Below, in pieces: positions 1 to 64,000 of a DNA stretch of 64,000 nucleotides; position 1 is the first letter of the stretch, and every line of letters starts with the position of its first letter. The stretch comes from Pseudomonadota bacterium. Its GTDB lineage: Bacteria > Myxococcota > JACRCW01 > JAFGSX01. The notes under the pieces are model-generated. The model was not told the origin of the DNA and ran no database searches. It worked only from the letters and a program-made list of their open reading frames with translations. Location of the stretch: the NCBI GenBank assembly GCA_043821645.1, contig JBDRCO010000003.1, forward strand, positions 96,001 through 160,000, read 5' to 3'. A program made the translations under genes and the position numbers.

Positions 1-75
1 GAGAACCACGATGGGCAGTGTCGCCGCTTGTTGTCGGTCATGGCAGGTTGGTCTGCAGGGTGGTAGGCAAGGGAG

Positions 76-831
76 ATGCGAGGGACGAAGATCTGGATAG
101 CTGCTGTTACGTGGGGGGTGGTGGCTGTCGTGGCCGCGCCAGGATCCGCGCTGGCCGATGAGGTGCCTGCCTCCGCTCCCGCGTCTGCGCCGAGCCCTGC
201 ACCCGAATCCATCGCCGAGGAGCTGTGGGCAGGCCACCAGCTCGTCACCGGGAGCCGCCCGCTGCCTGTGTTCGGGGACATCGAGACCCGCGGCGAGAGC
301 TTCGTGCTGGCACGGGCGCGGATCACCTCCGATCGCATCGAGCTCGAGCAGTGGCCCTGCGTGTTTCGCTTCAAGCCTGTGCTGGGAGTGAGCGTGCGCA
401 TGTCCGCCGCGACCATGAAGAAGCTGCCCAGGGCGCGCATCCGGTTCCTGGCCACGGGGGACCAGGCCTACCGGGCGCCCGCCTGGGAGGTGGGCTGGGA
501 CCGCCAGGACCTCGACGGTGACGGTCACCCGGGCGTCACAGTGCAAGTCGACAACGCCTTTTGCGACGGAGAGGTCTACACCGCAAGCCGCTCCACCAGT
601 ACTGCCCTGGCGCGGCGGTTGGCCGACGGGCTCGAGGGCGACGTCACGGTGCGCACCCGCGAGCGGGTCCACGACGCCTCGCGGCTCTGTCTCAAGGCCG
701 GGTCCTCGGAGCGCGAGGAGGTCCAGCAAGGGCGTTTTCGCTACCGCCGGGTGGCGCCGGGCACGCGCTGCGAGGATCTGCAGATCGAGGCCTGGCCCGT
801 ACGCGTCGACGTCGAGGCGCAGCAAAAATGA
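76..831 (+). CDS. Hypothetical exported protein
   Basis: GGGAG just before ATG; signal-peptide-like N-terminus ending ALA-D; several Cys and a DLDGDGHPG motif; stop overlaps ATG 828 of the crtD frame (ATGA). Confidence 0.7.
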   Translation: MRGTKIWIAAVTWGVVAVVAAPGSALADEVPASAPASAPSPAPESIAEELWAGHQLVTGSRPLPVFGDIETRGESFVLARARITSDRIELEQWPCVFRFKPVLGVSVRMSAATMKKLPRARIRFLATGDQAYRAPAWEVGWDRQDLDGDGHPGVTVQVDNAFCDGEVYTASRSTSTALARRLADGLEGDVTVRTRERVHDASRLCLKAGSSEREEVQQGRFRYRRVAPGTRCEDLQIEAWPVRVDVEAQQK

Positions 832-860
832 CAGCCACCCGAGAGGGAGAAGACAAGAAA

Positions 861-2411
861 ATGGCAACGAACAGCAAGCGCAGGCGCGTGATCGTGGTCG
901 GTGGCGGCGTGGCCGGACTGGTTTCGACCCTGGAGCTGGCAGCCCAGGGCTTCGAGGTGACCCTGCTCGAACGCGCCAACCAGGTCGGCGGCAAGATGCG
1001 CCAGGTGCGCATCGACGACCAAGGCATCGATGTCGGGCCCACGGTGCTGACCATGCGCTGGGCCTTCGAGAACGTGTTCGCCGACGTGGGCGAGAAGCTC
1101 GACGAGCATCTGAAGCTGGTGCCCGCCGAGGTGCTGGCGCGCCACGCGTGGCAGGACGGCGGGCGTCTGGACCTGTACACGGACCCTGAGCGCTCGGCCC
1201 GGGCCATCCAGGACTTCGCTGGCAAGAAGGAGGCCGAGGGTTTTCGCAAGTTCTCGGCCTACGCCAAGAAGATATACGAGGCCACGGAGGAACCCTTCAT
1301 CCTGGCGCAGCGCCCGGACTTTTTGGCCATGGTCGGCTCGCTGGGCCTGAGCGGCATGGCCAAGCTCACGCGCATCGACATGCTGCGCAGCATGTGGAAA
1401 TCCCTGGGTGACTTCTTCAAGGATCCGCATCTGCATCAGCTCTTCGCGCGCTATGCGACCTACTATGGCTCGTCTCCCTACATGGCGCCGGCCACCCTCA
1501 ACCTCATCGCCCACGTCGAGCTTCAGGGGGTCTGGTTCGTCGATGGCGGCATGGTGCGCATCGCCGAGACCTTCGAGGCGCTGGCCAGGGCCCGCGGCGC
1601 CGAGATCCGCACCGGCGTCCACGTCGACAGGTTGCTGATGCGCGGCGACCGCGTACAGGGTGTGGTGACGGCCCAGGGCGAGACCCTTCAGGCGGACGCG
1701 GTCATCGTCAACGCCGATGTGGCTGCTCTGGCCACGGGCAAGTTGGGCTCCGAGCTGACCGGTTCGTTCAACGCGCCCGAGCTCAAGGAACGCTCGCTGT
1801 CTGCCCTGACCCTGGCCATGCGCGCGCGCACCAGTGGCCTCGACCTCATGCGCCACACCGTGTTCTTCAGCCGCGACTACAAGGATGAGTTCGAGCGCAT
1901 CTTCGACCAACAGCTGCTGCCGCGCGAACCCACCACGTACATCTGCGCTCAGGACAGGCTCGACGACGGTGCGACCATCACCGGGCCCGAGCGCCTGTTC
2001 TTCATCATCAACGCTCCCGCGGTGGGCGACCGCCGCCGCTTCGACGACAAGGAGATCCAGGCATGCCTGCAGGCGACCTTCGCGATGCTCGAGCGCTGCG
2101 GCCTGAAGCTGGAGCGCGATCCCGCGGCCACGGTGGTGACCACGCCCCACGACTTCGAGCAGAGCTTCCCGGCGACGGGCGGGGCGCTGTACGGCTCGGC
2201 CACCCACAGCTGGAAGGGTCCGCTCAACCGACCGGCGGGCCGGACCAAGGTGCCGGGGCTGTACCTGGCCGGGGGCAGCGTGCATCCGGGAGCGGGGGTG
2301 CCCATGGTGACCCTGGGCGGGCGCCTGGCGGCTGCGGCGGTGCTCGAGGACCTTGCTTCGACAAGCCTGTCGCCGCTTCGGGTTACGCGTGGTGGTACCT
2401 CGACGGTGTGA
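861..2411 (+). CDS. crtD: Hydroxycarotenoid 3,4-desaturase (CrtI/CrtD family)
   Basis: FAD motif VIVVGGGVAGL..E..GGK, DVGPTVLTM, C-terminal LYLAGGSVHPGAGVPM, tail DLASTS..GGTSTV; adjacent to crtC. Start 861 or 828. Confidence 0.85.
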   Translation: MATNSKRRRVIVVGGGVAGLVSTLELAAQGFEVTLLERANQVGGKMRQVRIDDQGIDVGPTVLTMRWAFENVFADVGEKLDEHLKLVPAEVLARHAWQDGGRLDLYTDPERSARAIQDFAGKKEAEGFRKFSAYAKKIYEATEEPFILAQRPDFLAMVGSLGLSGMAKLTRIDMLRSMWKSLGDFFKDPHLHQLFARYATYYGSSPYMAPATLNLIAHVELQGVWFVDGGMVRIAETFEALARARGAEIRTGVHVDRLLMRGDRVQGVVTAQGETLQADAVIVNADVAALATGKLGSELTGSFNAPELKERSLSALTLAMRARTSGLDLMRHTVFFSRDYKDEFERIFDQQLLPREPTTYICAQDRLDDGATITGPERLFFIINAPAVGDRRRFDDKEIQACLQATFAMLERCGLKLERDPAATVVTTPHDFEQSFPATGGALYGSATHSWKGPLNRPAGRTKVPGLYLAGGSVHPGAGVPMVTLGGRLAAAAVLEDLASTSLSPLRVTRGGTSTV

Positions 2412-3289
2412 GTGACGACGGTCGCCAGGGCATCACGGTCATCGCCTTCGTGGGCAGCGTGTTCTCGCCGGGCTACGCCAATGCGCGACGGCGCCAGCCC
2501 GACGTGGACCCGCTGGACTACTGCGCGCTCAACGTCGTGGTGTACGAGCGCGATCGCAAGTCCTGGGCCCTGACCGAGTGGCCGCGCCACGCCATCCACC
2601 GCGATGCAGACCACTTCGCGCTCGGACCCAACCGCCTGAGCTGGAACCAGGGTGCCCTGGAGCTGATCTTCGATGAGCGGCAATCGCCTTTTGGTCAGCC
2701 CCTGCGCGGGCGCCTGCGGCTGACCCCCGAGCACCTGTACGGCCACCCCGTGTACCTCGACCAGGCGCGCGAGCATCGCTGGTGGCCGGTGTGTCCGCAC
2801 GCGCGCATCGAGGTCTGGCTCGATCAACCCGGTCTGCACTTCGTGGGCGCCGGCTACCACGACAGCAACGAGGGCGATGTCCCGCTCGAGCAGTCCTTTC
2901 GCTACTGGACCTGGTCCCGCGCCACCCTGCCCAAGGGCACGGCCGTGCTCTACGACGTGGACCCTGTGGCAGGACCACCCACCCGCCGCGGCTGGTTGTT
3001 CGACCACGACGGTCGGGTGCGGGACATTGCGGCGCCTCGTGCCCAGTCGCTACCGCCCGGGTTGTGGGGGGTGCCGAGGCACACCCGCGTGGATGAGGGT
3101 GCCAGCGCACGGGTCGAGCAGACCTTTGAGGACTCGCCCTTTTACATGCGCTCGCTGCTGCGAACGCGGCTGCTGGGCGAGGACGCCCTGGCCGTGCACG
3201 AGGCGCTGTCCCTGGAACGCTTCGATCAGACCTGGGTGCAACTGCTGCTGCCCTTTCGCATGCGGCGCCGGCGACGATGGAACCCCTGA
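2063..3289 (+). CDS. crtC: Carotenoid 1,2-hydratase (hydroxyneurosporene synthase)
   Basis: GYAWWYLDGVSDDG, IAFVGSVFSP, HRWWP, GYHDSNEGD, FEDSPFYMRS, HEALSLERF, LLPFRM. ATG 2063 has AAGGAG 8 nt upstream; alternative GTG 2408. Confidence 0.85.
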   Translation: MPAGDLRDARALRPEAGARSRGHGGDHAPRLRAELPGDGRGAVRLGHPQLEGSAQPTGGPDQGAGAVPGRGQRASGSGGAHGDPGRAPGGCGGARGPCFDKPVAASGYAWWYLDGVSDDGRQGITVIAFVGSVFSPGYANARRRQPDVDPLDYCALNVVVYERDRKSWALTEWPRHAIHRDADHFALGPNRLSWNQGALELIFDERQSPFGQPLRGRLRLTPEHLYGHPVYLDQAREHRWWPVCPHARIEVWLDQPGLHFVGAGYHDSNEGDVPLEQSFRYWTWSRATLPKGTAVLYDVDPVAGPPTRRGWLFDHDGRVRDIAAPRAQSLPPGLWGVPRHTRVDEGASARVEQTFEDSPFYMRSLLRTRLLGEDALAVHEALSLERFDQTWVQLLLPFRMRRRRRWNP

Positions 3290-4467
3290 GCGCGATCGCC
3301 GCCTGGATCTCCCTGGCCTGGGCGGCGCTCGCTGCGGGGCTGACCGGCGTGGCGTTGTTCCAGCGCTGGCGGTTTGGCATGCAGGCTCGCGCGTACCGCG
3401 CGCCGTCGGGGGCGCGGCCGCGGGTGCTGCTGGTGCGGCCCTGCGCGGGCGACGAGCCCTACCTCGAGCGCTGCCTGAGTTCCGTGGTGCGCGCCCGTCA
3501 CCACCTCGACCTGCGCATCGTGCACGGCGTCAGCCAGGCCGACGATGGCGCCGTGCCCACGATCGTTCGCGTGGTCGAGCTCATCCGCGCGGCAGGCCTG
3601 CAGGCCGAACACCGGGTCGTGGCCCCGCGCGGCCCCAACCTCAAGGCCTCGACTTTGAGCGGCCTCACCGAGGAGCTGGCCGGGCAGTTCGACGTCGTGG
3701 TCAACGTCGACAGCAATGTGGATCTCGAGGGCTTCGATCTGGATGCCCTGGTGGCTCCTCTTGTCGCCGACACGGGCGTGGGTGCGACCTGGGCGCCGCC
3801 CCACGAACACAGCGATGCACCGACCCTGGGCAGCCGGGCGGCCGAGGCTGTGCTATCGGGATCGCTGCATGCCTTTGGCCTGCTCATGGGCCTGGACCCT
3901 GCTGGGCTGGTGGGCAAGACCTGGGCCCTGCGCAGCGATGCTCTGCAGGCCATGGGTGGCTTCTCGCCCCTGGTGAACTACCTGGGCGAAGACCACGAGC
4001 TGGCTGCTCGCGTGCAGCGCGCGGGTTTGCGTGTGGTGCCCATGCCATCACCCGTGCGCTCCTTGGTGGACCGACGCAGCGTCGATGACACGGTGCAGCG
4101 CCAGGCGCGCTGGCTCATGGTGATCCGGGCCCAGCGGCCATGGTTGTTGCTGACCTACCCGATGTTCTTCTGCGGTGCGCCCGCAGTCACGCTGCTGGCC
4201 TGGCTGGGTTCCCTGGCCCAGCCCCGCGTTGCTGGCTGGGCCCTGCTGCTCGCCTGGGCTGCCCGCTGGACCCAGTCTGCCCTGGCGCGACTGTTCTCGA
4301 ACAGCCGTCCCGGGATCTCGATCGCGGTGGTCGATGCGCTGCTCGGAGACTGGGTGCTCTGGCGCTCGCTCGCTCGCTCGCTGGGATCGCGCGAGTTCGC
4401 GTGGCGTGGCCGGCGCCTGCGCATCGATCGCGGTGGCCTGCTATCGGCTGTCGACGGGAAGAAGTGA
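3277..4467 (+). CDS. Membrane glycosyltransferase, GT2/GT21 (HpnI/ceramide glucosyltransferase-like)
   Basis: N-terminal TM, VRPCAG, PNLK, VDS, LGEDHEL, QRQARW (QxxRW), C-terminal TMs, WRGRR; overlaps crtC end. Confidence 0.8.
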   Translation: MEPLSAIAAWISLAWAALAAGLTGVALFQRWRFGMQARAYRAPSGARPRVLLVRPCAGDEPYLERCLSSVVRARHHLDLRIVHGVSQADDGAVPTIVRVVELIRAAGLQAEHRVVAPRGPNLKASTLSGLTEELAGQFDVVVNVDSNVDLEGFDLDALVAPLVADTGVGATWAPPHEHSDAPTLGSRAAEAVLSGSLHAFGLLMGLDPAGLVGKTWALRSDALQAMGGFSPLVNYLGEDHELAARVQRAGLRVVPMPSPVRSLVDRRSVDDTVQRQARWLMVIRAQRPWLLLTYPMFFCGAPAVTLLAWLGSLAQPRVAGWALLLAWAARWTQSALARLFSNSRPGISIAVVDALLGDWVLWRSLARSLGSREFAWRGRRLRIDRGGLLSAVDGKK

Positions 4468-4482
4468 ACGAGTTCGGCAGAA

Positions 4483-5166
4483 TCAGACGCCGGGATCCCA
4501 GCTCGACGCCGGCAAGATCTTCCAGCCCGAGTCGTAGATGTCGGTCTTGATGCGCAGCACGCGCAGGGGCCAGGTACGGGTCTTGCCCTGCTTGAGGACT
4601 TCTTCGACCTCGAAGTGGTGGTACCACAGCTGGTACTCGCCGCGGCTGCCCAGCTCGGGCATGAGCTGGCGCAGGGGATTGTTCGCGTTCCAGTAGACCC
4701 AGGTGTTGACCCGCGCGGCGCGGGCGAACAGCGGGAACTTCCTGGCGAAGAGCTCGGCCTGGGCCTGGGTCGGCGCGATCACCTCGCGCGCCTGCTCGCG
4801 GGTGATCTCGGCAGCGGTCTTGAGCTTGTACTTCTTCTTCAGGTAGTCGCTGCCCAGGCGGTCAAGCTTCTTCAGCTCGCTGACGGCATCGGCGAGCTTG
4901 GCCTTCTCGACCACCTCGGGTTCGCGCTTGACGATCTTCCAGTTGGCGATGGCCACCACCTCGGCGTCCAGGGTCACCTTGCCCAGCAGGTAGGTCCGCG
5001 CGTAGTCCGGACCTGTGCCCTCCAGGGCGTTGAGGTAGTCGGTGGCGATGCGCAGGGGTTCGTCCGGTGCAGCCTCGGCCAGAGGTTTGTCAACGGGAGC
5101 GGGGGCCTTGGTCGCGGCCATCCCCATCAGGGCGAGAGTGCTGAGCAACACGAGCTTGGTGTGCAT
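4483..5166 (-). CDS. Hypothetical exported protein
   Basis: GGAG before MHTKLVLLSTLALMGMAA signal peptide; coding-like codon usage; no family recognised. Confidence 0.7.
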   Translation of the reverse strand: MHTKLVLLSTLALMGMAATKAPAPVDKPLAEAAPDEPLRIATDYLNALEGTGPDYARTYLLGKVTLDAEVVAIANWKIVKREPEVVEKAKLADAVSELKKLDRLGSDYLKKKYKLKTAAEITREQAREVIAPTQAQAELFARKFPLFARAARVNTWVYWNANNPLRQLMPELGSRGEYQLWYHHFEVEEVLKQGKTRTWPLRVLRIKTDIYDSGWKILPASSWDPGV

Positions 5167-5317
5167 GGTCGGCTCCATCCCTGCCCCCCGCGGGGCCGCG
5201 CGTTGTGGCGAGCCAGGGATGATAGTCAGGGTGCGCGGGAGATCCAATGGTCGCGACTGAGGGTCCACGGTCACAACCCATTGCGGTCCTCTCCCGACCG
5301 GCGCAGCCGGGGAGCTG

Positions 5318-5344
5318 TGATGACGTCGCCCCCCGGCGTCATCA
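5318..5344 (-). terminator. Stem-loop after the 5359..6879 gene
   Basis: TGATGACGTCG-CCCCC-CGGCGTCATCA, 10/11 complementary; no U-tract. Confidence 0.35.
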
Positions 5345-5358
5345 GGGGAGCCGGCGGA

Positions 5359-6879
5359 TCACTCCGATGCCGCAGCCGGGCTCTTGACCCTGGTCACACT
5401 CCCCGACAACCAGGCGCGCGCGGTTCCGCCCTGGCTGGTGCAGGGAGCCAAAGACTTCAATGCCGCTGCCTCGACGCAGCGTCTGGCCGGGTCCACGATC
5501 TGCTCGGCAGTCGTGTTCTTCTTGGCCGGCAGCAGGAAGGTGGCCTTGGTGGCGTGACCCACCTCGTCAAAATGGACCTCGTAATAGAAGTCGAGCCTGG
5601 TGCGCTTGCCATGGTCCTTGAGCGCATAGGTGTCGTCGAAGGGGAAGTCCACCAGGCACTTCTTGAACGGGTTCCCGTCGCGCGGCAGCCGCCAGTCCTG
5701 CAGCGCCGGATCCGAAACCCTGGGTTTCTGCTTTCGCCAGTCCCTGTCCTGTGTGCGCTCCTGGTTCAGCGACAGCGAGATGATGTAGCGGCCGTCGCTG
5801 GTGACGACGTCACCACGGCGGATCTTGAGGCTCAGGTTGATCATGGTTTGGCTTTTACTCTCGCCAGCAAGCGCCTTCTCGACCACGGGCTGCAGACAGG
5901 CACGTACCTCCGCCTGGGCGGACTCGACCTCGACGTCAAAGCCGCGGCCCGAACGCCGTGCGAACACGCGCGTGCTCGATTCCAGCTGCGGATGGTCCAG
6001 GCAGGGGATGCTGGCCAGGTCGACGGCGATGCGGCGGTCCTGCTGCTCGACGTTCCAGGGGCGTTCCTTGAGCAGCGACCACACAGGCGCACTCGACGAG
6101 GCCTCGCGCTCTACCTCCAGCTCGGCGCTCTCCGACTCGACCGCGCGTTCGAGCCAACCTGTGCTGTCGAGGCCACCCAAGCCGAGGCCTCCCAGGATCC
6201 CACCAACACCCTCGCTGCCACCCGCGGCCTTCCAGTCGCGTACCCTGGTCGCAGCCAGTGCTGTGGCCAGGTCGGCCACGGTCTTGAACCGCTGCACCTT
6301 GCCCTGCGCGATGCGCCAGGTGAAGTACTCCGGCCGCGGCTTCATGGCGTCGTCGTCGGTGTCGTCCTCGTCGCCACTGCCAGTCGCTGACCTGAATGTC
6401 AGCTCGACTGCACAGGCGCCCCACTTCTCGCTACACTCGATGTTCCAGGCGGCCTGGCGCAGCTCACACGGACCACCACCACAGACCTTGCTATCGGCAG
6501 CCAGGGCCGCCAGTTCCTCGTCGCCCCCCGAGCGAGGCACGCGGCACTGCGGACCGTCCTCTCGCAGACCCTGGCGCAGACGTTCGAGCACAGGCCTTGC
6601 GCGGTCAGGCGGCACCGCGTCTTTGCCGAGCTTCCTGGCCACCGCCGCGACCGCTGCAGTCATGGTGGCGTTCTCCTCGCTGTTCAGGCGCCAGTCGTTG
6701 CTGAGAATCACGAAGCGGGGTGTGCTGGCATCGGCCTTGCCTGCCGCAGGCGGCTTTTCCGTTGCTGGCTTGCCAGAGGATCGCCTGGCCCTTGCGGGTG
6801 CGCTCGCGAGCAGACACAGGAGCACACTCAGCGCGAGTGGCGAGCACCTGCTCACCGACGAGACCCGGGTCTCAAACAT
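5359..6879 (-). CDS. Cys-rich exported protein, possibly with TonB-C/AgmX-like domains
   Basis: GGAGG before ATG; signal peptide ending APARA; Gly-rich GGILGGLGLGG linker; paired Cys in C-terminal half. Confidence 0.6.
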   Translation of the reverse strand: MFETRVSSVSRCSPLALSVLLCLLASAPARARRSSGKPATEKPPAAGKADASTPRFVILSNDWRLNSEENATMTAAVAAVARKLGKDAVPPDRARPVLERLRQGLREDGPQCRVPRSGGDEELAALAADSKVCGGGPCELRQAAWNIECSEKWGACAVELTFRSATGSGDEDDTDDDAMKPRPEYFTWRIAQGKVQRFKTVADLATALAATRVRDWKAAGGSEGVGGILGGLGLGGLDSTGWLERAVESESAELEVEREASSSAPVWSLLKERPWNVEQQDRRIAVDLASIPCLDHPQLESSTRVFARRSGRGFDVEVESAQAEVRACLQPVVEKALAGESKSQTMINLSLKIRRGDVVTSDGRYIISLSLNQERTQDRDWRKQKPRVSDPALQDWRLPRDGNPFKKCLVDFPFDDTYALKDHGKRTRLDFYYEVHFDEVGHATKATFLLPAKKNTTAEQIVDPARRCVEAAALKSLAPCTSQGGTARAWLSGSVTRVKSPAAASE

Positions 6880-7144
6880 GGTCACCTCCAGCGATGGCTG
6901 CCCCCAGCCTATCGAGCAGTCCAGGGTTGCTGATGAGAATTCTCACCCCCCCTATGCGTTCCTCGGAGGACCGCGCTTTCAGTTCGTCGATCCGGGTAGC
7001 AGCGCGCTGGCACTATGGTCAGATGGCTGACCGCAGATGACAGATGATCGGCTACCTCCCAGCTTCCCCGCAGCCCCGTCCTTCAATATCATGCGCGCCA
7101 CAGCGAGGGAGCGTGCGCCACCGCCACCCAGCAACGAGGACAGC

Positions 7145-8422
7145 ATGGACACCAAGCAGCTTTACGACGAGTACCTGATCACGAGCATGGTCGCCGGCTT
7201 CGAGCCCATCGTCGCCACCAGCGCCGAGGGCTGCACCCTGGTCGGTGACGACGGCAAAGAGTACCTGGACTGCTTCAGCGGCATCTCCGTGGTCAACGCC
7301 GGTCACGGGCATCCCAGGGTGCGAGCCGCTGCCAAGGCGCAGATCGACCAGCTCGTGCATTGCTGCACCTACGTCTACTACAACCCGCGCGCGGGCGAGC
7401 TGGCGCAGAAGCTGGCCAGGGCCACACCCGGCAGGCTACAGAAGACCTTCTTCTGCAATTCAGGCGCCGAGGCGGTCGAGGGCGCCATGCGCCTGGCCAA
7501 GCAGTTCACCAGCAGGCAGGAGATCGTGTGCCTGACTCAGAGCTTTCACGGCCGCACCTGGGGCACCCTCTCGGTGACCGGCAACCGCGGGCGCAAGAAG
7601 GGCGCCGGCCCCTACGCACCGGGCATCGCCTTCACACCGGCACCGTACTGCTACCGATGCCCGTTCAAGAGTTCGCTGCCCCAGTGCGGCTACGCCTGCG
7701 CCGAGTATCTGGACCAGGTGCTGCGCTATGCCACCTGTGGCAGCGTGGCTGCTTTCCTGGCCGAGGCGGTGATGGGCGAAGGCGGCATCATCGTGCCACC
7801 ACCCGAGTACTTCAAGATCGCGGTCGAGCTCGCACGCAAGGACGGTGCGGTGTTCATCGCCGACGAGGTGCAGTGCGGCTTCGGGCGCACAGGCAAGATG
7901 TTTGCCATCGAGCACTACGGTGTCGAGCCCGACATCCTGTGCATGGCCAAGGGTATCGCCGACGGTTTCCCCCTGGGCGGCTTCATCGCGCGCCCCGATG
8001 TGGCCAACGCCTTCACCCCCGGCGACCACCTGTCCACCTTTGGCGGGAACCCCGTGTGCTGCGCGGCGGCCAGTGCCAACCTCGATGTCATGCTCGACGA
8101 GAAGCTGCCGGAACGCGCGGCCACCACCGGCGCGTGGTTCATGCAGAAGCTCGTCGAGTTGCAGGACAAGCACGGTCTCATCGGCGAGGTGCGCGGCAAG
8201 GGCCTGATGATTGGCATCGAGATGGTGCTCGACCGCAACAAGACCCCGGCACCCGAGCAGACCAAGCAGGTGCGCGGGCTGTGCCGTGAGGCCGGACTGC
8301 TGCTTGGCCAGGGTGGCTCGTTCAACAACGTGCTGCGCCTGCAGCCGCCCCTCGTGCTCACCGAGGAGCAGGCCGCGCGCGCGGTCTCGACGCTGGACCA
8401 GGCGCTGGCCAAGGTCGCCTGA
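7145..8422 (+). CDS. Class III PLP aminotransferase (GabT/ArgD-like)
   Basis: YLDCFSGISVVNAGHGHP, NSGAEAVEGA, SFHGRT, FIADEVQCGFGRTG, PDILCMAKGIADGFP, STFGGNP. Confidence 0.92.
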   Translation: MDTKQLYDEYLITSMVAGFEPIVATSAEGCTLVGDDGKEYLDCFSGISVVNAGHGHPRVRAAAKAQIDQLVHCCTYVYYNPRAGELAQKLARATPGRLQKTFFCNSGAEAVEGAMRLAKQFTSRQEIVCLTQSFHGRTWGTLSVTGNRGRKKGAGPYAPGIAFTPAPYCYRCPFKSSLPQCGYACAEYLDQVLRYATCGSVAAFLAEAVMGEGGIIVPPPEYFKIAVELARKDGAVFIADEVQCGFGRTGKMFAIEHYGVEPDILCMAKGIADGFPLGGFIARPDVANAFTPGDHLSTFGGNPVCCAAASANLDVMLDEKLPERAATTGAWFMQKLVELQDKHGLIGEVRGKGLMIGIEMVLDRNKTPAPEQTKQVRGLCREAGLLLGQGGSFNNVLRLQPPLVLTEEQAARAVSTLDQALAKVA

Positions 8423-8433
8423 GCCAGGCCCGT

Positions 8434-9240
8434 TCACCCACCGTCGCGGGTCGACGATGACTCGCGCTCGTGGCGCGGCAGCGAGCGGAGAGGGCGCGCC
8501 GCTGATCGCGCGCCGCCTGTCAGCAATCCCAGTGCCCGTTCCAGCGTACGTCCGGCCCACGAACGCCGCCTGCGCAGCACCGTCTCGAAGCCATGCTCCG
8601 GCCCGGGCCTGCGCAGGAACTGCTCGATGCGCTCGAGCTCGATCTCGACCGCACGCTCCTGGCCCAGGCGCGTGGTCTCGACCTCGTCGCTGGATGCGAC
8701 GGGCTCGCCGATGCTGACCAGAAAATAAGGTTTTTCGAGATGCCTGAAGCAGTAGCGCAGCGCCACGGGCAGCACCGTGGCCTGTGGTGCACGGTTTGCG
8801 ACCACGGCCGCTCCTGGCTTGAACTCGAGGGGGCGCTCGGTGACAGGTCGCTCTCGTCCCTGGCAGAAGATCCACACCGCGCGACCAGGTCCGTTCAACA
8901 ACCCCGTGCTGTAGTCGACGCCGGCGGATCTGTCCCCGGCGTCGTCGAGCTCGACCCCGAAACCTCCCAGGCGCCCAAGAAAGGGCAGCGTGCGCAGGTT
9001 GCGGGCATCCATCATCGCGTAGCCGTCCAGGGGCACCAGGCGCGTGGACAGCAGGATGCACAACATGGGGTCCCACCACGCCGTGTGGTTGGACACGAAC
9101 AGGATGGGTCCGGTCGCAGCGGCCTCTCGCACGCGAGCCAGCCCGCGCATCTCGAGGGCCGCAAAACTGCGCAGCACGCGTCTCTCGACGTGACCGCCGA
9201 AGTACCATTTGAGAAAGGAGCTGGGCCTGGCCGGGATCAC
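8434..9240 (-). CDS. PlsC-like acyltransferase, probably acylates carotenoid glycoside
   Basis: NHTAWWD (HxxxxD), IFCQG, FKPG; GTG start overlaps cyclase stop; last gene of the crtE operon. Confidence 0.8.
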   Translation of the reverse strand: MIPARPSSFLKWYFGGHVERRVLRSFAALEMRGLARVREAAATGPILFVSNHTAWWDPMLCILLSTRLVPLDGYAMMDARNLRTLPFLGRLGGFGVELDDAGDRSAGVDYSTGLLNGPGRAVWIFCQGRERPVTERPLEFKPGAAVVANRAPQATVLPVALRYCFRHLEKPYFLVSIGEPVASSDEVETTRLGQERAVEIELERIEQFLRRPGPEHGFETVLRRRRSWAGRTLERALGLLTGGARSAARPLRSLPRHERESSSTRDGG

Positions 9241-10694
9241 GTGGCGGCTCTCACCCGCTCGCGCACCAGGTTGTAGCCCCAGTGGGCCACGCTGAGGGGG
9301 CCGAGCCTGGACAGGATCTCGCGGTAGATCACGGGCCGTCGTCTGGCGGCCTCGCGCAAGAAGCCGATGAACTGCTCGGGTGCCATCTGGTCCTTGAGCA
9401 AGGCCGCGTAATCGTCGTTGCCCAGGCCGTGCAACACGCCAAAGGCGGTGTCGAGCAGCTCGTTGAGCGCGCCGGCGCGATCCGGACGTCGCGGCGGCAC
9501 GGCAATCATCATGGCCAGGGCACCGGTGCCAGCGTGAATCGCCTCGTCCTCGAGCACGTGGCTGCCCGCGAAGCGCGGCACGGGCTGGTCGCGCACCAGG
9601 GCCGCGATGGAGCGGGACACGGGGACAAAGGTCCGCAGCATGTGGCCGAAGCCGCAAAAAGTCAGGGGAGACTGGCGCGCGGCGGCGTCTCCCACCAGGA
9701 CACAGCGAGCATGTGGCGGTGTCGACGGAGGACCCAACCGCGACCATCCGGGGATGTAACCGAAGGTGGGTCTGAGCAGCCTGGCCGCACCGCGCTTGTA
9801 GCGGGGCAGGGTGTCGAAGAAGCGGGCGTAAAGGCGGAGCAGCGCATCATCGGGAACATCGTCGCTGCGCGCGTAGTAGAACTGGTAGGTCGTGAGTTCA
9901 CCGGGCCGTCCCGGAAATCCTTCCCAGATGTGCTGGCGACCGTCCTCGACGCCCTCGGTGGTGACCAGGATGTCGCCCACACCGGGATCCAGCTCGTCGT
10001 CGGCGGGGCCCGAAGCCAGCCCCGTGAGCACGCCGCCCACCGTGGGACAGAGCAGATCCGACCTGGCGTAAGGAGACGAGGCACCGCGAGCATCGACCAG
10101 GACTCGCGTGCTGACCTCGCGTGTGGCACCGTCCACCGCAAAGCGCAGGGATACGCCGTGCTCGCCGAAGCGCTCGCCCACCAGGGCATGACCGTCGTGA
10201 ATCTCGACCCCACGCACCACGGCGCGATCGCGCACAGCATCGAGCAAGGCACCGGCATCGACGGCATTGTCCAGCACACCCTGCACAGGATAGCGCCCAC
10301 CTCGGTGCCAGCGACAGACCCCCTGGGCGTAGCGTGCCACCACCAGAGCCTGCACCTCGTCGTCGCTGAACAGCCCGGCCTCGACCAGGGGCCTGAGCTC
10401 GGGCGCGCTGGCATTCCACTCCCGGTGGGCCGTGCCAGCGCGGTGTCGCTCGAACACGCCCACGCGCAGACCCTGGTCCGCCAGCACCGGTGCCAGCAAC
10501 AGGCTCAGCCCTCCACCAGCCAGCACCACGTCGTAGTCCACCGCAGCGCTGGCGTCGGGTGGGGTGGCCGCCTCACCAGGCCTGGGCGATTGCCGAGCTC
10601 GCTCGCATCGCATGGCTTCGAGCTGCACCAAGCGCTCGGTGAGCTCGTCGCCACCGCTGTCGCGAATGCGGGCGATGAGGTCCGTGCGGTTCAC
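9237..10694 (-). CDS. CruA/CruP-type FAD-dependent lycopene cyclase-like protein
   Basis: YDVVLAGGG, HREWNAS, CPTVG, QHIWEGFP, RPTFGYIP, GDAAARQSPLTFCGFG; coupled to crtB. Confidence 0.75.
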   Translation of the reverse strand: MNRTDLIARIRDSGGDELTERLVQLEAMRCERARQSPRPGEAATPPDASAAVDYDVVLAGGGLSLLLAPVLADQGLRVGVFERHRAGTAHREWNASAPELRPLVEAGLFSDDEVQALVVARYAQGVCRWHRGGRYPVQGVLDNAVDAGALLDAVRDRAVVRGVEIHDGHALVGERFGEHGVSLRFAVDGATREVSTRVLVDARGASSPYARSDLLCPTVGGVLTGLASGPADDELDPGVGDILVTTEGVEDGRQHIWEGFPGRPGELTTYQFYYARSDDVPDDALLRLYARFFDTLPRYKRGAARLLRPTFGYIPGWSRLGPPSTPPHARCVLVGDAAARQSPLTFCGFGHMLRTFVPVSRSIAALVRDQPVPRFAGSHVLEDEAIHAGTGALAMMIAVPPRRPDRAGALNELLDTAFGVLHGLGNDDYAALLKDQMAPEQFIGFLREAARRRPVIYREILSRLGPLSVAHWGYNLVRERVRAAT

Positions 10695-11677
10695 GATGCA
10701 ACAACCACGGCCCGTGCGGACCCTGTACGGTCCGCTGCGGCGTCGACGAGAAAGCGCACGGCTGGCCGCGCGGGTTCATCGCAGCGGCGACGGAACCACA
10801 GCGTGGCGGCGCTGGCGCGCAACAGCAACCACAGCTTGCGCGCCTTGCTGGTGTAGGCGCGCTGGCTCACCGAGTCAAACTGGTGATGCGCGATCACGCG
10901 CCCGATGTCGGAGTAGATCAGTCGCGCCGCGCGAATGGCGGTGCGGCTGTCCCTCGGTAGCTGGCGAATGCCCAGATCGGCTCGCCTGTAGTAACCGTCG
11001 GCCACGTCGAGCAGGCGCTGTACCATCTGGCCCAAAGCCGGGCTGAAGCGCGGCTCGCGCAGCAGTTCGTCGACGTCGAGGCCGGCCTCGGCCAGCCAGT
11101 CCAGGGGCAGGTAAACGCGGCCGCTGCGCGCGTCCTCGCCCACGTCACGGGCGATGTTGGTCAGCTGCATGGCCAGGCCGAGATCACAGGCCCGGGCCAG
11201 CACGTCGGGATCGCGCGAGCCCATGAGCAGGGTCATGATCACGCCCACCGTCGAGGCCACGCGCGCGCAGTATGCCTCCAGCTCGTCCAGGGTCCGGTAG
11301 CGACGGCCCTCGGCATCCCAGGCAAAGCCCTCGAGCAGGGCGCGCAGCACGGCCTCGGGCAGTTCGTGGTCGCGGACCACCACGGCCAGGGACCTGTCCA
11401 CGGGATCGTCGTCGGGCTGTCCACGATAGATGCGATCCAGGCGTGCGTGCAGGCCGGCCACAGCCGCGTCCACATCGTCACCCTCGTCCACGGCGTCGTC
11501 GGCCACGCGGCAGAAGGCATAGCACACGGCGGCTGGCTCCCGCACTCGCGCCGGGAGGAGCAGCGAGGCAGCGGCGAAGCTCTTGCTGCCGGCACCCAGG
11601 ATGCCCTGGCAGGCCACCACGTCCTCGGGCTGCAGGCCAGCCGGCAAGGACCTCGCGATCGCGTGCGACTCAGGCAT
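10691..11677 (-). CDS. crtB: Phytoene synthase
   Basis: GSKSF, YAFCRVADDAVD, YCARVASTVG, LGLAMQLTNIARDVGED..GRVYLP. Confidence 0.95.
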   Translation of the reverse strand: MPESHAIARSLPAGLQPEDVVACQGILGAGSKSFAAASLLLPARVREPAAVCYAFCRVADDAVDEGDDVDAAVAGLHARLDRIYRGQPDDDPVDRSLAVVVRDHELPEAVLRALLEGFAWDAEGRRYRTLDELEAYCARVASTVGVIMTLLMGSRDPDVLARACDLGLAMQLTNIARDVGEDARSGRVYLPLDWLAEAGLDVDELLREPRFSPALGQMVQRLLDVADGYYRRADLGIRQLPRDSRTAIRAARLIYSDIGRVIAHHQFDSVSQRAYTSKARKLWLLLRASAATLWFRRRCDEPARPAVRFLVDAAADRTGSARAVVVAS

Positions 11678-13187
11678 GGCCCACGTCGGGGAGCACGCGT
11701 TCGAGCACCTTGGCCGAGGACAGCACGCCGGGAAGACCTGCGCCCGGGTGCGTCCCTGCGCCCACCAGGTACAGACCCTCGACGTCCTCGCTCTTGTTGT
11801 GGGGCCTGAAGTAAGCACTCTGGGTGAGAATGGGCTGGGGGCCAAAGGCCGCACCCTTGAGCGACAGCAGATCATCCAGGAAGCCCTGGGGGGTCAGGGT
11901 GAAGGACTCGACGATGTGCTGGTCGAGGTCAGGCAGCAGGCGTTCCTGCAAGGCGCGCTGGATCAGCAGGCGATAGCGCTCGCCCTCGACACTCCAGTCC
12001 ACGCCGCTGTCCAGATCCGGCACCGGCGACAGCACGTAGAAGGTATCGCAGCCCTCGGGCGCCATGTCGGGATCCGTGGCCGTGGGTCTGTGCAGGTACA
12101 AGCTGAAATCGTCGGCCAGCACCTTGCGCTTGAAGATGTCGTCGAGCAGAGCCTTGTAGCGCGGCCCCATCAGGATCGTGTGGTGCTTGACGTCGGTGTA
12201 CTGCTTGTCCGTGCCGAAGTACCACACGAACAGGCTCATCGAGTACCGCATGCGGTCGATACGGCGATTGGTCCAGCGCCGGCGCACGTGCTCGGGCAAC
12301 AGGTGCTTGTAGGTGAAGGCCGCGTCGGCGTTGGACACCACGATGTCGGCCGGCAGGACCTCACCGTTGGCCAGGCGCACTCCCGTGACCTTGCGGCCCT
12401 GCACTTCAATCTCCTGCACCTCGGCGTTGTAGCGCACGCTGTTTCCCTGGCCCTCGACCAGGGAGACCATGCCCTGCACCAGGGTGCTCATGCCCCCCTT
12501 CGGATAGGTCACGCCCCAGGTGCTCTCGACATGGCTGATCAGGGCGTAGATGGCCGTGGTGGTGAACGGGTTGCCACCGACGAGGAGAGTGTGAAAGCTC
12601 AGCACCTGGCGGATCTGCTCATTCTTCACGAACTTCGAGATCAGTCCGTACACCGTGCGATAGCTCTCGAGGCGCATCATGGCCGGGGCGATCTTGAGCA
12701 TGGACCCCACGGAGTCGAAGGGCATATCCGACAGGTCCAGAAAGCCGACCTTGAAGATCTGCTCGCTCATCTTGAGATAGCCCCGAACTCCCTCGACGTC
12801 CCCGGGCGCGATGCGCTCGACCTCGCGCAATAGGCCTTCGGGATCGTCGAGGTACTGAAAGATCTTTCCGTCGTGGAAGCGAATCTCGTAGCAGGGCTCG
12901 ACCCGGCGCAGCTCGACCTCGTCGCGCAGGCTGCGACCGCACAGCTGCCACAGCTCCTCGAACAAGAAGTCCGCGGTGACGACGGTGGGCCCACAGTCAA
13001 AAGTGTAGCCGTTCTTGCGCACGGTAAAGGCGCGGCCGCCGGGCCCGCTCTTCTTCTCCAGCACGGTGACGTCGTAGCCACGCGCTCCGAGGCGGATGGC
13101 TGCGGCCAGGCCACCGAAGCCCGAGCCAATGACCACGGCACGCTTGCCGTTTCGCCTCACCGTCGTCTGCTTGATCGCCTCGGCCAT
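11670..13187 (-). CDS. crtI: Phytoene desaturase
   Basis: VIGSGFGGLAAAIRL, FDCGPTV, LLVGGNP, SMSLFVWYFG, QSAYFRPHN, LVGAGTHPGAGLPGV. Confidence 0.95.
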   Translation of the reverse strand: MAEAIKQTTVRRNGKRAVVIGSGFGGLAAAIRLGARGYDVTVLEKKSGPGGRAFTVRKNGYTFDCGPTVVTADFLFEELWQLCGRSLRDEVELRRVEPCYEIRFHDGKIFQYLDDPEGLLREVERIAPGDVEGVRGYLKMSEQIFKVGFLDLSDMPFDSVGSMLKIAPAMMRLESYRTVYGLISKFVKNEQIRQVLSFHTLLVGGNPFTTTAIYALISHVESTWGVTYPKGGMSTLVQGMVSLVEGQGNSVRYNAEVQEIEVQGRKVTGVRLANGEVLPADIVVSNADAAFTYKHLLPEHVRRRWTNRRIDRMRYSMSLFVWYFGTDKQYTDVKHHTILMGPRYKALLDDIFKRKVLADDFSLYLHRPTATDPDMAPEGCDTFYVLSPVPDLDSGVDWSVEGERYRLLIQRALQERLLPDLDQHIVESFTLTPQGFLDDLLSLKGAAFGPQPILTQSAYFRPHNKSEDVEGLYLVGAGTHPGAGLPGVLSSAKVLERVLPDVGHA

Positions 13188-13236
13188 GATGATCCTCGTC
13201 AACGCGCCAGGAGCGCGAGGGTAATAAGTCCCGCGC

Positions 13237-14142
13237 TCAGCCCGCTGCCACCAGGTGTAGCTCAGGCCTGTCGTCGTTGTCGTCCTCGATGGCGTGGCGC
13301 AGGGATGGCGGACACAGGCGCAGGCCCACCTTGCCCAGCAGCGCCAGGATGTCGTCGCGGCGCTCGCACGGGGGGACGGCGGTCACGGCCTGCTGCAGGC
13401 GCTGGTCGAGCAGCTTCAGCGCGCCGCGGACTCCGATCTGCAGCACCACGCTGGGCACGCCGTTGCGCAGGTCCTGACCCGTGGGCTTGCCCAGGGTGCT
13501 CGCCGGGCTCGCGGCATCGGCCAGGTCGTCGGCGATCTGGTAAGCCTCGCCGATGCGTCGCCCCACCTCGCGCCAGGGCGTGGGGTCGGCACCTGACGCC
13601 AGGGCACCCGCCGCCGCGGCAGCCTCGAACAGGGCCGCGGTCTTGGCGCGGTGGTACTGCTCGACGTCGACGCTGGGTTCACTCTCCCAGGCCTGGCCCG
13701 CGATGATGCCGTGGGGCGCTCCCGTGGCCTCGGCGAGCACTCGGATCAGGGCCAGCACGCGCCGCGGATCTGCGGACTCGACAGCTCCCAGAGCTGCAAA
13801 GGCCTGCACGATGAGCTGGTCACCGACCAGCACGGCGAGGTCCTCACCGTAGGCTGCGTGCACCGAGGGCTTGCCGCGGCGTATGGCCGCGTCGTCGAAG
13901 CAGGGCAGGTCGTCGTGAACCAGGGAGGCGTTGTGGATGAGCTCGATGGCCGTGGCCGCGGCCAGGCTCAGCTCGGGCTCGGTGTCGCCGCAGGCGGCCG
14001 CCACCTCCAGGCACAGGCGAGGTCGGATGCGCCCACCCTGACCGAGGACGGCATGGCGCATCGCCGCTGCCAGGCGTGGCGGAGCATCGCCGGCCGTGGC
14101 CCGCTGCAAACTCGTTTGCAGGGCTGCCTCTATCCTGTCCAT
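13237..14142 (-). CDS. crtE: Geranylgeranyl diphosphate synthase
   Basis: GGRIRP, SLVHDDLPCFDDAAIRRGKP, YHRAKT, YQIADD, LGKPTGQD. Alternative in-frame ATG 14274 also has GGAG. Confidence 0.92.
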   Translation of the reverse strand: MDRIEAALQTSLQRATAGDAPPRLAAAMRHAVLGQGGRIRPRLCLEVAAACGDTEPELSLAAATAIELIHNASLVHDDLPCFDDAAIRRGKPSVHAAYGEDLAVLVGDQLIVQAFAALGAVESADPRRVLALIRVLAEATGAPHGIIAGQAWESEPSVDVEQYHRAKTAALFEAAAAAGALASGADPTPWREVGRRIGEAYQIADDLADAASPASTLGKPTGQDLRNGVPSVVLQIGVRGALKLLDQRLQQAVTAVPPCERRDDILALLGKVGLRLCPPSLRHAIEDDNDDRPELHLVAAG

Positions 14143-14293
14143 GGTTCTGGCCCCTGACCGACCTCGCGGTCGATTGGAGTTCAGGATGTCGGTCTGCGAC
14201 ACAGTGCGCAATAGCTGTCCTCCCTTCTGGTCGCGGACGGTGAGAAGGTCGGGAAAGCTGGCCTCTTCGTGCATGATTTTCTCCAGCTACGAT

Positions 14294-14326
14294 GACGAAG
14301 TCCATGTACTGTCCAGATTTAGTCGC
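14294..14326 (-). promoter_or_regulatory. Candidate CarH/CarA/LitR-type operator (11-bp tandem repeats)
   Basis: Minus strand GCGACTAAATC TGGACAGTACA TGGACTTCGTC, GAC cores 11 nt apart, upstream of crtE. Confidence 0.4.
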
Positions 14327-14428
14327 GCAACCACTGCGCAGATGGATCTCTCGCCTCAAATGGGGGCTATAGGGTGCCGTGGCCTGGGCCGGGCGTGTTC
14401 GCGCCGGGGCGGGCAGGGGGCGGTCAGG

Positions 14429-14457
14429 TTGCACGGCAGCCTGTGCACAGCGACAAT
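14429..14457 (+). promoter_or_regulatory. Sigma70-like promoter for the GT1 gene
   Basis: TTGCAC-N17-GACAAT; spacer holds palindrome CTGTGCACAG. Confidence 0.4.
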
Positions 14458-14515
14458 TCCTGCCTCCAGGGATTCGACGGCCTGATGCGATCTTGAGCCG
14501 CGAGCAGGAGAAGGG

Positions 14516-15772
14516 ATGCGCATCCTGGTGCTCTCCGGTGGCGGTCGCGGCGATATGCAGCCCTACGCAGCCCTGGCCAGTGGCTTCCGCCAGGCCGGCT
14601 GCGAGGTGACGCTGGCCTGCGTGCCCGAGTTCACCTTCCTGCTCGAGGGTCGAGGCATCGAGCCCTGGATAAGCGATGTCAAGGTCAAGGAGCTGTTCGA
14701 GAGCGACGACGCCATCGAAATGTTCGCCTCGGGCAAGAACCCCGTTCGTATGGTGCGCCTGTTCACGCGCCTGATGATCCCTGTCCTCGAGCAGGGCATG
14801 GCCGACCTGATGCGCGTCATTCCAGGGGTGGACGGGCTGGTGCTGTCGTCGATGAGCTTCCTCACTGGCACTGGGGGGATGGAGCGCGTCGGTGTGCCTA
14901 CCGTCGCCGCCTATCCCTTCCCGACAGCCGCCTCGCGCGAGTACCCTGCGATTCTGGCTCCGCCCCTGCCGTCGTGGCTGCCGGGTCGCTCGCTGTACAA
15001 CCGCGTGAGCCACTGGCTGCTTGCCCGGCTCATCCACTTCTTCCTGGGCCGGCACCACCTGCGCATCATGGAGCGGCTGCCCCTGCCATCCCGCCCCGCG
15101 CCATTGCCCCTGCCACTTCTTTTCGGCTTCAGCCCGCAGGTGTTCGCACGGCCAGCAGACTGGCCCACCCATACCAGCATCACCGGCTACTGGTTCCTCG
15201 ACCGCCTGCCAGGCTGGACGCCACCGGCCGAGCTCGCGGCGTTTCTCGACGCTGGCGAACCGCCCGTGTATGTGGGCTTCGGTTCGATGAATACCCGTGA
15301 CCCGGCTGCCGCCACGTCACTGGTCTGCCAGGCGCTGGAGCGCGCGGGTCGTCGTGGCATCCTGGTAACAGGGATGGGCGGTCTGCGCCGCGAGGACCTT
15401 CCCTCGCACGTGCTCGCCCTGGACAGCGTTCCTCACGACTGGCTGTTCGAGCAGGTGGCAGCGGTTGTGCACCACGGCGGAGCAGGTACCACGGCAGCGG
15501 GTTTGCGCGCTGGCAAGCCGACGATCTGCGTGCCGCACATGGCCGATCAGTTCTTCTGGTCGCGGCGCGTGCTCGAACTCGGCGTCGGGCCACGGCCCAT
15601 CTCGCGCAAGCGGCTCAGCGTCGAGGCCCTAACCCAGGCCATACAGACTGCGACGACGGATCGTGGGATGCAGCAACAAGCCACCGTGCTGGGCGAGCGC
15701 ATCCGTCAGGAGCGCGGCGTCGACGAGGCCGTGGAGCGAGCCCTGCAGCATTTTCGACAGGGTCGGGCGTAG
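14516..15772 (+). CDS. GT1 glycosyltransferase (sterol glucosyltransferase/UGT-like)
   Basis: GGRGDMQP, ITGYWF, PVYVGFGSM, VPHDWLF..VHHGGAGTT..G.P..P..ADQFFW. Confidence 0.9.
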   Translation: MRILVLSGGGRGDMQPYAALASGFRQAGCEVTLACVPEFTFLLEGRGIEPWISDVKVKELFESDDAIEMFASGKNPVRMVRLFTRLMIPVLEQGMADLMRVIPGVDGLVLSSMSFLTGTGGMERVGVPTVAAYPFPTAASREYPAILAPPLPSWLPGRSLYNRVSHWLLARLIHFFLGRHHLRIMERLPLPSRPAPLPLPLLFGFSPQVFARPADWPTHTSITGYWFLDRLPGWTPPAELAAFLDAGEPPVYVGFGSMNTRDPAAATSLVCQALERAGRRGILVTGMGGLRREDLPSHVLALDSVPHDWLFEQVAAVVHHGGAGTTAAGLRAGKPTICVPHMADQFFWSRRVLELGVGPRPISRKRLSVEALTQAIQTATTDRGMQQQATVLGERIRQERGVDEAVERALQHFRQGRA

Positions 15773-15905
15773 CTTCGGGCCATTCCAAGGCCGGGTCCGC
15801 TGGCGGGCAGAGCGGCGCCCGAGTGCGGTGCACTCGTGCAGGGCTGTGGTCCGATTCAGGGGTTCGTGACGACGGAAGAAGAAGAGTGGACGCCGGGGAG
15901 CGGGC

Positions 15906-17921
15906 TCAGCCGCCGTTGTCCTCGCCCACGGACTTCATGTAGATCTCCTTGACCAGCTTGGGATCCACAAAGGGGTTGCGGCTGTTGGTGCCGGACCAGT
16001 TGGCAAAGCCCGCAGGCCGCCACAAGAAGTCCGGGTTCTCGCTCATCCAGCCGCCGTTGACGGCCTTGCCGTTCTGGTCGTGCTCCACCCAGTACTCGTA
16101 GGTCTTGGGGTAGTTCGACTCGCCGAAGAAGACATCCATGGTGTACTTGGTGATCTCGCCGTCGCCAGCCGGGCCGTTGTGACCGCCCTCGGTGGGCCGT
16201 GCCGCACCCTCGAGCTTGACGCCGTCCTTGAGGTCGGCCTTCCAGAAGTTGTAGTTCCACACGTGCTCGCCGGAGTCGCGGTCCATGGCGGCGGGCTTCT
16301 TGTCCTCGCCCAGCCACTTGATCATGGTGTCGTGGAACGCCATGGGGCTGATGTCCTTGGGATCCTCGTGGGTCAGCGAGGCGATGTCCGCGGCCTTGAC
16401 CGTGCGGGTGGTGCCACCGGGGATCTGGATCTCGAGGTCCTTGTCGACCTTGTTCAGGGTCAGGGTGTCGCCGGACCGCTTCATGTTCGCGGTGTTGTAG
16501 TCGAGGTTCGTGGTGATGGTGCCGCGCAGCGTCTCGCCGCTCTTGAGGCGGATGGTGTCGGCTTCCTTGTCGTAACGATTGCCCTCGAAGTCCGTGCCCT
16601 GGGCCTGGCTGTTCGCCAGCACCGTGAGCAAGCCGCGGATGTCCTGCTTGGTGAAGGTCACGCCGTCGATGGTGACGTCCTTCTGGGGATCCTTGAACAG
16701 GATGCCGGCCAGGGCGACCTTGTCGCAGCTGCCCCACCAGCCCACGCTCATGGTGTTGTCGACCTTGCCGTCGCCGCCGCTGTGCGTGTAGTACACCTGC
16801 GCCGCCTCGGCGTCGGTCAGCTTGGTGCCGTCGGGCTTCGAGAACTCGTACTTCTCGATCTTGCCGTCGGCGCCGCGCACGTCCTTGCGGCTCAGGTCCA
16901 CGACCTTGTCACCGTCCTTGAGCTTGGGCTTGAGTGCGTCGCGGCTGTAGACGGGCGCGAAGTTGCCCCGGGCATCCAGGAAGTCAACCTTGACGCCCTC
17001 GCTGATCTTGCCGTCGCCGTCAAAGTCCACGCCCGTGGTCTTCTCGGCGTTGTTCTCGCTGATGGTGGAGTTGGGGATGAACTCACCCTTGCTGGCGCGG
17101 TCACCGATGAGCCAGTTCAGGGCCGGCTTGCGCTCGAACTCCAGCGCCTTGGCTCTGTCGTCCATGCCGCGGGCGCGCAGCAGGCCGTCGAGCTTGTCCA
17201 GGGGGCCGCTCTTGGCCCACAGGTTGGAGGCCGGGCTGCCCGGCTGATCCATGTCGCCCGAACCGGCCATGGGCCAGTAGGTGGTGGTCCACACCTGGTG
17301 GTCGGCTTCCATGACGCGGCGGTCAAACTTGGTGGGGTCCGTGCCCCTGGCGGCTTCCTTGAGGTCGGAGATGGTGTCCTTGTCGGTGTCGACCTTGTCG
17401 TAGCCCTTGGCCGCGCTGTTCTGACCCGCCTTGAGCAGGTCGTCGGTGGCCTTGTCGAGCTCCTTGGGATCCAGGTTGGGCTGGGCTGCGGCCAGGCCCT
17501 TCATTTTGCCCGCGTACTCGGAGAACAGGGCAAAGGCTTGCGACGGATTCGCGTCGAGCTCGGACTTGCGGCTTTGGTATTCCGCGGTGAAGGCGTCGCC
17601 TGCCTTGTGAAAGTCGGTCAGGCTGTTGACACCGGTCGAGGCCGGGCCCGGAGTCACCGGATCCGGGGTTGGCGGCGCGGTCGGGGTCGTCGGCGCCGGG
17701 TCGTCGAGCTTGATCTTGAGGAACTTGGCCAGCTTCTGCTTGGCGTCGGGGTCAAACTTGTCGGCATGCTGCTCGAGGATCTGCTTGAGTTCGTTCTTTT
17801 CGGCCTTGGTGACGCCGAACCAGTCCTTGGCCTTGTTGATGAGCTTGTCGACTTCGCCCTTGTCGATCTTGTTGTCGGCGAGGATGGCGGTCTGCAACTT
17901 GCGAATTCCGCTGACGGTCAT
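15906..17921 (-). CDS. Transglutaminase-elicitor (GP42-like) family protein with N-terminal helical/Ca-binding modules
   Basis: GGAGGAGG RBS; WTTTYWP, WWGSC, LFKDP, FTKQDIRGLL, HVWNY, YEYWVE, GGW..NPDFLWRP, RNPFVD; no signal peptide. Confidence 0.65.
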   Translation of the reverse strand: MTVSGIRKLQTAILADNKIDKGEVDKLINKAKDWFGVTKAEKNELKQILEQHADKFDPDAKQKLAKFLKIKLDDPAPTTPTAPPTPDPVTPGPASTGVNSLTDFHKAGDAFTAEYQSRKSELDANPSQAFALFSEYAGKMKGLAAAQPNLDPKELDKATDDLLKAGQNSAAKGYDKVDTDKDTISDLKEAARGTDPTKFDRRVMEADHQVWTTTYWPMAGSGDMDQPGSPASNLWAKSGPLDKLDGLLRARGMDDRAKALEFERKPALNWLIGDRASKGEFIPNSTISENNAEKTTGVDFDGDGKISEGVKVDFLDARGNFAPVYSRDALKPKLKDGDKVVDLSRKDVRGADGKIEKYEFSKPDGTKLTDAEAAQVYYTHSGGDGKVDNTMSVGWWGSCDKVALAGILFKDPQKDVTIDGVTFTKQDIRGLLTVLANSQAQGTDFEGNRYDKEADTIRLKSGETLRGTITTNLDYNTANMKRSGDTLTLNKVDKDLEIQIPGGTTRTVKAADIASLTHEDPKDISPMAFHDTMIKWLGEDKKPAAMDRDSGEHVWNYNFWKADLKDGVKLEGAARPTEGGHNGPAGDGEITKYTMDVFFGESNYPKTYEYWVEHDQNGKAVNGGWMSENPDFLWRPAGFANWSGTNSRNPFVDPKLVKEIYMKSVGEDNGG

Positions 17922-18001
17922 CTTGAATCCTCCTCCGTCCGCAGGGACGGTCTTTGACTGGACCACGACCTGCTCACCCTGAGGGGAGCCGCCTGCCTCT
18001 C

Positions 18002-18027
18002 TTTATTATCATGGGTCGGAGTTTGGC
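18002..18027 (-). promoter_or_regulatory. Upstream motif, copy 1
   Basis: Minus strand GCCAAA CTCCGACCCATGATAATAAA; core 15/20 identical to 36325..36344. Confidence 0.4.
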
Positions 18028-18030
18028 GGA

Positions 18031-18969
18031 TCAGGGCAGCTGGGGTACCTGAATGACCTGATCACCTGGACTTACGCGGGTCTCTGTCCCTTCCTTGCTC
18101 TCGTCAGCGCCCCCGGCGGCGCTGTCCCCCGAAACCTGGCCCTGGGTCTCTGTCCCCTCTTGGCTCCTCTCGTTCTCTTTGTCCCCTTGAACGTGCCCCC
18201 CCTGAGATCCGGCCTCTGCGTCGCGTCCCGCGTCAGGCTCTGGGCGTGCGCTGTCCTGAGCCTGCAATCTCAGCAGGCCGGCCGGGGCAGGCAGGCGCTC
18301 GACATGCAGGCTGTCGACGCTATCCAGGTCGGCCAGCATCTTCTCGACCGCCCGTGAGAGCAGCTCGGACAGGGCGCGGGCCGCGAGGGAGAAGTTGCGA
18401 TCCGCGAGATGCTCACGCTCGTCGAAGGTCATGTTGTACAGGGCTTCTCCCGTCGAGAAGCGGGTGAGCTGCAGGGACAGGGAGAGGTGGGCAAACCAGA
18501 TTTCTCCGGAGTCATACACCTCGATGGCGTGCAGGTTACCGGACAGGTTGAAGTCGGGGCGGCGCTCCCCCAGCTCGCGGGTGACGCCTTCAAAGCGCCT
18601 GCTCTCCTTGAGGGACTGGGCGATGAAGTCGCTGATCATGCGCTTGGGCTTGGCCACCCAGACGTGGTGGTCGTCATAGCGCAGTTCGTAAGGGTTGCGC
18701 CGGACAGCGATCTGGAACTTCTCGTACACCGCATCGGAGTGCAGGGTGCGAACCCTCACCAACCCTCGCAGCGGTCGCTGACCGTAATCCAGGGCTGTCT
18801 TGCCGTGCAGCACGAAGTAGCTTTGCTCCTGCTCGACGCGGCCGAAGCAGGTGGCGCCGGCGAGGGCCAGGGTCAGCCCAGTGAGGCCAATGGCGCACAG
18901 CCCCCGCAGCCACAGGCCGCGTGCCGGACGACGGAGGGAAGGGGACCAGGCCTGGACGCTCCTGTTCAT
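18031..18969 (-). CDS. ABC transport auxiliary lipoprotein (PqiC-like)
   Basis: Hydrophobic leader ending at Cys; HHVWVAKP, LSGNLHAIE; follows the MCE gene. Confidence 0.75.
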   Translation of the reverse strand: MNRSVQAWSPSLRRPARGLWLRGLCAIGLTGLTLALAGATCFGRVEQEQSYFVLHGKTALDYGQRPLRGLVRVRTLHSDAVYEKFQIAVRRNPYELRYDDHHVWVAKPKRMISDFIAQSLKESRRFEGVTRELGERRPDFNLSGNLHAIEVYDSGEIWFAHLSLSLQLTRFSTGEALYNMTFDEREHLADRNFSLAARALSELLSRAVEKMLADLDSVDSLHVERLPAPAGLLRLQAQDSARPEPDAGRDAEAGSQGGHVQGDKENERSQEGTETQGQVSGDSAAGGADESKEGTETRVSPGDQVIQVPQLP

Positions 18970-18982
18970 GGTCTGCTCCTGG

Positions 18983-20008
18983 TCACTCGGTACCGCGGAT
19001 CAAGGTCGACGGATCCTGGGCGATGATGCGGCTGAATTCACGGATGTCCTCGGTGGCGTCCTGCAGGTTGCTCAGGCTTTGCACGAAGTCCTCGCGTCCG
19101 GCGCGAACCGCCACATCGACGTTCTCGATGAGGGCGGTCATGTACTGCAGCGAGGCCAGCAAGTCCGCGATGGCTTTGCCAAGCTCGGCATTGGACAATC
19201 GCTGGTCCAGCTTTGCCACGGCCTCGCGGGTGGTGACCACTACGCGTGCCACCTCGGCCTCGTCGATCCGTGACAGCGGGCGCCGCACTTCTTGCAGAGT
19301 TCTCTCGGCTTCCTTGAGGGCGGCGATGGCTTCTGTGCGCACCTGCACCAGCGAACGCTCGGCCTCGGCGGCCACCAGGGTGACCTGGGCGCTTGCACGC
19401 CCGACTTCCTCGAGGGTCCTGTTGAAGGTCTCCTTGTTCTGGACGATGAAGCCGTCGGCGTCGCTGGCCAGCTGGGTGGCGCTGTCGACCAGCTTCTCGA
19501 CGCGCATGCGATTCTCGGCCCGGGTCCACAGCGCCAGCTCGTTGGCCACCATCTCGATCTTGAGTGCGATCTGCTCGGCCTGGCCTGTGAGCCGATGCAC
19601 CAGTGATGGCCCGACCTCGATGCGGGTGCCGGGCTCCATGACGCCGCTGGTGGGATCACCCGGGATCAGGTTGATGGACTTGAGGCCGGTGATGCCGCCC
19701 ATGTCGAGCACAGCCTGTGTTCCAATGTAGAGGGGTGTGCCAGGCACCAGGGCCAGGGTCACCTCGATGGCCATGGGGTCGTCGCTGGCGATGCCCATCT
19801 CGCGCACGTTGCCCACGCGCAGGCCGCGGTAGGTGACGGGTGCGCTGACCTCGAGGCCTGACACGCTCTCGGTGAAGCGCGTGCTGTAGACGTCGCGGTG
19901 CTCCCAGATCTTGAGGCCCGCCAGCACCAGCCCCAGCCCCACGAACAGCACGCTGCCCGTGATGACGAAGGCGCCCAGCCGCACCTTCTGTGCTCTCGAC
20001 AGCTTCAC
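18983..20008 (-). CDS. MCE/MlaD family protein with helical extension
   Basis: TM anchor, FTESVSGLEVSAPVTYRGLRVGNV, GITGLKSINL, end DPSTLIRG. Confidence 0.9.
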   Translation of the reverse strand: MKLSRAQKVRLGAFVITGSVLFVGLGLVLAGLKIWEHRDVYSTRFTESVSGLEVSAPVTYRGLRVGNVREMGIASDDPMAIEVTLALVPGTPLYIGTQAVLDMGGITGLKSINLIPGDPTSGVMEPGTRIEVGPSLVHRLTGQAEQIALKIEMVANELALWTRAENRMRVEKLVDSATQLASDADGFIVQNKETFNRTLEEVGRASAQVTLVAAEAERSLVQVRTEAIAALKEAERTLQEVRRPLSRIDEAEVARVVVTTREAVAKLDQRLSNAELGKAIADLLASLQYMTALIENVDVAVRAGREDFVQSLSNLQDATEDIREFSRIIAQDPSTLIRGTE

Positions 20009-20802
20009 GGCGTGCCCCCCTCGTGCAACGTGGCCAGCAGCGACGCCGGGCGTGCGGTGGCGGCGCTGGGACTGCGATCAAAAAAGGCCCGGACCTCGGG
20101 GTGGTCGTGCCGGCGCACGTCGCCGAGGGCGCCGCTCACCAGCACCTGGCCACCTGACAGCATGGTGGCGTGGTCGGCGATGGCTACGATGCTGGGCAAT
20201 TCGTGGGTCACGATGACAACGGCCATGTCGAAGCGGTCGCGCAGGCTCAGGATGAGGTCGTCGAGCTGGGCCGCGGTCACCGGGTCGAGGCCGGCACTGG
20301 GCTCGTCACAGAACAGCACCAGCGGATCCAGGGCCATCGCGCGGGCCAGGGCCGCGCGTTTCTTCATGCCGCCGGACAGGCTGGGCGGAGTGAGTCTGGC
20401 CGCGTGGCTGAGGCCCACCAGGCTCAGCTTCATCATCACCATCTCGTCGACGACACGGCGGGGCAGGGTGGGTGCGAACTCGAGGATGGGCAAGGCCACG
20501 TTCTCGTGAATGGTCAGGGCGTTGAGCAGGGCGCCGCCCTGAAACAGCATGCCCACCCGCGACAGCACCCGGGTCCACTCGGCTTCTTCAGCCTGCACGC
20601 GGTCGACCCCGAGGAGCCGAACCGACCCCTGGGTGGGTTCGAGCAGGCCGATGATGTGCTTGAGCAGCGTGCTCTTGCCGCAGCCGGAGCCGCCGAGGAT
20701 GGCGTGGATCTGGCGTGGTGCGACGCGCAGGTTCACGCCGCGCAGCACGTCAACGTCGACGTAGCGCGCCCACAGACCCTCGACCTCGACCACGTACTGC
20801 AC
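20005..20802 (-). CDS. MlaF/Mkl-like ABC ATPase
   Basis: GGSGCGKS, LFQGGAL, LSGGMKKRAALARA, DEPSAGLDP, VTHE. Confidence 0.92.
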   Translation of the reverse strand: MQYVVEVEGLWARYVDVDVLRGVNLRVAPRQIHAILGGSGCGKSTLLKHIIGLLEPTQGSVRLLGVDRVQAEEAEWTRVLSRVGMLFQGGALLNALTIHENVALPILEFAPTLPRRVVDEMVMMKLSLVGLSHAARLTPPSLSGGMKKRAALARAMALDPLVLFCDEPSAGLDPVTAAQLDDLILSLRDRFDMAVVIVTHELPSIVAIADHATMLSGGQVLVSGALGDVRRHDHPEVRAFFDRSPSAATARPASLLATLHEGGTP

Positions 20803-20816
20803 GGCTCTGGCTCCCC

Positions 20817-21878
20817 CTAGAAGCTGAAGTAGAAGGTCAAGCTGGCCACCGCGTCGGCCACGATGACGGCAAAGATGCTGGCCACCACGCTGAGGGTGGC
20901 ACTGCGGCCCACGGCGTCGGCGCCACCGCGGGTGCGCAGGCCAACCACCGCGCCAATGGTGACGATGAGCTGGGCAAACACCACGGCCTTGAACAGTCCG
21001 ACCAGCAGATCCTTGAGCTGAAGCGAGCCCAGCAGACGTTCGACAAAGGCCTCGGGACCCACCCCCAGGTAGATGATGGCGACGAGAAAGCCACCCAGGA
21101 TGCCCAGCAGGTCAGCGAGCACTGTGAGCAGGGGTTGGGTGATGGTGATGGCGATGAACTTGGGCAGCACCAGAAAGCGCACCGGGTTGAGGCCCATGGT
21201 GCGCAGGGCGTCGATCTCCTCGGACACCACCATGGTGCCAAGCTCCGCTGCGACCGCGGAGCCGGAGCGCCCCGCCACCACGATGGCGGTGATGAGCGGG
21301 CCTAGCTCGCGGGTGAGCGAGACACCGATGAGGTCCGCGACAAAGATGTTGGCCCCGAACTGTCTGAGCTGGGCCGCACTCTGCAGGGCGATGGTGCCGC
21401 CGATGAGAAAGGCGATGAGCCCGACCACGCCCAGCGCCTGCGAGCCCATGGCCGCCATCTCGAAGTTCACGATGGGCCAGCGGATCTCTCGTGGGCGCAG
21501 GATCCCGCGCACGCCGTACCAGGCCAGGTCCGCGCACAGCAACAGGTACTCGAGCAGGGCCTCGCGAAGCTCCGCCGCACGCTCGCCCACGCTCTCGACC
21601 AGGCCCGCGACCCGCGGCCGCTCGGGCGCTTCGCGCACGAAGGGCATGAGGTCGAGCATGCGCGCCACGTCCGGGCTGGCGTTGCGCAGGTGCAGCGACC
21701 GGCCTTCGTGATCCGCGCGCCGTCTGAGCTGTGCGATCCAGGCCGCGCCCGCGCTGTCGATCTCGGTGACCTGTTGCAGGTCCAGCTCGACCGGTCCCGT
21801 TCCCGACCACGTGGCCTCGAGCGCAGCCGACACCGGCGCGATCTGATCCCTGGTGAGCTGTGCGCTGTTCACCTGCAT
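20817..21878 (-). CDS. MlaE family permease with N-terminal STAS domain
   Basis: LDLQQVTEIDSAG; RELGPLITAIVVAGRSGS, EEIDALRTMG, GGADAVGRSAT; TGATG overlap with upstream gene. Confidence 0.9.
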   Translation of the reverse strand: MQVNSAQLTRDQIAPVSAALEATWSGTGPVELDLQQVTEIDSAGAAWIAQLRRRADHEGRSLHLRNASPDVARMLDLMPFVREAPERPRVAGLVESVGERAAELREALLEYLLLCADLAWYGVRGILRPREIRWPIVNFEMAAMGSQALGVVGLIAFLIGGTIALQSAAQLRQFGANIFVADLIGVSLTRELGPLITAIVVAGRSGSAVAAELGTMVVSEEIDALRTMGLNPVRFLVLPKFIAITITQPLLTVLADLLGILGGFLVAIIYLGVGPEAFVERLLGSLQLKDLLVGLFKAVVFAQLIVTIGAVVGLRTRGGADAVGRSATLSVVASIFAVIVADAVASLTFYFSF

Positions 21879-23500
21879 CACAGGAACTGAAAGCTGAAGC
21901 GCAAGCGCAGGTCGTGCTCCAGCTGGTTGTTGCGCGACAGGGAGTTGTCGCGCAGGTAGCGCATCACGTAGTTGATGCTGACGTACTCGGTGATCTTGAT
22001 GGCCAGGTTGCCCTCGACCTTGACCACGGTATCGATGACGTCGCCGATGGGAACTAGCCCGTCGACCTCGACCACGCCGACAGCCCACTGGCTGATCCGG
22101 GCTACCACCAGCAGTCCTCCCTCGACACCGACGCGGTTGATGGACGACACCAGCTGGTAGGCCTGCACGGGGTCGTCGGGTTCGCTGGTGAGCTGCATCA
22201 GGTGCCCGGTCAAGCGATGGCGCGCGCCGACACCGACCCGGGTGGTCATCTCCAGGTAGGACACCTTGAGCAACCGCAGGTTGAGCCCGCTGCCTTCCTC
22301 GATGTTGGTCAGCCCGAGCGGTCCACGCAGCAGCAGGTTGTTGGCTCCGCGCAGCTGCTGTTTCAGGCTTCCCTCGGCATCAAAGATGTTCACGTCCTGC
22401 GGGCTGTCGAAGTAGCGACGCGTCTCCAGGGCGTTGGTCTCGACGCTGAGGTGCAGGTAGGGGCCTATCCAGGGTCGCAGTTTGTACACGTACAGCCCGT
22501 CGAGATCGATGCGGTCGTCGCTGGTCTGCCAGGGCACGTCCGGCAGCTTGCTCATGCCCTCTTCGATCTGCAGGCGCAGGATCAAGGGGCTGTCCAGGAT
22601 CTGGGCGCCCAGCTTGGCGTCGACGAAGGCCCTGAAGGCATAGGTCTCTCCGTCGACAGCACCCAGCACGTTGCGGTTGGAACTCAGGTTGGCGTCACCG
22701 CCCAGGATCAGGGCCGCGCGCAGGGCGCCGGGTTTGTCCTGGAACAGCTCATCGGCCATGACCTCGCCCGCACCCTTGAAGTCGCCGGTCTCTTCGTCGA
22801 CCACCAGCAAGAAGTGGGTCAGTCGCTTGTCGGCCAAGCGCACCGTGGCAAAGTCGCGGCGAGCGCGGTAGGTCTCGCCCACGCGCACGATCTTGTACAG
22901 GCCAGGCCGCAGCATCCAGGTGGGCAGGGACTCGCCGGCCTGCTCGTCCACGCCGTAGCCGGTGCCGATGTACTCGCGATTCTCGACGCGGATGATCTCG
23001 TAGGACTGGCGCACGCTGTTCAGGTTCTCGTCGACGACGTGCACCACCATGCCAGCCCAGGACACCGGGACCACGCTGGTGTGCAGCTCGCGCACCTTCA
23101 CCTGGGTGTGAAAGCGCTCCTGGGTTGAGCCCGAGCCCAGGCGCACGCTGTAGGTGCCCGGTTCCACGATCAGGCGGCGTCCGGTGGTGCCCTGGGCCAC
23201 GCGACGTTCGCCGGCCCACACCGAGACCAGGGGCTCATCAAGGGGCCTGGTCATGGCAGGCACGAAGATGGCACCCATGCCGAAGGGGATCAGGGTGGCG
23301 TCGGCGCCGAGCTGGGCTGCGATGGTGCCCGCGGGCCAGCCGTGTTCTTCCTTCAGCACACTGTCTGGGGCTAGCGCCTCCACCGCATGTACGCTCCGCG
23401 GAGCGACCGCTGCCAGAGTCCAGCAGACCAGCAGGACCGTCCACGCGCGGTGCTGCCTCCACCGAGTCTTGTACCGCTGTATTGTGCTCGTGCTGGTCAC
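21878..23500 (-). CDS. Exported protein, probable C-terminal outer-membrane beta-barrel
   Basis: Signal-peptide-like segment, PEGA-like PGTYSVRLG, amphipathic strands, end LRLRFSFQFL; start uncertain (23500-23563). Confidence 0.6.
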   Translation of the reverse strand: MTSTSTIQRYKTRWRQHRAWTVLLVCWTLAAVAPRSVHAVEALAPDSVLKEEHGWPAGTIAAQLGADATLIPFGMGAIFVPAMTRPLDEPLVSVWAGERRVAQGTTGRRLIVEPGTYSVRLGSGSTQERFHTQVKVRELHTSVVPVSWAGMVVHVVDENLNSVRQSYEIIRVENREYIGTGYGVDEQAGESLPTWMLRPGLYKIVRVGETYRARRDFATVRLADKRLTHFLLVVDEETGDFKGAGEVMADELFQDKPGALRAALILGGDANLSSNRNVLGAVDGETYAFRAFVDAKLGAQILDSPLILRLQIEEGMSKLPDVPWQTSDDRIDLDGLYVYKLRPWIGPYLHLSVETNALETRRYFDSPQDVNIFDAEGSLKQQLRGANNLLLRGPLGLTNIEEGSGLNLRLLKVSYLEMTTRVGVGARHRLTGHLMQLTSEPDDPVQAYQLVSSINRVGVEGGLLVVARISQWAVGVVEVDGLVPIGDVIDTVVKVEGNLAIKITEYVSINYVMRYLRDNSLSRNNQLEHDLRLRFSFQFL

Positions 23501-23647
23501 GGCCGGCCATGATAGGAGGCAAGGCGCAGGTCGTCCACCCCGGCGACGACAGGTCGGAACCATCCAGTACGGACGTGAGCATTGAACCCTGGCCCCTGCT
23601 CGCTATCCTGAGAACCATCCCCGTCTCGCCACCTGGCAGATCTCGGG

Positions 23648-26017
23648 GTGCAGGGAGCCGATGGCGTGAGCGACCCGCGAACCAGCCCCGTGACGAGCGA
23701 CGGTGCTGCCGAGGTGCTGGTGGCCACCGCGGACAGCCTCGAGCTGTCTTCGATCGAGCTCGAGCCTGAAGTGGAGGATTCCGTGGCCCCGGACGCGGAG
23801 GCAGCGACCCCGGCCATCGAGCGAACCATAGGGCTCGGCCGCGCCATCGGTCTCGGCGTCGGCGCCATCGTCGGCGGCGGCATCCTGGCCCTGGCCGGCG
23901 CAGCCTTCGCGGTCACTGGCCCCTCGGCCATCGTGGCCTTCGCCCTCAACGGCCTGGTGGCCGTGCTCACGGCCCTGTCCTTTGCCGAGATGTCCACGGC
24001 CTTTCCGCGATCGGGCGGCGCCTATGCCTTTGCCAAGAAGGTGCTCACGGTGCAGGCCGCCTTCGCCGTGGGCTGGATCCTGTGGTTCGCCTACATCGTC
24101 GCGGCCGTGCTCTACGCCCTGGGCTTCGCGGAATTTGGCGTGGCCATCGTCGAGGAACTGGCCCGGGTAGCCGGGGTGGCAGCTCCAACCTGGATCGAAA
24201 GTCGCGGCGCCGTGCATGCCCTGGCCCTCGTCGCCACCCTGGGCTACGCCGGGGGCCTGGTGCGGCGCGTGGCCGGCGGCAGCCAGTGGGCGACCTGGGC
24301 CAAGCTCGCGGTGTTCGTGCTGCTCATCCTGGCGGGCCTGGTGCTGTTGCCCGGCGCGCCGTCCGGCACGGTGAGAAATGGGCTGACACCATTTTTCGCC
24401 GGTGGCCCGACCGGACTGGTCCAGGCCATGGGCTTCACCTTCATTGCTCTGCAGGGCTTCGAGGTCATCGCGGCCGTGGCTGGCGAGGTGCGCGAGCCGC
24501 GCCGCGTGCTGCCCCGGGGCATGCTGTACTCCCTGGGCATCGCCATCGCCATCTACCTGCCGCTGTTGCTGCTCACCTCGACCCTCGGTGTGCCCGCCGG
24601 ACGCTCCATCGTCGAGCTGAGCCGGCAGCACCCCGAGACGGTGATGGCGGTGACCGTGCGCACCTACCTCGGCCTGCCGGGCTACTGGCTGGTGCTGGTG
24701 GCCGCGGTGCTCAGCATGCTGTCCGCGCTGCAGGCCAACCTGCTCGCGGCGTCGCGCATCTCGCTGAGCATGGCGCGCGAGCGCACCCTGCCACGGGTGC
24801 TGGCCGAGGTGCATGAGCGCTGGGGCACGCCCATCATGGCGATTGCGGCGACGACCCTGGCCGTGGTGGCCATCGTATTCATGATCCCCGACCTGGCGGC
24901 GGCCGGTGCGGCAGCGAGCTTGATCTTCCTGGTGAGCTTCGCCCTGGTCCATGGCATGACCTATCTGCGGCGGCGGCGCAGTGGCGTCGTGCAGGGCCTG
25001 TTCCGTATCCCTCTGTTCCCTCTTGTGCCCGTCGTCGGCGGCGCGGCTTGTACGCTGCTGGCGCTGTTCCAGGCCGTGGCTGTGCCCAGCGCTGGGGCCA
25101 TCATGGCCATCTGGCTGGGCCTGGGCGTGTTGCTGTACTTCTCGCTGTTTCGATCGCGCGCCAGGGTGGTGGACGCGTTGGCCGAGGCCCATGATCCGGA
25201 CCTGGCCAGGCTGCGCGGTCGCAGTCCGCTGGTCCTGGTGCCGGTGGCCAGCCCCGAGCGCGCAGCAGCCCTTGTCGGTCTTGGAAACGCGATGGCCGCG
25301 CCGCTGGTCGGCCGGGTGGAGTTGCTGTCGGTGGTTCGCCAGATCGGGATAGCGGACCCGCTGCAGAACAAGCTCTTGGCCGACGGCGAGCGCGTGCTGC
25401 ACGAGGCCATGCAGGAATCCCTGCGCACAGGTCACACCCCCGAAGCCCTGCTTACCATGGCGGTGGATCCCTGGGCGGAGATCCGCCGCGTGGCCCTGGC
25501 TCACCGCTGCCAGAGCCTGGTGCTGGGCCTGACCCGTCTTGGCGCCGAGGACTCGGTGCGCCAGCTCGAGGACCTCATCAACGACATCTCGGCCGATGCC
25601 TCCATTCTGCGCTCGGATCCCGGTTTTCACCTGGACCAGGTGTCGCGGGTGCTGGTCCCGATCGGAGGCCGTGGCGGCCACGACGATCTACGGGCGCGCG
25701 TGCTGGGTAGCCTGTGCCGCGCCCGCGCGCGCGACGTGGTGTTCGCCCGGGTGGTTCCGCCCGATCTTGGCGACAGCGCGCAAGAGGATCTGCTGCGCGG
25801 GTTGCGCGGCATCGCGGTCGAGGAGGCTCCAGGGCAGGCTCGGGTCGAGCTGCTGGCTCATGCCGATCCGGTGCAGGCCGTCGTCGACAGGGCGCGGGAC
25901 TCGGACCTGGTGGTGCTCGGTCTGGCCCGTGTCGACGGAAGGCGCCACTTTGGCCATGTCGGCCTGGACATTGCCCGCCGCAGCCCCTGCGCGTGCTTGC
26001 TGATCAGCAGACGTTGA
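23648..26017 (+). CDS. APC amino acid permease fused to two Usp-like domains
   Basis: GAIVGGGI, FAEMSTAFPRSGGAY, QGFE..AGE, about 12 TM; VLVPVAS and VLVPIGG Usp starts; TTGAAC-N16-TATCCT at 23582-23609. Start uncertain. Confidence 0.88.
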   Translation: MQGADGVSDPRTSPVTSDGAAEVLVATADSLELSSIELEPEVEDSVAPDAEAATPAIERTIGLGRAIGLGVGAIVGGGILALAGAAFAVTGPSAIVAFALNGLVAVLTALSFAEMSTAFPRSGGAYAFAKKVLTVQAAFAVGWILWFAYIVAAVLYALGFAEFGVAIVEELARVAGVAAPTWIESRGAVHALALVATLGYAGGLVRRVAGGSQWATWAKLAVFVLLILAGLVLLPGAPSGTVRNGLTPFFAGGPTGLVQAMGFTFIALQGFEVIAAVAGEVREPRRVLPRGMLYSLGIAIAIYLPLLLLTSTLGVPAGRSIVELSRQHPETVMAVTVRTYLGLPGYWLVLVAAVLSMLSALQANLLAASRISLSMARERTLPRVLAEVHERWGTPIMAIAATTLAVVAIVFMIPDLAAAGAAASLIFLVSFALVHGMTYLRRRRSGVVQGLFRIPLFPLVPVVGGAACTLLALFQAVAVPSAGAIMAIWLGLGVLLYFSLFRSRARVVDALAEAHDPDLARLRGRSPLVLVPVASPERAAALVGLGNAMAAPLVGRVELLSVVRQIGIADPLQNKLLADGERVLHEAMQESLRTGHTPEALLTMAVDPWAEIRRVALAHRCQSLVLGLTRLGAEDSVRQLEDLINDISADASILRSDPGFHLDQVSRVLVPIGGRGGHDDLRARVLGSLCRARARDVVFARVVPPDLGDSAQEDLLRGLRGIAVEEAPGQARVELLAHADPVQAVVDRARDSDLVVLGLARVDGRRHFGHVGLDIARRSPCACLLISRR

Positions 26018-26042
26018 GCCACGTCACGACCCCAGCCCCGCA

Positions 26043-26654
26043 CTATCGTCGCTGCGCCCCGGCTGCGACGAGCGCCCGCTGAAGCACCTCGACCGGCTGG
26101 CAGCCCACGATCTCGAGGTCTCCGGCAAAGAAGGTGGGGATGCCGCGCACGCCCGCCGCGTTGGCCTCGGCGCGCATGGCGTCGACGCGCGCCAGCATGG
26201 GGGCGCTATCCGCGGCCGCCAGGGCGGGCACCGGGTCGAGGCCGACCTCGCGCGCCAGATCCATGAGCACGCCGTCGTCTTCGAGGTTTCGTTGCTGCCG
26301 CCAGTGCGCGTTCATGGCCGCCACCCTGAACGGTTCGAGGCAGCCCTGCTGCCGCGCGTACTCCGCCAGGGCCAGGGCGCGGCGCGTGTTGGGCAGGTGA
26401 TCGGGCGGGTTCATGTCGGTGATACCGAAGCCCAGGGCAAAGCGCTGCAGGTGCTCGTGCATGGCGGGAATGCGCGCGCTGCCAAACAACTCGCCCAGGG
26501 ACATGCCGCCAGGGGGCGTCTCCGGGTGCAGCTCGAAGCCGCGCCAGTCGATCTCGAAGTCGTAGTCCGCGTGCAACCTGACCAGGCTGCCTTGCTCCGC
26601 GATGAAGCAGTACGGTCAGACGAAGTCGGTGTAGAGGTGCAGGGTCGTGGTCAT
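26043..26654 (-). CDS. DsbA/FrnE-like oxidoreductase, probable selenoprotein (UPYC)
   Basis: GAGG-ATG, MTTTLHLYTDFV-TGA-PYCF in frame with FELHPETP, PNTRRA, GVRGIPTF, GCQP; TGA at 26616-26618. Confidence 0.85.
26573..26590 (-). promoter_or_regulatory. Candidate bacterial SECIS element
   Basis: GCAGCCT-GGTC-AGGTTGC hairpin; loop begins 32 nt after the UGA. Confidence 0.65.
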
Positions 26655-26848
26655 GGTGTCCTCGTCGGGGTGTCGGTCACATATAGTGTTTGGCCCGCGG
26701 CACGCTTTGTGTTTCAAGCCCCAAGTCTGCAATGCGACGAGGTCATCGATGGGCAGGTGAGCACAGTGGTCGCCGCTGCCAGGCCGTTGCCTGGGACCTT
26801 CGCCTGCGTGGAACGACAGGGGTACCGAGGGCCGGGGGCGTGGGGTGA

Positions 26849-28168
26849 TCAGGCTTCGGGCCTGGTGACCCGGCCCAGGAACAGCACGGTGCCGGTGGCC
26901 AGGTCGCGGATGGCGTAGATGAAGGGCCGATCGCAGGTGATGTAGGGCCCGCTCGGCATGCCGCTGCCCTCCATCACCACTGCGGTGGCGGCGGCGGCCT
27001 CGGTGCCCTTCTCGTTGACCGAGATGAAGGCCTTGTGCAGCACGTTGCCGATGAACAGCTCGCGGCTGCCGTCCATGCCCGAGAAATCAGCGGTGCCGGA
27101 CACGAAGGCGTCGTGCATGCCAAGCCCCTGCAGCACATCGCGCAGCGTGATGCTGGGCGTGCCAAAGGTCCAGCGCGGCAGGCTCAGGATCACCTCGCCG
27201 TCACTCATGCTGTCGACGATGCTCTGCAGGCTCTCGGCGGTCAGTGCGTCCTCGAAGGTGCTGAACTGTCCCGCGGCAGGCAGCAGGATCAGCATGGCCA
27301 GCTCGCCACCGTCATAGGGCAGCTCGACCGCTTGCAGGTCGGCCGTGTCGAGGTGCTTGAAGGAGGTGGTCTGGTGCATCATCTGCACCGGCACGCTGGA
27401 ACCATCGAGTGCGGAAAAGGTTGCCTGGCTGGTGGACTCCTCGGCAAAGACCTCGGCCCAGGCGGCGTTGAAGTAGATGGCGTTGGTCAGCACCAGCCGG
27501 GTCAGGCTGTCCAGGGCTCCTGCCGGGATCAGGTCCTGGATGCGCTGCTCGGTCTGCTCCTCGACCCAGCCGTTGATGGTCTGGCGCGCAACCTCGGTCT
27601 GGGTCGCAAAGTCCAGCAGGCGCAGGCCCGCGCCGTAGTTGATGGCCAGGGTGTCGAGGAAGGGTGCCAGAAAACCGTAGCCATCCTGTCCCCAGATCGC
27701 GTTGACCACATGCAGCCGGAAGCCCTCTCCGTCCTGGCCGGCGGCGCCCTGGCCGCGGCTGTTGAGCTCGAGGTCCAGGTGATTGAACACCGGATGCAAC
27801 CTGTCCTGGGCCAGCACGTAATCCATGGCATCCGCCATCTCGGTCGCGGTGTTGCCCAGGGCACCGGCATCCGTCATGGCCAGGGCGATCGAGATGCTGT
27901 AGGGCGAGAAGAACACGTTGTCGACGGTGCCCGCGCGCAGCGCCTGGTACATGTCGATCCCGAACTGCGTGTTGCCACGGACCTGCGCCGTGACGTCGCT
28001 GGCCTCAACCGCAGGGCTCAAGTTTCGTTCCTTGTCCGAACGCACCAGGGTGCCAGGACCGTCGTCATTCTGGGGCGTCGGCTCGATCGGCGTGCAGGCC
28101 CACAGGCCCAAGCCGAGCAGGGCCAGCGAGGTGGTGATGAGCGTCTTTGCGGTGCGCAGGGTTCGCAT
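26849..28168 (-). CDS. Serpin family lipoprotein
   Basis: Lipobox LWAC; NVFFSPYSI, INGWVEEQT, LVLTNAIYF, hinge EKGTEAAAAT, DRPFIYAIRD..LFLGRV. Confidence 0.93.
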   Translation of the reverse strand: MRTLRTAKTLITTSLALLGLGLWACTPIEPTPQNDDGPGTLVRSDKERNLSPAVEASDVTAQVRGNTQFGIDMYQALRAGTVDNVFFSPYSISIALAMTDAGALGNTATEMADAMDYVLAQDRLHPVFNHLDLELNSRGQGAAGQDGEGFRLHVVNAIWGQDGYGFLAPFLDTLAINYGAGLRLLDFATQTEVARQTINGWVEEQTEQRIQDLIPAGALDSLTRLVLTNAIYFNAAWAEVFAEESTSQATFSALDGSSVPVQMMHQTTSFKHLDTADLQAVELPYDGGELAMLILLPAAGQFSTFEDALTAESLQSIVDSMSDGEVILSLPRWTFGTPSITLRDVLQGLGMHDAFVSGTADFSGMDGSRELFIGNVLHKAFISVNEKGTEAAAATAVVMEGSGMPSGPYITCDRPFIYAIRDLATGTVLFLGRVTRPEA

Positions 28169-28259
28169 GTCAAACCTCCGAAAAGGTGGGGTGGTGCGTG
28201 TTCTGGCCCTCGCACACGCATAGCCTGGGCCAACCCTGCGCTCTAGATAACGTTACTGA

Positions 28260-28272
28260 AATCAAATGGTTG
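28260..28272. promoter_or_regulatory. IHF consensus site upstream of serpin
   Basis: AATCAA-ATGG-TTG matches WATCAA-N4-TTR inside an AT-rich patch. Confidence 0.4.
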
Positions 28273-28388
28273 TGAAAATGTCAGGCGTGGATGGTCGGCC
28301 CGAGCGCGTCAGAATTTTGAGGAGTTCGCGGTTTCTCTCGGCTGGACCGCAGCGCGCTGGTGGCAGGGTGAAGGGGCGCCGCGGCGGC

Positions 28389-28862
28389 TCAGGGTGTCTT
28401 GACCAGGGCGCGGAGCATCGCGGCCAGCTCCCTGTCCTCGAGCGCGGCCTGCTGTAGCTTCTCGCGACCACGCGACTGTTGATTGGCGGCGCGAAAGCAC
28501 TCCCAGGCGTTGCTGTAGGCGATCTCGCGGCAGGCGCGCAGGCTGGCGGCATGAGGGACGTCCGCGGGCACGCGCAGCGCCACCGCAGCCTTGAGATAGC
28601 TCTCGGCGGCCTCGGCGTGGTTGTCCGCCTGCACCAGCTCCGAGGCTCGCTCGAAACGCTGCTCGGCGTCGTGATATCCCTCGGGCACGGGGTCCCGTCC
28701 GGCCACACCGGGAAGGGCCTGCAGGATGGGAAAGCGGGAACCGACCTGCTGCTGGGTTTCGGACATGGTCACTCTCCTCGTGTCGCGGGCGTCGTCGCGG
28801 TTCTGCGAGCACGCGATGCTGCCCACCAGGCACAGCACGGCAGCCTCGAGACGGCGGGACAT
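28389..28862 (-). CDS. Small helical lipoprotein, candidate immunity protein
   Basis: GAGGTG RBS, lipobox SIAC, TPR-like helices, two extra Cys; starts about 20 nt after the metallopeptidase stop. Confidence 0.65.
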   Translation of the reverse strand: MSRRLEAAVLCLVGSIACSQNRDDARDTRRVTMSETQQQVGSRFPILQALPGVAGRDPVPEGYHDAEQRFERASELVQADNHAEAAESYLKAAVALRVPADVPHAASLRACREIAYSNAWECFRAANQQSRGREKLQQAALEDRELAAMLRALVKTP

Positions 28863-28881
28863 CACAGCGCCACCTCGGGGC

Positions 28882-30636
28882 TCAGTTCACGTGCTTGTTC
28901 TTCTCGAAGTACTCGAACAGCTTGGGTGAGTTGGCCTTCATCCACTGCGGATCGGTGCGGTACAGCGAGTACGCCTCGGCGTAGAACTCCTGGGCGCCCT
29001 CCTTGGCCGCGTAGTCCGTGAAGGGCAAGATCTTGTTGTCCTTGACGTACTTGGAAAAGCTCTGGAGCCGTGCGCTGGTGTCGCCGGGGCCACTGGCCGT
29101 CGTCTCCACGGCCCGGGCCGTGGCCATGGTCCGGGCCAGGTCCGCGCGGGTGTCCTGGGCAGCGGCCATGTCCTTGGCCGCGCGCGCGGTGGGGTCGCTG
29201 TCCGGGAGCTTGGCCAGGGCCGCGTCACGGTTCTTGATCGCGGTCGCCAGGGCGGTCTTGGCGGTCTTGACCTGGCTGTCGGTCTTGGCATCGGACAGAG
29301 CCTGGGTCTTCTTGTCCACGTCCTGGATGGCGCCATTGACCTTGAGGGCAGGCCGCTGCAGGGAGACCCCGCTGGTCTGCGCGTAGTACGTGTCGGCGGC
29401 GCTCTTGTAGTCGCCCAGGGTGTGCTTGTTGTAGGCCTCGGTGGCGACGTTGCGCGTGTTCATCGCGCTGTTCAACTTCTCGGCCTCGACGGCGTGGCCA
29501 GCCTCGTGCACCAGGGTCTGCACCGAGGGTGGCAGGCGGCTACCGGCGGCACCACTGCCGACGAAGCTGTTCGCATCGCCCTTGAATGTGTCATCGCCGA
29601 CGCGGATGCTCTTTTTGTAGCTGGCCGGCGGACCGACGTCGACATCCGCCTTGAACTCGGCCACGCGGGAACCACCCAGGGATGTGTGGCGCTCGAGCAC
29701 GATGCCCTTGAGGGCGTCGCGCTCGGCGCCCGAGGTCAGGCTGAACGCCGCATGGGCCTTGTTCAGCTCGTCCAGGGCAAAGGCCTTGGGCGTACTCGAG
29801 ACGGTGACGCCGAAGTCCTTCTGCAGTGCTTTCTTGGCCTCGTCGACGGTCTTGAAGGTCGAGGTCGCGGGGATCTCTGCCGTGCCTGGGCCGTGCAGGG
29901 TGACCGTCGCCTTGCCCGCCTTGCTGATCTCGGCGCTGATGGCGTTCTTGGTGCCGTTGAGGTCGACGATGCGGTCCTGGTGCCCGCCCTTCTCAGCATT
30001 GACCGAGTGCAACAGCGCGTGCTTGGCGTCGGCAGCCTCGGCGCTCTTGGGGTCCTTGAAGGGGGGCTTGAACTCGACGCCACCCGGGTATTCGGCGGCG
30101 AGAGCCTTGTCCAGGCGGGTGTGGGTCGCGGCGAGCTTGTCGGCCTTGCGCTCGGCGGCACTCAGCGGCGTGTTGAGCTTGCCACCGTTCATCACCGTGC
30201 CGTCGTACTTGTACTTGGTGCCCAGGTCGGCCTTGTCGCCGCCGTACTTGTAACCGAGGGTCTCGGAGCGTGCACCAGGCCGGGCCAGCTGCGCGGGGCG
30301 GGGCAGGGTCGAGGCGCCCAGCATGGCCCTGGACACCTCGGCGTTCAGGGCCTGGTCGACCTGGACCGCCTTCTTTTTCTTCTTCTTCGAGGTCTTGCCC
30401 ACACTCGCGTTCTCGATGTGGGTCAGCTTGCCGCCATCCTGGGGTCGGGCCGTCGTGTGAAACCGGTCCGCGGAGCCCGTGCTCTTGAGACCTGCATGCT
30501 CCTCGGTGGAGGCAGGAGCCTTCGCGGTCTCCGGGGTCGAGGAGGCCTGGGTGGTCGACGGCGCTGTCTGGGTGGCGGGCGAGGGCGCGACGGTCGGTGC
30601 TGGCCCGGGCTGGGCCGGGGTTCGGATCGTGCTCAT
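28882..30636 (-). CDS. Zinc metallopeptidase, anthrax-lethal-factor-like C-terminus
   Basis: LVHEAGHAV then FTDYAA..QEFYAEAYSLY..PKLFEYF; no signal peptide; P/T/S-rich leader. Confidence 0.72.
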   Translation of the reverse strand: MSTIRTPAQPGPAPTVAPSPATQTAPSTTQASSTPETAKAPASTEEHAGLKSTGSADRFHTTARPQDGGKLTHIENASVGKTSKKKKKKAVQVDQALNAEVSRAMLGASTLPRPAQLARPGARSETLGYKYGGDKADLGTKYKYDGTVMNGGKLNTPLSAAERKADKLAATHTRLDKALAAEYPGGVEFKPPFKDPKSAEAADAKHALLHSVNAEKGGHQDRIVDLNGTKNAISAEISKAGKATVTLHGPGTAEIPATSTFKTVDEAKKALQKDFGVTVSSTPKAFALDELNKAHAAFSLTSGAERDALKGIVLERHTSLGGSRVAEFKADVDVGPPASYKKSIRVGDDTFKGDANSFVGSGAAGSRLPPSVQTLVHEAGHAVEAEKLNSAMNTRNVATEAYNKHTLGDYKSAADTYYAQTSGVSLQRPALKVNGAIQDVDKKTQALSDAKTDSQVKTAKTALATAIKNRDAALAKLPDSDPTARAAKDMAAAQDTRADLARTMATARAVETTASGPGDTSARLQSFSKYVKDNKILPFTDYAAKEGAQEFYAEAYSLYRTDPQWMKANSPKLFEYFEKNKHVN

Positions 30637-30665
30637 GGTGGGGCTCCCCCTGAAATGGAGGTCCC

Positions 30666-30694
30666 ACTGTGAACCCGGGAGCCGGGCAGGTCAA
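30666..30694 (-). promoter_or_regulatory. Sigma70-like promoter for the metallopeptidase
   Basis: TTGACC-N17-CACAGT. Confidence 0.35.
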
Positions 30695-30713
30695 CCGCCC
30701 GGCGCGCGAAGGC

Positions 30714-32399
<1,686 letters not shown>

Positions 32400-32490
32400 G
32401 ATTGCAGACTCCTCGGCGTCTCTCGCGCCGGGCGCATGATCCGATGAAGCGGATGGGGCGTAAAGCGTCGGCGTGACGCGGATCGTCAGG

Positions 32491-34041
32491 TCAGTCCAGG
32501 ATCTCGCGCGCCTTGACCGCGCTGTTCATGGGCTCCTGGCCAGGCTCCCAGGGCATGGACGCCAGGGCGCGGGCACGCGAGGTGGGCTCGTTGCCGATGT
32601 CATTGGGAACCGCGTCGATGCTCTTCTTGAGCGCGCGGTAGTCGGGGTCGTTGCGGCGACTGCGATCGGACAGCCGGGTCTCGATCTCGTCCATGAGCGA
32701 GCTGTCGCGCATGAACAGGCCGTAGGCGCTGACCTCGCGGCCCATGGCGTGCTGGATGATGCTCACCGAGTCGTTGCACACGCCGGTGACGCCGTAGCCC
32801 GACATCTTCATGCCCTGGGCGCGTGCGCTGTCGTTGATGAGGTCGCCCATGAGCCCGGCCAGGTTGACCGCGCGCAGGGCCTCGTCACCCGAGAACTGGT
32901 CGACGACCTTGCCGCCCAGCCAGTCCGGGGTCTGGTTGAGGCCATCGGGGAAGAAGCCGGTGTCGGGCACGCCCTGGTACCACTTCATGTCAGCGTCGAT
33001 ACCGGGGCCCTGGGTGGTGGGCCCGGACTTGATCGAGATCAGCAGGTCCGAGTGCAGGGCGGGCAGCACGGCCTCGTTGCCCTGGGCGTCCTTGACACCG
33101 GTGCGCATCATGACCCCGGCGGGTACGTCGTGCAGTGCGCCGTCGGGCGTTCGCGTCATCAGGCTGGCAAAGTTGGCCGCGCGGTGCTTGATGGCGACGT
33201 TCACCTCGTGGCCATCGTCCTTGAGCGCCTTGAGAAAGGTGTCCAGGCGCGTGAACTCGCCGCCCTTGTAGGCGACGCTGAAGCGCTCGCCCGCGGGCAG
33301 GTTGGCGTTGTCGGCGAGGCGGTTGAAGACCTCGGCCAGCACCACGCGCTGCTTGGCCTGGTCGTCGGGCAGGTCGCTGATGAGCCCGCCCTGGTACAGC
33401 CCTGGCGCCAGCTCCTTCATGCCGGGGTCGCCGCGGGTATAGGCCACGCTGTCGAGCTTGGCCCAGTCGAAGCTCTGGGGGAGCAGGTGCTTGGGGGCAT
33501 CGGGCTGGGCGCCGCCGCTGGCGCTGCGGGCGCGGGCCGAGGCCTGCATGGCGTCGAAGCCGTCGGCCATCTGCTGCGTCGTCACCTGCAGCATGTTGGC
33601 CAGCTTTTGTGGATCCGCCAGGGCCGCCTGCACCATGGCCGGCGGGAACTGTATGCCGGTCTCGCGCTGCAGCTGATCGATGATCTGCTGCACGGCCTGC
33701 TGGCTGCCGGGCTGGCTGGCCACGGCCGTGAGCACGTGGTTCAGGTCCACCGCCTCGGGATAGCGACCGGGCACCAGACCGAACAGGTCCTGGGGCCTGG
33801 GCGCGTCGAAGGTGCGGGCCGCCAGGTGACTGAGCGCGTTGGAGACGCCGGTGCCGTCGCCGAGGGCGCCGGTGACGTCGGGCACCACGCCGTTGGTGGT
33901 GGCTGCGTCCAGGCCTCCCGGTGGCGTCGTGGAGTTGTTGTCGACCGGAGCGTTGACGTTGGTCGTGGTCACCGGCGTGTTCGTCGTGGTGCTGTCGACG
34001 ACAGGGCGGCGAACATTGCTGCGGTTGTCGATGGCGGTCAT
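32491..34041 (-). CDS. Hypothetical protein, Thr/Asn-rich leader, [11 protein letters not shown] motif
   Basis: AGGAG RBS; strong coding codon bias; 28 nt after upstream stop; no signal peptide. Confidence 0.75.
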
Positions 34042-34069
34042 GCAGGCTCCTGTGTTCGAAAAAAAAGCG

Positions 34070-36283
34070 TCAATCCGGCCGACGCGTGTGACTGCTGGGG
34101 TCCAGCATGTGATCGGTGACCGTGCTGGGGTGCGCGGGCGCGCCGTTTTCCTGCACGCCGTACTCGCGGCCATAGTACTTGACCCGCACGCTGGCCACGG
34201 TCTCGTCCATGCCCGCCATGCGGCTCAGGGCGAGGACCTCGGGAAGGTTCTCGTAGTCGTACTTCTGCAGCATGGTGTTGAGCTTGCCCACCCACTGGCC
34301 CTGTTCCGAACTCTCGCCGAGCGAGCGCATGTTGTCGCTGAACCTGCCGGCGTCACCCACCGCCTCGGCATAGCCCCAGCTATCGCCCCACCTGATATCG
34401 ACGCCCGCGTCCTGCGCGGCGCGGTAGAACTCGCGGATTGCGGTGTCCTGCTTCTTCGTGTCCTCCGGGTCGTTGCCAGGAGTCTGCTTGAGCTGCTGGT
34501 ACTCGCGCGCTGCCTGCATCGCAGCCGGAACGTTGACGAGCTCGGTGATGCGGGACAGTTCGGGCTTGACCGTGGCCGTGGCGGCAGCGTGGGCCCGCAG
34601 GAGCTTGGTCTCGGCCTCGGGTCCGTGGGTGGCATCCAGGATGTTGTGCATGCCTTGCTGGCTGTACACGACGTCGTAGCTGCGCTCGGTGTTGTCCTTC
34701 GCTGAGAACAGCACGCGACCCTCGAACTCGGGTGCATCCGACAGGTCGACCCCGAACTCGCGGGCGAAGTTCTTGTAGTGTGCCATCTCCTTCTGAAAGG
34801 TGGCGGTGTCGTCCATGTTGTTGCGGACGTTGAGGTAAGGAGTCTCCTTGATGTTGCCCTGGGGGTCCTTCTCCATCAGGTAGGCCGCGTCCCAGTTGGT
34901 CTGTTGCGAACCCGTGATGATGTTGCTGCCGTGCCGATCAAAGTCGGATCGTCGGAGCCAGGCCTCATGCCCGTCGGGCGTGCGCACGTGCAGCTCGCCG
35001 TTGGTGGCGGTCAGGCGCTTGAGGAGCAGCTTCTTGTCGAAGAACTCGATCTTGGCCATCATGGCCGTCGACGAGGTCTCGCCCGTGGCGGTGATGCGCT
35101 GCACTCCGGACTGCTCGGGGTGCTGGCTTGCACGCTCCAGGGCCTTGTCATTGAGCAGGATGCCCTTGTCGTAGTTGGCCGCGGCGTTGGGGTTCTTGGT
35201 GTCGTACACCGACACCGCGATCTGCCTGTCGTTCTCGTAGGTCCCGCTGCTGACCGTGGCACTGATCTTCAGCTTGTTGACCAGGTCGGCGACCTTGTCT
35301 GCGGCCAATCCCCCCACGTGGTCTCCGAGCTTCTGATTTCGCAGCGAGGGAACCTTGGCGAACAGCTCGTCCTCGACGGGTCCATCGCCGACCTGCAGGC
35401 CAACGCTGGCTTGCAGGGAGGCCGAGCGAGATTTCCCGTCGAGCTCGGTGAGGGTGCTGGCATAGAAACCGTTGTCCAGGGCCTCGCCCTTGAGTTCGTA
35501 CATCTTCTCTGTCCCGCTCGACACGCTCGCCGAGACGCTGGCAGCCAGACCCACCGGTCCGGCGAGGGGCGTCAGCGAACTCGAACTGGCGCCTACCGAT
35601 GCGCTGGCCGTGCCGCGGCCCGTGACCTTCCAGCTCGAGCCCGGCTCCATGGCAAAGGCCGCGTCCGACTTGAGTGGAAGATCCACCGAGTAGTCCTTGA
35701 AGACCTGCTTGACTACGTCCTTGGTGCCGCTGGTCAGCTTGCGCTTGTCCTCGGCGGTCACCGTGTAGGGCTGGGTGGTCTCGTAGACCAGGTAGCCGTC
35801 GGCGGCGAAGCCCGCGCTGGCGGGAAGCCCGGGGAGACCCCTTGCGACATGGGACCCTGCGTGGACAGCCACCTGAGTCTTGAGCCACACCACGTCCTTG
35901 CCGGTCTCGGCCTGGATGCGCTCGGCGGTCTGCTTTTGCAGCGCGGTCTGATGTTCCGGATTGATGATGTCCTCGGACAGCTTGATGCCGACGGGACCAA
36001 CGCTAGCGCCGACGCTGTGTTCCTTGCGGATCTCGTCCAGGGTCATGACCTTGACCTTGTCGACGGCCTTGTCAAAGGTCCGGCGCACCACACCCGGACG
36101 CTCTGTCCTGTCCACGCCATCGCTGTGCGTCCCCTCGGTCACCGCACTGGTCGCGGTCACGGTGGAGGTGCTCGCGGCTTCTCCCGTACCGGCCGTGTTG
36201 GTGGTTCCGCCTGACGTGGTGGTCGTCGCGGGGTCGCTGGAGTTCGTGCGTGTGGTCGGCGTGCGGGTGTTGATGCCGGTCAT
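34070..36283 (-). CDS. Large hypothetical protein, Thr/Ser-rich leader
   Basis: AAGGAG RBS; 737 aa; no signal peptide or TM helix. Confidence 0.75.
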   Translation of the reverse strand: MTGINTRTPTTRTNSSDPATTTTSGGTTNTAGTGEAASTSTVTATSAVTEGTHSDGVDRTERPGVVRRTFDKAVDKVKVMTLDEIRKEHSVGASVGPVGIKLSEDIINPEHQTALQKQTAERIQAETGKDVVWLKTQVAVHAGSHVARGLPGLPASAGFAADGYLVYETTQPYTVTAEDKRKLTSGTKDVVKQVFKDYSVDLPLKSDAAFAMEPGSSWKVTGRGTASASVGASSSSLTPLAGPVGLAASVSASVSSGTEKMYELKGEALDNGFYASTLTELDGKSRSASLQASVGLQVGDGPVEDELFAKVPSLRNQKLGDHVGGLAADKVADLVNKLKISATVSSGTYENDRQIAVSVYDTKNPNAAANYDKGILLNDKALERASQHPEQSGVQRITATGETSSTAMMAKIEFFDKKLLLKRLTATNGELHVRTPDGHEAWLRRSDFDRHGSNIITGSQQTNWDAAYLMEKDPQGNIKETPYLNVRNNMDDTATFQKEMAHYKNFAREFGVDLSDAPEFEGRVLFSAKDNTERSYDVVYSQQGMHNILDATHGPEAETKLLRAHAAATATVKPELSRITELVNVPAAMQAAREYQQLKQTPGNDPEDTKKQDTAIREFYRAAQDAGVDIRWGDSWGYAEAVGDAGRFSDNMRSLGESSEQGQWVGKLNTMLQKYDYENLPEVLALSRMAGMDETVASVRVKYYGREYGVQENGAPAHPSTVTDHMLDPSSHTRRPD

Positions 36284-36324
36284 GGTCACTCCTTGACGGA
36301 CAGGGGGACGAGCCTCTCAGCCTG

Positions 36325-36353
36325 TTCACTATCAATGGCCGGAGGATTTTGGC
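36325..36353 (-). promoter_or_regulatory. Upstream motif, copy 2
   Basis: Minus strand GCCAAA ATC CTCCGGCCATTGATAGTGAA. Confidence 0.4.
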
Positions 36354-36518
36354 AGCTGGCTTGGTCTCACCCTCGGTTTGCAGAATCAGGGAGTGCGAAA
36401 CTGCACCCCGCAGCCCACACCTCGACCTCTCACCGAGTCGTCACCGCCTCGCGAGCCCGGCGAGCACCGCGCCGCCGGGAGCGTTGGCGGGGCGGGGCCA
36501 TCGACGCTTCGCCAGAGG

Positions 36519-37295
36519 CTACAGTGGGGACCGGATCAACCCACCGTCGACGGCCAGACAGGTGCCGGTGATGTAGCGAGCGCGGGCGCTGGAGAGGAAC
36601 AGCACGGCCCCGGCGACGTCGTCCGGGCTGCCGATGCGGTGCAGCGGGATCTCCTCGGCCCAGCGCGCGTATGTGCCCTCGATGTTACCGCCGCTTTCTC
36701 GCGCCAGGGTGCGCAGCCGCTCGGTGTCGGTGCGGCCGGTGAGAATGCAGTTCGAGCGCACGCCGCGTGCGCCCTCGATGTCGGCAATGGACTTGCTCAG
36801 CCCCACCACGGCCAGGCGCAGAGCATTGGAGAGCATCAGGTTGGGCTCGGGCTGCTTGACGGTCAAGCTGGTCAGATGCACCAGGCTGCCGCGCGAGGAG
36901 CGCAGGTAGGGCAGGGCCGAACGGCACAGGCGCTCGACCGAGCGCAGCGTGGTGTTGATGCCCACGCCGAAGGTTTGCTCGGCCACGCTGTCAAAGGTTC
37001 CCGACGGAGGCCCGCCGCAGTTGGTGACCAGCACATCGATGCCGCCCCAGGTCTCGATACCGTCGCGGACAAAGGTCTCCGCGCCCAGCGAGGTGGTCAG
37101 GTCGCACAGGGTCGAGGAGGCTCCGGCCGCGCCCACGGCAAAGCAGGCGTGCACCACATCTTCGAGGGCCGAGGCGTCGCGACCGCAGATGTGGACGTTG
37201 GCGCCCTCCTGGCCAAACGCGATGGCGACGGCCCGACCAATGCCCTTGGAGGCTGCGGCGACGAAGACATTCTTGCCAGCCAGCTCGAGGTCCAT
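36519..37295 (-). CDS. SDR family oxidoreductase
   Basis: AAASKGIG, DVLVTNCGGP, SNALR, GRTDTER, IPLHRIG, VDGG. Confidence 0.9.
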   Translation of the reverse strand: MDLELAGKNVFVAAASKGIGRAVAIAFGQEGANVHICGRDASALEDVVHACFAVGAAGASSTLCDLTTSLGAETFVRDGIETWGGIDVLVTNCGGPPSGTFDSVAEQTFGVGINTTLRSVERLCRSALPYLRSSRGSLVHLTSLTVKQPEPNLMLSNALRLAVVGLSKSIADIEGARGVRSNCILTGRTDTERLRTLARESGGNIEGTYARWAEEIPLHRIGSPDDVAGAVLFLSSARARYITGTCLAVDGGLIRSPL

Positions 37296-37460
37296 CTTTT
37301 CCTCCGCATTCTCCGCACGTCTGGGGGGGGCCGGACGACCGGGTGGCCCGGACCAGACCGGCCACGCCTTGGTGGTGCGCAGAGAATATGGTCCTGTAGC
37401 GCAAAAGCCAGGTCCGCGGAAGACATCGCACCACTCCGATGACGCATCGCGACGTGGCTC

Positions 37461-37489
37461 TTGAACGACCGGGCGCGCGGGCCTATGCT
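37461..37489 (+). promoter_or_regulatory. Sigma70 promoter of mdh
   Basis: TTGAAC-N17-TATGCT. Confidence 0.6.
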
Positions 37490-37593
37490 CCGCGCCGTCC
37501 GCGTGGGGTCCCTGAGATCACAGCAGGGCAAGGTCGCACGCGGCGTGCACAGGACACACAATCCAGAGGTCCCTTGGGACAGGAGGCACGGAC

Positions 37594-38601
37594 ATGTTGA
37601 ACAAGATTGGCGTCATTGGTGGTGGATACATCGGCGGTGTGCTGGTGCAGGAGATCGTGCGGCGCAGGCTGGCCAAGAACGTGGCCCTGACCGACCCGGC
37701 TCCCTTCGTCAACGCGAGCGATCCACCGGAGAAGCAGGAAGTCACCAAGAAGCAGGGCGTGGCCAAGGGCAAGGCGCTGGACATCCTCGCCGGCACCCCG
37801 ATCATGGGCAGCGACGTCAAGATCGAGGCCAGCCGCGACTATGACGTGCTCAAGGGCTGTGATCTGATCATCAGCACCGCAGGTGTCCCGCGCAAGGCGC
37901 GCCCCGACGGCACCTTCCCCAGCCGCGAGGAGCTGCTCTCGATCAACCTCAAGGTCACCGGCCAGGTGGCGGACGCCATCGGCAAGTACTGCAAGGACGC
38001 GATCGTCATCAACATCGCCAACCCGCTCGATGCCATCGTGTACACGCTGTTCAAGAAGCTCGCCCCACCCAAGGCCAAGCTGCTGGGCATGGCTGGCGTG
38101 CTCGACTCGGCGCGCTATCGCTACTTCGTGGCCGACGCCGCCAACGTCAGCGTCGAGAATGTCGAGGCCGTGGTGCTCGGTGGCCATGGCGACGACATGG
38201 TGCCCGTGCGCTCGTGCTGCCGCGTCGCCGGTATGCCGGTCGAGAAGTTCGTGCCCGCGGACAAGCTGGATGCCATCGAGAGCCGCACGCGCAAGGCGGG
38301 TGGCGAGGTTGTGGGTCTGCTGGGCTTCGGCTCGGCCTTTGTGTCCCCGGCCTTCAGCGCTCTCGAGATGGCCGAGGCCATCATCTACGACAAGCGCAAG
38401 ATCATCCCTGTGTGCACCCTGCTCGAGGGTGAGTACGGCATCAAGGGCCTGTTCGTGGGCGTGCCCGCGATCGTGGGCAAGAACGGCATCGAGAAGATCA
38501 TCGAGGTCGACCTCAACGAGGGCGAGAAGGCTGCTCTGGCCAAGAGCGTCGAGGGCGTCAAGAAGACCTGCGCCGAGGTCGACACCCTTCTCAACAAGTA
38601 A
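37594..38601 (+). CDS. mdh: Malate dehydrogenase (LDH-like)
   Basis: IGGGYIG, KGKALD, TAGVPRK..SREEL, NPLD, GMAGVLDSAR, LGGHGDDMVP. Confidence 0.92.
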   Translation: MLNKIGVIGGGYIGGVLVQEIVRRRLAKNVALTDPAPFVNASDPPEKQEVTKKQGVAKGKALDILAGTPIMGSDVKIEASRDYDVLKGCDLIISTAGVPRKARPDGTFPSREELLSINLKVTGQVADAIGKYCKDAIVINIANPLDAIVYTLFKKLAPPKAKLLGMAGVLDSARYRYFVADAANVSVENVEAVVLGGHGDDMVPVRSCCRVAGMPVEKFVPADKLDAIESRTRKAGGEVVGLLGFGSAFVSPAFSALEMAEAIIYDKRKIIPVCTLLEGEYGIKGLFVGVPAIVGKNGIEKIIEVDLNEGEKAALAKSVEGVKKTCAEVDTLLNK

Positions 38602-38607
38602 TTCCCG

Positions 38608-38646
38608 CTCCTGCACCGGGTGCTCCTCGGGGCACCCGGTGCGGAG
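38608..38646 (+). terminator. GC-rich stem-loop after mdh
   Basis: CTCC(T)GCACCGGGTGC..GCACCCGGTGCGGAG; no U-tract. Confidence 0.5.
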
Positions 38647-39353
38647 TGTCCCTCCCTGTGACCAGCGCTCCCCTACTTTGCGCGACAGGCCTGCACCGTT
38701 CGGTGCAGCAAGGCGAGCGACCGCGCGTCCTGTTCTCCGACGTCGAACTCGAGCTGTCATCCGCCGAGCGGGTGCTGCTTGGTGGTCCCTCCGGTGCTGG
38801 GAAAAGCAGCCTGCTGCGCTGCTTGGTGGGGCTGGATCCTCTGCAGCGCGGCACACTCGTCCTCGACGGGGCACCCGTCACCGCCAACGAAGGTCCTCGA
38901 CTGCGTGCCCAGATCGGCTACGTCGCGCAGACCCCGCGGGTGCGCGCGGGCAGCGTCGCCGCCTATCTCGACGAGCCCTGGTCCTTTGCGGTGCACCGCG
39001 GCCGGTCACAGTCCCGGGCCGAGCGCGATCGGCTGGTGTCCGCTCTGGGCTTCACCGAGGACCAGCTCGAGACCTCGACCGATGGCCTGTCCGGTGGTGA
39101 GCGCAAACGGCTGGCCTTGCTGCGCGCGCTGTGGCTGGAACCGCGAGCCTTGCTGCTCGACGAGCCGAGTGCAGGGCTCGATCCCGAGCGCATCGACGCG
39201 GTGCTGGCCGAGATAGATCGCTTCGTCGAGCGGGGTGGGGCGGTGGTCGTGGTCAGCCACGACCTGGGTGCTGCGCGGATACGGCCATCGAGATCCTGGC
39301 AGCTGGCCAGCGGGACGTTCACGGTGCAGCAACCCGAGCGGAGCAGCCCATGA
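38646..39353 (+). CDS. ABC ATPase (FetA/YbbL-like)
   Basis: GPSGAGKS, LSGGERKR, LLLDEP, VSHD; start uncertain. Confidence 0.85.
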   Translation: MSLPVTSAPLLCATGLHRSVQQGERPRVLFSDVELELSSAERVLLGGPSGAGKSSLLRCLVGLDPLQRGTLVLDGAPVTANEGPRLRAQIGYVAQTPRVRAGSVAAYLDEPWSFAVHRGRSQSRAERDRLVSALGFTEDQLETSTDGLSGGERKRLALLRALWLEPRALLLDEPSAGLDPERIDAVLAEIDRFVERGGAVVVVSHDLGAARIRPSRSWQLASGTFTVQQPERSSP

Positions 39354-40147
39354 ACGGGGCCATGCCCGTCGGTGTGTCCGAGCTCCTCATCGCGGCCTCC
39401 CTGGTGGCGCTGTCCGCTGCTGTATCGATGCTGCTGCGCCTGGGTCTGACCCGTCGCATCGCCATCGCGTCCCTGCGCACCGCCGTCCAGCTGCTGGCCG
39501 TCGGCTACCTGCTCAAGATCGTGTTCAGCGTCGAGGCGGCCTGGCCGGTTGTGGTGGCGCTGCTCGCGATGACGGGGGTGGCGGGCTGGTCCGCGCTGGG
39601 TCGCGTCGAGCGCAGTGTGCCGGGCGCCTTCGGTCTGGCGCTGGTGTCCATCGCGCTATCGGCCTTCGTGGCCACCGGTGTGGTGACCCAGCTCGCCCTG
39701 GGCATCACACCCTGGTACCACGCCCAGTACCTGATCCCGCTGGCTGGCATGGTGCTGGGCAACTCCCTCACGGGGATCTCCCTGGCCATGGACCGATTGC
39801 TGGCCGGTCTCGACGAGCAGCGCGAGGTGGTCGAGGAGAGGCTGGCTGCCGGAGCCACGCCCTGGGAGGCCGCGCGACCGCTCATCGTGGTGGCGGTCCG
39901 CGCAGCCATGGTGCCGACGCTGAATGCCATGACGGTCGCGGGCATCGTCAGTTTGCCCGGCATGATGACGGGTCAGATCCTCGCGGGCGCGGATCCGGTG
40001 CAGGCGGTCGGCTACCAGATCGTCATCATGTTCATGCTGTGCGGTGCCACCGCGCTGGGCGGCATGCTGCTCGGCACGCTGGTGTTCCGCTCGCTGCTGG
40101 GTCCGCCCGGGCGGATCCGCTTCGAGGTCATGACGCGCCGGGGCTAG
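39350..40147 (+). CDS. UPF0014 permease (FetB/YbbM-like)
   Basis: RTAVQLLAVGY, YLIPLAGMVLGNS, GIVSLPGMMTGQILAGADP..YQI. Confidence 0.9.
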   Translation: MNGAMPVGVSELLIAASLVALSAAVSMLLRLGLTRRIAIASLRTAVQLLAVGYLLKIVFSVEAAWPVVVALLAMTGVAGWSALGRVERSVPGAFGLALVSIALSAFVATGVVTQLALGITPWYHAQYLIPLAGMVLGNSLTGISLAMDRLLAGLDEQREVVEERLAAGATPWEAARPLIVVAVRAAMVPTLNAMTVAGIVSLPGMMTGQILAGADPVQAVGYQIVIMFMLCGATALGGMLLGTLVFRSLLGPPGRIRFEVMTRRG

Positions 40148-41461
40148 CTGTCCTCGCTGCGAGCGAGGTCGGCCGGCGGGCCCGGAGTGTGAGAATCGGA
40201 TGGCGCTGCGGGCAAGGGCGCCAGCTTCTCGATGACCGCCGAGCCGACCAGATCTCCCCACACGTTGACCGTGGTGCGCAGCATGTCGAGCAGGCGATCC
40301 ACGGCGAGGATGAGACCGATGCCATCGAGGGGGAGACCCACGGCAGTGAGGACCATGGCCATGGTCACGGTCCCGGCACTCGGGATGGCTGCGGCGCCAA
40401 TGGCAGCCAGGGTCGCGGTCAGGAACACGATGACCTGCTCCAGTGGCCCGAGGTGGATGCCATAGACCTGGGCGATGAACACCGCGGCCACGGCCTCGTA
40501 CAGGGCGGTCCCATCCATGTTGATGGTGGCGCCCAGGGGCAGCACGAAGCTGGCCACCCGTCCGTCGACGCCGGCGCGCTCTTGCACCACCTCCAGGCTC
40601 ACCGGCAGCGTAGCGGCCGATGACGAGGTGCCAAGGGCCACGGCCAGGGCAGGGCGCACCGCCGCGGCGAAGTGCCAGGGGTGGCGGCGGCCGAGCAGCA
40701 TGAGTACGGTGGGCAACACCACCGCGCCGTGGATCAGCAGCCCCGCCACCACGACCAGGCTGTAGGCCGCGAGCAAGCGCAAGGCCTGCACACCGCCCCT
40801 GGCCAGGGCATCTGCGAGTAGGGCCATCACACCCAGCGGTGCGATCCACATGACGAGGTGAACGAGCTGCATCACCGCGTCGTTGAGGGTTCGAAAGACC
40901 TCGAGGGTGCGCTCACCAGCAGGTCCAAGGGTCGTCAGTGCCCCTCCCAGCAGCAAGGCGAACAAGATCACGGCCAGCACGTTTCCCTGGGCTGCCGCCG
41001 CGAAGGGGGTTCTGCAGCATGTTGCGCAGTTGGGCGCGGGCAAACTCGCCCCAGCTCGTGGGACGCGCCGCGATGTCGGCCACCCGCTGGCGATGGCTGG
41101 CCGCGGTCTCGGCTCCCTGCACGTCCTCCAGGGCCTGACCGAGCGCCGGAGCATCGGGACCCCGCTGTCCGGGTTTCACGGCATTGACCAGGGCCAGACC
41201 CAGCAGCACCGCCAGCAGTGTGGTGGACAGGTAGTAGACGACGCTGGTCACACCCAGCCGTCCCATGCGCCGAACGTCGCCCACCGCCGCCACTCCGCAC
41301 ACCATCGAGGTGAGGACCAGGGGGATGATCAGCATCATCAGGCCCAGCTTGAACAGGTCGCCGAACACGCTCAGGTAAGGGGCCACGCCCGGCGCAAGCA
41401 GGCCGAGGGTGGTGCCCGCGAGCACGGCGACGAGGATCCAGCTGGTGAGGGAGAGTCGCAT
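40144..41461 (-). pseudogene. Dicarboxylate/amino acid:cation symporter (GltP-like), one frameshift
   Basis: 5' frame to LQNP, 3' frame FAAAAQGNVLAVILF..TSSSAATLP..INMDGTALYE..DRLLDMLRT; extra base in G5 run 41005-41009. Confidence 0.8.
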
Positions 41462-41600
41462 GCCTGCAGGGTATTCGCCTGTCGTCGTCAGCTCAATGCT
41501 TGTGAGCGCCCGGATCTGCATGCTAATGTCCCGGAACTTCTCCCTTCGCGCGTGGCAGGGAACACGCGCCCGCTGGAGCCGGATGCGTCAGAGGTCTTGC

Positions 41601-43187
41601 ATGAATCGATTGGCGATTCTCGCCGTTGCGCAGCTGCTCGCCACGGTGGCAGGGGCGGCACCCGTCATCACGGAGATCTACTACAACCCGCCGGGCACCT
41701 CCGAGGCAGCCTTTGAGTGGATCGAGGTCTACAACCCGGGACCGGGGGACCTGGACATCTCGGGCATGGTGGTCGAGTCCCGCGGTGCCGCAAGCCCTCG
41801 ACTGGCCACGGTTCCGGCGGCGACGCCCGCTCTCGCCCAGGGGGACTACGCGGTGCTTGCTGGCAGCAGCTTGCTCGGCGTCAATTGCCGCACCGCCGCA
41901 CGCAGCATCGTCTTGACGGGTTCCTTCTCGCTCAACAACACGAATGACACCGGCCCGGACAACCCGCGCATCGCTCTGTTTCCAGCCGGGACCACGGACG
42001 TCGTCAGTACCACCCCCCTGGACCTCGTGGCCTATCGCGAAGGCGGCTTCCCCACGGCGGATGACGGGGTGTCGCTGATGCTCGTCGACGTGGGCGCCGA
42101 CAACTACCTGAGTTCCAGCTGGAGCGCGTCCCCGGGTCTTGGCTCGGGTTGCCTCGCTTATGCAACCAACACCTCGGGGAGCTTGTACGGCAGCCCCGGG
42201 CGCGCCAACGACTGGTGCTACCGCGGAGCCGGGGTGGATGCCGGGACCAGCGAGGACGCGGCCATCGAAGACGCTGCAATCGAGGATGGCTCCATCGTTA
42301 CCGACGCCGGCACGCCGGCCGCCGAGCCCGTGTGCCTGACCAGTGGCTTCGACGCCGGCATCGCCGACAGCGCTGTGGCCTCGGACAGCGCGGTGATCAT
42401 CGACGCGACCCAGGCCGACAGCTTCGGTCTCGACGCGGGCCTCATCGACCTTGGCCCGCAGAACCCTCCCACCATCGTGCTCAGCCAGCCCGCCAGCGCC
42501 GCCACGGTCAACCCCACGGTCGACATCGTCTACGCGGCGAGCGATCCCGATGGTGATGCCCTAAGCGTGGCGCTGTTCTATGCCGTCGACGACAGCGGGT
42601 ACGACGGCGTACTCATCGCCGGTAGTCTCGAGGCTCAGGGCACTTACACCTGGCGACCGACGGCTGTGCCCGAGGGCACCTACAGGGTCTTCGGACGCGC
42701 CACGGATGCGCGCGGGGGCCTGGCCTTTGCCTATGCTGCCGGCCCCGTGACCGTTCCCCCAGCCGCTGTTCAGGCCCCCCAGCTCACCCTGGTCTCCCCC
42801 ACGGGCAACGAGGGGGAGGTGAGTGGACTGGTGGACATCGCGTTCACGCACAATGACATCCCCGGCACCATCGATCTGTTCTTCGACACCGACAACCGAG
42901 GTTATGACGGCGTGGCCATCCTGGGTGGCATCGCTGTTCCGGGAGGTCCCACGCGCGTGCAGTGGGATACCAGCGAGGTGCCCGCCGGGAGCTACTTCGT
43001 ACATGGTCGCTACCAGACAGCTACCGGGGTCGCGACGGCGTACAGCCCGGGTTCGGTGACCGTGATCCACCCACAAGAAGGGTGCCAGTGCCGCGGGGTT
43101 GCGGCGCCGGCCGGAGCTGCGACCGGATTCCTGACTCTGACAACACTGTTCCTGTTGAGGCGACGTCGTCCAGCGACGTGGCGGTGA
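41601..43187 (+). CDS. Lamin-tail-domain surface protein with Ig-like domains and MYXO-CTERM-like tail
   Basis: Signal peptide, PVITEIYYNP..EWIEVYN, GSPGRAN, DAG-rich linker, two GYDGV repeats, GCQC..hydrophobic..RRRR. Confidence 0.8.
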   Translation: MNRLAILAVAQLLATVAGAAPVITEIYYNPPGTSEAAFEWIEVYNPGPGDLDISGMVVESRGAASPRLATVPAATPALAQGDYAVLAGSSLLGVNCRTAARSIVLTGSFSLNNTNDTGPDNPRIALFPAGTTDVVSTTPLDLVAYREGGFPTADDGVSLMLVDVGADNYLSSSWSASPGLGSGCLAYATNTSGSLYGSPGRANDWCYRGAGVDAGTSEDAAIEDAAIEDGSIVTDAGTPAAEPVCLTSGFDAGIADSAVASDSAVIIDATQADSFGLDAGLIDLGPQNPPTIVLSQPASAATVNPTVDIVYAASDPDGDALSVALFYAVDDSGYDGVLIAGSLEAQGTYTWRPTAVPEGTYRVFGRATDARGGLAFAYAAGPVTVPPAAVQAPQLTLVSPTGNEGEVSGLVDIAFTHNDIPGTIDLFFDTDNRGYDGVAILGGIAVPGGPTRVQWDTSEVPAGSYFVHGRYQTATGVATAYSPGSVTVIHPQEGCQCRGVAAPAGAATGFLTLTTLFLLRRRRPATWR

Positions 43188-43193
43188 GGCTTC

Positions 43194-43925
<732 letters not shown>

Positions 43926-43983
43926 GTCTGCTCCGGCGCGACGGGGCGCGCCTGAACGACGGGGGAGCGGGTGGAAAAGAGGG

Positions 43984-44865
43984 ATGACGAAGCTGCGCAA
44001 GAGCAAGACGGCGGTGACCGTGATCAGCAAGATCGCGGAGCGCACGACCGCCGGCGATGCGTGCCTGATCGTCATCTACGGTGAGGATCTCGGCCGCAAG
44101 TACTCCTTAGGTCAGGGCCAGATCAGCATCGGGCGCTCGGCGCGCTGCGACGTCCAGATCGACCAGGAAGCCATCTCCCGCCAGCATGCCAAGATCGTGG
44201 CGGCCTTCGGCGAGACCGTGATCTCCGATCTGGGCTCGACCAATGGCAGCTACGTCAACGACGAACTCATCGACCAGGCCACGCTTCAGGATGGCGACCT
44301 GGTCAAGATCGGCCGCACGATCTTCAAGTACCTGTCCGGCAGCAACATCGAGCAGTCCTACCACGAGGAGATCTACCGCCTCACCACCATCGATGGTCTG
44401 ACCCAGGTCCACAACAAGCGCTACTTGATGGAGCAGCTGGAGCGCGAGATTTCCCGGGCCCGGCGCTACCAGCGACCCTTCGCGCTGGTGGTGTTCGATG
44501 TGGACAATTTTGCCCAGGTCAACCACGGCTTCGGTCACCTGGCCGGAGACGCCGTGCTTGCCCAGCTTGCTCGCATGGTGAACCAGAGCTCGCGCCGCCA
44601 TGACATCGTGGCGCGCATCGAGGCCGAGCAGTTTGCGGTGGCCCTGCCCGAGATCGACCTCAAGGCCGCGCGCATCTTTGCCGAGCGCGTCCGTTCCATG
44701 GTCCATCGCTCGACCTTCACCTTCGAAGAGGCGGCCATTCGCGTGACCCTGAGCATGGGTGTGGCGGCCATGGGGGAGGAGACGGGACCCAGCGAGCTGA
44801 TGTCCGCGGTGAACGAGAACCTGTCGCTTGCAAAGACACGCGGCGGCAATTGCGTGAGCGGCTGA
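43984..44865 (+). CDS. FHA + degenerate GGDEF protein
   Basis: FHA IGRS..SRQHA..DLGSTNGSYVN; DGLTQVHNKRY, GHLAGD, active-site position EAEQF. Confidence 0.88.
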   Translation: MTKLRKSKTAVTVISKIAERTTAGDACLIVIYGEDLGRKYSLGQGQISIGRSARCDVQIDQEAISRQHAKIVAAFGETVISDLGSTNGSYVNDELIDQATLQDGDLVKIGRTIFKYLSGSNIEQSYHEEIYRLTTIDGLTQVHNKRYLMEQLEREISRARRYQRPFALVVFDVDNFAQVNHGFGHLAGDAVLAQLARMVNQSSRRHDIVARIEAEQFAVALPEIDLKAARIFAERVRSMVHRSTFTFEEAAIRVTLSMGVAAMGEETGPSELMSAVNENLSLAKTRGGNCVSG

Positions 44866-44869
44866 GCGG

Positions 44870-45655
44870 GTGCGGCGCCTCCCGCTCCACGCCTTGCTGG
44901 CGCTTCTCATCTTCGCGGCGGCCCTGCTCGAGGGCTGTCGGACCACCCCGGACGCATCGCCTGTCGGCCCCGAACTCCCGGTTGAAGGCACCTCCCTCGC
45001 CGTCGACGACCGCTTTCCACCCGCGGCCGATGTCGAGCGCCTGATCGCTTCGTATCGTGGCGAGGTCGAGGCGGAGATGCTGGTCGCGGTGGCCACGGCT
45101 CCGGTGGCGATCACGCGCGGCCGGCCTGAAGGCACCCTGGGTAACCTCATCGCGGATTCCATCCGCACCGCGGCCGAGCGCAACACCGGCCAGCCCGTCG
45201 ACCTGGCGTTCAGCAATGCGGGGGGAGTCCGCAACGACATTCCTGCAGGAAAAGTCACGGTCGGTACATTGTTCGAGGTGATGCCCTTTGATAACAGCAT
45301 CGTCGTGTTCGAGCTGAGCGGCGAGGATCTGCAGCGCACGCTCGATTCCCTGGCCGCCCGGGGCGGCGATCCCATGTCCGGCGCGCGCTACCTGCTCAAG
45401 GATGGGCGGGCCCAGGACCTGACCATTGGCGGCCGCCCCATCAATCCCAAAGGGCGCTACCGCGTCGCGACCAACGACTACGTGTTCGACGGTGGCGGGC
45501 GCATCGCCGGTCTGGATCGCGCCACGCGCGTGGTGCGCACGGGGGTGCTGCTCCGGGACGCTCTCATCGATCAGGTGCGGGAGCTGTCTCGCGGCGACGG
45601 CACGCTGCAGCTATCCGTCGACGGCCGCATCCGCGTCGCCGGGGAGGAACGATGA
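44870..45655 (+). CDS. 5'-nucleotidase C-terminal domain lipoprotein
   Basis: Lipobox LEGC; EGTLGNLIADS, NAGGVR, MPFDN, YRVATNDY. Confidence 0.88.
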   Translation: MRRLPLHALLALLIFAAALLEGCRTTPDASPVGPELPVEGTSLAVDDRFPPAADVERLIASYRGEVEAEMLVAVATAPVAITRGRPEGTLGNLIADSIRTAAERNTGQPVDLAFSNAGGVRNDIPAGKVTVGTLFEVMPFDNSIVVFELSGEDLQRTLDSLAARGGDPMSGARYLLKDGRAQDLTIGGRPINPKGRYRVATNDYVFDGGGRIAGLDRATRVVRTGVLLRDALIDQVRELSRGDGTLQLSVDGRIRVAGEER

Positions 45656-46593
45656 CCCTCGGGCGACGACGGTTCCTGCACGGGCTTGCCGCAGGTGCGG
45701 GATCCGTGGTGGCAGGCCCCCTGATCCGGGTGGCCAGGGCCAGCGAGCCCGTGGTCGGCACGGTCACCTTGCTGCACACGAACGACACCCATTCGCGCAT
45801 CGACCCCTTTCCCGAAGGCTCCGGTCGCCATGCCAACCGGGGTGGCGTGGCCAGACGCACCAGCCTGATCCGAAGAGTGCGCGAGGTGTGGCCCGAGACC
45901 CTGGTGCTCGACGGCGGTGATTTCTTTCAGGGCACTCCGTACTTCAACCGGTTCAAGGGTGAGATCGAGGTCAAGACACTGCAGGCCATGGGCTACGACG
46001 CGGTCTGCATCGGCAACCACGACTTCGATCTCGGCGTCGAGGGGCTGGTCGCCGCGATGAAGCACGGGCGCTTTCCTCTGCTCAACGCCAACTACGAGAT
46101 CCAGAACCCGGCCCTGAGGCCCCTGGTCAAGCCCTACATCGTGAAGCAGCTCGGCGCGGTTCGAGTCGGGGTTTTTGGCCTGGGTGTCGCCCTCGATGGC
46201 CTCGTCAACCCCAAGCAGTGCCAGGGTGTGAGCTATCGAGATCCGGTGGCTGCGGCACGGGCCGCCGTCGAGGAACTGCGCGTGGACCACGGTGCGCACA
46301 TGGTCGTCGCCGTGTCGCACCTGGGCTTCAACGGCGTGCTGGGCGAGCCGGGAGACCAGGACTGGCCACGCGAGGTCAAGGGCGTGGACTACGTCGTGGG
46401 AGGGCATACCCATACCTTCCTCGACGCACCTCGCGGCGTGCGCTACGGCCGCGGTGGCTGGGAGACCCTGGTCATGCAGGTGGGCTTCGCAGGCATCAAT
46501 GTGGGGCGCGCAGACTTCGACATCAGCGCAGGTACACCCCGGCTGCGTTACGCTGGCGTGGTCGGCGTGGGTGGTCCAGCCGTCCTAGCCTGA
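45652..46593 (+). CDS. 5'-nucleotidase N-terminal metallophosphatase, Tat signal
   Basis: RRRFL; LHTNDTHS, DGGDFFQG, GNHDFD, SHLG, GGHTH. Confidence 0.9.
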   Translation: MTLGRRRFLHGLAAGAGSVVAGPLIRVARASEPVVGTVTLLHTNDTHSRIDPFPEGSGRHANRGGVARRTSLIRRVREVWPETLVLDGGDFFQGTPYFNRFKGEIEVKTLQAMGYDAVCIGNHDFDLGVEGLVAAMKHGRFPLLNANYEIQNPALRPLVKPYIVKQLGAVRVGVFGLGVALDGLVNPKQCQGVSYRDPVAAARAAVEELRVDHGAHMVVAVSHLGFNGVLGEPGDQDWPREVKGVDYVVGGHTHTFLDAPRGVRYGRGGWETLVMQVGFAGINVGRADFDISAGTPRLRYAGVVGVGGPAVLA

Positions 46594-46638
46594 GCGCTGC
46601 ATCGGGCGCGAACTCGAACACCGTCGCGGTGGGATCGT

Positions 46639-47853
46639 TCAGGGGACACGCGTAGCCGGGGCGACACCGCCTCCGAAGCCGCTGCGGGCGATCATCTGTG
46701 CCAGCTTCTCGGGCGTCATGGCGCCCTTGTGCAGCGTGCCGTTGATCTCGTAGAAGGGCGTGCCCGTGGCCTGGTAGGCGACCCCGCGGGCGACGTCAGC
46801 ACGCAGATGCGCCAGGACGCGCGCGCCGCCAACGCAGGTGTCGAAGCGTGGTCTATCCAGGCTGAGTTCGTCGACCAGCCTGTCGATGGTGGACTCGCCG
46901 AGCTGCTTTTGCAGCATGAACAGGCGGTCGTTCATCTCCCAGAACTTGCCCTGCTCGCCGGCGCATTCCGCGGCTTCGGCGGCCAGGCAGGCATAGCGGT
47001 GAAAGGGTCGATCAAGTTCCTCGTTGCAGGCCATGTCGAGGGGATAGTGGCGGTGTACCAGGCGCAGGCGGTCTGGCTGGGCCAGCACGGCCTCGCGCAC
47101 GACATCATGGCTGCGGGCACAATAGGGACACTCGTAGTCGCTGAACTCGACGATGGTCACCGCCGGATTGGAGGCACCGATCCAGTGCGCGCCGTCCTCG
47201 AGCTGCCCGGTTCCAAGGTTGCCTGCACCCCCGTGGCCCGCCGACGCGGTCTTCCAGTAGGGAGGGAGGAAGATCAGCAGCAGCGCACTGACGAGGACGA
47301 AGGCGCCGGCAGCGACCGCTGTGGCCCGTGCCCGCTGCGCCAGCACGCGCAGGTCCGACACCACGCTTCCGACGACACCCGGGCCGTGCCCGACCGTCGC
47401 CACCAGACCAAGCCCGAGAAGGGCGGCGTTCACGGCGTAGGTACCGACACAATAGGGACAGATCTTCTCGAGCACGAACACGGAGATGGCAGCGTTGTAG
47501 ACAGACACCAGGGTGAACAGGGCGCCCAGGCCGACCAGCGCACCCCTGGGCCAACCCGACCGTGGTGCCGCGATCCCGCCGCTGACGACGACACCCAGCA
47601 GCACCAGGTAGCCCAGCAGACCCCACAGCGCCACCGGAAGGCCCAGGGATACCGCGTAGGGGCTCATCTCGACGAAGGAGCAGCTCACGGTCTGGTTGAA
47701 GTCGCAGCCCGGCGCGTAGCTCGCGTCCGTGTACAGCTTGTAGTGGACCCAGGCCAGGTGTGTGCTCAGCCCGGACCCCACCAGAGCCAGCAGCCCTGCC
47801 AGCAGGAGCAGGACACGCGGACGCCGGGTTGTATCGGCCGGTTCACTGGACAT
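46639..47853 (-). CDS. VKOR-DsbA fusion
   Basis: C-x7-C..SPYA, TM helices, ICPYC; then EFSDYECPYC, RHYPL, GTP. Confidence 0.88.
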   Translation of the reverse strand: MSSEPADTTRRPRVLLLLAGLLALVGSGLSTHLAWVHYKLYTDASYAPGCDFNQTVSCSFVEMSPYAVSLGLPVALWGLLGYLVLLGVVVSGGIAAPRSGWPRGALVGLGALFTLVSVYNAAISVFVLEKICPYCVGTYAVNAALLGLGLVATVGHGPGVVGSVVSDLRVLAQRARATAVAAGAFVLVSALLLIFLPPYWKTASAGHGGAGNLGTGQLEDGAHWIGASNPAVTIVEFSDYECPYCARSHDVVREAVLAQPDRLRLVHRHYPLDMACNEELDRPFHRYACLAAEAAECAGEQGKFWEMNDRLFMLQKQLGESTIDRLVDELSLDRPRFDTCVGGARVLAHLRADVARGVAYQATGTPFYEINGTLHKGAMTPEKLAQMIARSGFGGGVAPATRVP

Positions 47854-47934
47854 GGGCACTCTCCCGCACCGGGGCAGCGAGAACGCGCTCACTGTAACGA
47901 GAGCCTCGACGCGACCAAAGAGAAAAGTGCAGCG

Positions 47935-50559
47935 TCAGCGTCGACGTCGATGCAGGCCAAGCAACAGGCCCAGCAGGGCCAGGCTACCAGGATGCCGAGC
48001 AGAGCTGCGGCAGTCGCAACCGTCCCGCGGTTCGGGCGTGGGTGGCGGTGGCCCGGGCTTGTCCGGGCAGGCCTCGATGCCGTGCGGTGGGCTCAGGTCG
48101 CATTGCTCGCTATCGGACACACTCGATGGCATGGCGGCGCAGGCCGCGGGTTCCGGTCGTGAGGGGTCTGGCAGCACGTCGAGGTCGCCGTCGCAGGCCG
48201 ACGCCAGTTCGGCGTCGATCGTGGCGCGGGCACGCACGTTGGTGATGGTCGCGGTGCCGCCGCCGTTGATGAAGGCGACGAAGTAAGTGGCACCGCAGGC
48301 CTCGTCGACGGTGACGACCACGGGCTGCACCTGCGACGGTTGCCCTATTCCACCTCCGGTGCGCGTCACTGGCAGGCGCTCATCTGCATCGTGGGTCACG
48401 GCACCAGCGCTACGCTGGTAACGGATGGGGCTGCCGCGCTTGAGCAGGACCTCGAACGCGGGCGTGCTGCCGAAGAAAGCGTCGGTGCCCCCCGAGCCCT
48501 CGGCCCAGGTCAGGGTCAGGTCCGTGCTGCCCTTGGGCAGGTCCACGCGAAGCTGCGTCTGGGACGGGGCCTCGTTGACACCGATGTCGCCGCTACCGGA
48601 GACGTAGAGCAGGTTCACGGGCTTGGACACCGAGGCTCCGCTCGCGTCGACGGCGAGCACCTGCAGCACGCGCTCGCAGCCGAGCATGCCCCGGCGCTCG
48701 AACACACAATGAGCGATCTGGTAGGCGCCGCTTTCCCGTCCGTAGGCCTGGGCCAGGGCCAGGGCTGTGGCCTCGGAGGCCTGGTCGTAGGTGGCGTCGG
48801 GGGGCAGCCCCATCAGGCCATCGAACACGGCGGCATCGAAGCGATCGCGATCGCAGGTCTCCCCCACGAACACATTGCGCAGCTCCCATAGTGCGCCGCT
48901 CCAGGGCCAGGAGTCGTCATGGACCTCCCCGGTCAGATCATCCGGACAAATGCGATCATTGTCCGCGTCCCGGATGCCGCCTTCCTCTCCGGCGACGTGA
49001 CCGCCGTATTCGCCCGTCACCGAATCGTTGGACAGGCTCGCGGCGAAGTAGTCCGCGTAGCCCTCGTTGAGGGAGCCCGGTGACATCAGGGAGCCCTGCT
49101 CGTCGAGGGTAGCAAAGACCAGATCCGTGGTGGATCCGATCACCGCGTGAGTCATCTCGTGGTAGACGATGTCGCCGTCGTAGCCAAAGTCCCTGTCGTC
49201 GCCCTGGAACATCACCACCGAGTCGTAGTCGCGATCGAAGATGTCGATGGGCAGGGGTTGGGTGCCCGGGGTCGAGGCGGGGATGTAGGCGGCATTGGCG
49301 ATGCGCATGTAGTCGTTGATGACCACGGGGTTGTCCGCGGCACCGCGGCCCTGGCCCAGGGGCCAGGGTGCGATCTGGGTGTATGCCTGCTCGAAGTCCG
49401 GCACCACCAAATTGGCAGTCAGGTGAAAGGGGGCCGCCGGGGCCTGGGGCGTGCCACCGTGGGCGCGCAGCTGCAGGTCGGGGTTGCCCACCTGCCGCAG
49501 GTACGAGAACAGGTTCTGGGCATTGAAGTAGATCGCGGGCTCGGCAAAGGGGTCCTCGAGGGCGTCGTCGTAGTTGGCGGCGCCCGGCGCGGGATCCACC
49601 GGATCGAACAGAAAGTAGCCGTCGCTGGCCCGGGCCTTGGGGTGCTCGGAGCAGCTCACGATGTCGTAGTAGATGGGGTCCGCTCCGAAGCCGATGGGGT
49701 TGCTGATATTGCCCTGAACTCGGCTGTCCGGCCCGTCGGGGTCGCAGTCCACCTGGCGGCAGCAATTGAAGGTCTGAAAGTAGGATCCGCGCAGGTAGCC
49801 GTCGTCGTCTGGCGTCGCGAAGGGCAACAAGGTCTGTTGGGCGTCACCGTCGTTGAGCTCGGCCCCTGGCGTCGGCGTGAACACCCGGGCGCAGGCGAAG
49901 TCCGCGGCGAGGCGAACGCGGTTGGTCTCGCGCAAGGCGCGGCCGTCGCGGGCATCGATGATCAGCTCGGGGCGCTGCAAGGGATGCAGACTGCGGGGGT
50001 AGACCACGAACACCGGCCGCAGGCGAATCCCGTCGTCAAACCAGGCGTGGGCCACGGTTCCGGGATTCCGCTCCACCGAGGGGTCGGCGATCACCAGAGC
50101 GTGCGTGTGCCGCACCGCTGCCAGGAGTGCGCCTCGCGCATCCAGGAGCCAGCGCGCATCGACCGCGGTCACCGGCAGGTGCGCGCTCACGCGATCGAGC
50201 TGACCTCTCTCGTCGACGTGGACCAGGACTTGCCGGTCGAGCACAGGGACACCCTGTACCGCGAGCGCGAAGGGGACCCAGGTCCCGAGCCGCGTGCGGC
50301 GTTCGGGGCCCGGAATCAGCTCCAGCTCCCGCAGCCCCAGGGGCAGACGTTCTGCCTCGAGGTAGGCTTGCGCCGTGCGGGTGGCTGTGTCGAGGATGAG
50401 GCCAGGCTCCGTCACGGATCGGGTGAATCGATGACCGGTGGCGACCAGGGTATCCACAGGCCCCTGGCGCGTCGACGAGGGCGGCGGTTCCCCGAGCACG
50501 TTTCGGCTGTCATGTGCAGACTGTGCTACCAAGGCGACGAGGGCGAATTCGATCCACAT
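47935..50559 (-). CDS. Exported gluzincin (M36/M4-like) with MYXO-CTERM-like tail
   Basis: Propeptide-like region, DGDIVYHEMTH, LNEGYADYFA, GEVH..WSGALW; tail GCDC..LALLGLLLGLHRRRR. Confidence 0.82.
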   Translation of the reverse strand: MWIEFALVALVAQSAHDSRNVLGEPPPSSTRQGPVDTLVATGHRFTRSVTEPGLILDTATRTAQAYLEAERLPLGLRELELIPGPERRTRLGTWVPFALAVQGVPVLDRQVLVHVDERGQLDRVSAHLPVTAVDARWLLDARGALLAAVRHTHALVIADPSVERNPGTVAHAWFDDGIRLRPVFVVYPRSLHPLQRPELIIDARDGRALRETNRVRLAADFACARVFTPTPGAELNDGDAQQTLLPFATPDDDGYLRGSYFQTFNCCRQVDCDPDGPDSRVQGNISNPIGFGADPIYYDIVSCSEHPKARASDGYFLFDPVDPAPGAANYDDALEDPFAEPAIYFNAQNLFSYLRQVGNPDLQLRAHGGTPQAPAAPFHLTANLVVPDFEQAYTQIAPWPLGQGRGAADNPVVINDYMRIANAAYIPASTPGTQPLPIDIFDRDYDSVVMFQGDDRDFGYDGDIVYHEMTHAVIGSTTDLVFATLDEQGSLMSPGSLNEGYADYFAASLSNDSVTGEYGGHVAGEEGGIRDADNDRICPDDLTGEVHDDSWPWSGALWELRNVFVGETCDRDRFDAAVFDGLMGLPPDATYDQASEATALALAQAYGRESGAYQIAHCVFERRGMLGCERVLQVLAVDASGASVSKPVNLLYVSGSGDIGVNEAPSQTQLRVDLPKGSTDLTLTWAEGSGGTDAFFGSTPAFEVLLKRGSPIRYQRSAGAVTHDADERLPVTRTGGGIGQPSQVQPVVVTVDEACGATYFVAFINGGGTATITNVRARATIDAELASACDGDLDVLPDPSRPEPAACAAMPSSVSDSEQCDLSPPHGIEACPDKPGPPPPTPEPRDGCDCRSSARHPGSLALLGLLLGLHRRRR

Positions 50560-50776
50560 GTCATGCTCCGAGCTAGTGCCGTGGCTGGCATCCTAGCATA
50601 GTGCAGCAGTCGCGCCCCTCTCCGTGGGGGAGGATTGAATAGCCGGCCCGAGACCCCCGTCCATCCCAGAGCAGGGGCTCGCAGCCGGCACCTGACACGC
50701 TATAATGCCCACCCCAGGGAGCCGCAGCAGGGGGATCTGAGATCGCTGGGCCGGGTAACAAAAAGGAGAACGACGA

Positions 50777-51412
50777 ATGAGCAGGCAGTGGTGTGGGAGT
50801 TTGGTCGCGGCGGGTCTGCTGACGGCACTGGTCCCCCCGGTGCAGGCGGCCGAGTCCATGACACCCGATGACTTCAGGGTCTACTGCGGCTACCTCGAAG
50901 CCCAGCAGGACGAGACCATGGCCAAGCTGTCCACCAAGGCACGCGATGCCAAGATCGCGAAGATGGCCAAGGTCAACCCCAAGAAGCTCAAGCAGATGGT
51001 CAAGCTGGGTGAGAGCTGGGGTTCGAGCTGCGAGGCGATCACCAAGCAGGTGGAGAAGGACATCCTGCAGGCGTTACAGGACACGCGGCTCAAGAGCCGG
51101 GTCGAGTTCGTCGAGGTCAGCGGAGAGCAGTGGGACCAGATGGTCGTGCGCATTCGCTGGAAGGGCGACGAGGACAGGTATCTCGAAGAGGAGGCGGCCA
51201 CTGCTGCACTGGTCACCCTCGAGCGATTTCCCATGGTACACACCATGGCCTGTGCCGCGTACAACCCGCACAAACCCGATGAGTCCCTGTTCGAGGGCAT
51301 CATTTCCAACTCGCGCATGGGCAACATCCAGAAGGATCGCATCGAGACCTTCGCAGACACGCGCTACATCAAGCTTTTCGACAACAAGAAGTTTGCCAAG
51401 CCGCGACCCTGA
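50777..51412 (+). CDS. Hypothetical exported protein
   Basis: AAGGAG RBS, TATAAT at 50701, signal peptide ending VQA. Confidence 0.75.
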   Translation: MSRQWCGSLVAAGLLTALVPPVQAAESMTPDDFRVYCGYLEAQQDETMAKLSTKARDAKIAKMAKVNPKKLKQMVKLGESWGSSCEAITKQVEKDILQALQDTRLKSRVEFVEVSGEQWDQMVVRIRWKGDEDRYLEEEAATAALVTLERFPMVHTMACAAYNPHKPDESLFEGIISNSRMGNIQKDRIETFADTRYIKLFDNKKFAKPRP

Positions 51413-51482
51413 GCGAGGCTCAGGCGGCGCCAGCGCGCGCTCTTTTGCTGCCGGGCAATGCTCCACGAGCAGGCCCCCGAAA

Positions 51483-51512
51483 TTGACACTCCGTCGTCGA
51501 AGGGCATAGACT
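51483..51512 (+). promoter_or_regulatory. Sigma70 promoter of kinase gene
   Basis: TTGACA-N18-TAGACT. Confidence 0.6.
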
Positions 51513-51611
51513 TTTCGAGGAGTTGTGTGTCCAGAGCGCGGTGGCCCGGCACCGCGGAATCGTGCCCCGCGAGGGCGGTGTGCGACCGCCCAGGATCGCG
51601 GTGGAGCCTGC

Positions 51612-54299
51612 ATGCCACAGGCCGAGCGCATAGACCGCTATGAGATCCTCCGCAAGATCGCGACCGGAGGGATGGCGGAGCTGTTCCTCGCCAAGCAGAC
51701 TGGTCTCGAGGGCTTCGAGAAGGCCGTCGTCATCAAGCGCATCCTCGCGCACCTAGCCCAGGACCAGGAGTTCGTCTCCATGTTCCTGGACGAGGCACGC
51801 ATCGCGGCCAAGCTCTCGCACCCCAACATCGTTCAGATCTACGACCTCGGTCGTGCCGACGACACCTACTACATTGCCATGGAGTACGTGTCCGGGCGCA
51901 ACATGGCGGCGGTGCTGCGCAAGGCGCGGGACACCGGTATCGGTCTCCCCATCGAGCACACCGCCAAGGTCGTCGCCGGCGTCTGTGATGGGCTGTACTA
52001 CGCGCATACACGCAAGGACTACGACGGCACGCCGCTGAACATCATCCATCGTGATATCAGCCCGCAGAACATCCTGGTGGCGTTCAGCGGAAACGTGAAG
52101 CTCGTGGACTTCGGCATCGCCAAGGCCTCGACGCAGATCGCCCAGACACGCGCCGGTGTCCTCAAAGGCAAGTATGCCTACATGTCGCCGGAGCAGGTTC
52201 GTGGCGACAAGATCGATTCGCGTTCGGACATCTTTGCCGTCGGCATCGTGATGTACGAGTTCTTGACCGGACAGCGTCCCTTCGAGCGCGAGACCAGCCT
52301 CAAGACCTTGAAGGCCATCGTGCAGGAGAAGCCGCTGAATCCGCGCGAGCTCAATCCCGAGGTTCCCATCGAGGTCGTGCGCATCTTGTCCCGGGCTCTC
52401 GAGAAGAACCCGGACCGGCGCTATCCGAATGGCCAGGAGATGCAGCTGGCCATCGAGGATTACCTGGACCGGGCGCCCCGCAAGTCCAACAACGTCCGCC
52501 TGTCGCGGTACCTGTACGAGCTCTTCGATGACGAGCTCAACGCCGACGGCGGAACGATGATCGTCAAGGGTATCGGTGAGCTCATCGTGCCCACCGGTGC
52601 CTCCAGCGAGGCGATCGCAGCGCCCAAGGTCGACGAGCTCCCCGAGGGGACAGTGCGCGCGGCGCTGCAGGAGATCGCTGCCGCCCGGGCGGAGCGCGAC
52701 AAGGACTCGGTCTCCATCGTCACCGACGAGAAGGTGGCCGAGTCTCCGGCGGTTCCACTTCCGGCACGGAGTGAGCCCGAGGAGGAACCGGAGGCGCGCA
52801 CGGAAGCTGGGGCCAGCCAGGAAATCGAGGAAGAAGACGAGGAGTTCCCGGACACCGTGATGCAGGCGGCGCCCGAGCGCCCTGAGGAGGACGAGCCTGC
52901 TCCATCGCCTGCCATCGAGGCCCCCGCCGGCGAGGCGGAGTTCGATTACGGCGACGATCCCCAACCCACCATCGAGCTCGCGCGGGCCGATTTTTCTGCC
53001 GAGGCGATCAACACGTCGGCCGATCCTGGCGAGGACCAGGAGGAGCTCGACGGCGCCACCTTGCCGGCCTACGACCCGGCGAAGTTCGGACTGGACCGCG
53101 GCAATGGCGATGCGGACGCCCAGGAAGAAGCCGACGCGGAGCAGGCCGCCCAGCCCTTCCCACCCGAGGACGAGGACGAGGGCATCCCGCATCCGGATGA
53201 GGCCGAGACCGCCTCGCTATCGCCGGACCAGGTTCGACGCATCCTGGATAGGGTGGAGTCCCTGCGCCAGCAGGCCACTGGTTCGGAGGGTTCCGAGGGT
53301 ACCGTCGAGGCGAAGGCACCACGACCGAAGTCGTCCGAGACCGCAGCGCCCAGGAAGAATGACTACGAGTCCGAAGACACCATCGGCTTCGAGGAGGAGG
53401 AAGCCCTGGACTACGGGTCGGATCTTGGTGATGCCACCCGCGCCCAGCCTGAGCCCCAGTTCTCCAACGATGGAGGAAACGGCCACTCCGCCGACGATGC
53501 GTTGCTGACCGGCATGGTCACCACGGACCCGGATCAGCGGAGTGACGACGAGATCGTCGCGCCGGACCTGGGTGTGCTCGGTATGGATGATGGCGACGAT
53601 GATGGGCCGAGCATTGATATGCCCCGTGCCACGGCACCGGCCATGCCCGAACATAATGTGCAGGGCAGTGGCGGGATTCGCATCGTGCGTCGCAAGGCCA
53701 GCGACGCCGAACTCCGGGAGCGTGCAGCCTTCGAGTCCGGAGCCGTCGCAGCGCCGGCTGGTGGGGTCACTCCGCGGCCGGCCCGCCAACCCCTGGCCAT
53801 GCCCATCGAGGAGACCTCTCAACCGGACCTGGAACAGACGCCACCACCTCCTCTCCAGGACCTGCACCGACCCGGCAACGAGCTGTCGATGACGGCTCCG
53901 GCGCGCGATGTCATCGAGGTCTCCCAGGTCACAGCGCACAGCGCCACCAACGCGCGCTTGCTCCTGCTCCTGGCCGTGCTGGCAGCGGTCGCCGCCGGAT
54001 TGGGGCTGCTGTACGTACTCCTGTTTGCATCTCCGGCTCCTGCCGGGGACGGGACGCAACCCGGGGAGTCGGGGACGGTTTACCTCAAGACCGATCCGCC
54101 AGGCGCGACCATCATCCTGGATACTCGACCCCATCCCACGAGGACACCCACCACCATCGGCGGGTTGACCTTCAACCAGCAGCACATCGTGATGTTCAAG
54201 CTCGAAGGCTATGACGATGGCGAGGACCGCTTCACCTTGACCCCGGCACAGAAGATCAAGCCCATCTCGGTTCAGCTCAAGAAGAAGTCCAAGAAGTGA
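51612..54299 (+). CDS. Membrane Ser/Thr kinase with long acidic linker and PEGA-like C-terminus
   Basis: IATGGMA, VIK, HRDISPQN, DFG, YMSPE; TM helix; KTDPPGA..LEGY. Confidence 0.92.
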   Translation: MPQAERIDRYEILRKIATGGMAELFLAKQTGLEGFEKAVVIKRILAHLAQDQEFVSMFLDEARIAAKLSHPNIVQIYDLGRADDTYYIAMEYVSGRNMAAVLRKARDTGIGLPIEHTAKVVAGVCDGLYYAHTRKDYDGTPLNIIHRDISPQNILVAFSGNVKLVDFGIAKASTQIAQTRAGVLKGKYAYMSPEQVRGDKIDSRSDIFAVGIVMYEFLTGQRPFERETSLKTLKAIVQEKPLNPRELNPEVPIEVVRILSRALEKNPDRRYPNGQEMQLAIEDYLDRAPRKSNNVRLSRYLYELFDDELNADGGTMIVKGIGELIVPTGASSEAIAAPKVDELPEGTVRAALQEIAAARAERDKDSVSIVTDEKVAESPAVPLPARSEPEEEPEARTEAGASQEIEEEDEEFPDTVMQAAPERPEEDEPAPSPAIEAPAGEAEFDYGDDPQPTIELARADFSAEAINTSADPGEDQEELDGATLPAYDPAKFGLDRGNGDADAQEEADAEQAAQPFPPEDEDEGIPHPDEAETASLSPDQVRRILDRVESLRQQATGSEGSEGTVEAKAPRPKSSETAAPRKNDYESEDTIGFEEEEALDYGSDLGDATRAQPEPQFSNDGGNGHSADDALLTGMVTTDPDQRSDDEIVAPDLGVLGMDDGDDDGPSIDMPRATAPAMPEHNVQGSGGIRIVRRKASDAELRERAAFESGAVAAPAGGVTPRPARQPLAMPIEETSQPDLEQTPPPPLQDLHRPGNELSMTAPARDVIEVSQVTAHSATNARLLLLLAVLAAVAAGLGLLYVLLFASPAPAGDGTQPGESGTVYLKTDPPGATIILDTRPHPTRTPTTIGGLTFNQQHIVMFKLEGYDDGEDRFTLTPAQKIKPISVQLKKKSKK

Positions 54300-54962
54300 T
54301 CAGGGCGTGTTGAATCGAATGCTGTGGAGCCAGGTTCGCAGCTCCTCGGCATGGCGGCTCAGTTCGTCCTCCAGCAGCGTGACCACGATCACGTAGCCGC
54401 GCTCGCCGTCGACGAGAAGCACGGCCTGCTGACTGACCGGAGCCTGTCCGCCCTGCGGCAAGGGGACATCGAAAGCATCGCGGAGGTGAAAGCCGGCCCG
54501 CCCACTTCGGCGAATGGGTTCGACCTCGAGGTGGCGGACCGTGATGTCGCCCAGGGCGCGGGCCTGCGCCTGGCGGTTGGCGACGAGATAGTCCGAGATG
54601 GTGGCTTCCTTGGGAAGGGGACCGTTGACGTAGACCTCGACGCGCGGAGGCAGGGTCGAGGGCCGGTCTGCCGTGCTGCGCTGGCCTTTGGCCACGAGCG
54701 TGGTCTGGGCGAGGAGATCAGCGCTCTTTGCCGGGGCACCTGCGTCCTCGACACGCGTTCCCGCCGCGGAGGGCGCCTGGCCTCCTCCAGCTGGCCTGTG
54801 CTGGGCCACGGTCCAGGTGGCGGGGAGGCGCCACAGCAGCGGCGTGCCTGGCACGGACGTGACCGGGAACTCCCCGGGCCCAGCGTCGGGTACTGGCGCC
54901 TCTCGAGGGCAGGCCAGCAGGGCGAGGCCAAGAACACAAGGAACGCCGCGTCGCCATCGCAT
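54300..54962 (-). CDS. Hypothetical lipoprotein (possibly PsbP/DcrB-like)
   Basis: Lipobox LLAC; WRLPATW, GYVIVVT, end SIRF. Confidence 0.6.
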   Translation of the reverse strand: MRWRRGVPCVLGLALLACPREAPVPDAGPGEFPVTSVPGTPLLWRLPATWTVAQHRPAGGGQAPSAAGTRVEDAGAPAKSADLLAQTTLVAKGQRSTADRPSTLPPRVEVYVNGPLPKEATISDYLVANRQAQARALGDITVRHLEVEPIRRSGRAGFHLRDAFDVPLPQGGQAPVSQQAVLLVDGERGYVIVVTLLEDELSRHAEELRTWLHSIRFNTP

Positions 54963-55058
54963 ACCGGTCCTCCAGGTCCGCAGCCGACCATGCCGCGCCA
55001 GGTCATGCTAGCCTGTGCCCCAGGGCTGCGTCATCCACGAGAACACACGGGAGCGCCG

Positions 55059-55556
55059 GTGCGACCAGCACATCTTCACCGCCGAGCTCCGGTCGAGGTG
55101 GTGCTGGTCCGACCCGAGATCGCGCCCAACGTTGGCAACGTCGCCCGCACCTGTGCGGCTCTTGGCCTGCCCCTGCACCTCGTCGGCCCGACAGGCTTTC
55201 GTATCCATGATGCCTCTCTGCGGCGCGCCGGGGTCGACACCTGGGCCCAGCTCGAGTTGCACTGGCACCGCCACCTGCGCGAGGTGGTGGCGCTCTGCGG
55301 CGGTCGCGTGCTCGCCCATACCACCGACGGCGAGATACCCCTGTCGCCCTTCGACTACGTGGCTGGAGATCTTCTGGTCTTCGGGTGTGAGAGCCAGGGA
55401 CTGGCGGTCGAAGACCTCGAGGGCTGCACGGCGCTGCGCGTGCGACTCCCCCAGGCCCGCGACCTTCGCAGTCTCAACCTCGCCACCAGCGTGGGCATGA
55501 GCTGTGCGCTCGCCCTGGGTGGTCTCCAGGCGTGGCCAGACAGGGGCGCGAGCTGA
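55059..55556 (+). CDS. trmL: tRNA (cytidine/uridine-34-2'-O)-methyltransferase, SPOUT
   Basis: PEIAPNVGNVARTC, LRRAG, LVFGCESQGL, RSLNLATS; start uncertain. Confidence 0.85.
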   Translation: MRPAHLHRRAPVEVVLVRPEIAPNVGNVARTCAALGLPLHLVGPTGFRIHDASLRRAGVDTWAQLELHWHRHLREVVALCGGRVLAHTTDGEIPLSPFDYVAGDLLVFGCESQGLAVEDLEGCTALRVRLPQARDLRSLNLATSVGMSCALALGGLQAWPDRGAS

Positions 55557-55586
55557 ATCCCGCTCGCCTGCGGGGCTTGCGAGAAC

Positions 55587-56861
55587 TCAACCGTCGCCAA
55601 GGGTGGCGTAGATCATGCGGACGCGGCGCGCCAGGTTCTCGTCGACGGCGCTCTCGAGCAGTTCTCCACACTGAAACAGTGCGAAGAACAGCAACTCGTT
55701 GAGGGCGTCGGAGACGACCTGGGTGGGATCCTGCTCCTGCGCATTGGTCACGTTCTCGACCAGCTTCTCCAGCGACACGAGGCGCGCACCCTCGAGGTGC
55801 AAACCCGAAAAGAGCGCCGACATGGGTGTGCCCGGATCTGCCAGGAAAGCGTTGACACCGTCGACGAAGAGCTTTGTCGAGCCGGCCTCATCGACCGCCT
55901 CGAGAATCTCGGCCAGAGCCATCTCGAAGACCTGCAGGACTTCGGCCACGCGTGCGCCGTCTGGCCTGGCGACCGGTGTGCCTGGGGCCGGCGAGACTCG
56001 CTCGATCGCTCCGGCCTGGAGAAGGGTGTACAGGACGCGCAGCAAGTCGAACTCGCCCATGCGGATGACGGGCATCAGATCTGCGACGCTGCGTGGTTCG
56101 CGTAGGGCCTCGACGACGCGCACGCTCTCCGCGCCGATGTTGACATGGGACCCGGTGGCCACCAGGACCACCATGTTGTCCGGGATGCGGCCGCGAATCA
56201 GGGCCATCTCGTCCGCCCGGCGTACGGCTTCGAGCAGCAAGCCCTGGGCTCCAATGGTCGGTGTCTGTGGGAACACGTAATCCTTGGGAAGGGAATAAGC
56301 GACCATGTGGCCGTCGACCCAGGTGGCCACCTCGCAGAACAGCTCCGTCACCTGCTGCTGGATGGCCCGCCACAGGTCGTGGCTCGAGAGCAGGCCGGAC
56401 TGGACGAGGAGCTGGCCGGCCCTTCGACCCGCAGGAGGGGCGTTCCTCAGGACCTCCTCGAGGGCCTCGCGCTCTACCAGGCCGAGCCGTACCAGCACAT
56501 TCCCGATGCGATCGCGAGCATCGTTGGAGGCAATGGATGCGATCTCGCCGTCCCGGAAGAGCACCACGCGCTCGATGCCACCGTGCACGGCAACCACACG
56601 AAGGGTGAGCCGGCTTTGGGAGATCATGCCGAGGACATCGAGGGCAGGCAGGGCCGTGAGATCGGCGATGAAGATGGCTCGCTCGACGTTGTCCTGGGCG
56701 GGCAGGGTGTCCAGGCCTGCGTAGGTCAGGAACACGATCTCGGGATGGCTGTCGTGGAGCCAGTAGCGTCCTGCCCGGCTGGCCAGGGCGCGGGTGCCCC
56801 CAGCATCCAGGCCGCCGACCTCGCCCTTCGAATTGATGTCCAGAAACTTTCGCTCGGGCAT
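55587..56861 (-). CDS. DUF4388-like protein
   Basis: FRDGEI..SND..RIGNVLVRLGL, GQLLVQSGLL, LLLEAVRRADE. Confidence 0.75.
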   Translation of the reverse strand: MPERKFLDINSKGEVGGLDAGGTRALASRAGRYWLHDSHPEIVFLTYAGLDTLPAQDNVERAIFIADLTALPALDVLGMISQSRLTLRVVAVHGGIERVVLFRDGEIASIASNDARDRIGNVLVRLGLVEREALEEVLRNAPPAGRRAGQLLVQSGLLSSHDLWRAIQQQVTELFCEVATWVDGHMVAYSLPKDYVFPQTPTIGAQGLLLEAVRRADEMALIRGRIPDNMVVLVATGSHVNIGAESVRVVEALREPRSVADLMPVIRMGEFDLLRVLYTLLQAGAIERVSPAPGTPVARPDGARVAEVLQVFEMALAEILEAVDEAGSTKLFVDGVNAFLADPGTPMSALFSGLHLEGARLVSLEKLVENVTNAQEQDPTQVVSDALNELLFFALFQCGELLESAVDENLARRVRMIYATLGDG

Positions 56862-56969
56862 GGGCTCCCCAGGGCGGCGACGCGGCGCACCACGTCGAGG
56901 TCCCCTAGTTTCCCCGGTTGCCCCTGCCAGGTGCAAGGGATATGCAAAGGGCCGACGAGGTGCCTGGGA

Positions 56970-57362
56970 ATGCTGTGGACCTTCATCGTGGCTGCGATCG
57001 CCTGCGGGGCCGTGCTGGGCGCGGTCGGGTTCCTGTGGCACCGCCTGCGCCGGCTCCAGGATCGGCTCGACGAGCTGTCCTTGGGTTCGGGATCGCCTTC
57101 GCAGGATGTCGCGGATCTCGAGCGCCGCCTGCGATCCATCGAACGGCTGCTGCGCGAACAGGTGGCCGTCGAAGTGGTGCTCGGCAACCTGCTGGTCGAG
57201 AAGGGCGTCGTCGACGAGGATGAACTCGAGGCGACGCACCAGCGTCTCGTCATCGAGCCGGCACTGCTGGACGGCGAGCATGAATCCCTGCTGGCAGAAC
57301 TGCCCGAGACCGAGCAGCTTCGCGCGCGGTTGATCCGCAACCTGCCGTTGACCCTGCAATGA
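56970..57362 (+). CDS. Small membrane-anchored coiled-coil protein
   Basis: GAGG RBS, N-terminal TM, coiled coil, LLVEKGVVDEDEL; ATGA overlap with next gene. Confidence 0.65.
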   Translation: MLWTFIVAAIACGAVLGAVGFLWHRLRRLQDRLDELSLGSGSPSQDVADLERRLRSIERLLREQVAVEVVLGNLLVEKGVVDEDELEATHQRLVIEPALLDGEHESLLAELPETEQLRARLIRNLPLTLQ

Positions 57363-60300
57363 CCACCGAGTCTCCCGCCCCGGCAACACTGCGTGCCAGC
57401 CTCGCTGCGGGTCCTGGCACTGCCCACGGGATCACCCTTGCGTTTCTTCTCTCCGGGGCCGCGGGGCTGATCCTCGAGGTCATCTGGACCCGTCTCCTGC
57501 ACCTCGCCTTTGGCGCCAACGCCCCTGCTGTGAGCACGGTCCTGGCGGTCTACATGGGGGGCATGGCTCTGGGGGCCTATGCGGTCAGTCGCCTGCCGCG
57601 TCTGCGTCGCTGGCCGCTGCACACCTACGCCGTCCTCGAGCTGGGCGTCGCGGTCCTGGCGCTGCTGCTTCCGAGCGCCATCGAGGCGGTGGCTCCGCTG
57701 CACCGAGCGCTCACCGCTCCTCTCGACGCCACCGGATCGCTGGTCCCCTTGCTGGTGGTGCGAGCTCTCCTCGTCGGCTCGCTGCTGCTGCTGCCAACGG
57801 CCGCGATGGGCGCCACCCTGCCACTGCTGGCCGAGGGAGCCCGGCAGCAGGTTCGTCGGCACCGGCGCCAGCTCCAGGCAAGCCGTGCCGGGGATCAGGA
57901 CGCGGGCCCCACCGAGGAGGCCTGGATCCTGCGCCGGGTGGGCGTGCTGTATGCGGTCAACCTCTCCGGGGCCGTGATCGGCGCCGGTGTCGTGGGCTTC
58001 GTGCTGATACCCATGCTGGGCCTGACCGTCAGCAATCGTATTGCCGCGGCTCTGGACCTGGCGGCTGCGGCCCTGGCCTGGCGGGCGGCCCGGGGGATAC
58101 AGGGCGAAGTTCGCGACGAGGTGCCCGCGGCGCTGCTGGCGCATCGGCGGAGCGTCCTGCTGGCCCTGGGCTGCCTTGCGCTCACCGGCGGCCTGGCCAT
58201 GCAGCTACAGGTTCTGTGGTCCCGCGCCCTGTCCGTCGTCATCGGTTCCTCGACGTACGCGTTTTCGCTGATTCTCGTCGTCACCCTGCTCGGGATGGCC
58301 CTGGGTGGCCGCATCGTGGCGGGGCGGGCGGACCAGGGAGGCCCACGGCGCGCGCTGGTGCGCCTCGGACTGCTGTTCGGGATTGCCGCCCTGGGCGTGT
58401 TTGTCGGCACCCTGCTCATCGACAAGCTCCCCTCCGTCATCCGGGATGCCGCACGCATGCCTCAGCTCTCCCCGACCTTGCTCTTCGGTGTCGAGCTCCT
58501 GGTCATCGGCGCCGTCGTGCTGGTTCCCGCCACGGCCCTGGGCGGGTCCTTGCCCGGTGCACTCCAGGTCGCGCGCCGGGACGTCCGCCGATCCGCTGCT
58601 GGCTTCGTGGGGCAGGCCTACGCGGTCAACACGGTGGGAGCCATCGTGGGCAGCGCCCTGGGGGGCTTCGTCACCATTCCGCTCCTGGGTGTCGACGCAG
58701 GTCTCCGCCTGACCTCGCTGTGCTATGCCGGGATGGCCGCGGTGCTGGTGACGGCCGCCCAGCCGCGCCGTGCCCGCTGGGATCGCAGCCTGCGCGCGCC
58801 AGCCCTGGCCACGGGGCTCGCCGTGCTGGTGCTGGTGACGCCGGACCTCGACGTGATGCGCTGGAGTTCCGGTTTCTTTCGGGTCTACCTGCCGAGAACC
58901 TATCGCGACGACGACGATACGGGCGATCGTCTGCTGTTTCATCGCGACGGTATCGTCGCCACGGTCACCGTCGAGGACAACGTGGGCTCCATCGCCCTCA
59001 AGGTGAATGGCAAGGTCGACGCCTCGTCCCGGGGTGACATGCCGACGCAGATCCTGTCGGGCCTGCTGCCCCTGGCATTCCTAGAGCCCCCGGCACGCAG
59101 CGCGGTCATCGGCTTTGGTTCCGGTGTGACTGTGGGAGCCCTGTTACAGACGCCCGTGGGCAGCGTGGATCTGGTCGAGCTGGAACCCCATGTGCTGGAA
59201 GCTGGCCGCCTGTTCTCGCACGTCAACCACCAACCCTGGAACGACCCCCGGGTCCGCATGATCGTCGACGACGGTCGCAACTACCTCGAGCGTGGTGGCG
59301 CGGCCTATGATCTGATCATCAGCGAACCGTCCAATCCCTGGATGACCGGCGCCTCGAGCCTGTTCACGCGCGAGTTCTGGAGCATCGCCCACGAGCGACT
59401 GTCGGCGGATGGCGTGTTCCTGCAGTGGGTGCAGCTCTACGAGCTGGGTGAGGATCGCATCCGCTCTCTGGTCGGCACCTTCTCCGGCGTGTTCGAGCAC
59501 GTCGTCATGTTTGCCTCGAATCCGGGATCTTCGGACACGTTCATGATCGGCTCCCGGCGGCCCCTGCGCATCGACATGGACCGGGTGCGGCGCCTGTTCT
59601 CGGACCCGGCCACGGCCGAAAGCCTGCACCTGGGCGACGTCGAGGATCCCGCGGAACTCCTGGCCCTGCTGCTGCTGGTCGAGGACGACGTGCGCGCTTT
59701 CGGGAGAGGTGCCGTCATCAACACTGACGACAACGCCTATGTCGAGTTCCGGGCGCCGCTGGACCTTGTGCACTATGCGCTGCGCGACCCCGATCTGTCG
59801 CCGCTCAAGGTCTCGCTCGGCCACCGCATGGACCTCATCGATCGCATCGTTCAAGGGCCCCTCGTCCTCGAGGAAGATCCCTGTCTCCGCGACCTCGAGC
59901 TGTCGCGAACCATGGGGCGCCGCGGCCTGCTCGACGACGCCTTGAGCTTCCTGGACCGTGCCGAGAGCGCCTGCGGTGAGGACCCCACCTTTGCCCCGCT
60001 GGCGACCCGACAGCGCGAGGTGTTGCAGGTGCTGGTGGGCGATGACGTCGAGGCAGTGGTGGACCCCGAACTGGTGGAGGAGGGTGACCTGCGCTATTTG
60101 CGGGTCGTGGCGCACATGATCGATGGTCACAACGAGGTGGCGCTGTCGGATCTCGAGGCAGTGGCCGAGCTGGACAGTGCACCGCCTGGCTGGCTGCTGC
60201 TCTGGGCCTACCTGTGCTACAGCGAGGATCGCCTCGACGACGCCCAGGTGCTGTTCGCGCGGCTCCTCGACCAGCCTGCGGCGGTCGAGCGCCTGCCGGC

Positions 60301-60442
60301 CATCTCCTTCTATGCCGCGCGTTCGGCTTTTTCGCACAACAAGTTTCGCGACGCCGAGCGCCTGGCTAGGCATTTTGTCGAGGCCACTGCGGTGCGCCGG
60401 GGCCGTGACCGCGCCGTGTTCGTGCCGGCTCCCGTGTGGTAG
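57359..60442 (+). CDS. Fused membrane/spermidine-synthase-like protein with TPR-like tail
   Basis: LSGAAGLILEVIW, many TMs, NGKVDAS, IGFGSGVT, VELEP, DDGRN, DLIISEPSNPW, NTDDN..EF. Confidence 0.85.
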   Translation: MTTESPAPATLRASLAAGPGTAHGITLAFLLSGAAGLILEVIWTRLLHLAFGANAPAVSTVLAVYMGGMALGAYAVSRLPRLRRWPLHTYAVLELGVAVLALLLPSAIEAVAPLHRALTAPLDATGSLVPLLVVRALLVGSLLLLPTAAMGATLPLLAEGARQQVRRHRRQLQASRAGDQDAGPTEEAWILRRVGVLYAVNLSGAVIGAGVVGFVLIPMLGLTVSNRIAAALDLAAAALAWRAARGIQGEVRDEVPAALLAHRRSVLLALGCLALTGGLAMQLQVLWSRALSVVIGSSTYAFSLILVVTLLGMALGGRIVAGRADQGGPRRALVRLGLLFGIAALGVFVGTLLIDKLPSVIRDAARMPQLSPTLLFGVELLVIGAVVLVPATALGGSLPGALQVARRDVRRSAAGFVGQAYAVNTVGAIVGSALGGFVTIPLLGVDAGLRLTSLCYAGMAAVLVTAAQPRRARWDRSLRAPALATGLAVLVLVTPDLDVMRWSSGFFRVYLPRTYRDDDDTGDRLLFHRDGIVATVTVEDNVGSIALKVNGKVDASSRGDMPTQILSGLLPLAFLEPPARSAVIGFGSGVTVGALLQTPVGSVDLVELEPHVLEAGRLFSHVNHQPWNDPRVRMIVDDGRNYLERGGAAYDLIISEPSNPWMTGASSLFTREFWSIAHERLSADGVFLQWVQLYELGEDRIRSLVGTFSGVFEHVVMFASNPGSSDTFMIGSRRPLRIDMDRVRRLFSDPATAESLHLGDVEDPAELLALLLLVEDDVRAFGRGAVINTDDNAYVEFRAPLDLVHYALRDPDLSPLKVSLGHRMDLIDRIVQGPLVLEEDPCLRDLELSRTMGRRGLLDDALSFLDRAESACGEDPTFAPLATRQREVLQVLVGDDVEAVVDPELVEEGDLRYLRVVAHMIDGHNEVALSDLEAVAELDSAPPGWLLLWAYLCYSEDRLDDAQVLFARLLDQPAAVERLPAISFYAARSAFSHNKFRDAERLARHFVEATAVRRGRDRAVFVPAPVW

Positions 60443-60515
60443 ACCTGGCGGCGCGATCCGCCACAGTCCACGGGGATCTGGTGGGCCGCGAGGCCGGGAA
60501 GCGAGGGAGAGTCCG

Positions 60516-61052
60516 ATGGTCCAGTTTCGATTCGATCAGGTCATCCACCATCCCCGGCAGCTCGTGTTCGAGACCTATCGCGACAAGCTGTCACTGCTGG
60601 TGCCCTACCTGCCCAATTGCGATCGTATCGATGTGGTCTCGCGCGAGGACCTCGATGATGGTCGGGTCAAGCTCAAGAATCTTTGGCACGCCAACGTCAA
60701 GGTCCCCCGTGCCGCTCGCCGCTTCGTCAAGGACGAGCTCATGTCCTGGTATGACCACGCGGTGTGGGATCCGATTCAGCATGCTGTGGACTGGCGCTTC
60801 GAGCTCCGCGTGTTCACGGAGGCAGCAGCCTGCTCGGGCCGAAACCGGTTCGAGGTCGTGGATGACACGCACACGCGCTACGTTCTTTCCGGTCAGCTCA
60901 TCCTCGATCTCGCCAAGATGCCCTTTGTTCCACGCATGTTCCGTGGCCTGGCGCCTCGAGTGGAACAGTGGCTGATCGACGCCGTGCAGCCCAACCTTGA
61001 GTCCATTGGCGCGGCGGTGGGGAAGTACCTCGACGAGCACCCTGGCTCCTGA
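60516..61052 (+). CDS. START/SRPBCC-like protein
   Basis: GGGAG RBS; HPRQLVFETYRD..LVPYLPN, helix-grip-like layout. Confidence 0.6.
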   Translation: MVQFRFDQVIHHPRQLVFETYRDKLSLLVPYLPNCDRIDVVSREDLDDGRVKLKNLWHANVKVPRAARRFVKDELMSWYDHAVWDPIQHAVDWRFELRVFTEAAACSGRNRFEVVDDTHTRYVLSGQLILDLAKMPFVPRMFRGLAPRVEQWLIDAVQPNLESIGAAVGKYLDEHPGS

Positions 61053-61125
61053 AGCGGCGGCCTCCCCGGGAACCTGGTGAGCCTTCGCACTTTGCTCAGG
61101 AGACTTTGAGGTTTGCGAGTGTGTC

Positions 61126-62421
61126 TCAGTTCACCGTGGTGAATTTGAGAGGGATCTCGATGTCCATGGGATCGCCAGTGAACTGTGGGAACTGCCAGAT
61201 GCGTGCCTTGTTGACGAGACACTTGCCCAGGGGCGACTGCTTGTGCTCGGTGTCGTCGATGCGCGCAGCGGTGACCTTGCCGTAGCCCACCACCGTGACG
61301 ACGAGATTGAGCTTCGGGGGCAGCTTGAGACCCCGCTTGGTCTCCTGGGTCGCGCAGTACTGGATTCCACCCTGGTTCTCGCCCACGACCTTGCCGATCT
61401 GCTTCTCGGTGAGGCCACCCTCGGTGCGGGTGGGCATGCGAATATCCGGCAGACTCGGGTTGATCTGGATCTGGGTGGGAACCTTGTCATCGCGCTTCAT
61501 CAGGTCCGCCATCATGGCCGCTTGCTCCGCGGAGAGATCCACCGCGGTGCTTCCGGTCTGCTCACGGCGCACCAAGTCGTCCATGGTGACGCCGGAACCG
61601 GAGACCTGATCGCTGAGGTCGATGTCCAAGCCTTTTTGCTTGGCGCGGGTTCGCGCCACCTTGCGGATCCGCTGGGCCTCGACCTGGTTCCCGGTGAGCA
61701 GGGCCTTGCGGATGGCCTCGCGCTCCTCGTCGGTGAGCACGCTCACCCACGGTTGCTTGGCCGGCCTGGACTCCACGCCCACGGCCTGCTTGGCAGCCAC
61801 CACGGCGGTGTGGACGACAGGAATGACGATGATGCCAAGGGCATCGAGGGTCAGCAGACCGGCGACCGCAACAAACACCAGGATGGCCACCATGGCGTAC
61901 AGACGATGCTTGGCCGCACGGTGGGCCATGCCTGCCTGCTCGATGGCCATGCGCGTGCTGTCGGGTGGTGCGTCGAGGTCCGGTGTCGAAACCTCCGCCA
62001 GGGGCGAGACCTGGGGCGGGGCTGCCTGCAGCGCCGAGGCGTCCGCCGCGACCGAATCGAGATCCGCGTTCATCGAGACGACATGACCCTCGCCCCTGAC
62101 CTCCGGGGGGAGATCGGCCAGGGACAGGGAGAGGGTGCCCTTGCGCATGGCCTCGAGAGAGGGATCCGCTGCCGTGTCGGAGAATGGCAGAGCCTTCGCT
62201 GCCGGCCCCGGGGCTGTCGCGGGCGCGGGCGCACTGGGAAAGACCGGTGGCGGAGGAGCCGGACTCGCCTCGGCAGGCGCAGCCTCCTCGCTGCTCAGCA
62301 GGCTCCCGTCGACGGTGTTGATGTGTTCGCAGCGACGGCAGCGGATCTTGAGGATCTTGCCGGCGACCCTGTCGTCAGGCAGGTTGTAGGTGGTCCCGCA
62401 GCTCTCGCACGAAAACTTCAT
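61126..62421 (-). CDS. Zinc-ribbon / TM / AgmX-PglI C-terminal protein (GltJ-like)
   Basis: CESC..IRCRRC, Pro-rich linker, TM, IQYC..LGKCL..WQFP..IEIPLKF. Confidence 0.78.
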   Translation of the reverse strand: MKFSCESCGTTYNLPDDRVAGKILKIRCRRCEHINTVDGSLLSSEEAAPAEASPAPPPPVFPSAPAPATAPGPAAKALPFSDTAADPSLEAMRKGTLSLSLADLPPEVRGEGHVVSMNADLDSVAADASALQAAPPQVSPLAEVSTPDLDAPPDSTRMAIEQAGMAHRAAKHRLYAMVAILVFVAVAGLLTLDALGIIVIPVVHTAVVAAKQAVGVESRPAKQPWVSVLTDEEREAIRKALLTGNQVEAQRIRKVARTRAKQKGLDIDLSDQVSGSGVTMDDLVRREQTGSTAVDLSAEQAAMMADLMKRDDKVPTQIQINPSLPDIRMPTRTEGGLTEKQIGKVVGENQGGIQYCATQETKRGLKLPPKLNLVVTVVGYGKVTAARIDDTEHKQSPLGKCLVNKARIWQFPQFTGDPMDIEIPLKFTTVN

Positions 62422-62755
62422 GAACTGGCTCACTCACAGAGGGGGCTCGGCAGCCCCGGGTTTCTCGAGGGGGGCCAGAGGCGCCCCCTGTGCGCTGGCG
62501 TTTCGGTGAGCGTCACCCCGGAAGTGCATTCTGGGGGCCTCGCTCACCGGGGCTCACCCTGGCAGCGTGGCCGCATCACCACGTCGCTGCACGGCAGGTG
62601 CACCCCCTGTCTCTGCTCTCCTTGTAGCGTGGAGTGCTCGCGAAGTCACCTGTCACCCGGCCGGGGTGCGCTGCAGGATGGCAAGCGGTGGGGGGTTCGC
62701 TATACTGCGGCCGCCCGTGGACCAGGAGTTCTGTCCACGGGTGGAGGCACGCCAC

Positions 62756-63169
62756 ATGACCCAGCGGACGCTCCGGATCGTCGTCGCCAAGGTTGGCCTC
62801 GACGGTCACGACCGAGGCGCCAAAGTCGTGGCCCGCGCGCTGCGAGACGCGGGCTTCGAGGTCATCTACACCGGGCTCCACCAGACCCCCGAGATGGTGG
62901 TCGAGACCGCGATCCAGGAGGATGCCGATGCCATAGGCATCTCGTTAATGAGCGGCGCTCACATGACGCTCATGCCGCGCGTGGTGGCTCTGCTCCGCGA
63001 GCGCGACGCTTCTGATATCGTGGTGTTTGGCGGGGGGATCATCCCGGACGACGACGTGAGTGCGCTCAAGAGCGCGGGCATCGCCGCTCTGTTTACGCCA
63101 GGTACGTCGGTGAGCACCATCGTGGACTGGATTCACTCGAGTGTGGTGGCGCGCGTGCCCGTGCGCTGA
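62756..63169 (+). CDS. Cobalamin-binding domain protein (methylmalonyl-CoA mutase small-subunit type)
   Basis: AKVGLDGHDRGAKVV, YTGLHQTPE, SGAH, GGGIIP, FTPG; TATACT at 62701, GGAGG RBS. Confidence 0.92.
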   Translation: MTQRTLRIVVAKVGLDGHDRGAKVVARALRDAGFEVIYTGLHQTPEMVVETAIQEDADAIGISLMSGAHMTLMPRVVALLRERDASDIVVFGGGIIPDDDVSALKSAGIAALFTPGTSVSTIVDWIHSSVVARVPVR

Positions 63170-63206
63170 CCACGGAACGAGATGGTCCCGACCGTGGCGA
63201 GGGGAC

Positions 63207-64000
63207 ATGGCATTCATCGGTGAGCTATTCGTCGGGGCGGGGCTGATCACCCAAGAGCAGTTGCAGGAGGCCCTGCGGGCGAAGGCCGTGTACGGTGGGC
63301 GTCTCGGAACGAACCTGGTCGAACTGGGGTTCGTCAACGACGCGACCCTGCACAGTTTTCTATCGAAGCAGCTCGGTGTTCCCGCCATGGAACTGCACAC
63401 CCAGCCCGAGCCAGAGGCCCTGAGCCGCCTCTCGCCCGGGCTGTGCGATCGCCTGAACGTCCTCCCGCTGCGGATGGTCGAAGGGATGCTCGAAGTGGCA
63501 TCCATCGACCCGCTGGATCCCGCTCTGCTCAACGCCGTTCAGGAAGAGGCGGGCTGCCCCGTGCGCATGGTGGTGGCGGCCGAGGGACGACTGTTCGCGC
63601 TGATGCGCGCATTCCTGGGAATTGCACGTCCCCTTCGCTATGCCGTGGTCGAGGTGGAGGCCCTGCGCGCCGGGCACCACGCGCTGCAGGCTGCCTCACT
63701 GCGAAGCATCCTGCGCGATGAGGCCTTCGATACCGGTGATGACGAGGCCGAGGAGTTGCTGCTTCTCGATGTCGTCGAGGACGCACCGCTGGACGAGAGC
63801 CTGGTGCCACCCCCCGTCGAGGGTCTCGATGCGCCAGGCTTCACGCCGGACGATTTCGACTTCGAGATCCGGACCCAGGAGATCACTTTTCAGGAGGCAC
63901 CAGCTCCGATGGTGACACCGGAGGTGAGAGCCGCCCACGCGGCGCTGGGTGAGTCCCTTCGACCGCTGGCCTTCGAGGAAGCTCTGGGTTTGCTGGAAAA
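63207..64000 (+). CDS. GspE/PilB N-terminal (MshEN-like) domain protein, runs off the window
   Basis: Absent from the ORF track; translates MAFIGELFVGAGLITQEQLQEALRAKAVYGGRLGTNLVELGFV..LSKQLGVP. Confidence 0.8.
   Translation, partial: MAFIGELFVGAGLITQEQLQEALRAKAVYGGRLGTNLVELGFVNDATLHSFLSKQLGVPAMELHTQPEPEALSRLSPGLCDRLNVLPLRMVEGMLEVASIDPLDPALLNAVQEEAGCPVRMVVAAEGRLFALMRAFLGIARPLRYAVVEVEALRAGHHALQAASLRSILRDEAFDTGDDEAEELLLLDVVEDAPLDESLVPPPVEGLDAPGFTPDDFDFEIRTQEITFQEAPAPMVTPEVRAAHAALGESLRPLAFEEALGLLE

What the first reader, a model, noticed from the sequence alone, without database searches (positions are those of the whole stretch)
15906..36353. Set of large signal-peptide-less proteins with effector-like N-termini: candidate undescribed secreted effector repertoire
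Seen: four genes (starts 17921, 30636, 34041, 36283) begin MTVSGI, MSTI, MTAI, MTGI. Three continue into 50-80 aa of S/T/P/N-rich low-complexity sequence ending near a short Asp/Phe motif (SADRF, ARTFD, RRTFD); the fourth has a helical module then a P/T linker. None has a Sec, Tat or lipoprotein signal or a TM helix, yet two carry domains normally extracellular (TGase-elicitor, LF-like peptidase). Known: type III/flagellar substrates have disordered S/T-rich N-termini. Inference: substrates of a one-step secretion system used in predation or conflict. No secretion machinery is visible in this window.
Basis: partly seen in the sequence, partly recalled or inferred. Interest (0 to 1): 0.75.

Follow-up and report, generated by a model that had tools for sequence, protein, structure and literature searches.

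The report
Signal-less lytic effectors sharing a leader
An uncultured myxobacterium-like genome encodes about forty cell-wall-degrading and toxin-like proteins that lack ordinary export signals but share an unusual N-terminal start, probably marking them as cargo of a poorly understood secretion machine used to lyse other bacteria.

Summary
The four genes are real. Their ATG starts each have a Shine-Dalgarno-like site, and none has a Sec, Tat, lipoprotein or membrane segment. Three carry 74-95 aa T/S/P-rich leaders. The fourth carries a roughly 70-aa helical N-module. The 'Asp/Phe motif' is not conserved and is chance.

The window shows only part of a genome-wide class of about 40 signal-less proteins. 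They start M-[T/S/P]-x(0-2)-[I/V]-[R/N/polar].
- Cargo domains include peptidoglycan-binding domains with M23, VanY, YkuD, CHAP or C39-like hydrolases, LysM, phospholipase D, transglutaminase-like domains and a zincin.
- Gene C folds as an NlpC/P60-like Cys hydrolase. Gene D has a porin-like beta-sheet fold.
- Unrelated families keep the short start while the rest of the leader drifts.
- Leader-type starts are enriched for PG-binding/LysM cargo: 8/39 against 0/40 controls.
- Gene B and a downstream lipoprotein form a conserved effector-immunity-like pair.

The genome has an injectisome-related T3SS without a detectable needle, plus a flagellar cluster. I found no T6SS or eCIS sheath.

Best reading (about 0.5): these are exported antibacterial effectors whose N-terminus is a non-Sec signal, most plausibly for the myxobacterial T3SS-like gate, whose effectors are still unknown in the literature. 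Export itself is inferred and was not shown.

The parts
15906..17921 (-). Gene A, 671 aa: MTVSGIR start, ~70-aa helical N-module, P/T linker, transglutaminase-elicitor-like domain
   Evidence: Translation; PF16683 E 1.6e-14; 3tw5 E 8.4e-5; full-length paralogue at G000:C51:217868-219880
17706..17921 (-). A's N-terminal helical module (residues 1-72), a repeated N-terminal domain
   Evidence: tblastn finds 6 further copies at the N-termini of other proteins of the genome, E 1e-18 to 2e-4; no Pfam hit
17929..17936 (-). SD-like GGAGGAGG upstream of A
28882..30636 (-). Gene B, 584 aa: MSTIRTP start, ~95-aa T/P/S/A-rich leader, HExxH zincin-like C-terminal domain
   Evidence: (ATLF below cut-off)
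30352..30636 (-). B leader (residues 1-95)
   Evidence: Composition. Near homologues start MSTVRGPG, MSNVRLPG and MSKISGG, with non-alignable P/T-rich leaders
30644..30649 (-). SD-like GGGGAG upstream of B
28389..28865 (-). 158-aa lipoprotein gene 16 nt downstream of B; immunity-like partner
   Evidence: N-terminal hydrophobic segment ending in Cys. A homologue (35% id over 150 aa, E 2e-22) overlaps the stop of the B homologue by 4 bp in metagenome locus L211
32491..34041 (-). Gene C, 516 aa: MTAIDNRSN start, ~80-aa T/N/P-rich leader, 436-aa conserved enzyme domain
   Evidence: The alignment has invariant Cys (GYGxTGVCNDS) and His. AF2 pLDDT 94.5. VIA Z 4.7-5.4 to NlpC/P60-papain-like hydrolases including the T6SS effector TseH
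33802..34041 (-). C leader (residues 1-80)
   Evidence: Of 119 homologues, 106 keep a leader of >=40 aa (median 70). Ile lies at position 3-6 in 74/106, against 1.8% Ile in the rest of the leaders
34047..34051 (-). SD-like AGGAG upstream of C
34070..36283 (-). Gene D, 737 aa: MTGINTRTP start, 74-aa T-rich leader, 663-aa domain of an undescribed family
   Evidence: No Pfam in 37 of the 38 relatives scanned, out of 65. AF2 pLDDT 88.3, about 14 long strands plus a helical C-terminus. VIA top 50 are all membrane beta-barrels, Z 7.6-10.5
36062..36283 (-). D leader (residues 1-74)
   Evidence: Of 65 family representatives, 37 have an N-terminal extension of >=40 aa (median 83), and I/V/L lies at position 3-6 in 28/37
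36289..36293 (-). SD-like AGGAG upstream of D

Best explanation
The four genes belong to a genome-wide repertoire of roughly 40 antibacterial, mostly cell-wall-directed effectors made without Sec/Tat signals.

Their extreme N-terminus, M-[T/S/P]-x(0-2)-[I/V]-[R/N/polar], has few acidic residues. It is followed by either a 40-100 aa T/S/P-rich disordered leader or a ~70-aa helical module. Together these act as a targeting region for a Sec-independent export route.

The most plausible route is the injectisome-related, apparently needle-less T3SS encoded on other contigs, the myxobacterial 'T3SS*' type. It would thread the unfolded proteins through the inner-membrane export gate. Delivery to prey would need a further step, such as a Tad/Kil-type pilus as proposed for Myxococcus.

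Shown here:
- absence of classical signals;
- shared and conserved starts across unrelated families;
- lytic or toxin-type cargo;
- one conserved effector-lipoprotein pair;
- presence of T3SS genes.

Inferred: export, the identity of the machine, and action on prey.

Sub-odds: exported by some non-Sec route, about 0.65. Exported specifically through a T3SS-type gate (non-flagellar or flagellar), about 0.4.
For: (1) Starts and missing signals.

(2) Conservation of the start in three unrelated families.
- C family: I/V/L at position 3-6 in 98/106, and no D/E in the first 12 residues in 86/106. The rest of the leader is not alignable.
- B family: MSTVRGPG, MSNVRLPG, MSKISGG, MSPPKIQG.
- D family: MPTIDRSP, MATRIDGQ, MSTIGATS, MGNTISG and similar.

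(3) PG_binding_1 gives 33 hits in 15 ORFs.
- 13 have leader-type starts, 12 of them with an SD.
- None shows a hydrophobic signal after the SD-supported start.
- I/V at position 3-5 occurs in 11/13, against 29.9% at 1770 SD-supported starts (p=7e-5).
- As a control, 5 of 13 M23 ORFs are flagged as signal/anchor-bearing by an automatic criterion, and 3 more by eye.

(4) Objective classifier: 39 leader-like genes out of 1770.
- 8 carry PG_binding_1 or LysM, against 0 of 40 random non-signal controls (p=0.0024).
- 16/39 have no Pfam hit, against 4/40 controls (p=0.0018).
- The class also picks up FlgD, a flagellar T3SS substrate, and a NolX/HrpF-family hit (PF05819, E 1.7e-8).

(5) Cargo domains: M23, VanY, YkuD_2, CHAP, C39_2, M74, PLDc_2 (twice), Transglut_core, TGase_elicitor.

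(6) B's C-terminal domain also occurs behind eCIS_core/DUF4157 or PG_binding_1 N-termini in distant relatives. This is the domain-swapping logic of polymorphic toxins.

(7) The B-lipoprotein pair is conserved.

(8) T3SS genes found:
- FliG-like, SctJ, FHA-SctD, EscN-type ATPase, YscO-like, FliK-like ruler, SctQ, FliO, SctR, SctS and SctT at C87:261582-277402;
- sctU on C134;
- sctV on C70.

(9) A conserved ~155-aa gene sits beside sctU and a TPR LcrH-like gene. It was found in 42/101 phylum genomes. It starts M-x-x-I-[K/R/N]-x-x-WPWP, i.e. the same kind of start inside the T3SS locus.

(10) No TssC and no phage-type sheath were found.

(11) Literature, passages read:
- T3SS signals are 5-100 aa, motif-less and S/T/P-rich (PMC8047123).
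- T3SS* is required for prey lysis and its effectors are unknown (PMC10433427, PMC12075869, PMC12428579).
Against: - No secretion data of any kind.
- No genomic linkage. C homologues lie 80 kb to >1 Mb from sctV where both are on one contig. No conserved chaperone or partner gene was found around 51 C loci.
- SctV is near-universal in the phylum (268/301), whereas C is in only 38/301. Co-occurrence therefore cannot discriminate.
- The motif is short and degenerate. Ile/Val near N-termini is generally elevated at real starts (I-motif 9.9%). For the composition-defined set the enrichment is modest: 6/26 Ile, p=0.039; 13/26 I/V, p=2.4e-4.
- The objective class includes clear cytoplasmic false positives: SSB, pirin, SHMT, SufBD, a cobalamin adenosyltransferase and a mis-started solute-binding protein.
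- The T3SS cluster has no secretin, needle or translocon among the ORFs scanned. T3SS export alone would put peptidoglycan hydrolases in the producer's own periplasm.
- Most candidates lack an adjacent immunity-like gene.
- The genome is a 140-contig MAG with 3.95% estimated contamination.
Confidence: 0.5

Rival explanations
1. The proteins are exported effectors, but by a route other than the non-flagellar T3SS. Candidates are the flagellar T3SS on contig C86, a Tad/Kil-type or other type IV filament system acting alone, a holin/endolysin-like (type 10-like) release, vesicles, or programmed lysis.
For: - A complete-looking flagellar cluster exists with a second FlhA/FlhB/FliP set.
- The leader-like class includes FlgD.
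- Signal-less PG hydrolases with PG_binding_1 are typical of phage endolysins (general knowledge).
- There is no genomic linkage to the injectisome-type cluster.
Against: - The cargo is not only PG hydrolases. It includes PLD, a zincin, transglutaminase-like domains, a porin-like fold and LysM-annexin.
- The loci are scattered, and a start conserved across families is not expected for passive release.
- A T3SS-locus gene shares the start.
- Tad/T2SS-type systems normally take substrates that were first exported by Sec/Tat (general knowledge).
Confidence: 0.25
2. The proteins are not secreted. They are cytoplasmic, or released only by cell death. Their disordered N-termini are linkers or regulatory tails. 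The similar starts reflect codon and composition preferences at translation starts in a 67% GC genome (ACC, ATC, AAC and CGC codons).
For: - Ile is generally raised near real starts: 6.4% at position 4, and the I-motif at 9.9% of 1770 starts.
- The motif is degenerate, and housekeeping proteins also match it (MglA-like GTPase, pirin, SSB).
- There is no direct export evidence.
Against: - PG_binding_1, LysM, VanY, M23, YkuD and CBM20 act on substrates outside the cytoplasm.
- 13 of 15 PG_binding_1 ORFs have this start and none has a signal, while M23 housekeeping enzymes of the same genome do have signals.
- Enrichment against non-signal controls is 8/39 vs 0/40.
- The start is held for 106 divergent C homologues while the leader sequence drifts.
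- B has a conserved lipoprotein partner.
Confidence: 0.15
3. The gene starts are mis-called, and the real proteins begin upstream with ordinary Sec or lipoprotein signals.
For: High-GC ORFs extend upstream of the ATGs: by 15 codons for A and 44 for C. One PG_binding_1 ORF (C3:16010-17203) has a hydrophobic stretch upstream that is reachable only from a TTG.
Against: - SD-like sites lie 5-8 nt before all four ATGs. They also lie before 12 of the 13 leader-type PG_binding_1 genes, and before seven further candidate genes checked.
- The upstream extensions encode no hydrophobic segment.
- Database homologues from independent gene calls start at the equivalent Met.
Confidence: 0.03

Closest known systems
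N-terminal secretion signals of type III (injectisome and flagellar) substrates
   Same: - N-terminal, uncleaved, no hydrophobic core, S/T/P-rich and disordered, 5-100 aa, with no strict motif (PMC8047123, passage read).
- An aliphatic residue lies at position 3-5 and acidic residues are few at the very start. This matches the empirical rules for Pseudomonas syringae effectors, which I recall and did not check in a paper.
- The producer genome has T3SS core genes.
   Different: - The start here is more stereotyped (M-T/S/P-x-I/V-R/N) and is kept across families.
- The leaders are long T/P-rich tracts.
- The cargo is antibacterial and peptidoglycan-directed, not eukaryote-directed.
- No dedicated class I chaperone genes were seen next to the genes.
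- T3SS dependence is untested.
Myxococcus xanthus needle-less T3SS* acting with the Kil (Tad-like) system in prey lysis
   Same: - The gene content is of the same kind: SctD/J/Q/N/R/S/T/U/V with LcrH-like TPR genes, and no secretin, needle or translocon seen in the cluster scanned (PMC10433427 passage).
- The predicted role of its unknown effectors, prey lysis with peptidoglycan degradation, fits the cargo found here.
   Different: - The literature names no effector or signal (PMC10433427, PMC12075869, PMC12428579; passages read).
- This genome belongs to a rare lineage of the phylum. Its family held one other genome and its class two further genomes among those sampled.
- It also has a flagellar cluster.
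- Kil genes were not searched here.
T6SS peptidoglycan-hydrolase effectors with periplasmic immunity proteins (Tae/Tse type; TseH of Vibrio cholerae)
   Same: - Signal-less PG hydrolases.
- C's model aligns to TseH (6v98) with Z 5.2, rmsd 4.9 A, 130 residues.
- B has a conserved downstream lipoprotein, like an immunity gene.
   Different: - No TssC or sheath was found in the genome.
- Most candidates have no adjacent immunity-like gene.
- Targeting is by an N-terminal leader, not by PAAR/VgrG/Hcp association.
Polymorphic toxins with exchangeable trafficking domains (eCIS_core/DUF4157 N-termini; XVIPCD C-termini of X-T4SS effectors)
   Same: - Distant relatives of B's C-terminal domain carry PF13699 or PG_binding_1 in place of the leader.
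- An ESM-Atlas structural row links D's fold to XVIPCD-bearing proteins (TM 0.42/0.46, a lead only).
   Different: The trafficking part here is a short start plus a low-complexity leader or a small helical module. Neither matches any Pfam family.

Membership tests
Sec/lipoprotein signal peptide | Positively charged n-region followed by a hydrophobic h-region of 7-15 residues, with or without a lipobox Cys, within the first ~35 residues | tested here: not met
   Max KD 10-window in the first 50 aa is 0.26-0.76 for A-D, against 2.09 and 2.61 for the serpin and lipoprotein in the same window. No SignalP run was possible.
Tat signal peptide | S/T-R-R-x-F-L-K motif followed by a hydrophobic h-region | tested here: not met
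   Only C has an RR (RRPVV), and polar T/N/P-rich sequence follows it.
Type III secretion substrate | N-terminal disordered, S/T/P-biased region without a hydrophobic core | tested here: met
   Met for B, C and D: STPN 0.42-0.44 over 80 aa. A has the start but then a helical module.
Type III secretion substrate | Producer encodes a T3SS export apparatus | tested here: met
   Two sets of FlhA/SctV, FliP/SctR and FlhB/SctU. Injectisome-type cluster with YscD_cpl, T3SS_ATPase_C and YscO-like.
Type III secretion substrate | Export depends on the T3SS ATPase and export gate | not testable with these tools
   Needs mutants and secretion assays.
Type III secretion substrate | Cognate chaperone or genomic linkage to the T3SS locus | tested here: inconclusive
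   No conserved neighbour around 51 C loci. C and sctV are far apart. A T3SS-locus small gene shares the start type.
Transglutaminase elicitor (PF16683) - gene A | Match to the family profile above the gathering score | tested here: met
   53.9 bits vs 25, but only profile positions 116-177 of 361. 3tw5 E 8.4e-5. Catalytic residues were not examined.
Anthrax-LF-like zincin (PF07737, ATLF) - gene B | Profile match above the gathering score, plus HExxH with a downstream Glu ligand | tested here: inconclusive
   16.5 bits vs 27.4. HEAGH is present. No PDB sequence match at E<=1.
NlpC/P60-papain-like cysteine hydrolases - gene C | Papain-like alpha+beta fold with a catalytic Cys-His pair | tested here: inconclusive
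   VIA Z 4.7-5.4 to YiiX, TseH, Aichivirus 2A, 3kw0, DUF862 and PLAAT4, six of the top seven rows. This is under the Z 8 caution level. Foldseek found nothing at E<=0.001. Cys and His are invariant in 45 sequences. The geometry was not inspected.
Effector-immunity pair - gene B with the 28389-28865 lipoprotein | Conserved, tightly linked downstream gene for an exported small protein | tested here: met
   Conserved in the single related locus retrieved, 1 of 1: 35% id, E 2e-22, 4-bp overlap. Protection was not tested.
T6SS or eCIS cargo | Genome encodes a contractile sheath | tested here: not met
   No PF05943 and no PF04984 in a 94.7%-complete genome. The PF13699 search rang in no control genome and is uninformative.

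The most novel reading that the evidence does not exclude
The M-[T/S/P]-x-[I/V]-[R/N] start plus its disordered leader (or the ~70-aa helical module) is the export signal of the needle-less myxobacterial T3SS*. The roughly 40 signal-less hydrolases, phospholipases, proteases and the porin-like protein found here would then be the so-far unidentified effectors that lyse prey. The same start on PG-binding proteins of a 9-Mb single-contig Myxococcaceae genome would make this testable in cultured myxobacteria.
Probability: 0.3. Interest if true: 0.9.

Novelty: new variant of a known kind. Interest (0 to 1): 0.72.

Why it matters
Reviews and primary papers from 2023-2025 state that the effectors of the myxobacterial Kil/T3SS* predation machinery are unknown. 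I read passages of PMC10433427, PMC12075869 and PMC12428579.

A sequence feature that picks out a coherent set of signal-less cell-wall-degrading and membrane-directed proteins gives concrete candidates and a candidate signal to test. It would also give an antibacterial use of a T3SS-type gate with a recognisable leader.

It also flags two undescribed protein families as probable toxins: C, a ~430-aa Cys-His enzyme found in 38 of 301 sampled genomes of the phylum, and D, a ~660-aa porin-like fold.

Tried and rejected
- Co-occurrence of family C with the SctV orthologue across 301 phylum genomes is uninformative, because SctV is in 268.
- Neighbourhood of C homologues. None of A, B, D or EttA lies within 1.5 kb in 29 loci. 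No partner is conserved across 51 loci with 5-kb flanks; the shared neighbours are a two-component system and others, in 34 loci or fewer, and look like plain synteny.
- The first word-based homologue search for D returned only itself, probably swamped by T-rich words. It was replaced by the exhaustive search without the leader.
- A crude enrichment test over all ATGs followed by low-complexity sequence was not significant (12/118 vs 6.1%, p=0.08). It was diluted by internal and off-frame segments.
- Similarity of A's N-module to the N-termini of D-family proteins: phmmer found nothing better than E 0.05. Rejected.
- Foldseek against the PDB gave no hit at E<=0.001 for C or D.
- Downstream immunity-like genes: of 36 candidates checked, only B has a small lipoprotein gene downstream. 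Two others are followed by larger signal-bearing genes.
- The NolX-like gene's surroundings hold no T3SS genes.
- Earlier notes of this scan held nothing on this topic.
- The paper searches surfaced no description of such a leader in myxobacteria. Subscription journals are not covered, so this is not proof that none exists.
Full report
**Setting.** The window is G000:C3:96001-160000 of a 7.07-Mb, 140-contig, 67% GC genome, estimated 94.7% complete and 3.95% contaminated. Homologues of its genes come almost only from Myxococcota MAGs. Within the phylum it sits in a sparsely sampled lineage: its family held one other genome and its class two further genomes among those sampled.

**The observation.**
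- All four ORFs exist on the minus strand with the stated starts.
- Each ATG is preceded at 5-8 nt by GGAG/AGGAG-type sequence.
- B, C and D have 42-44% S/T/P/N in their first 80 residues. A has 16% and instead a helical N-terminal module followed by a P/T linker.
- None has a hydrophobic segment comparable to the two signal-bearing genes in the same window.
- A carries a partial but significant TGase_elicitor match.
- B's LF-like match is below the Pfam cut-off, although an HEAGH motif is present.
- The short Asp/Phe 'motif' is not conserved in homologues and is best read as chance.
- The genes are interspersed with housekeeping genes. Only D and C are adjacent.

**The starts are conserved across unrelated families.**
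- Family C (145 database proteins at E<=0.001, 120 listed including the query, 119 analysed). 106 begin with Met and carry an extension of >=40 aa ahead of the conserved domain, median 70 aa. The extensions are A/P/T-rich and not alignable, yet 74/106 have Ile and 98/106 have I/V/L at position 3-6. Ile is 1.8% in the rest of the leaders. 98/106 have a small residue at position 2. 86/106 have no acidic residue in the first 12. Typical starts are MPIR and MTGRIRN.
- Family B (15 relatives). It shows MSTVRGPG, MSNVRLPG, MSKISGG and MSPPKIQG starts on P/T-rich leaders. More distant members carry the same C-terminal domain behind eCIS_core/DUF4157 or PG_binding_1.
- Family D (65 representatives). 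37 have extensions of >=40 aa, median 83. I/V/L lies at position 3-6 in 28/37, for example MPTIDRSP, MATRIDGQ and MSTIGATS.
- Homologues are not independent samples. The contrast between a fixed start and a drifting leader still argues for selection on the first residues.

**The window shows a small part of a genome-wide class.**
- Composition-based scans and a rule-based classifier found many more such proteins.
- I took the first ATG with an SD in each coding ORF, giving 1770 genes. Of these, 792 had a hydrophobic N-terminal stretch, 939 were 'other' and 39 were 'leader-like'. Leader-like meant a small residue at position 2, I/V at 3-5, no D/E in residues 1-8, a polar-rich stretch 2-25 and no hydrophobic stretch.
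- Pfam on all 39:
  - 8 have PG_binding_1 or LysM, combined with M23, VanY, YkuD_2, C39_2 or annexin repeats;
  - 2 are PLD-type;
  - 1 has a proprotein-convertase P-domain;
  - FlgD and a NolX/HrpF-family hit are in the class;
  - 16 have no family;
  - the clear cytoplasmic or mis-started false positives are SSB, pirin, SHMT, SufBD, a cobalamin adenosyltransferase and a solute-binding protein.
- Of 40 random 'other' genes, none had PG_binding_1 or LysM and 4 had no family. Fisher p=0.0024 and p=0.0018. The control was scanned at a stricter E-value, which works against the second contrast.

**The converse test, starting from a domain.**
- PG_binding_1 hits 33 times in 15 ORFs.
- 13 of these ORFs have starts of this type: MTTVSNAT, MTVTATQR, MVTINSRV, MTSINRRD, MPIVTGHG and others. 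12 have an SD.
- None shows a hydrophobic signal after the supported start. One has an upstream hydrophobic stretch reachable only from a TTG.
- I/V at position 3-5 occurs in 11/13, against 29.9% of real starts (p=7e-5). Two of the 13 are paralogues.
- Their catalytic parts are VanY/M15, M23, M74, YkuD, CHAP and C39-like.
- By contrast, 5 of 13 M23 ORFs in the genome are flagged as signal- or anchor-bearing by an automatic criterion, and 3 more by eye. Missing signals are therefore not a general artefact.
- A 9-Mb single-contig genome of the large family f11 has only 6 PG_binding_1 hits. Two of its proteins start MVAIARSS... and MTSAIPPS... without a hydrophobic segment.

**A's helical module.** A's ~70-aa helical N-module recurs at the N-terminus of six other proteins, E 1e-18 to 2e-4. 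These include a full TGase paralogue and three ~700-aa proteins with a His/Cys signature. Most again start M-T/S/P-x-I-R/N. The strict pattern M[TSP]x(0-2)I[RN] occurs at 19 of 1770 supported starts, against 26 of 12714 internal Met. 13 of the 19 are effector-like.

**Cargo of the window genes.**
- C: a confident model (pLDDT 94.5) finds nothing with Foldseek. With the Foldseek-independent aligner, six of the top seven rows are NlpC/P60-papain-like hydrolases, at Z 4.7-5.4. They include the T6SS effector TseH. Cys and His are invariant in the family alignment. I read C as a probable Cys hydrolase, with membership inconclusive.
- D: the model (pLDDT 88.3) has about 14 long strands plus a helical C-terminal part. 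All 50 top rows are membrane beta-barrels at Z 7.6-10.5, with high rmsd. The family has no Pfam model. A pore-forming or membrane-inserting role is a guess. An Atlas row to XVIPCD-bearing proteins is only a lead.
- B: a zincin-like domain followed 16 nt downstream by a 158-aa lipoprotein gene. The one related locus retrieved keeps both genes with a 4-bp overlap, like an effector-immunity pair.

**Machinery.**
- The genome has two T3SS-type gates. One is in a flagellar cluster on C86, which has the same GC content as the genome.
- The other is injectisome-related. It comprises FliG-like, SctJ, FHA-SctD (YscD_cpl), EscN-type ATPase, YscO-like, a FliK-like ruler, SctQ, FliO, SctR, SctS and SctT on C87, sctU on C134 and sctV on C70.
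- I saw no secretin, needle or translocon gene among the ORFs scanned in these stretches. I did not search the whole genome for them.
- Next to sctU lie a 151-aa gene starting MTTIGTRTGWPFP and a TPR LcrH-like gene. The small gene was found in 42 of 101 sampled phylum genomes, often about 3.5 kb from sctV. It keeps M-x-x-I-[K/R/N]-x-x-WPWP.
- By position it recalls the secreted YscX with its TPR partner YscY. That arrangement is recalled, and it does not hit the YscX Pfam family.
- No TssC or phage-type sheath was found.
- The SctV orthologue is in 268 of 301 sampled genomes. This tally includes the unpublished G195. It makes co-occurrence tests useless.

**Interpretation.**
- The simplest account is a repertoire of exported, largely cell-wall-directed antibacterial effectors whose N-terminus replaces a Sec signal.
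- A T3SS-type gate is the most plausible exporter. The signal has T3SS character (PMC8047123, passage read). The class picks up a flagellar substrate and a NolX-family protein. A T3SS-locus gene shares the start. No contractile system was found.
- The M. xanthus literature places an effector-less, needle-less T3SS* at prey contact sites, where it is needed for lysis (PMC10433427, PMC12075869, PMC12428579; passages read).
- Against this: export is untested, there is no genomic linkage or chaperone, the motif is degenerate, and a gate without outer-membrane parts would deliver hydrolases into the producer's periplasm unless it is coupled to another system.
- I put about 0.65 on non-Sec export and about 0.4 on a T3SS-type route.

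Noticed in passing
G000:C86:~17000-55000 (outside the window): A complete-looking flagellar gene cluster (FlgB/C/D, rod/hook-type protein, FliM, FliP, FlhB, FlhA, FlhF/G-like) in a Myxococcota-like genome. Its GC content is the same as the rest of the genome (67.4% vs 67.2%).
   Followed up: partly
G000:C134:7371-8340 and loci L192-L210: A conserved ~155-aa gene with an M-x-x-I-[KRN]-x-x-WPWP start, followed by a TPR LcrH-like gene beside sctU/sctV. It was found in 42 of 101 sampled phylum genomes. By position it is analogous to YscX/YscY, but it has no Pfam hit.
   Followed up: partly
G000:C70:62073-64310: The SctV-type gene stands alone next to NADH-dehydrogenase genes here. Orthologues at >=59% identity are in 268 of 301 sampled genomes of the phylum, including genomes of only 1-2.5 Mb.
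   Followed up: no
G000:C43:84883-88314: A signal-less 1143-aa protein with a leader-type start, a LysM domain and four annexin repeats. Another leader-type gene (MGVRKTGQTT...) follows 39 nt downstream.
   Followed up: no
G000:C42:51194-53248, C119:27311-29584, C112:3232-5391: Three ~700-aa paralogues behind A's helical N-module, with a conserved 'YSGH...G' / 'CRG' His-Cys signature suggestive of a clan-CD-like peptidase. They were not scanned against Pfam.
   Followed up: no
G000:C8:202-1530, C139:23934-24947, C101:95835-96785, C138:3924-5819: A paralogous leader-bearing group without a Pfam family, sharing an 'FH-x-G...S-x-GCQ' motif that resembles the L,D-transpeptidase (YkuD) active site. 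C138 combines it with five PG_binding_1 repeats.
   Followed up: no
G000:C48:15380-19408 and C70:81896-83476: Leader-type starts on a 1342-aa protein with a PPDK_N (ATP-grasp/PEP-utilising) domain and on a 526-aa LOG/SLOG (Lysine_decarbox) protein. These may be nucleotide-directed toxins, or they may be false positives.
   Followed up: no
window 26849-28168 (-): A serpin-family-looking gene with a clear signal/lipoprotein-type N-terminus lies between the effector-like genes. It was used only as a hydrophobicity control.
   Followed up: no
G000 whole genome vs G117: PG_binding_1 is strongly expanded in this genome: 33 hits in 15 ORFs, against 6 hits in 4 ORFs in a 9-Mb Myxococcaceae-type genome.
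   Followed up: partly
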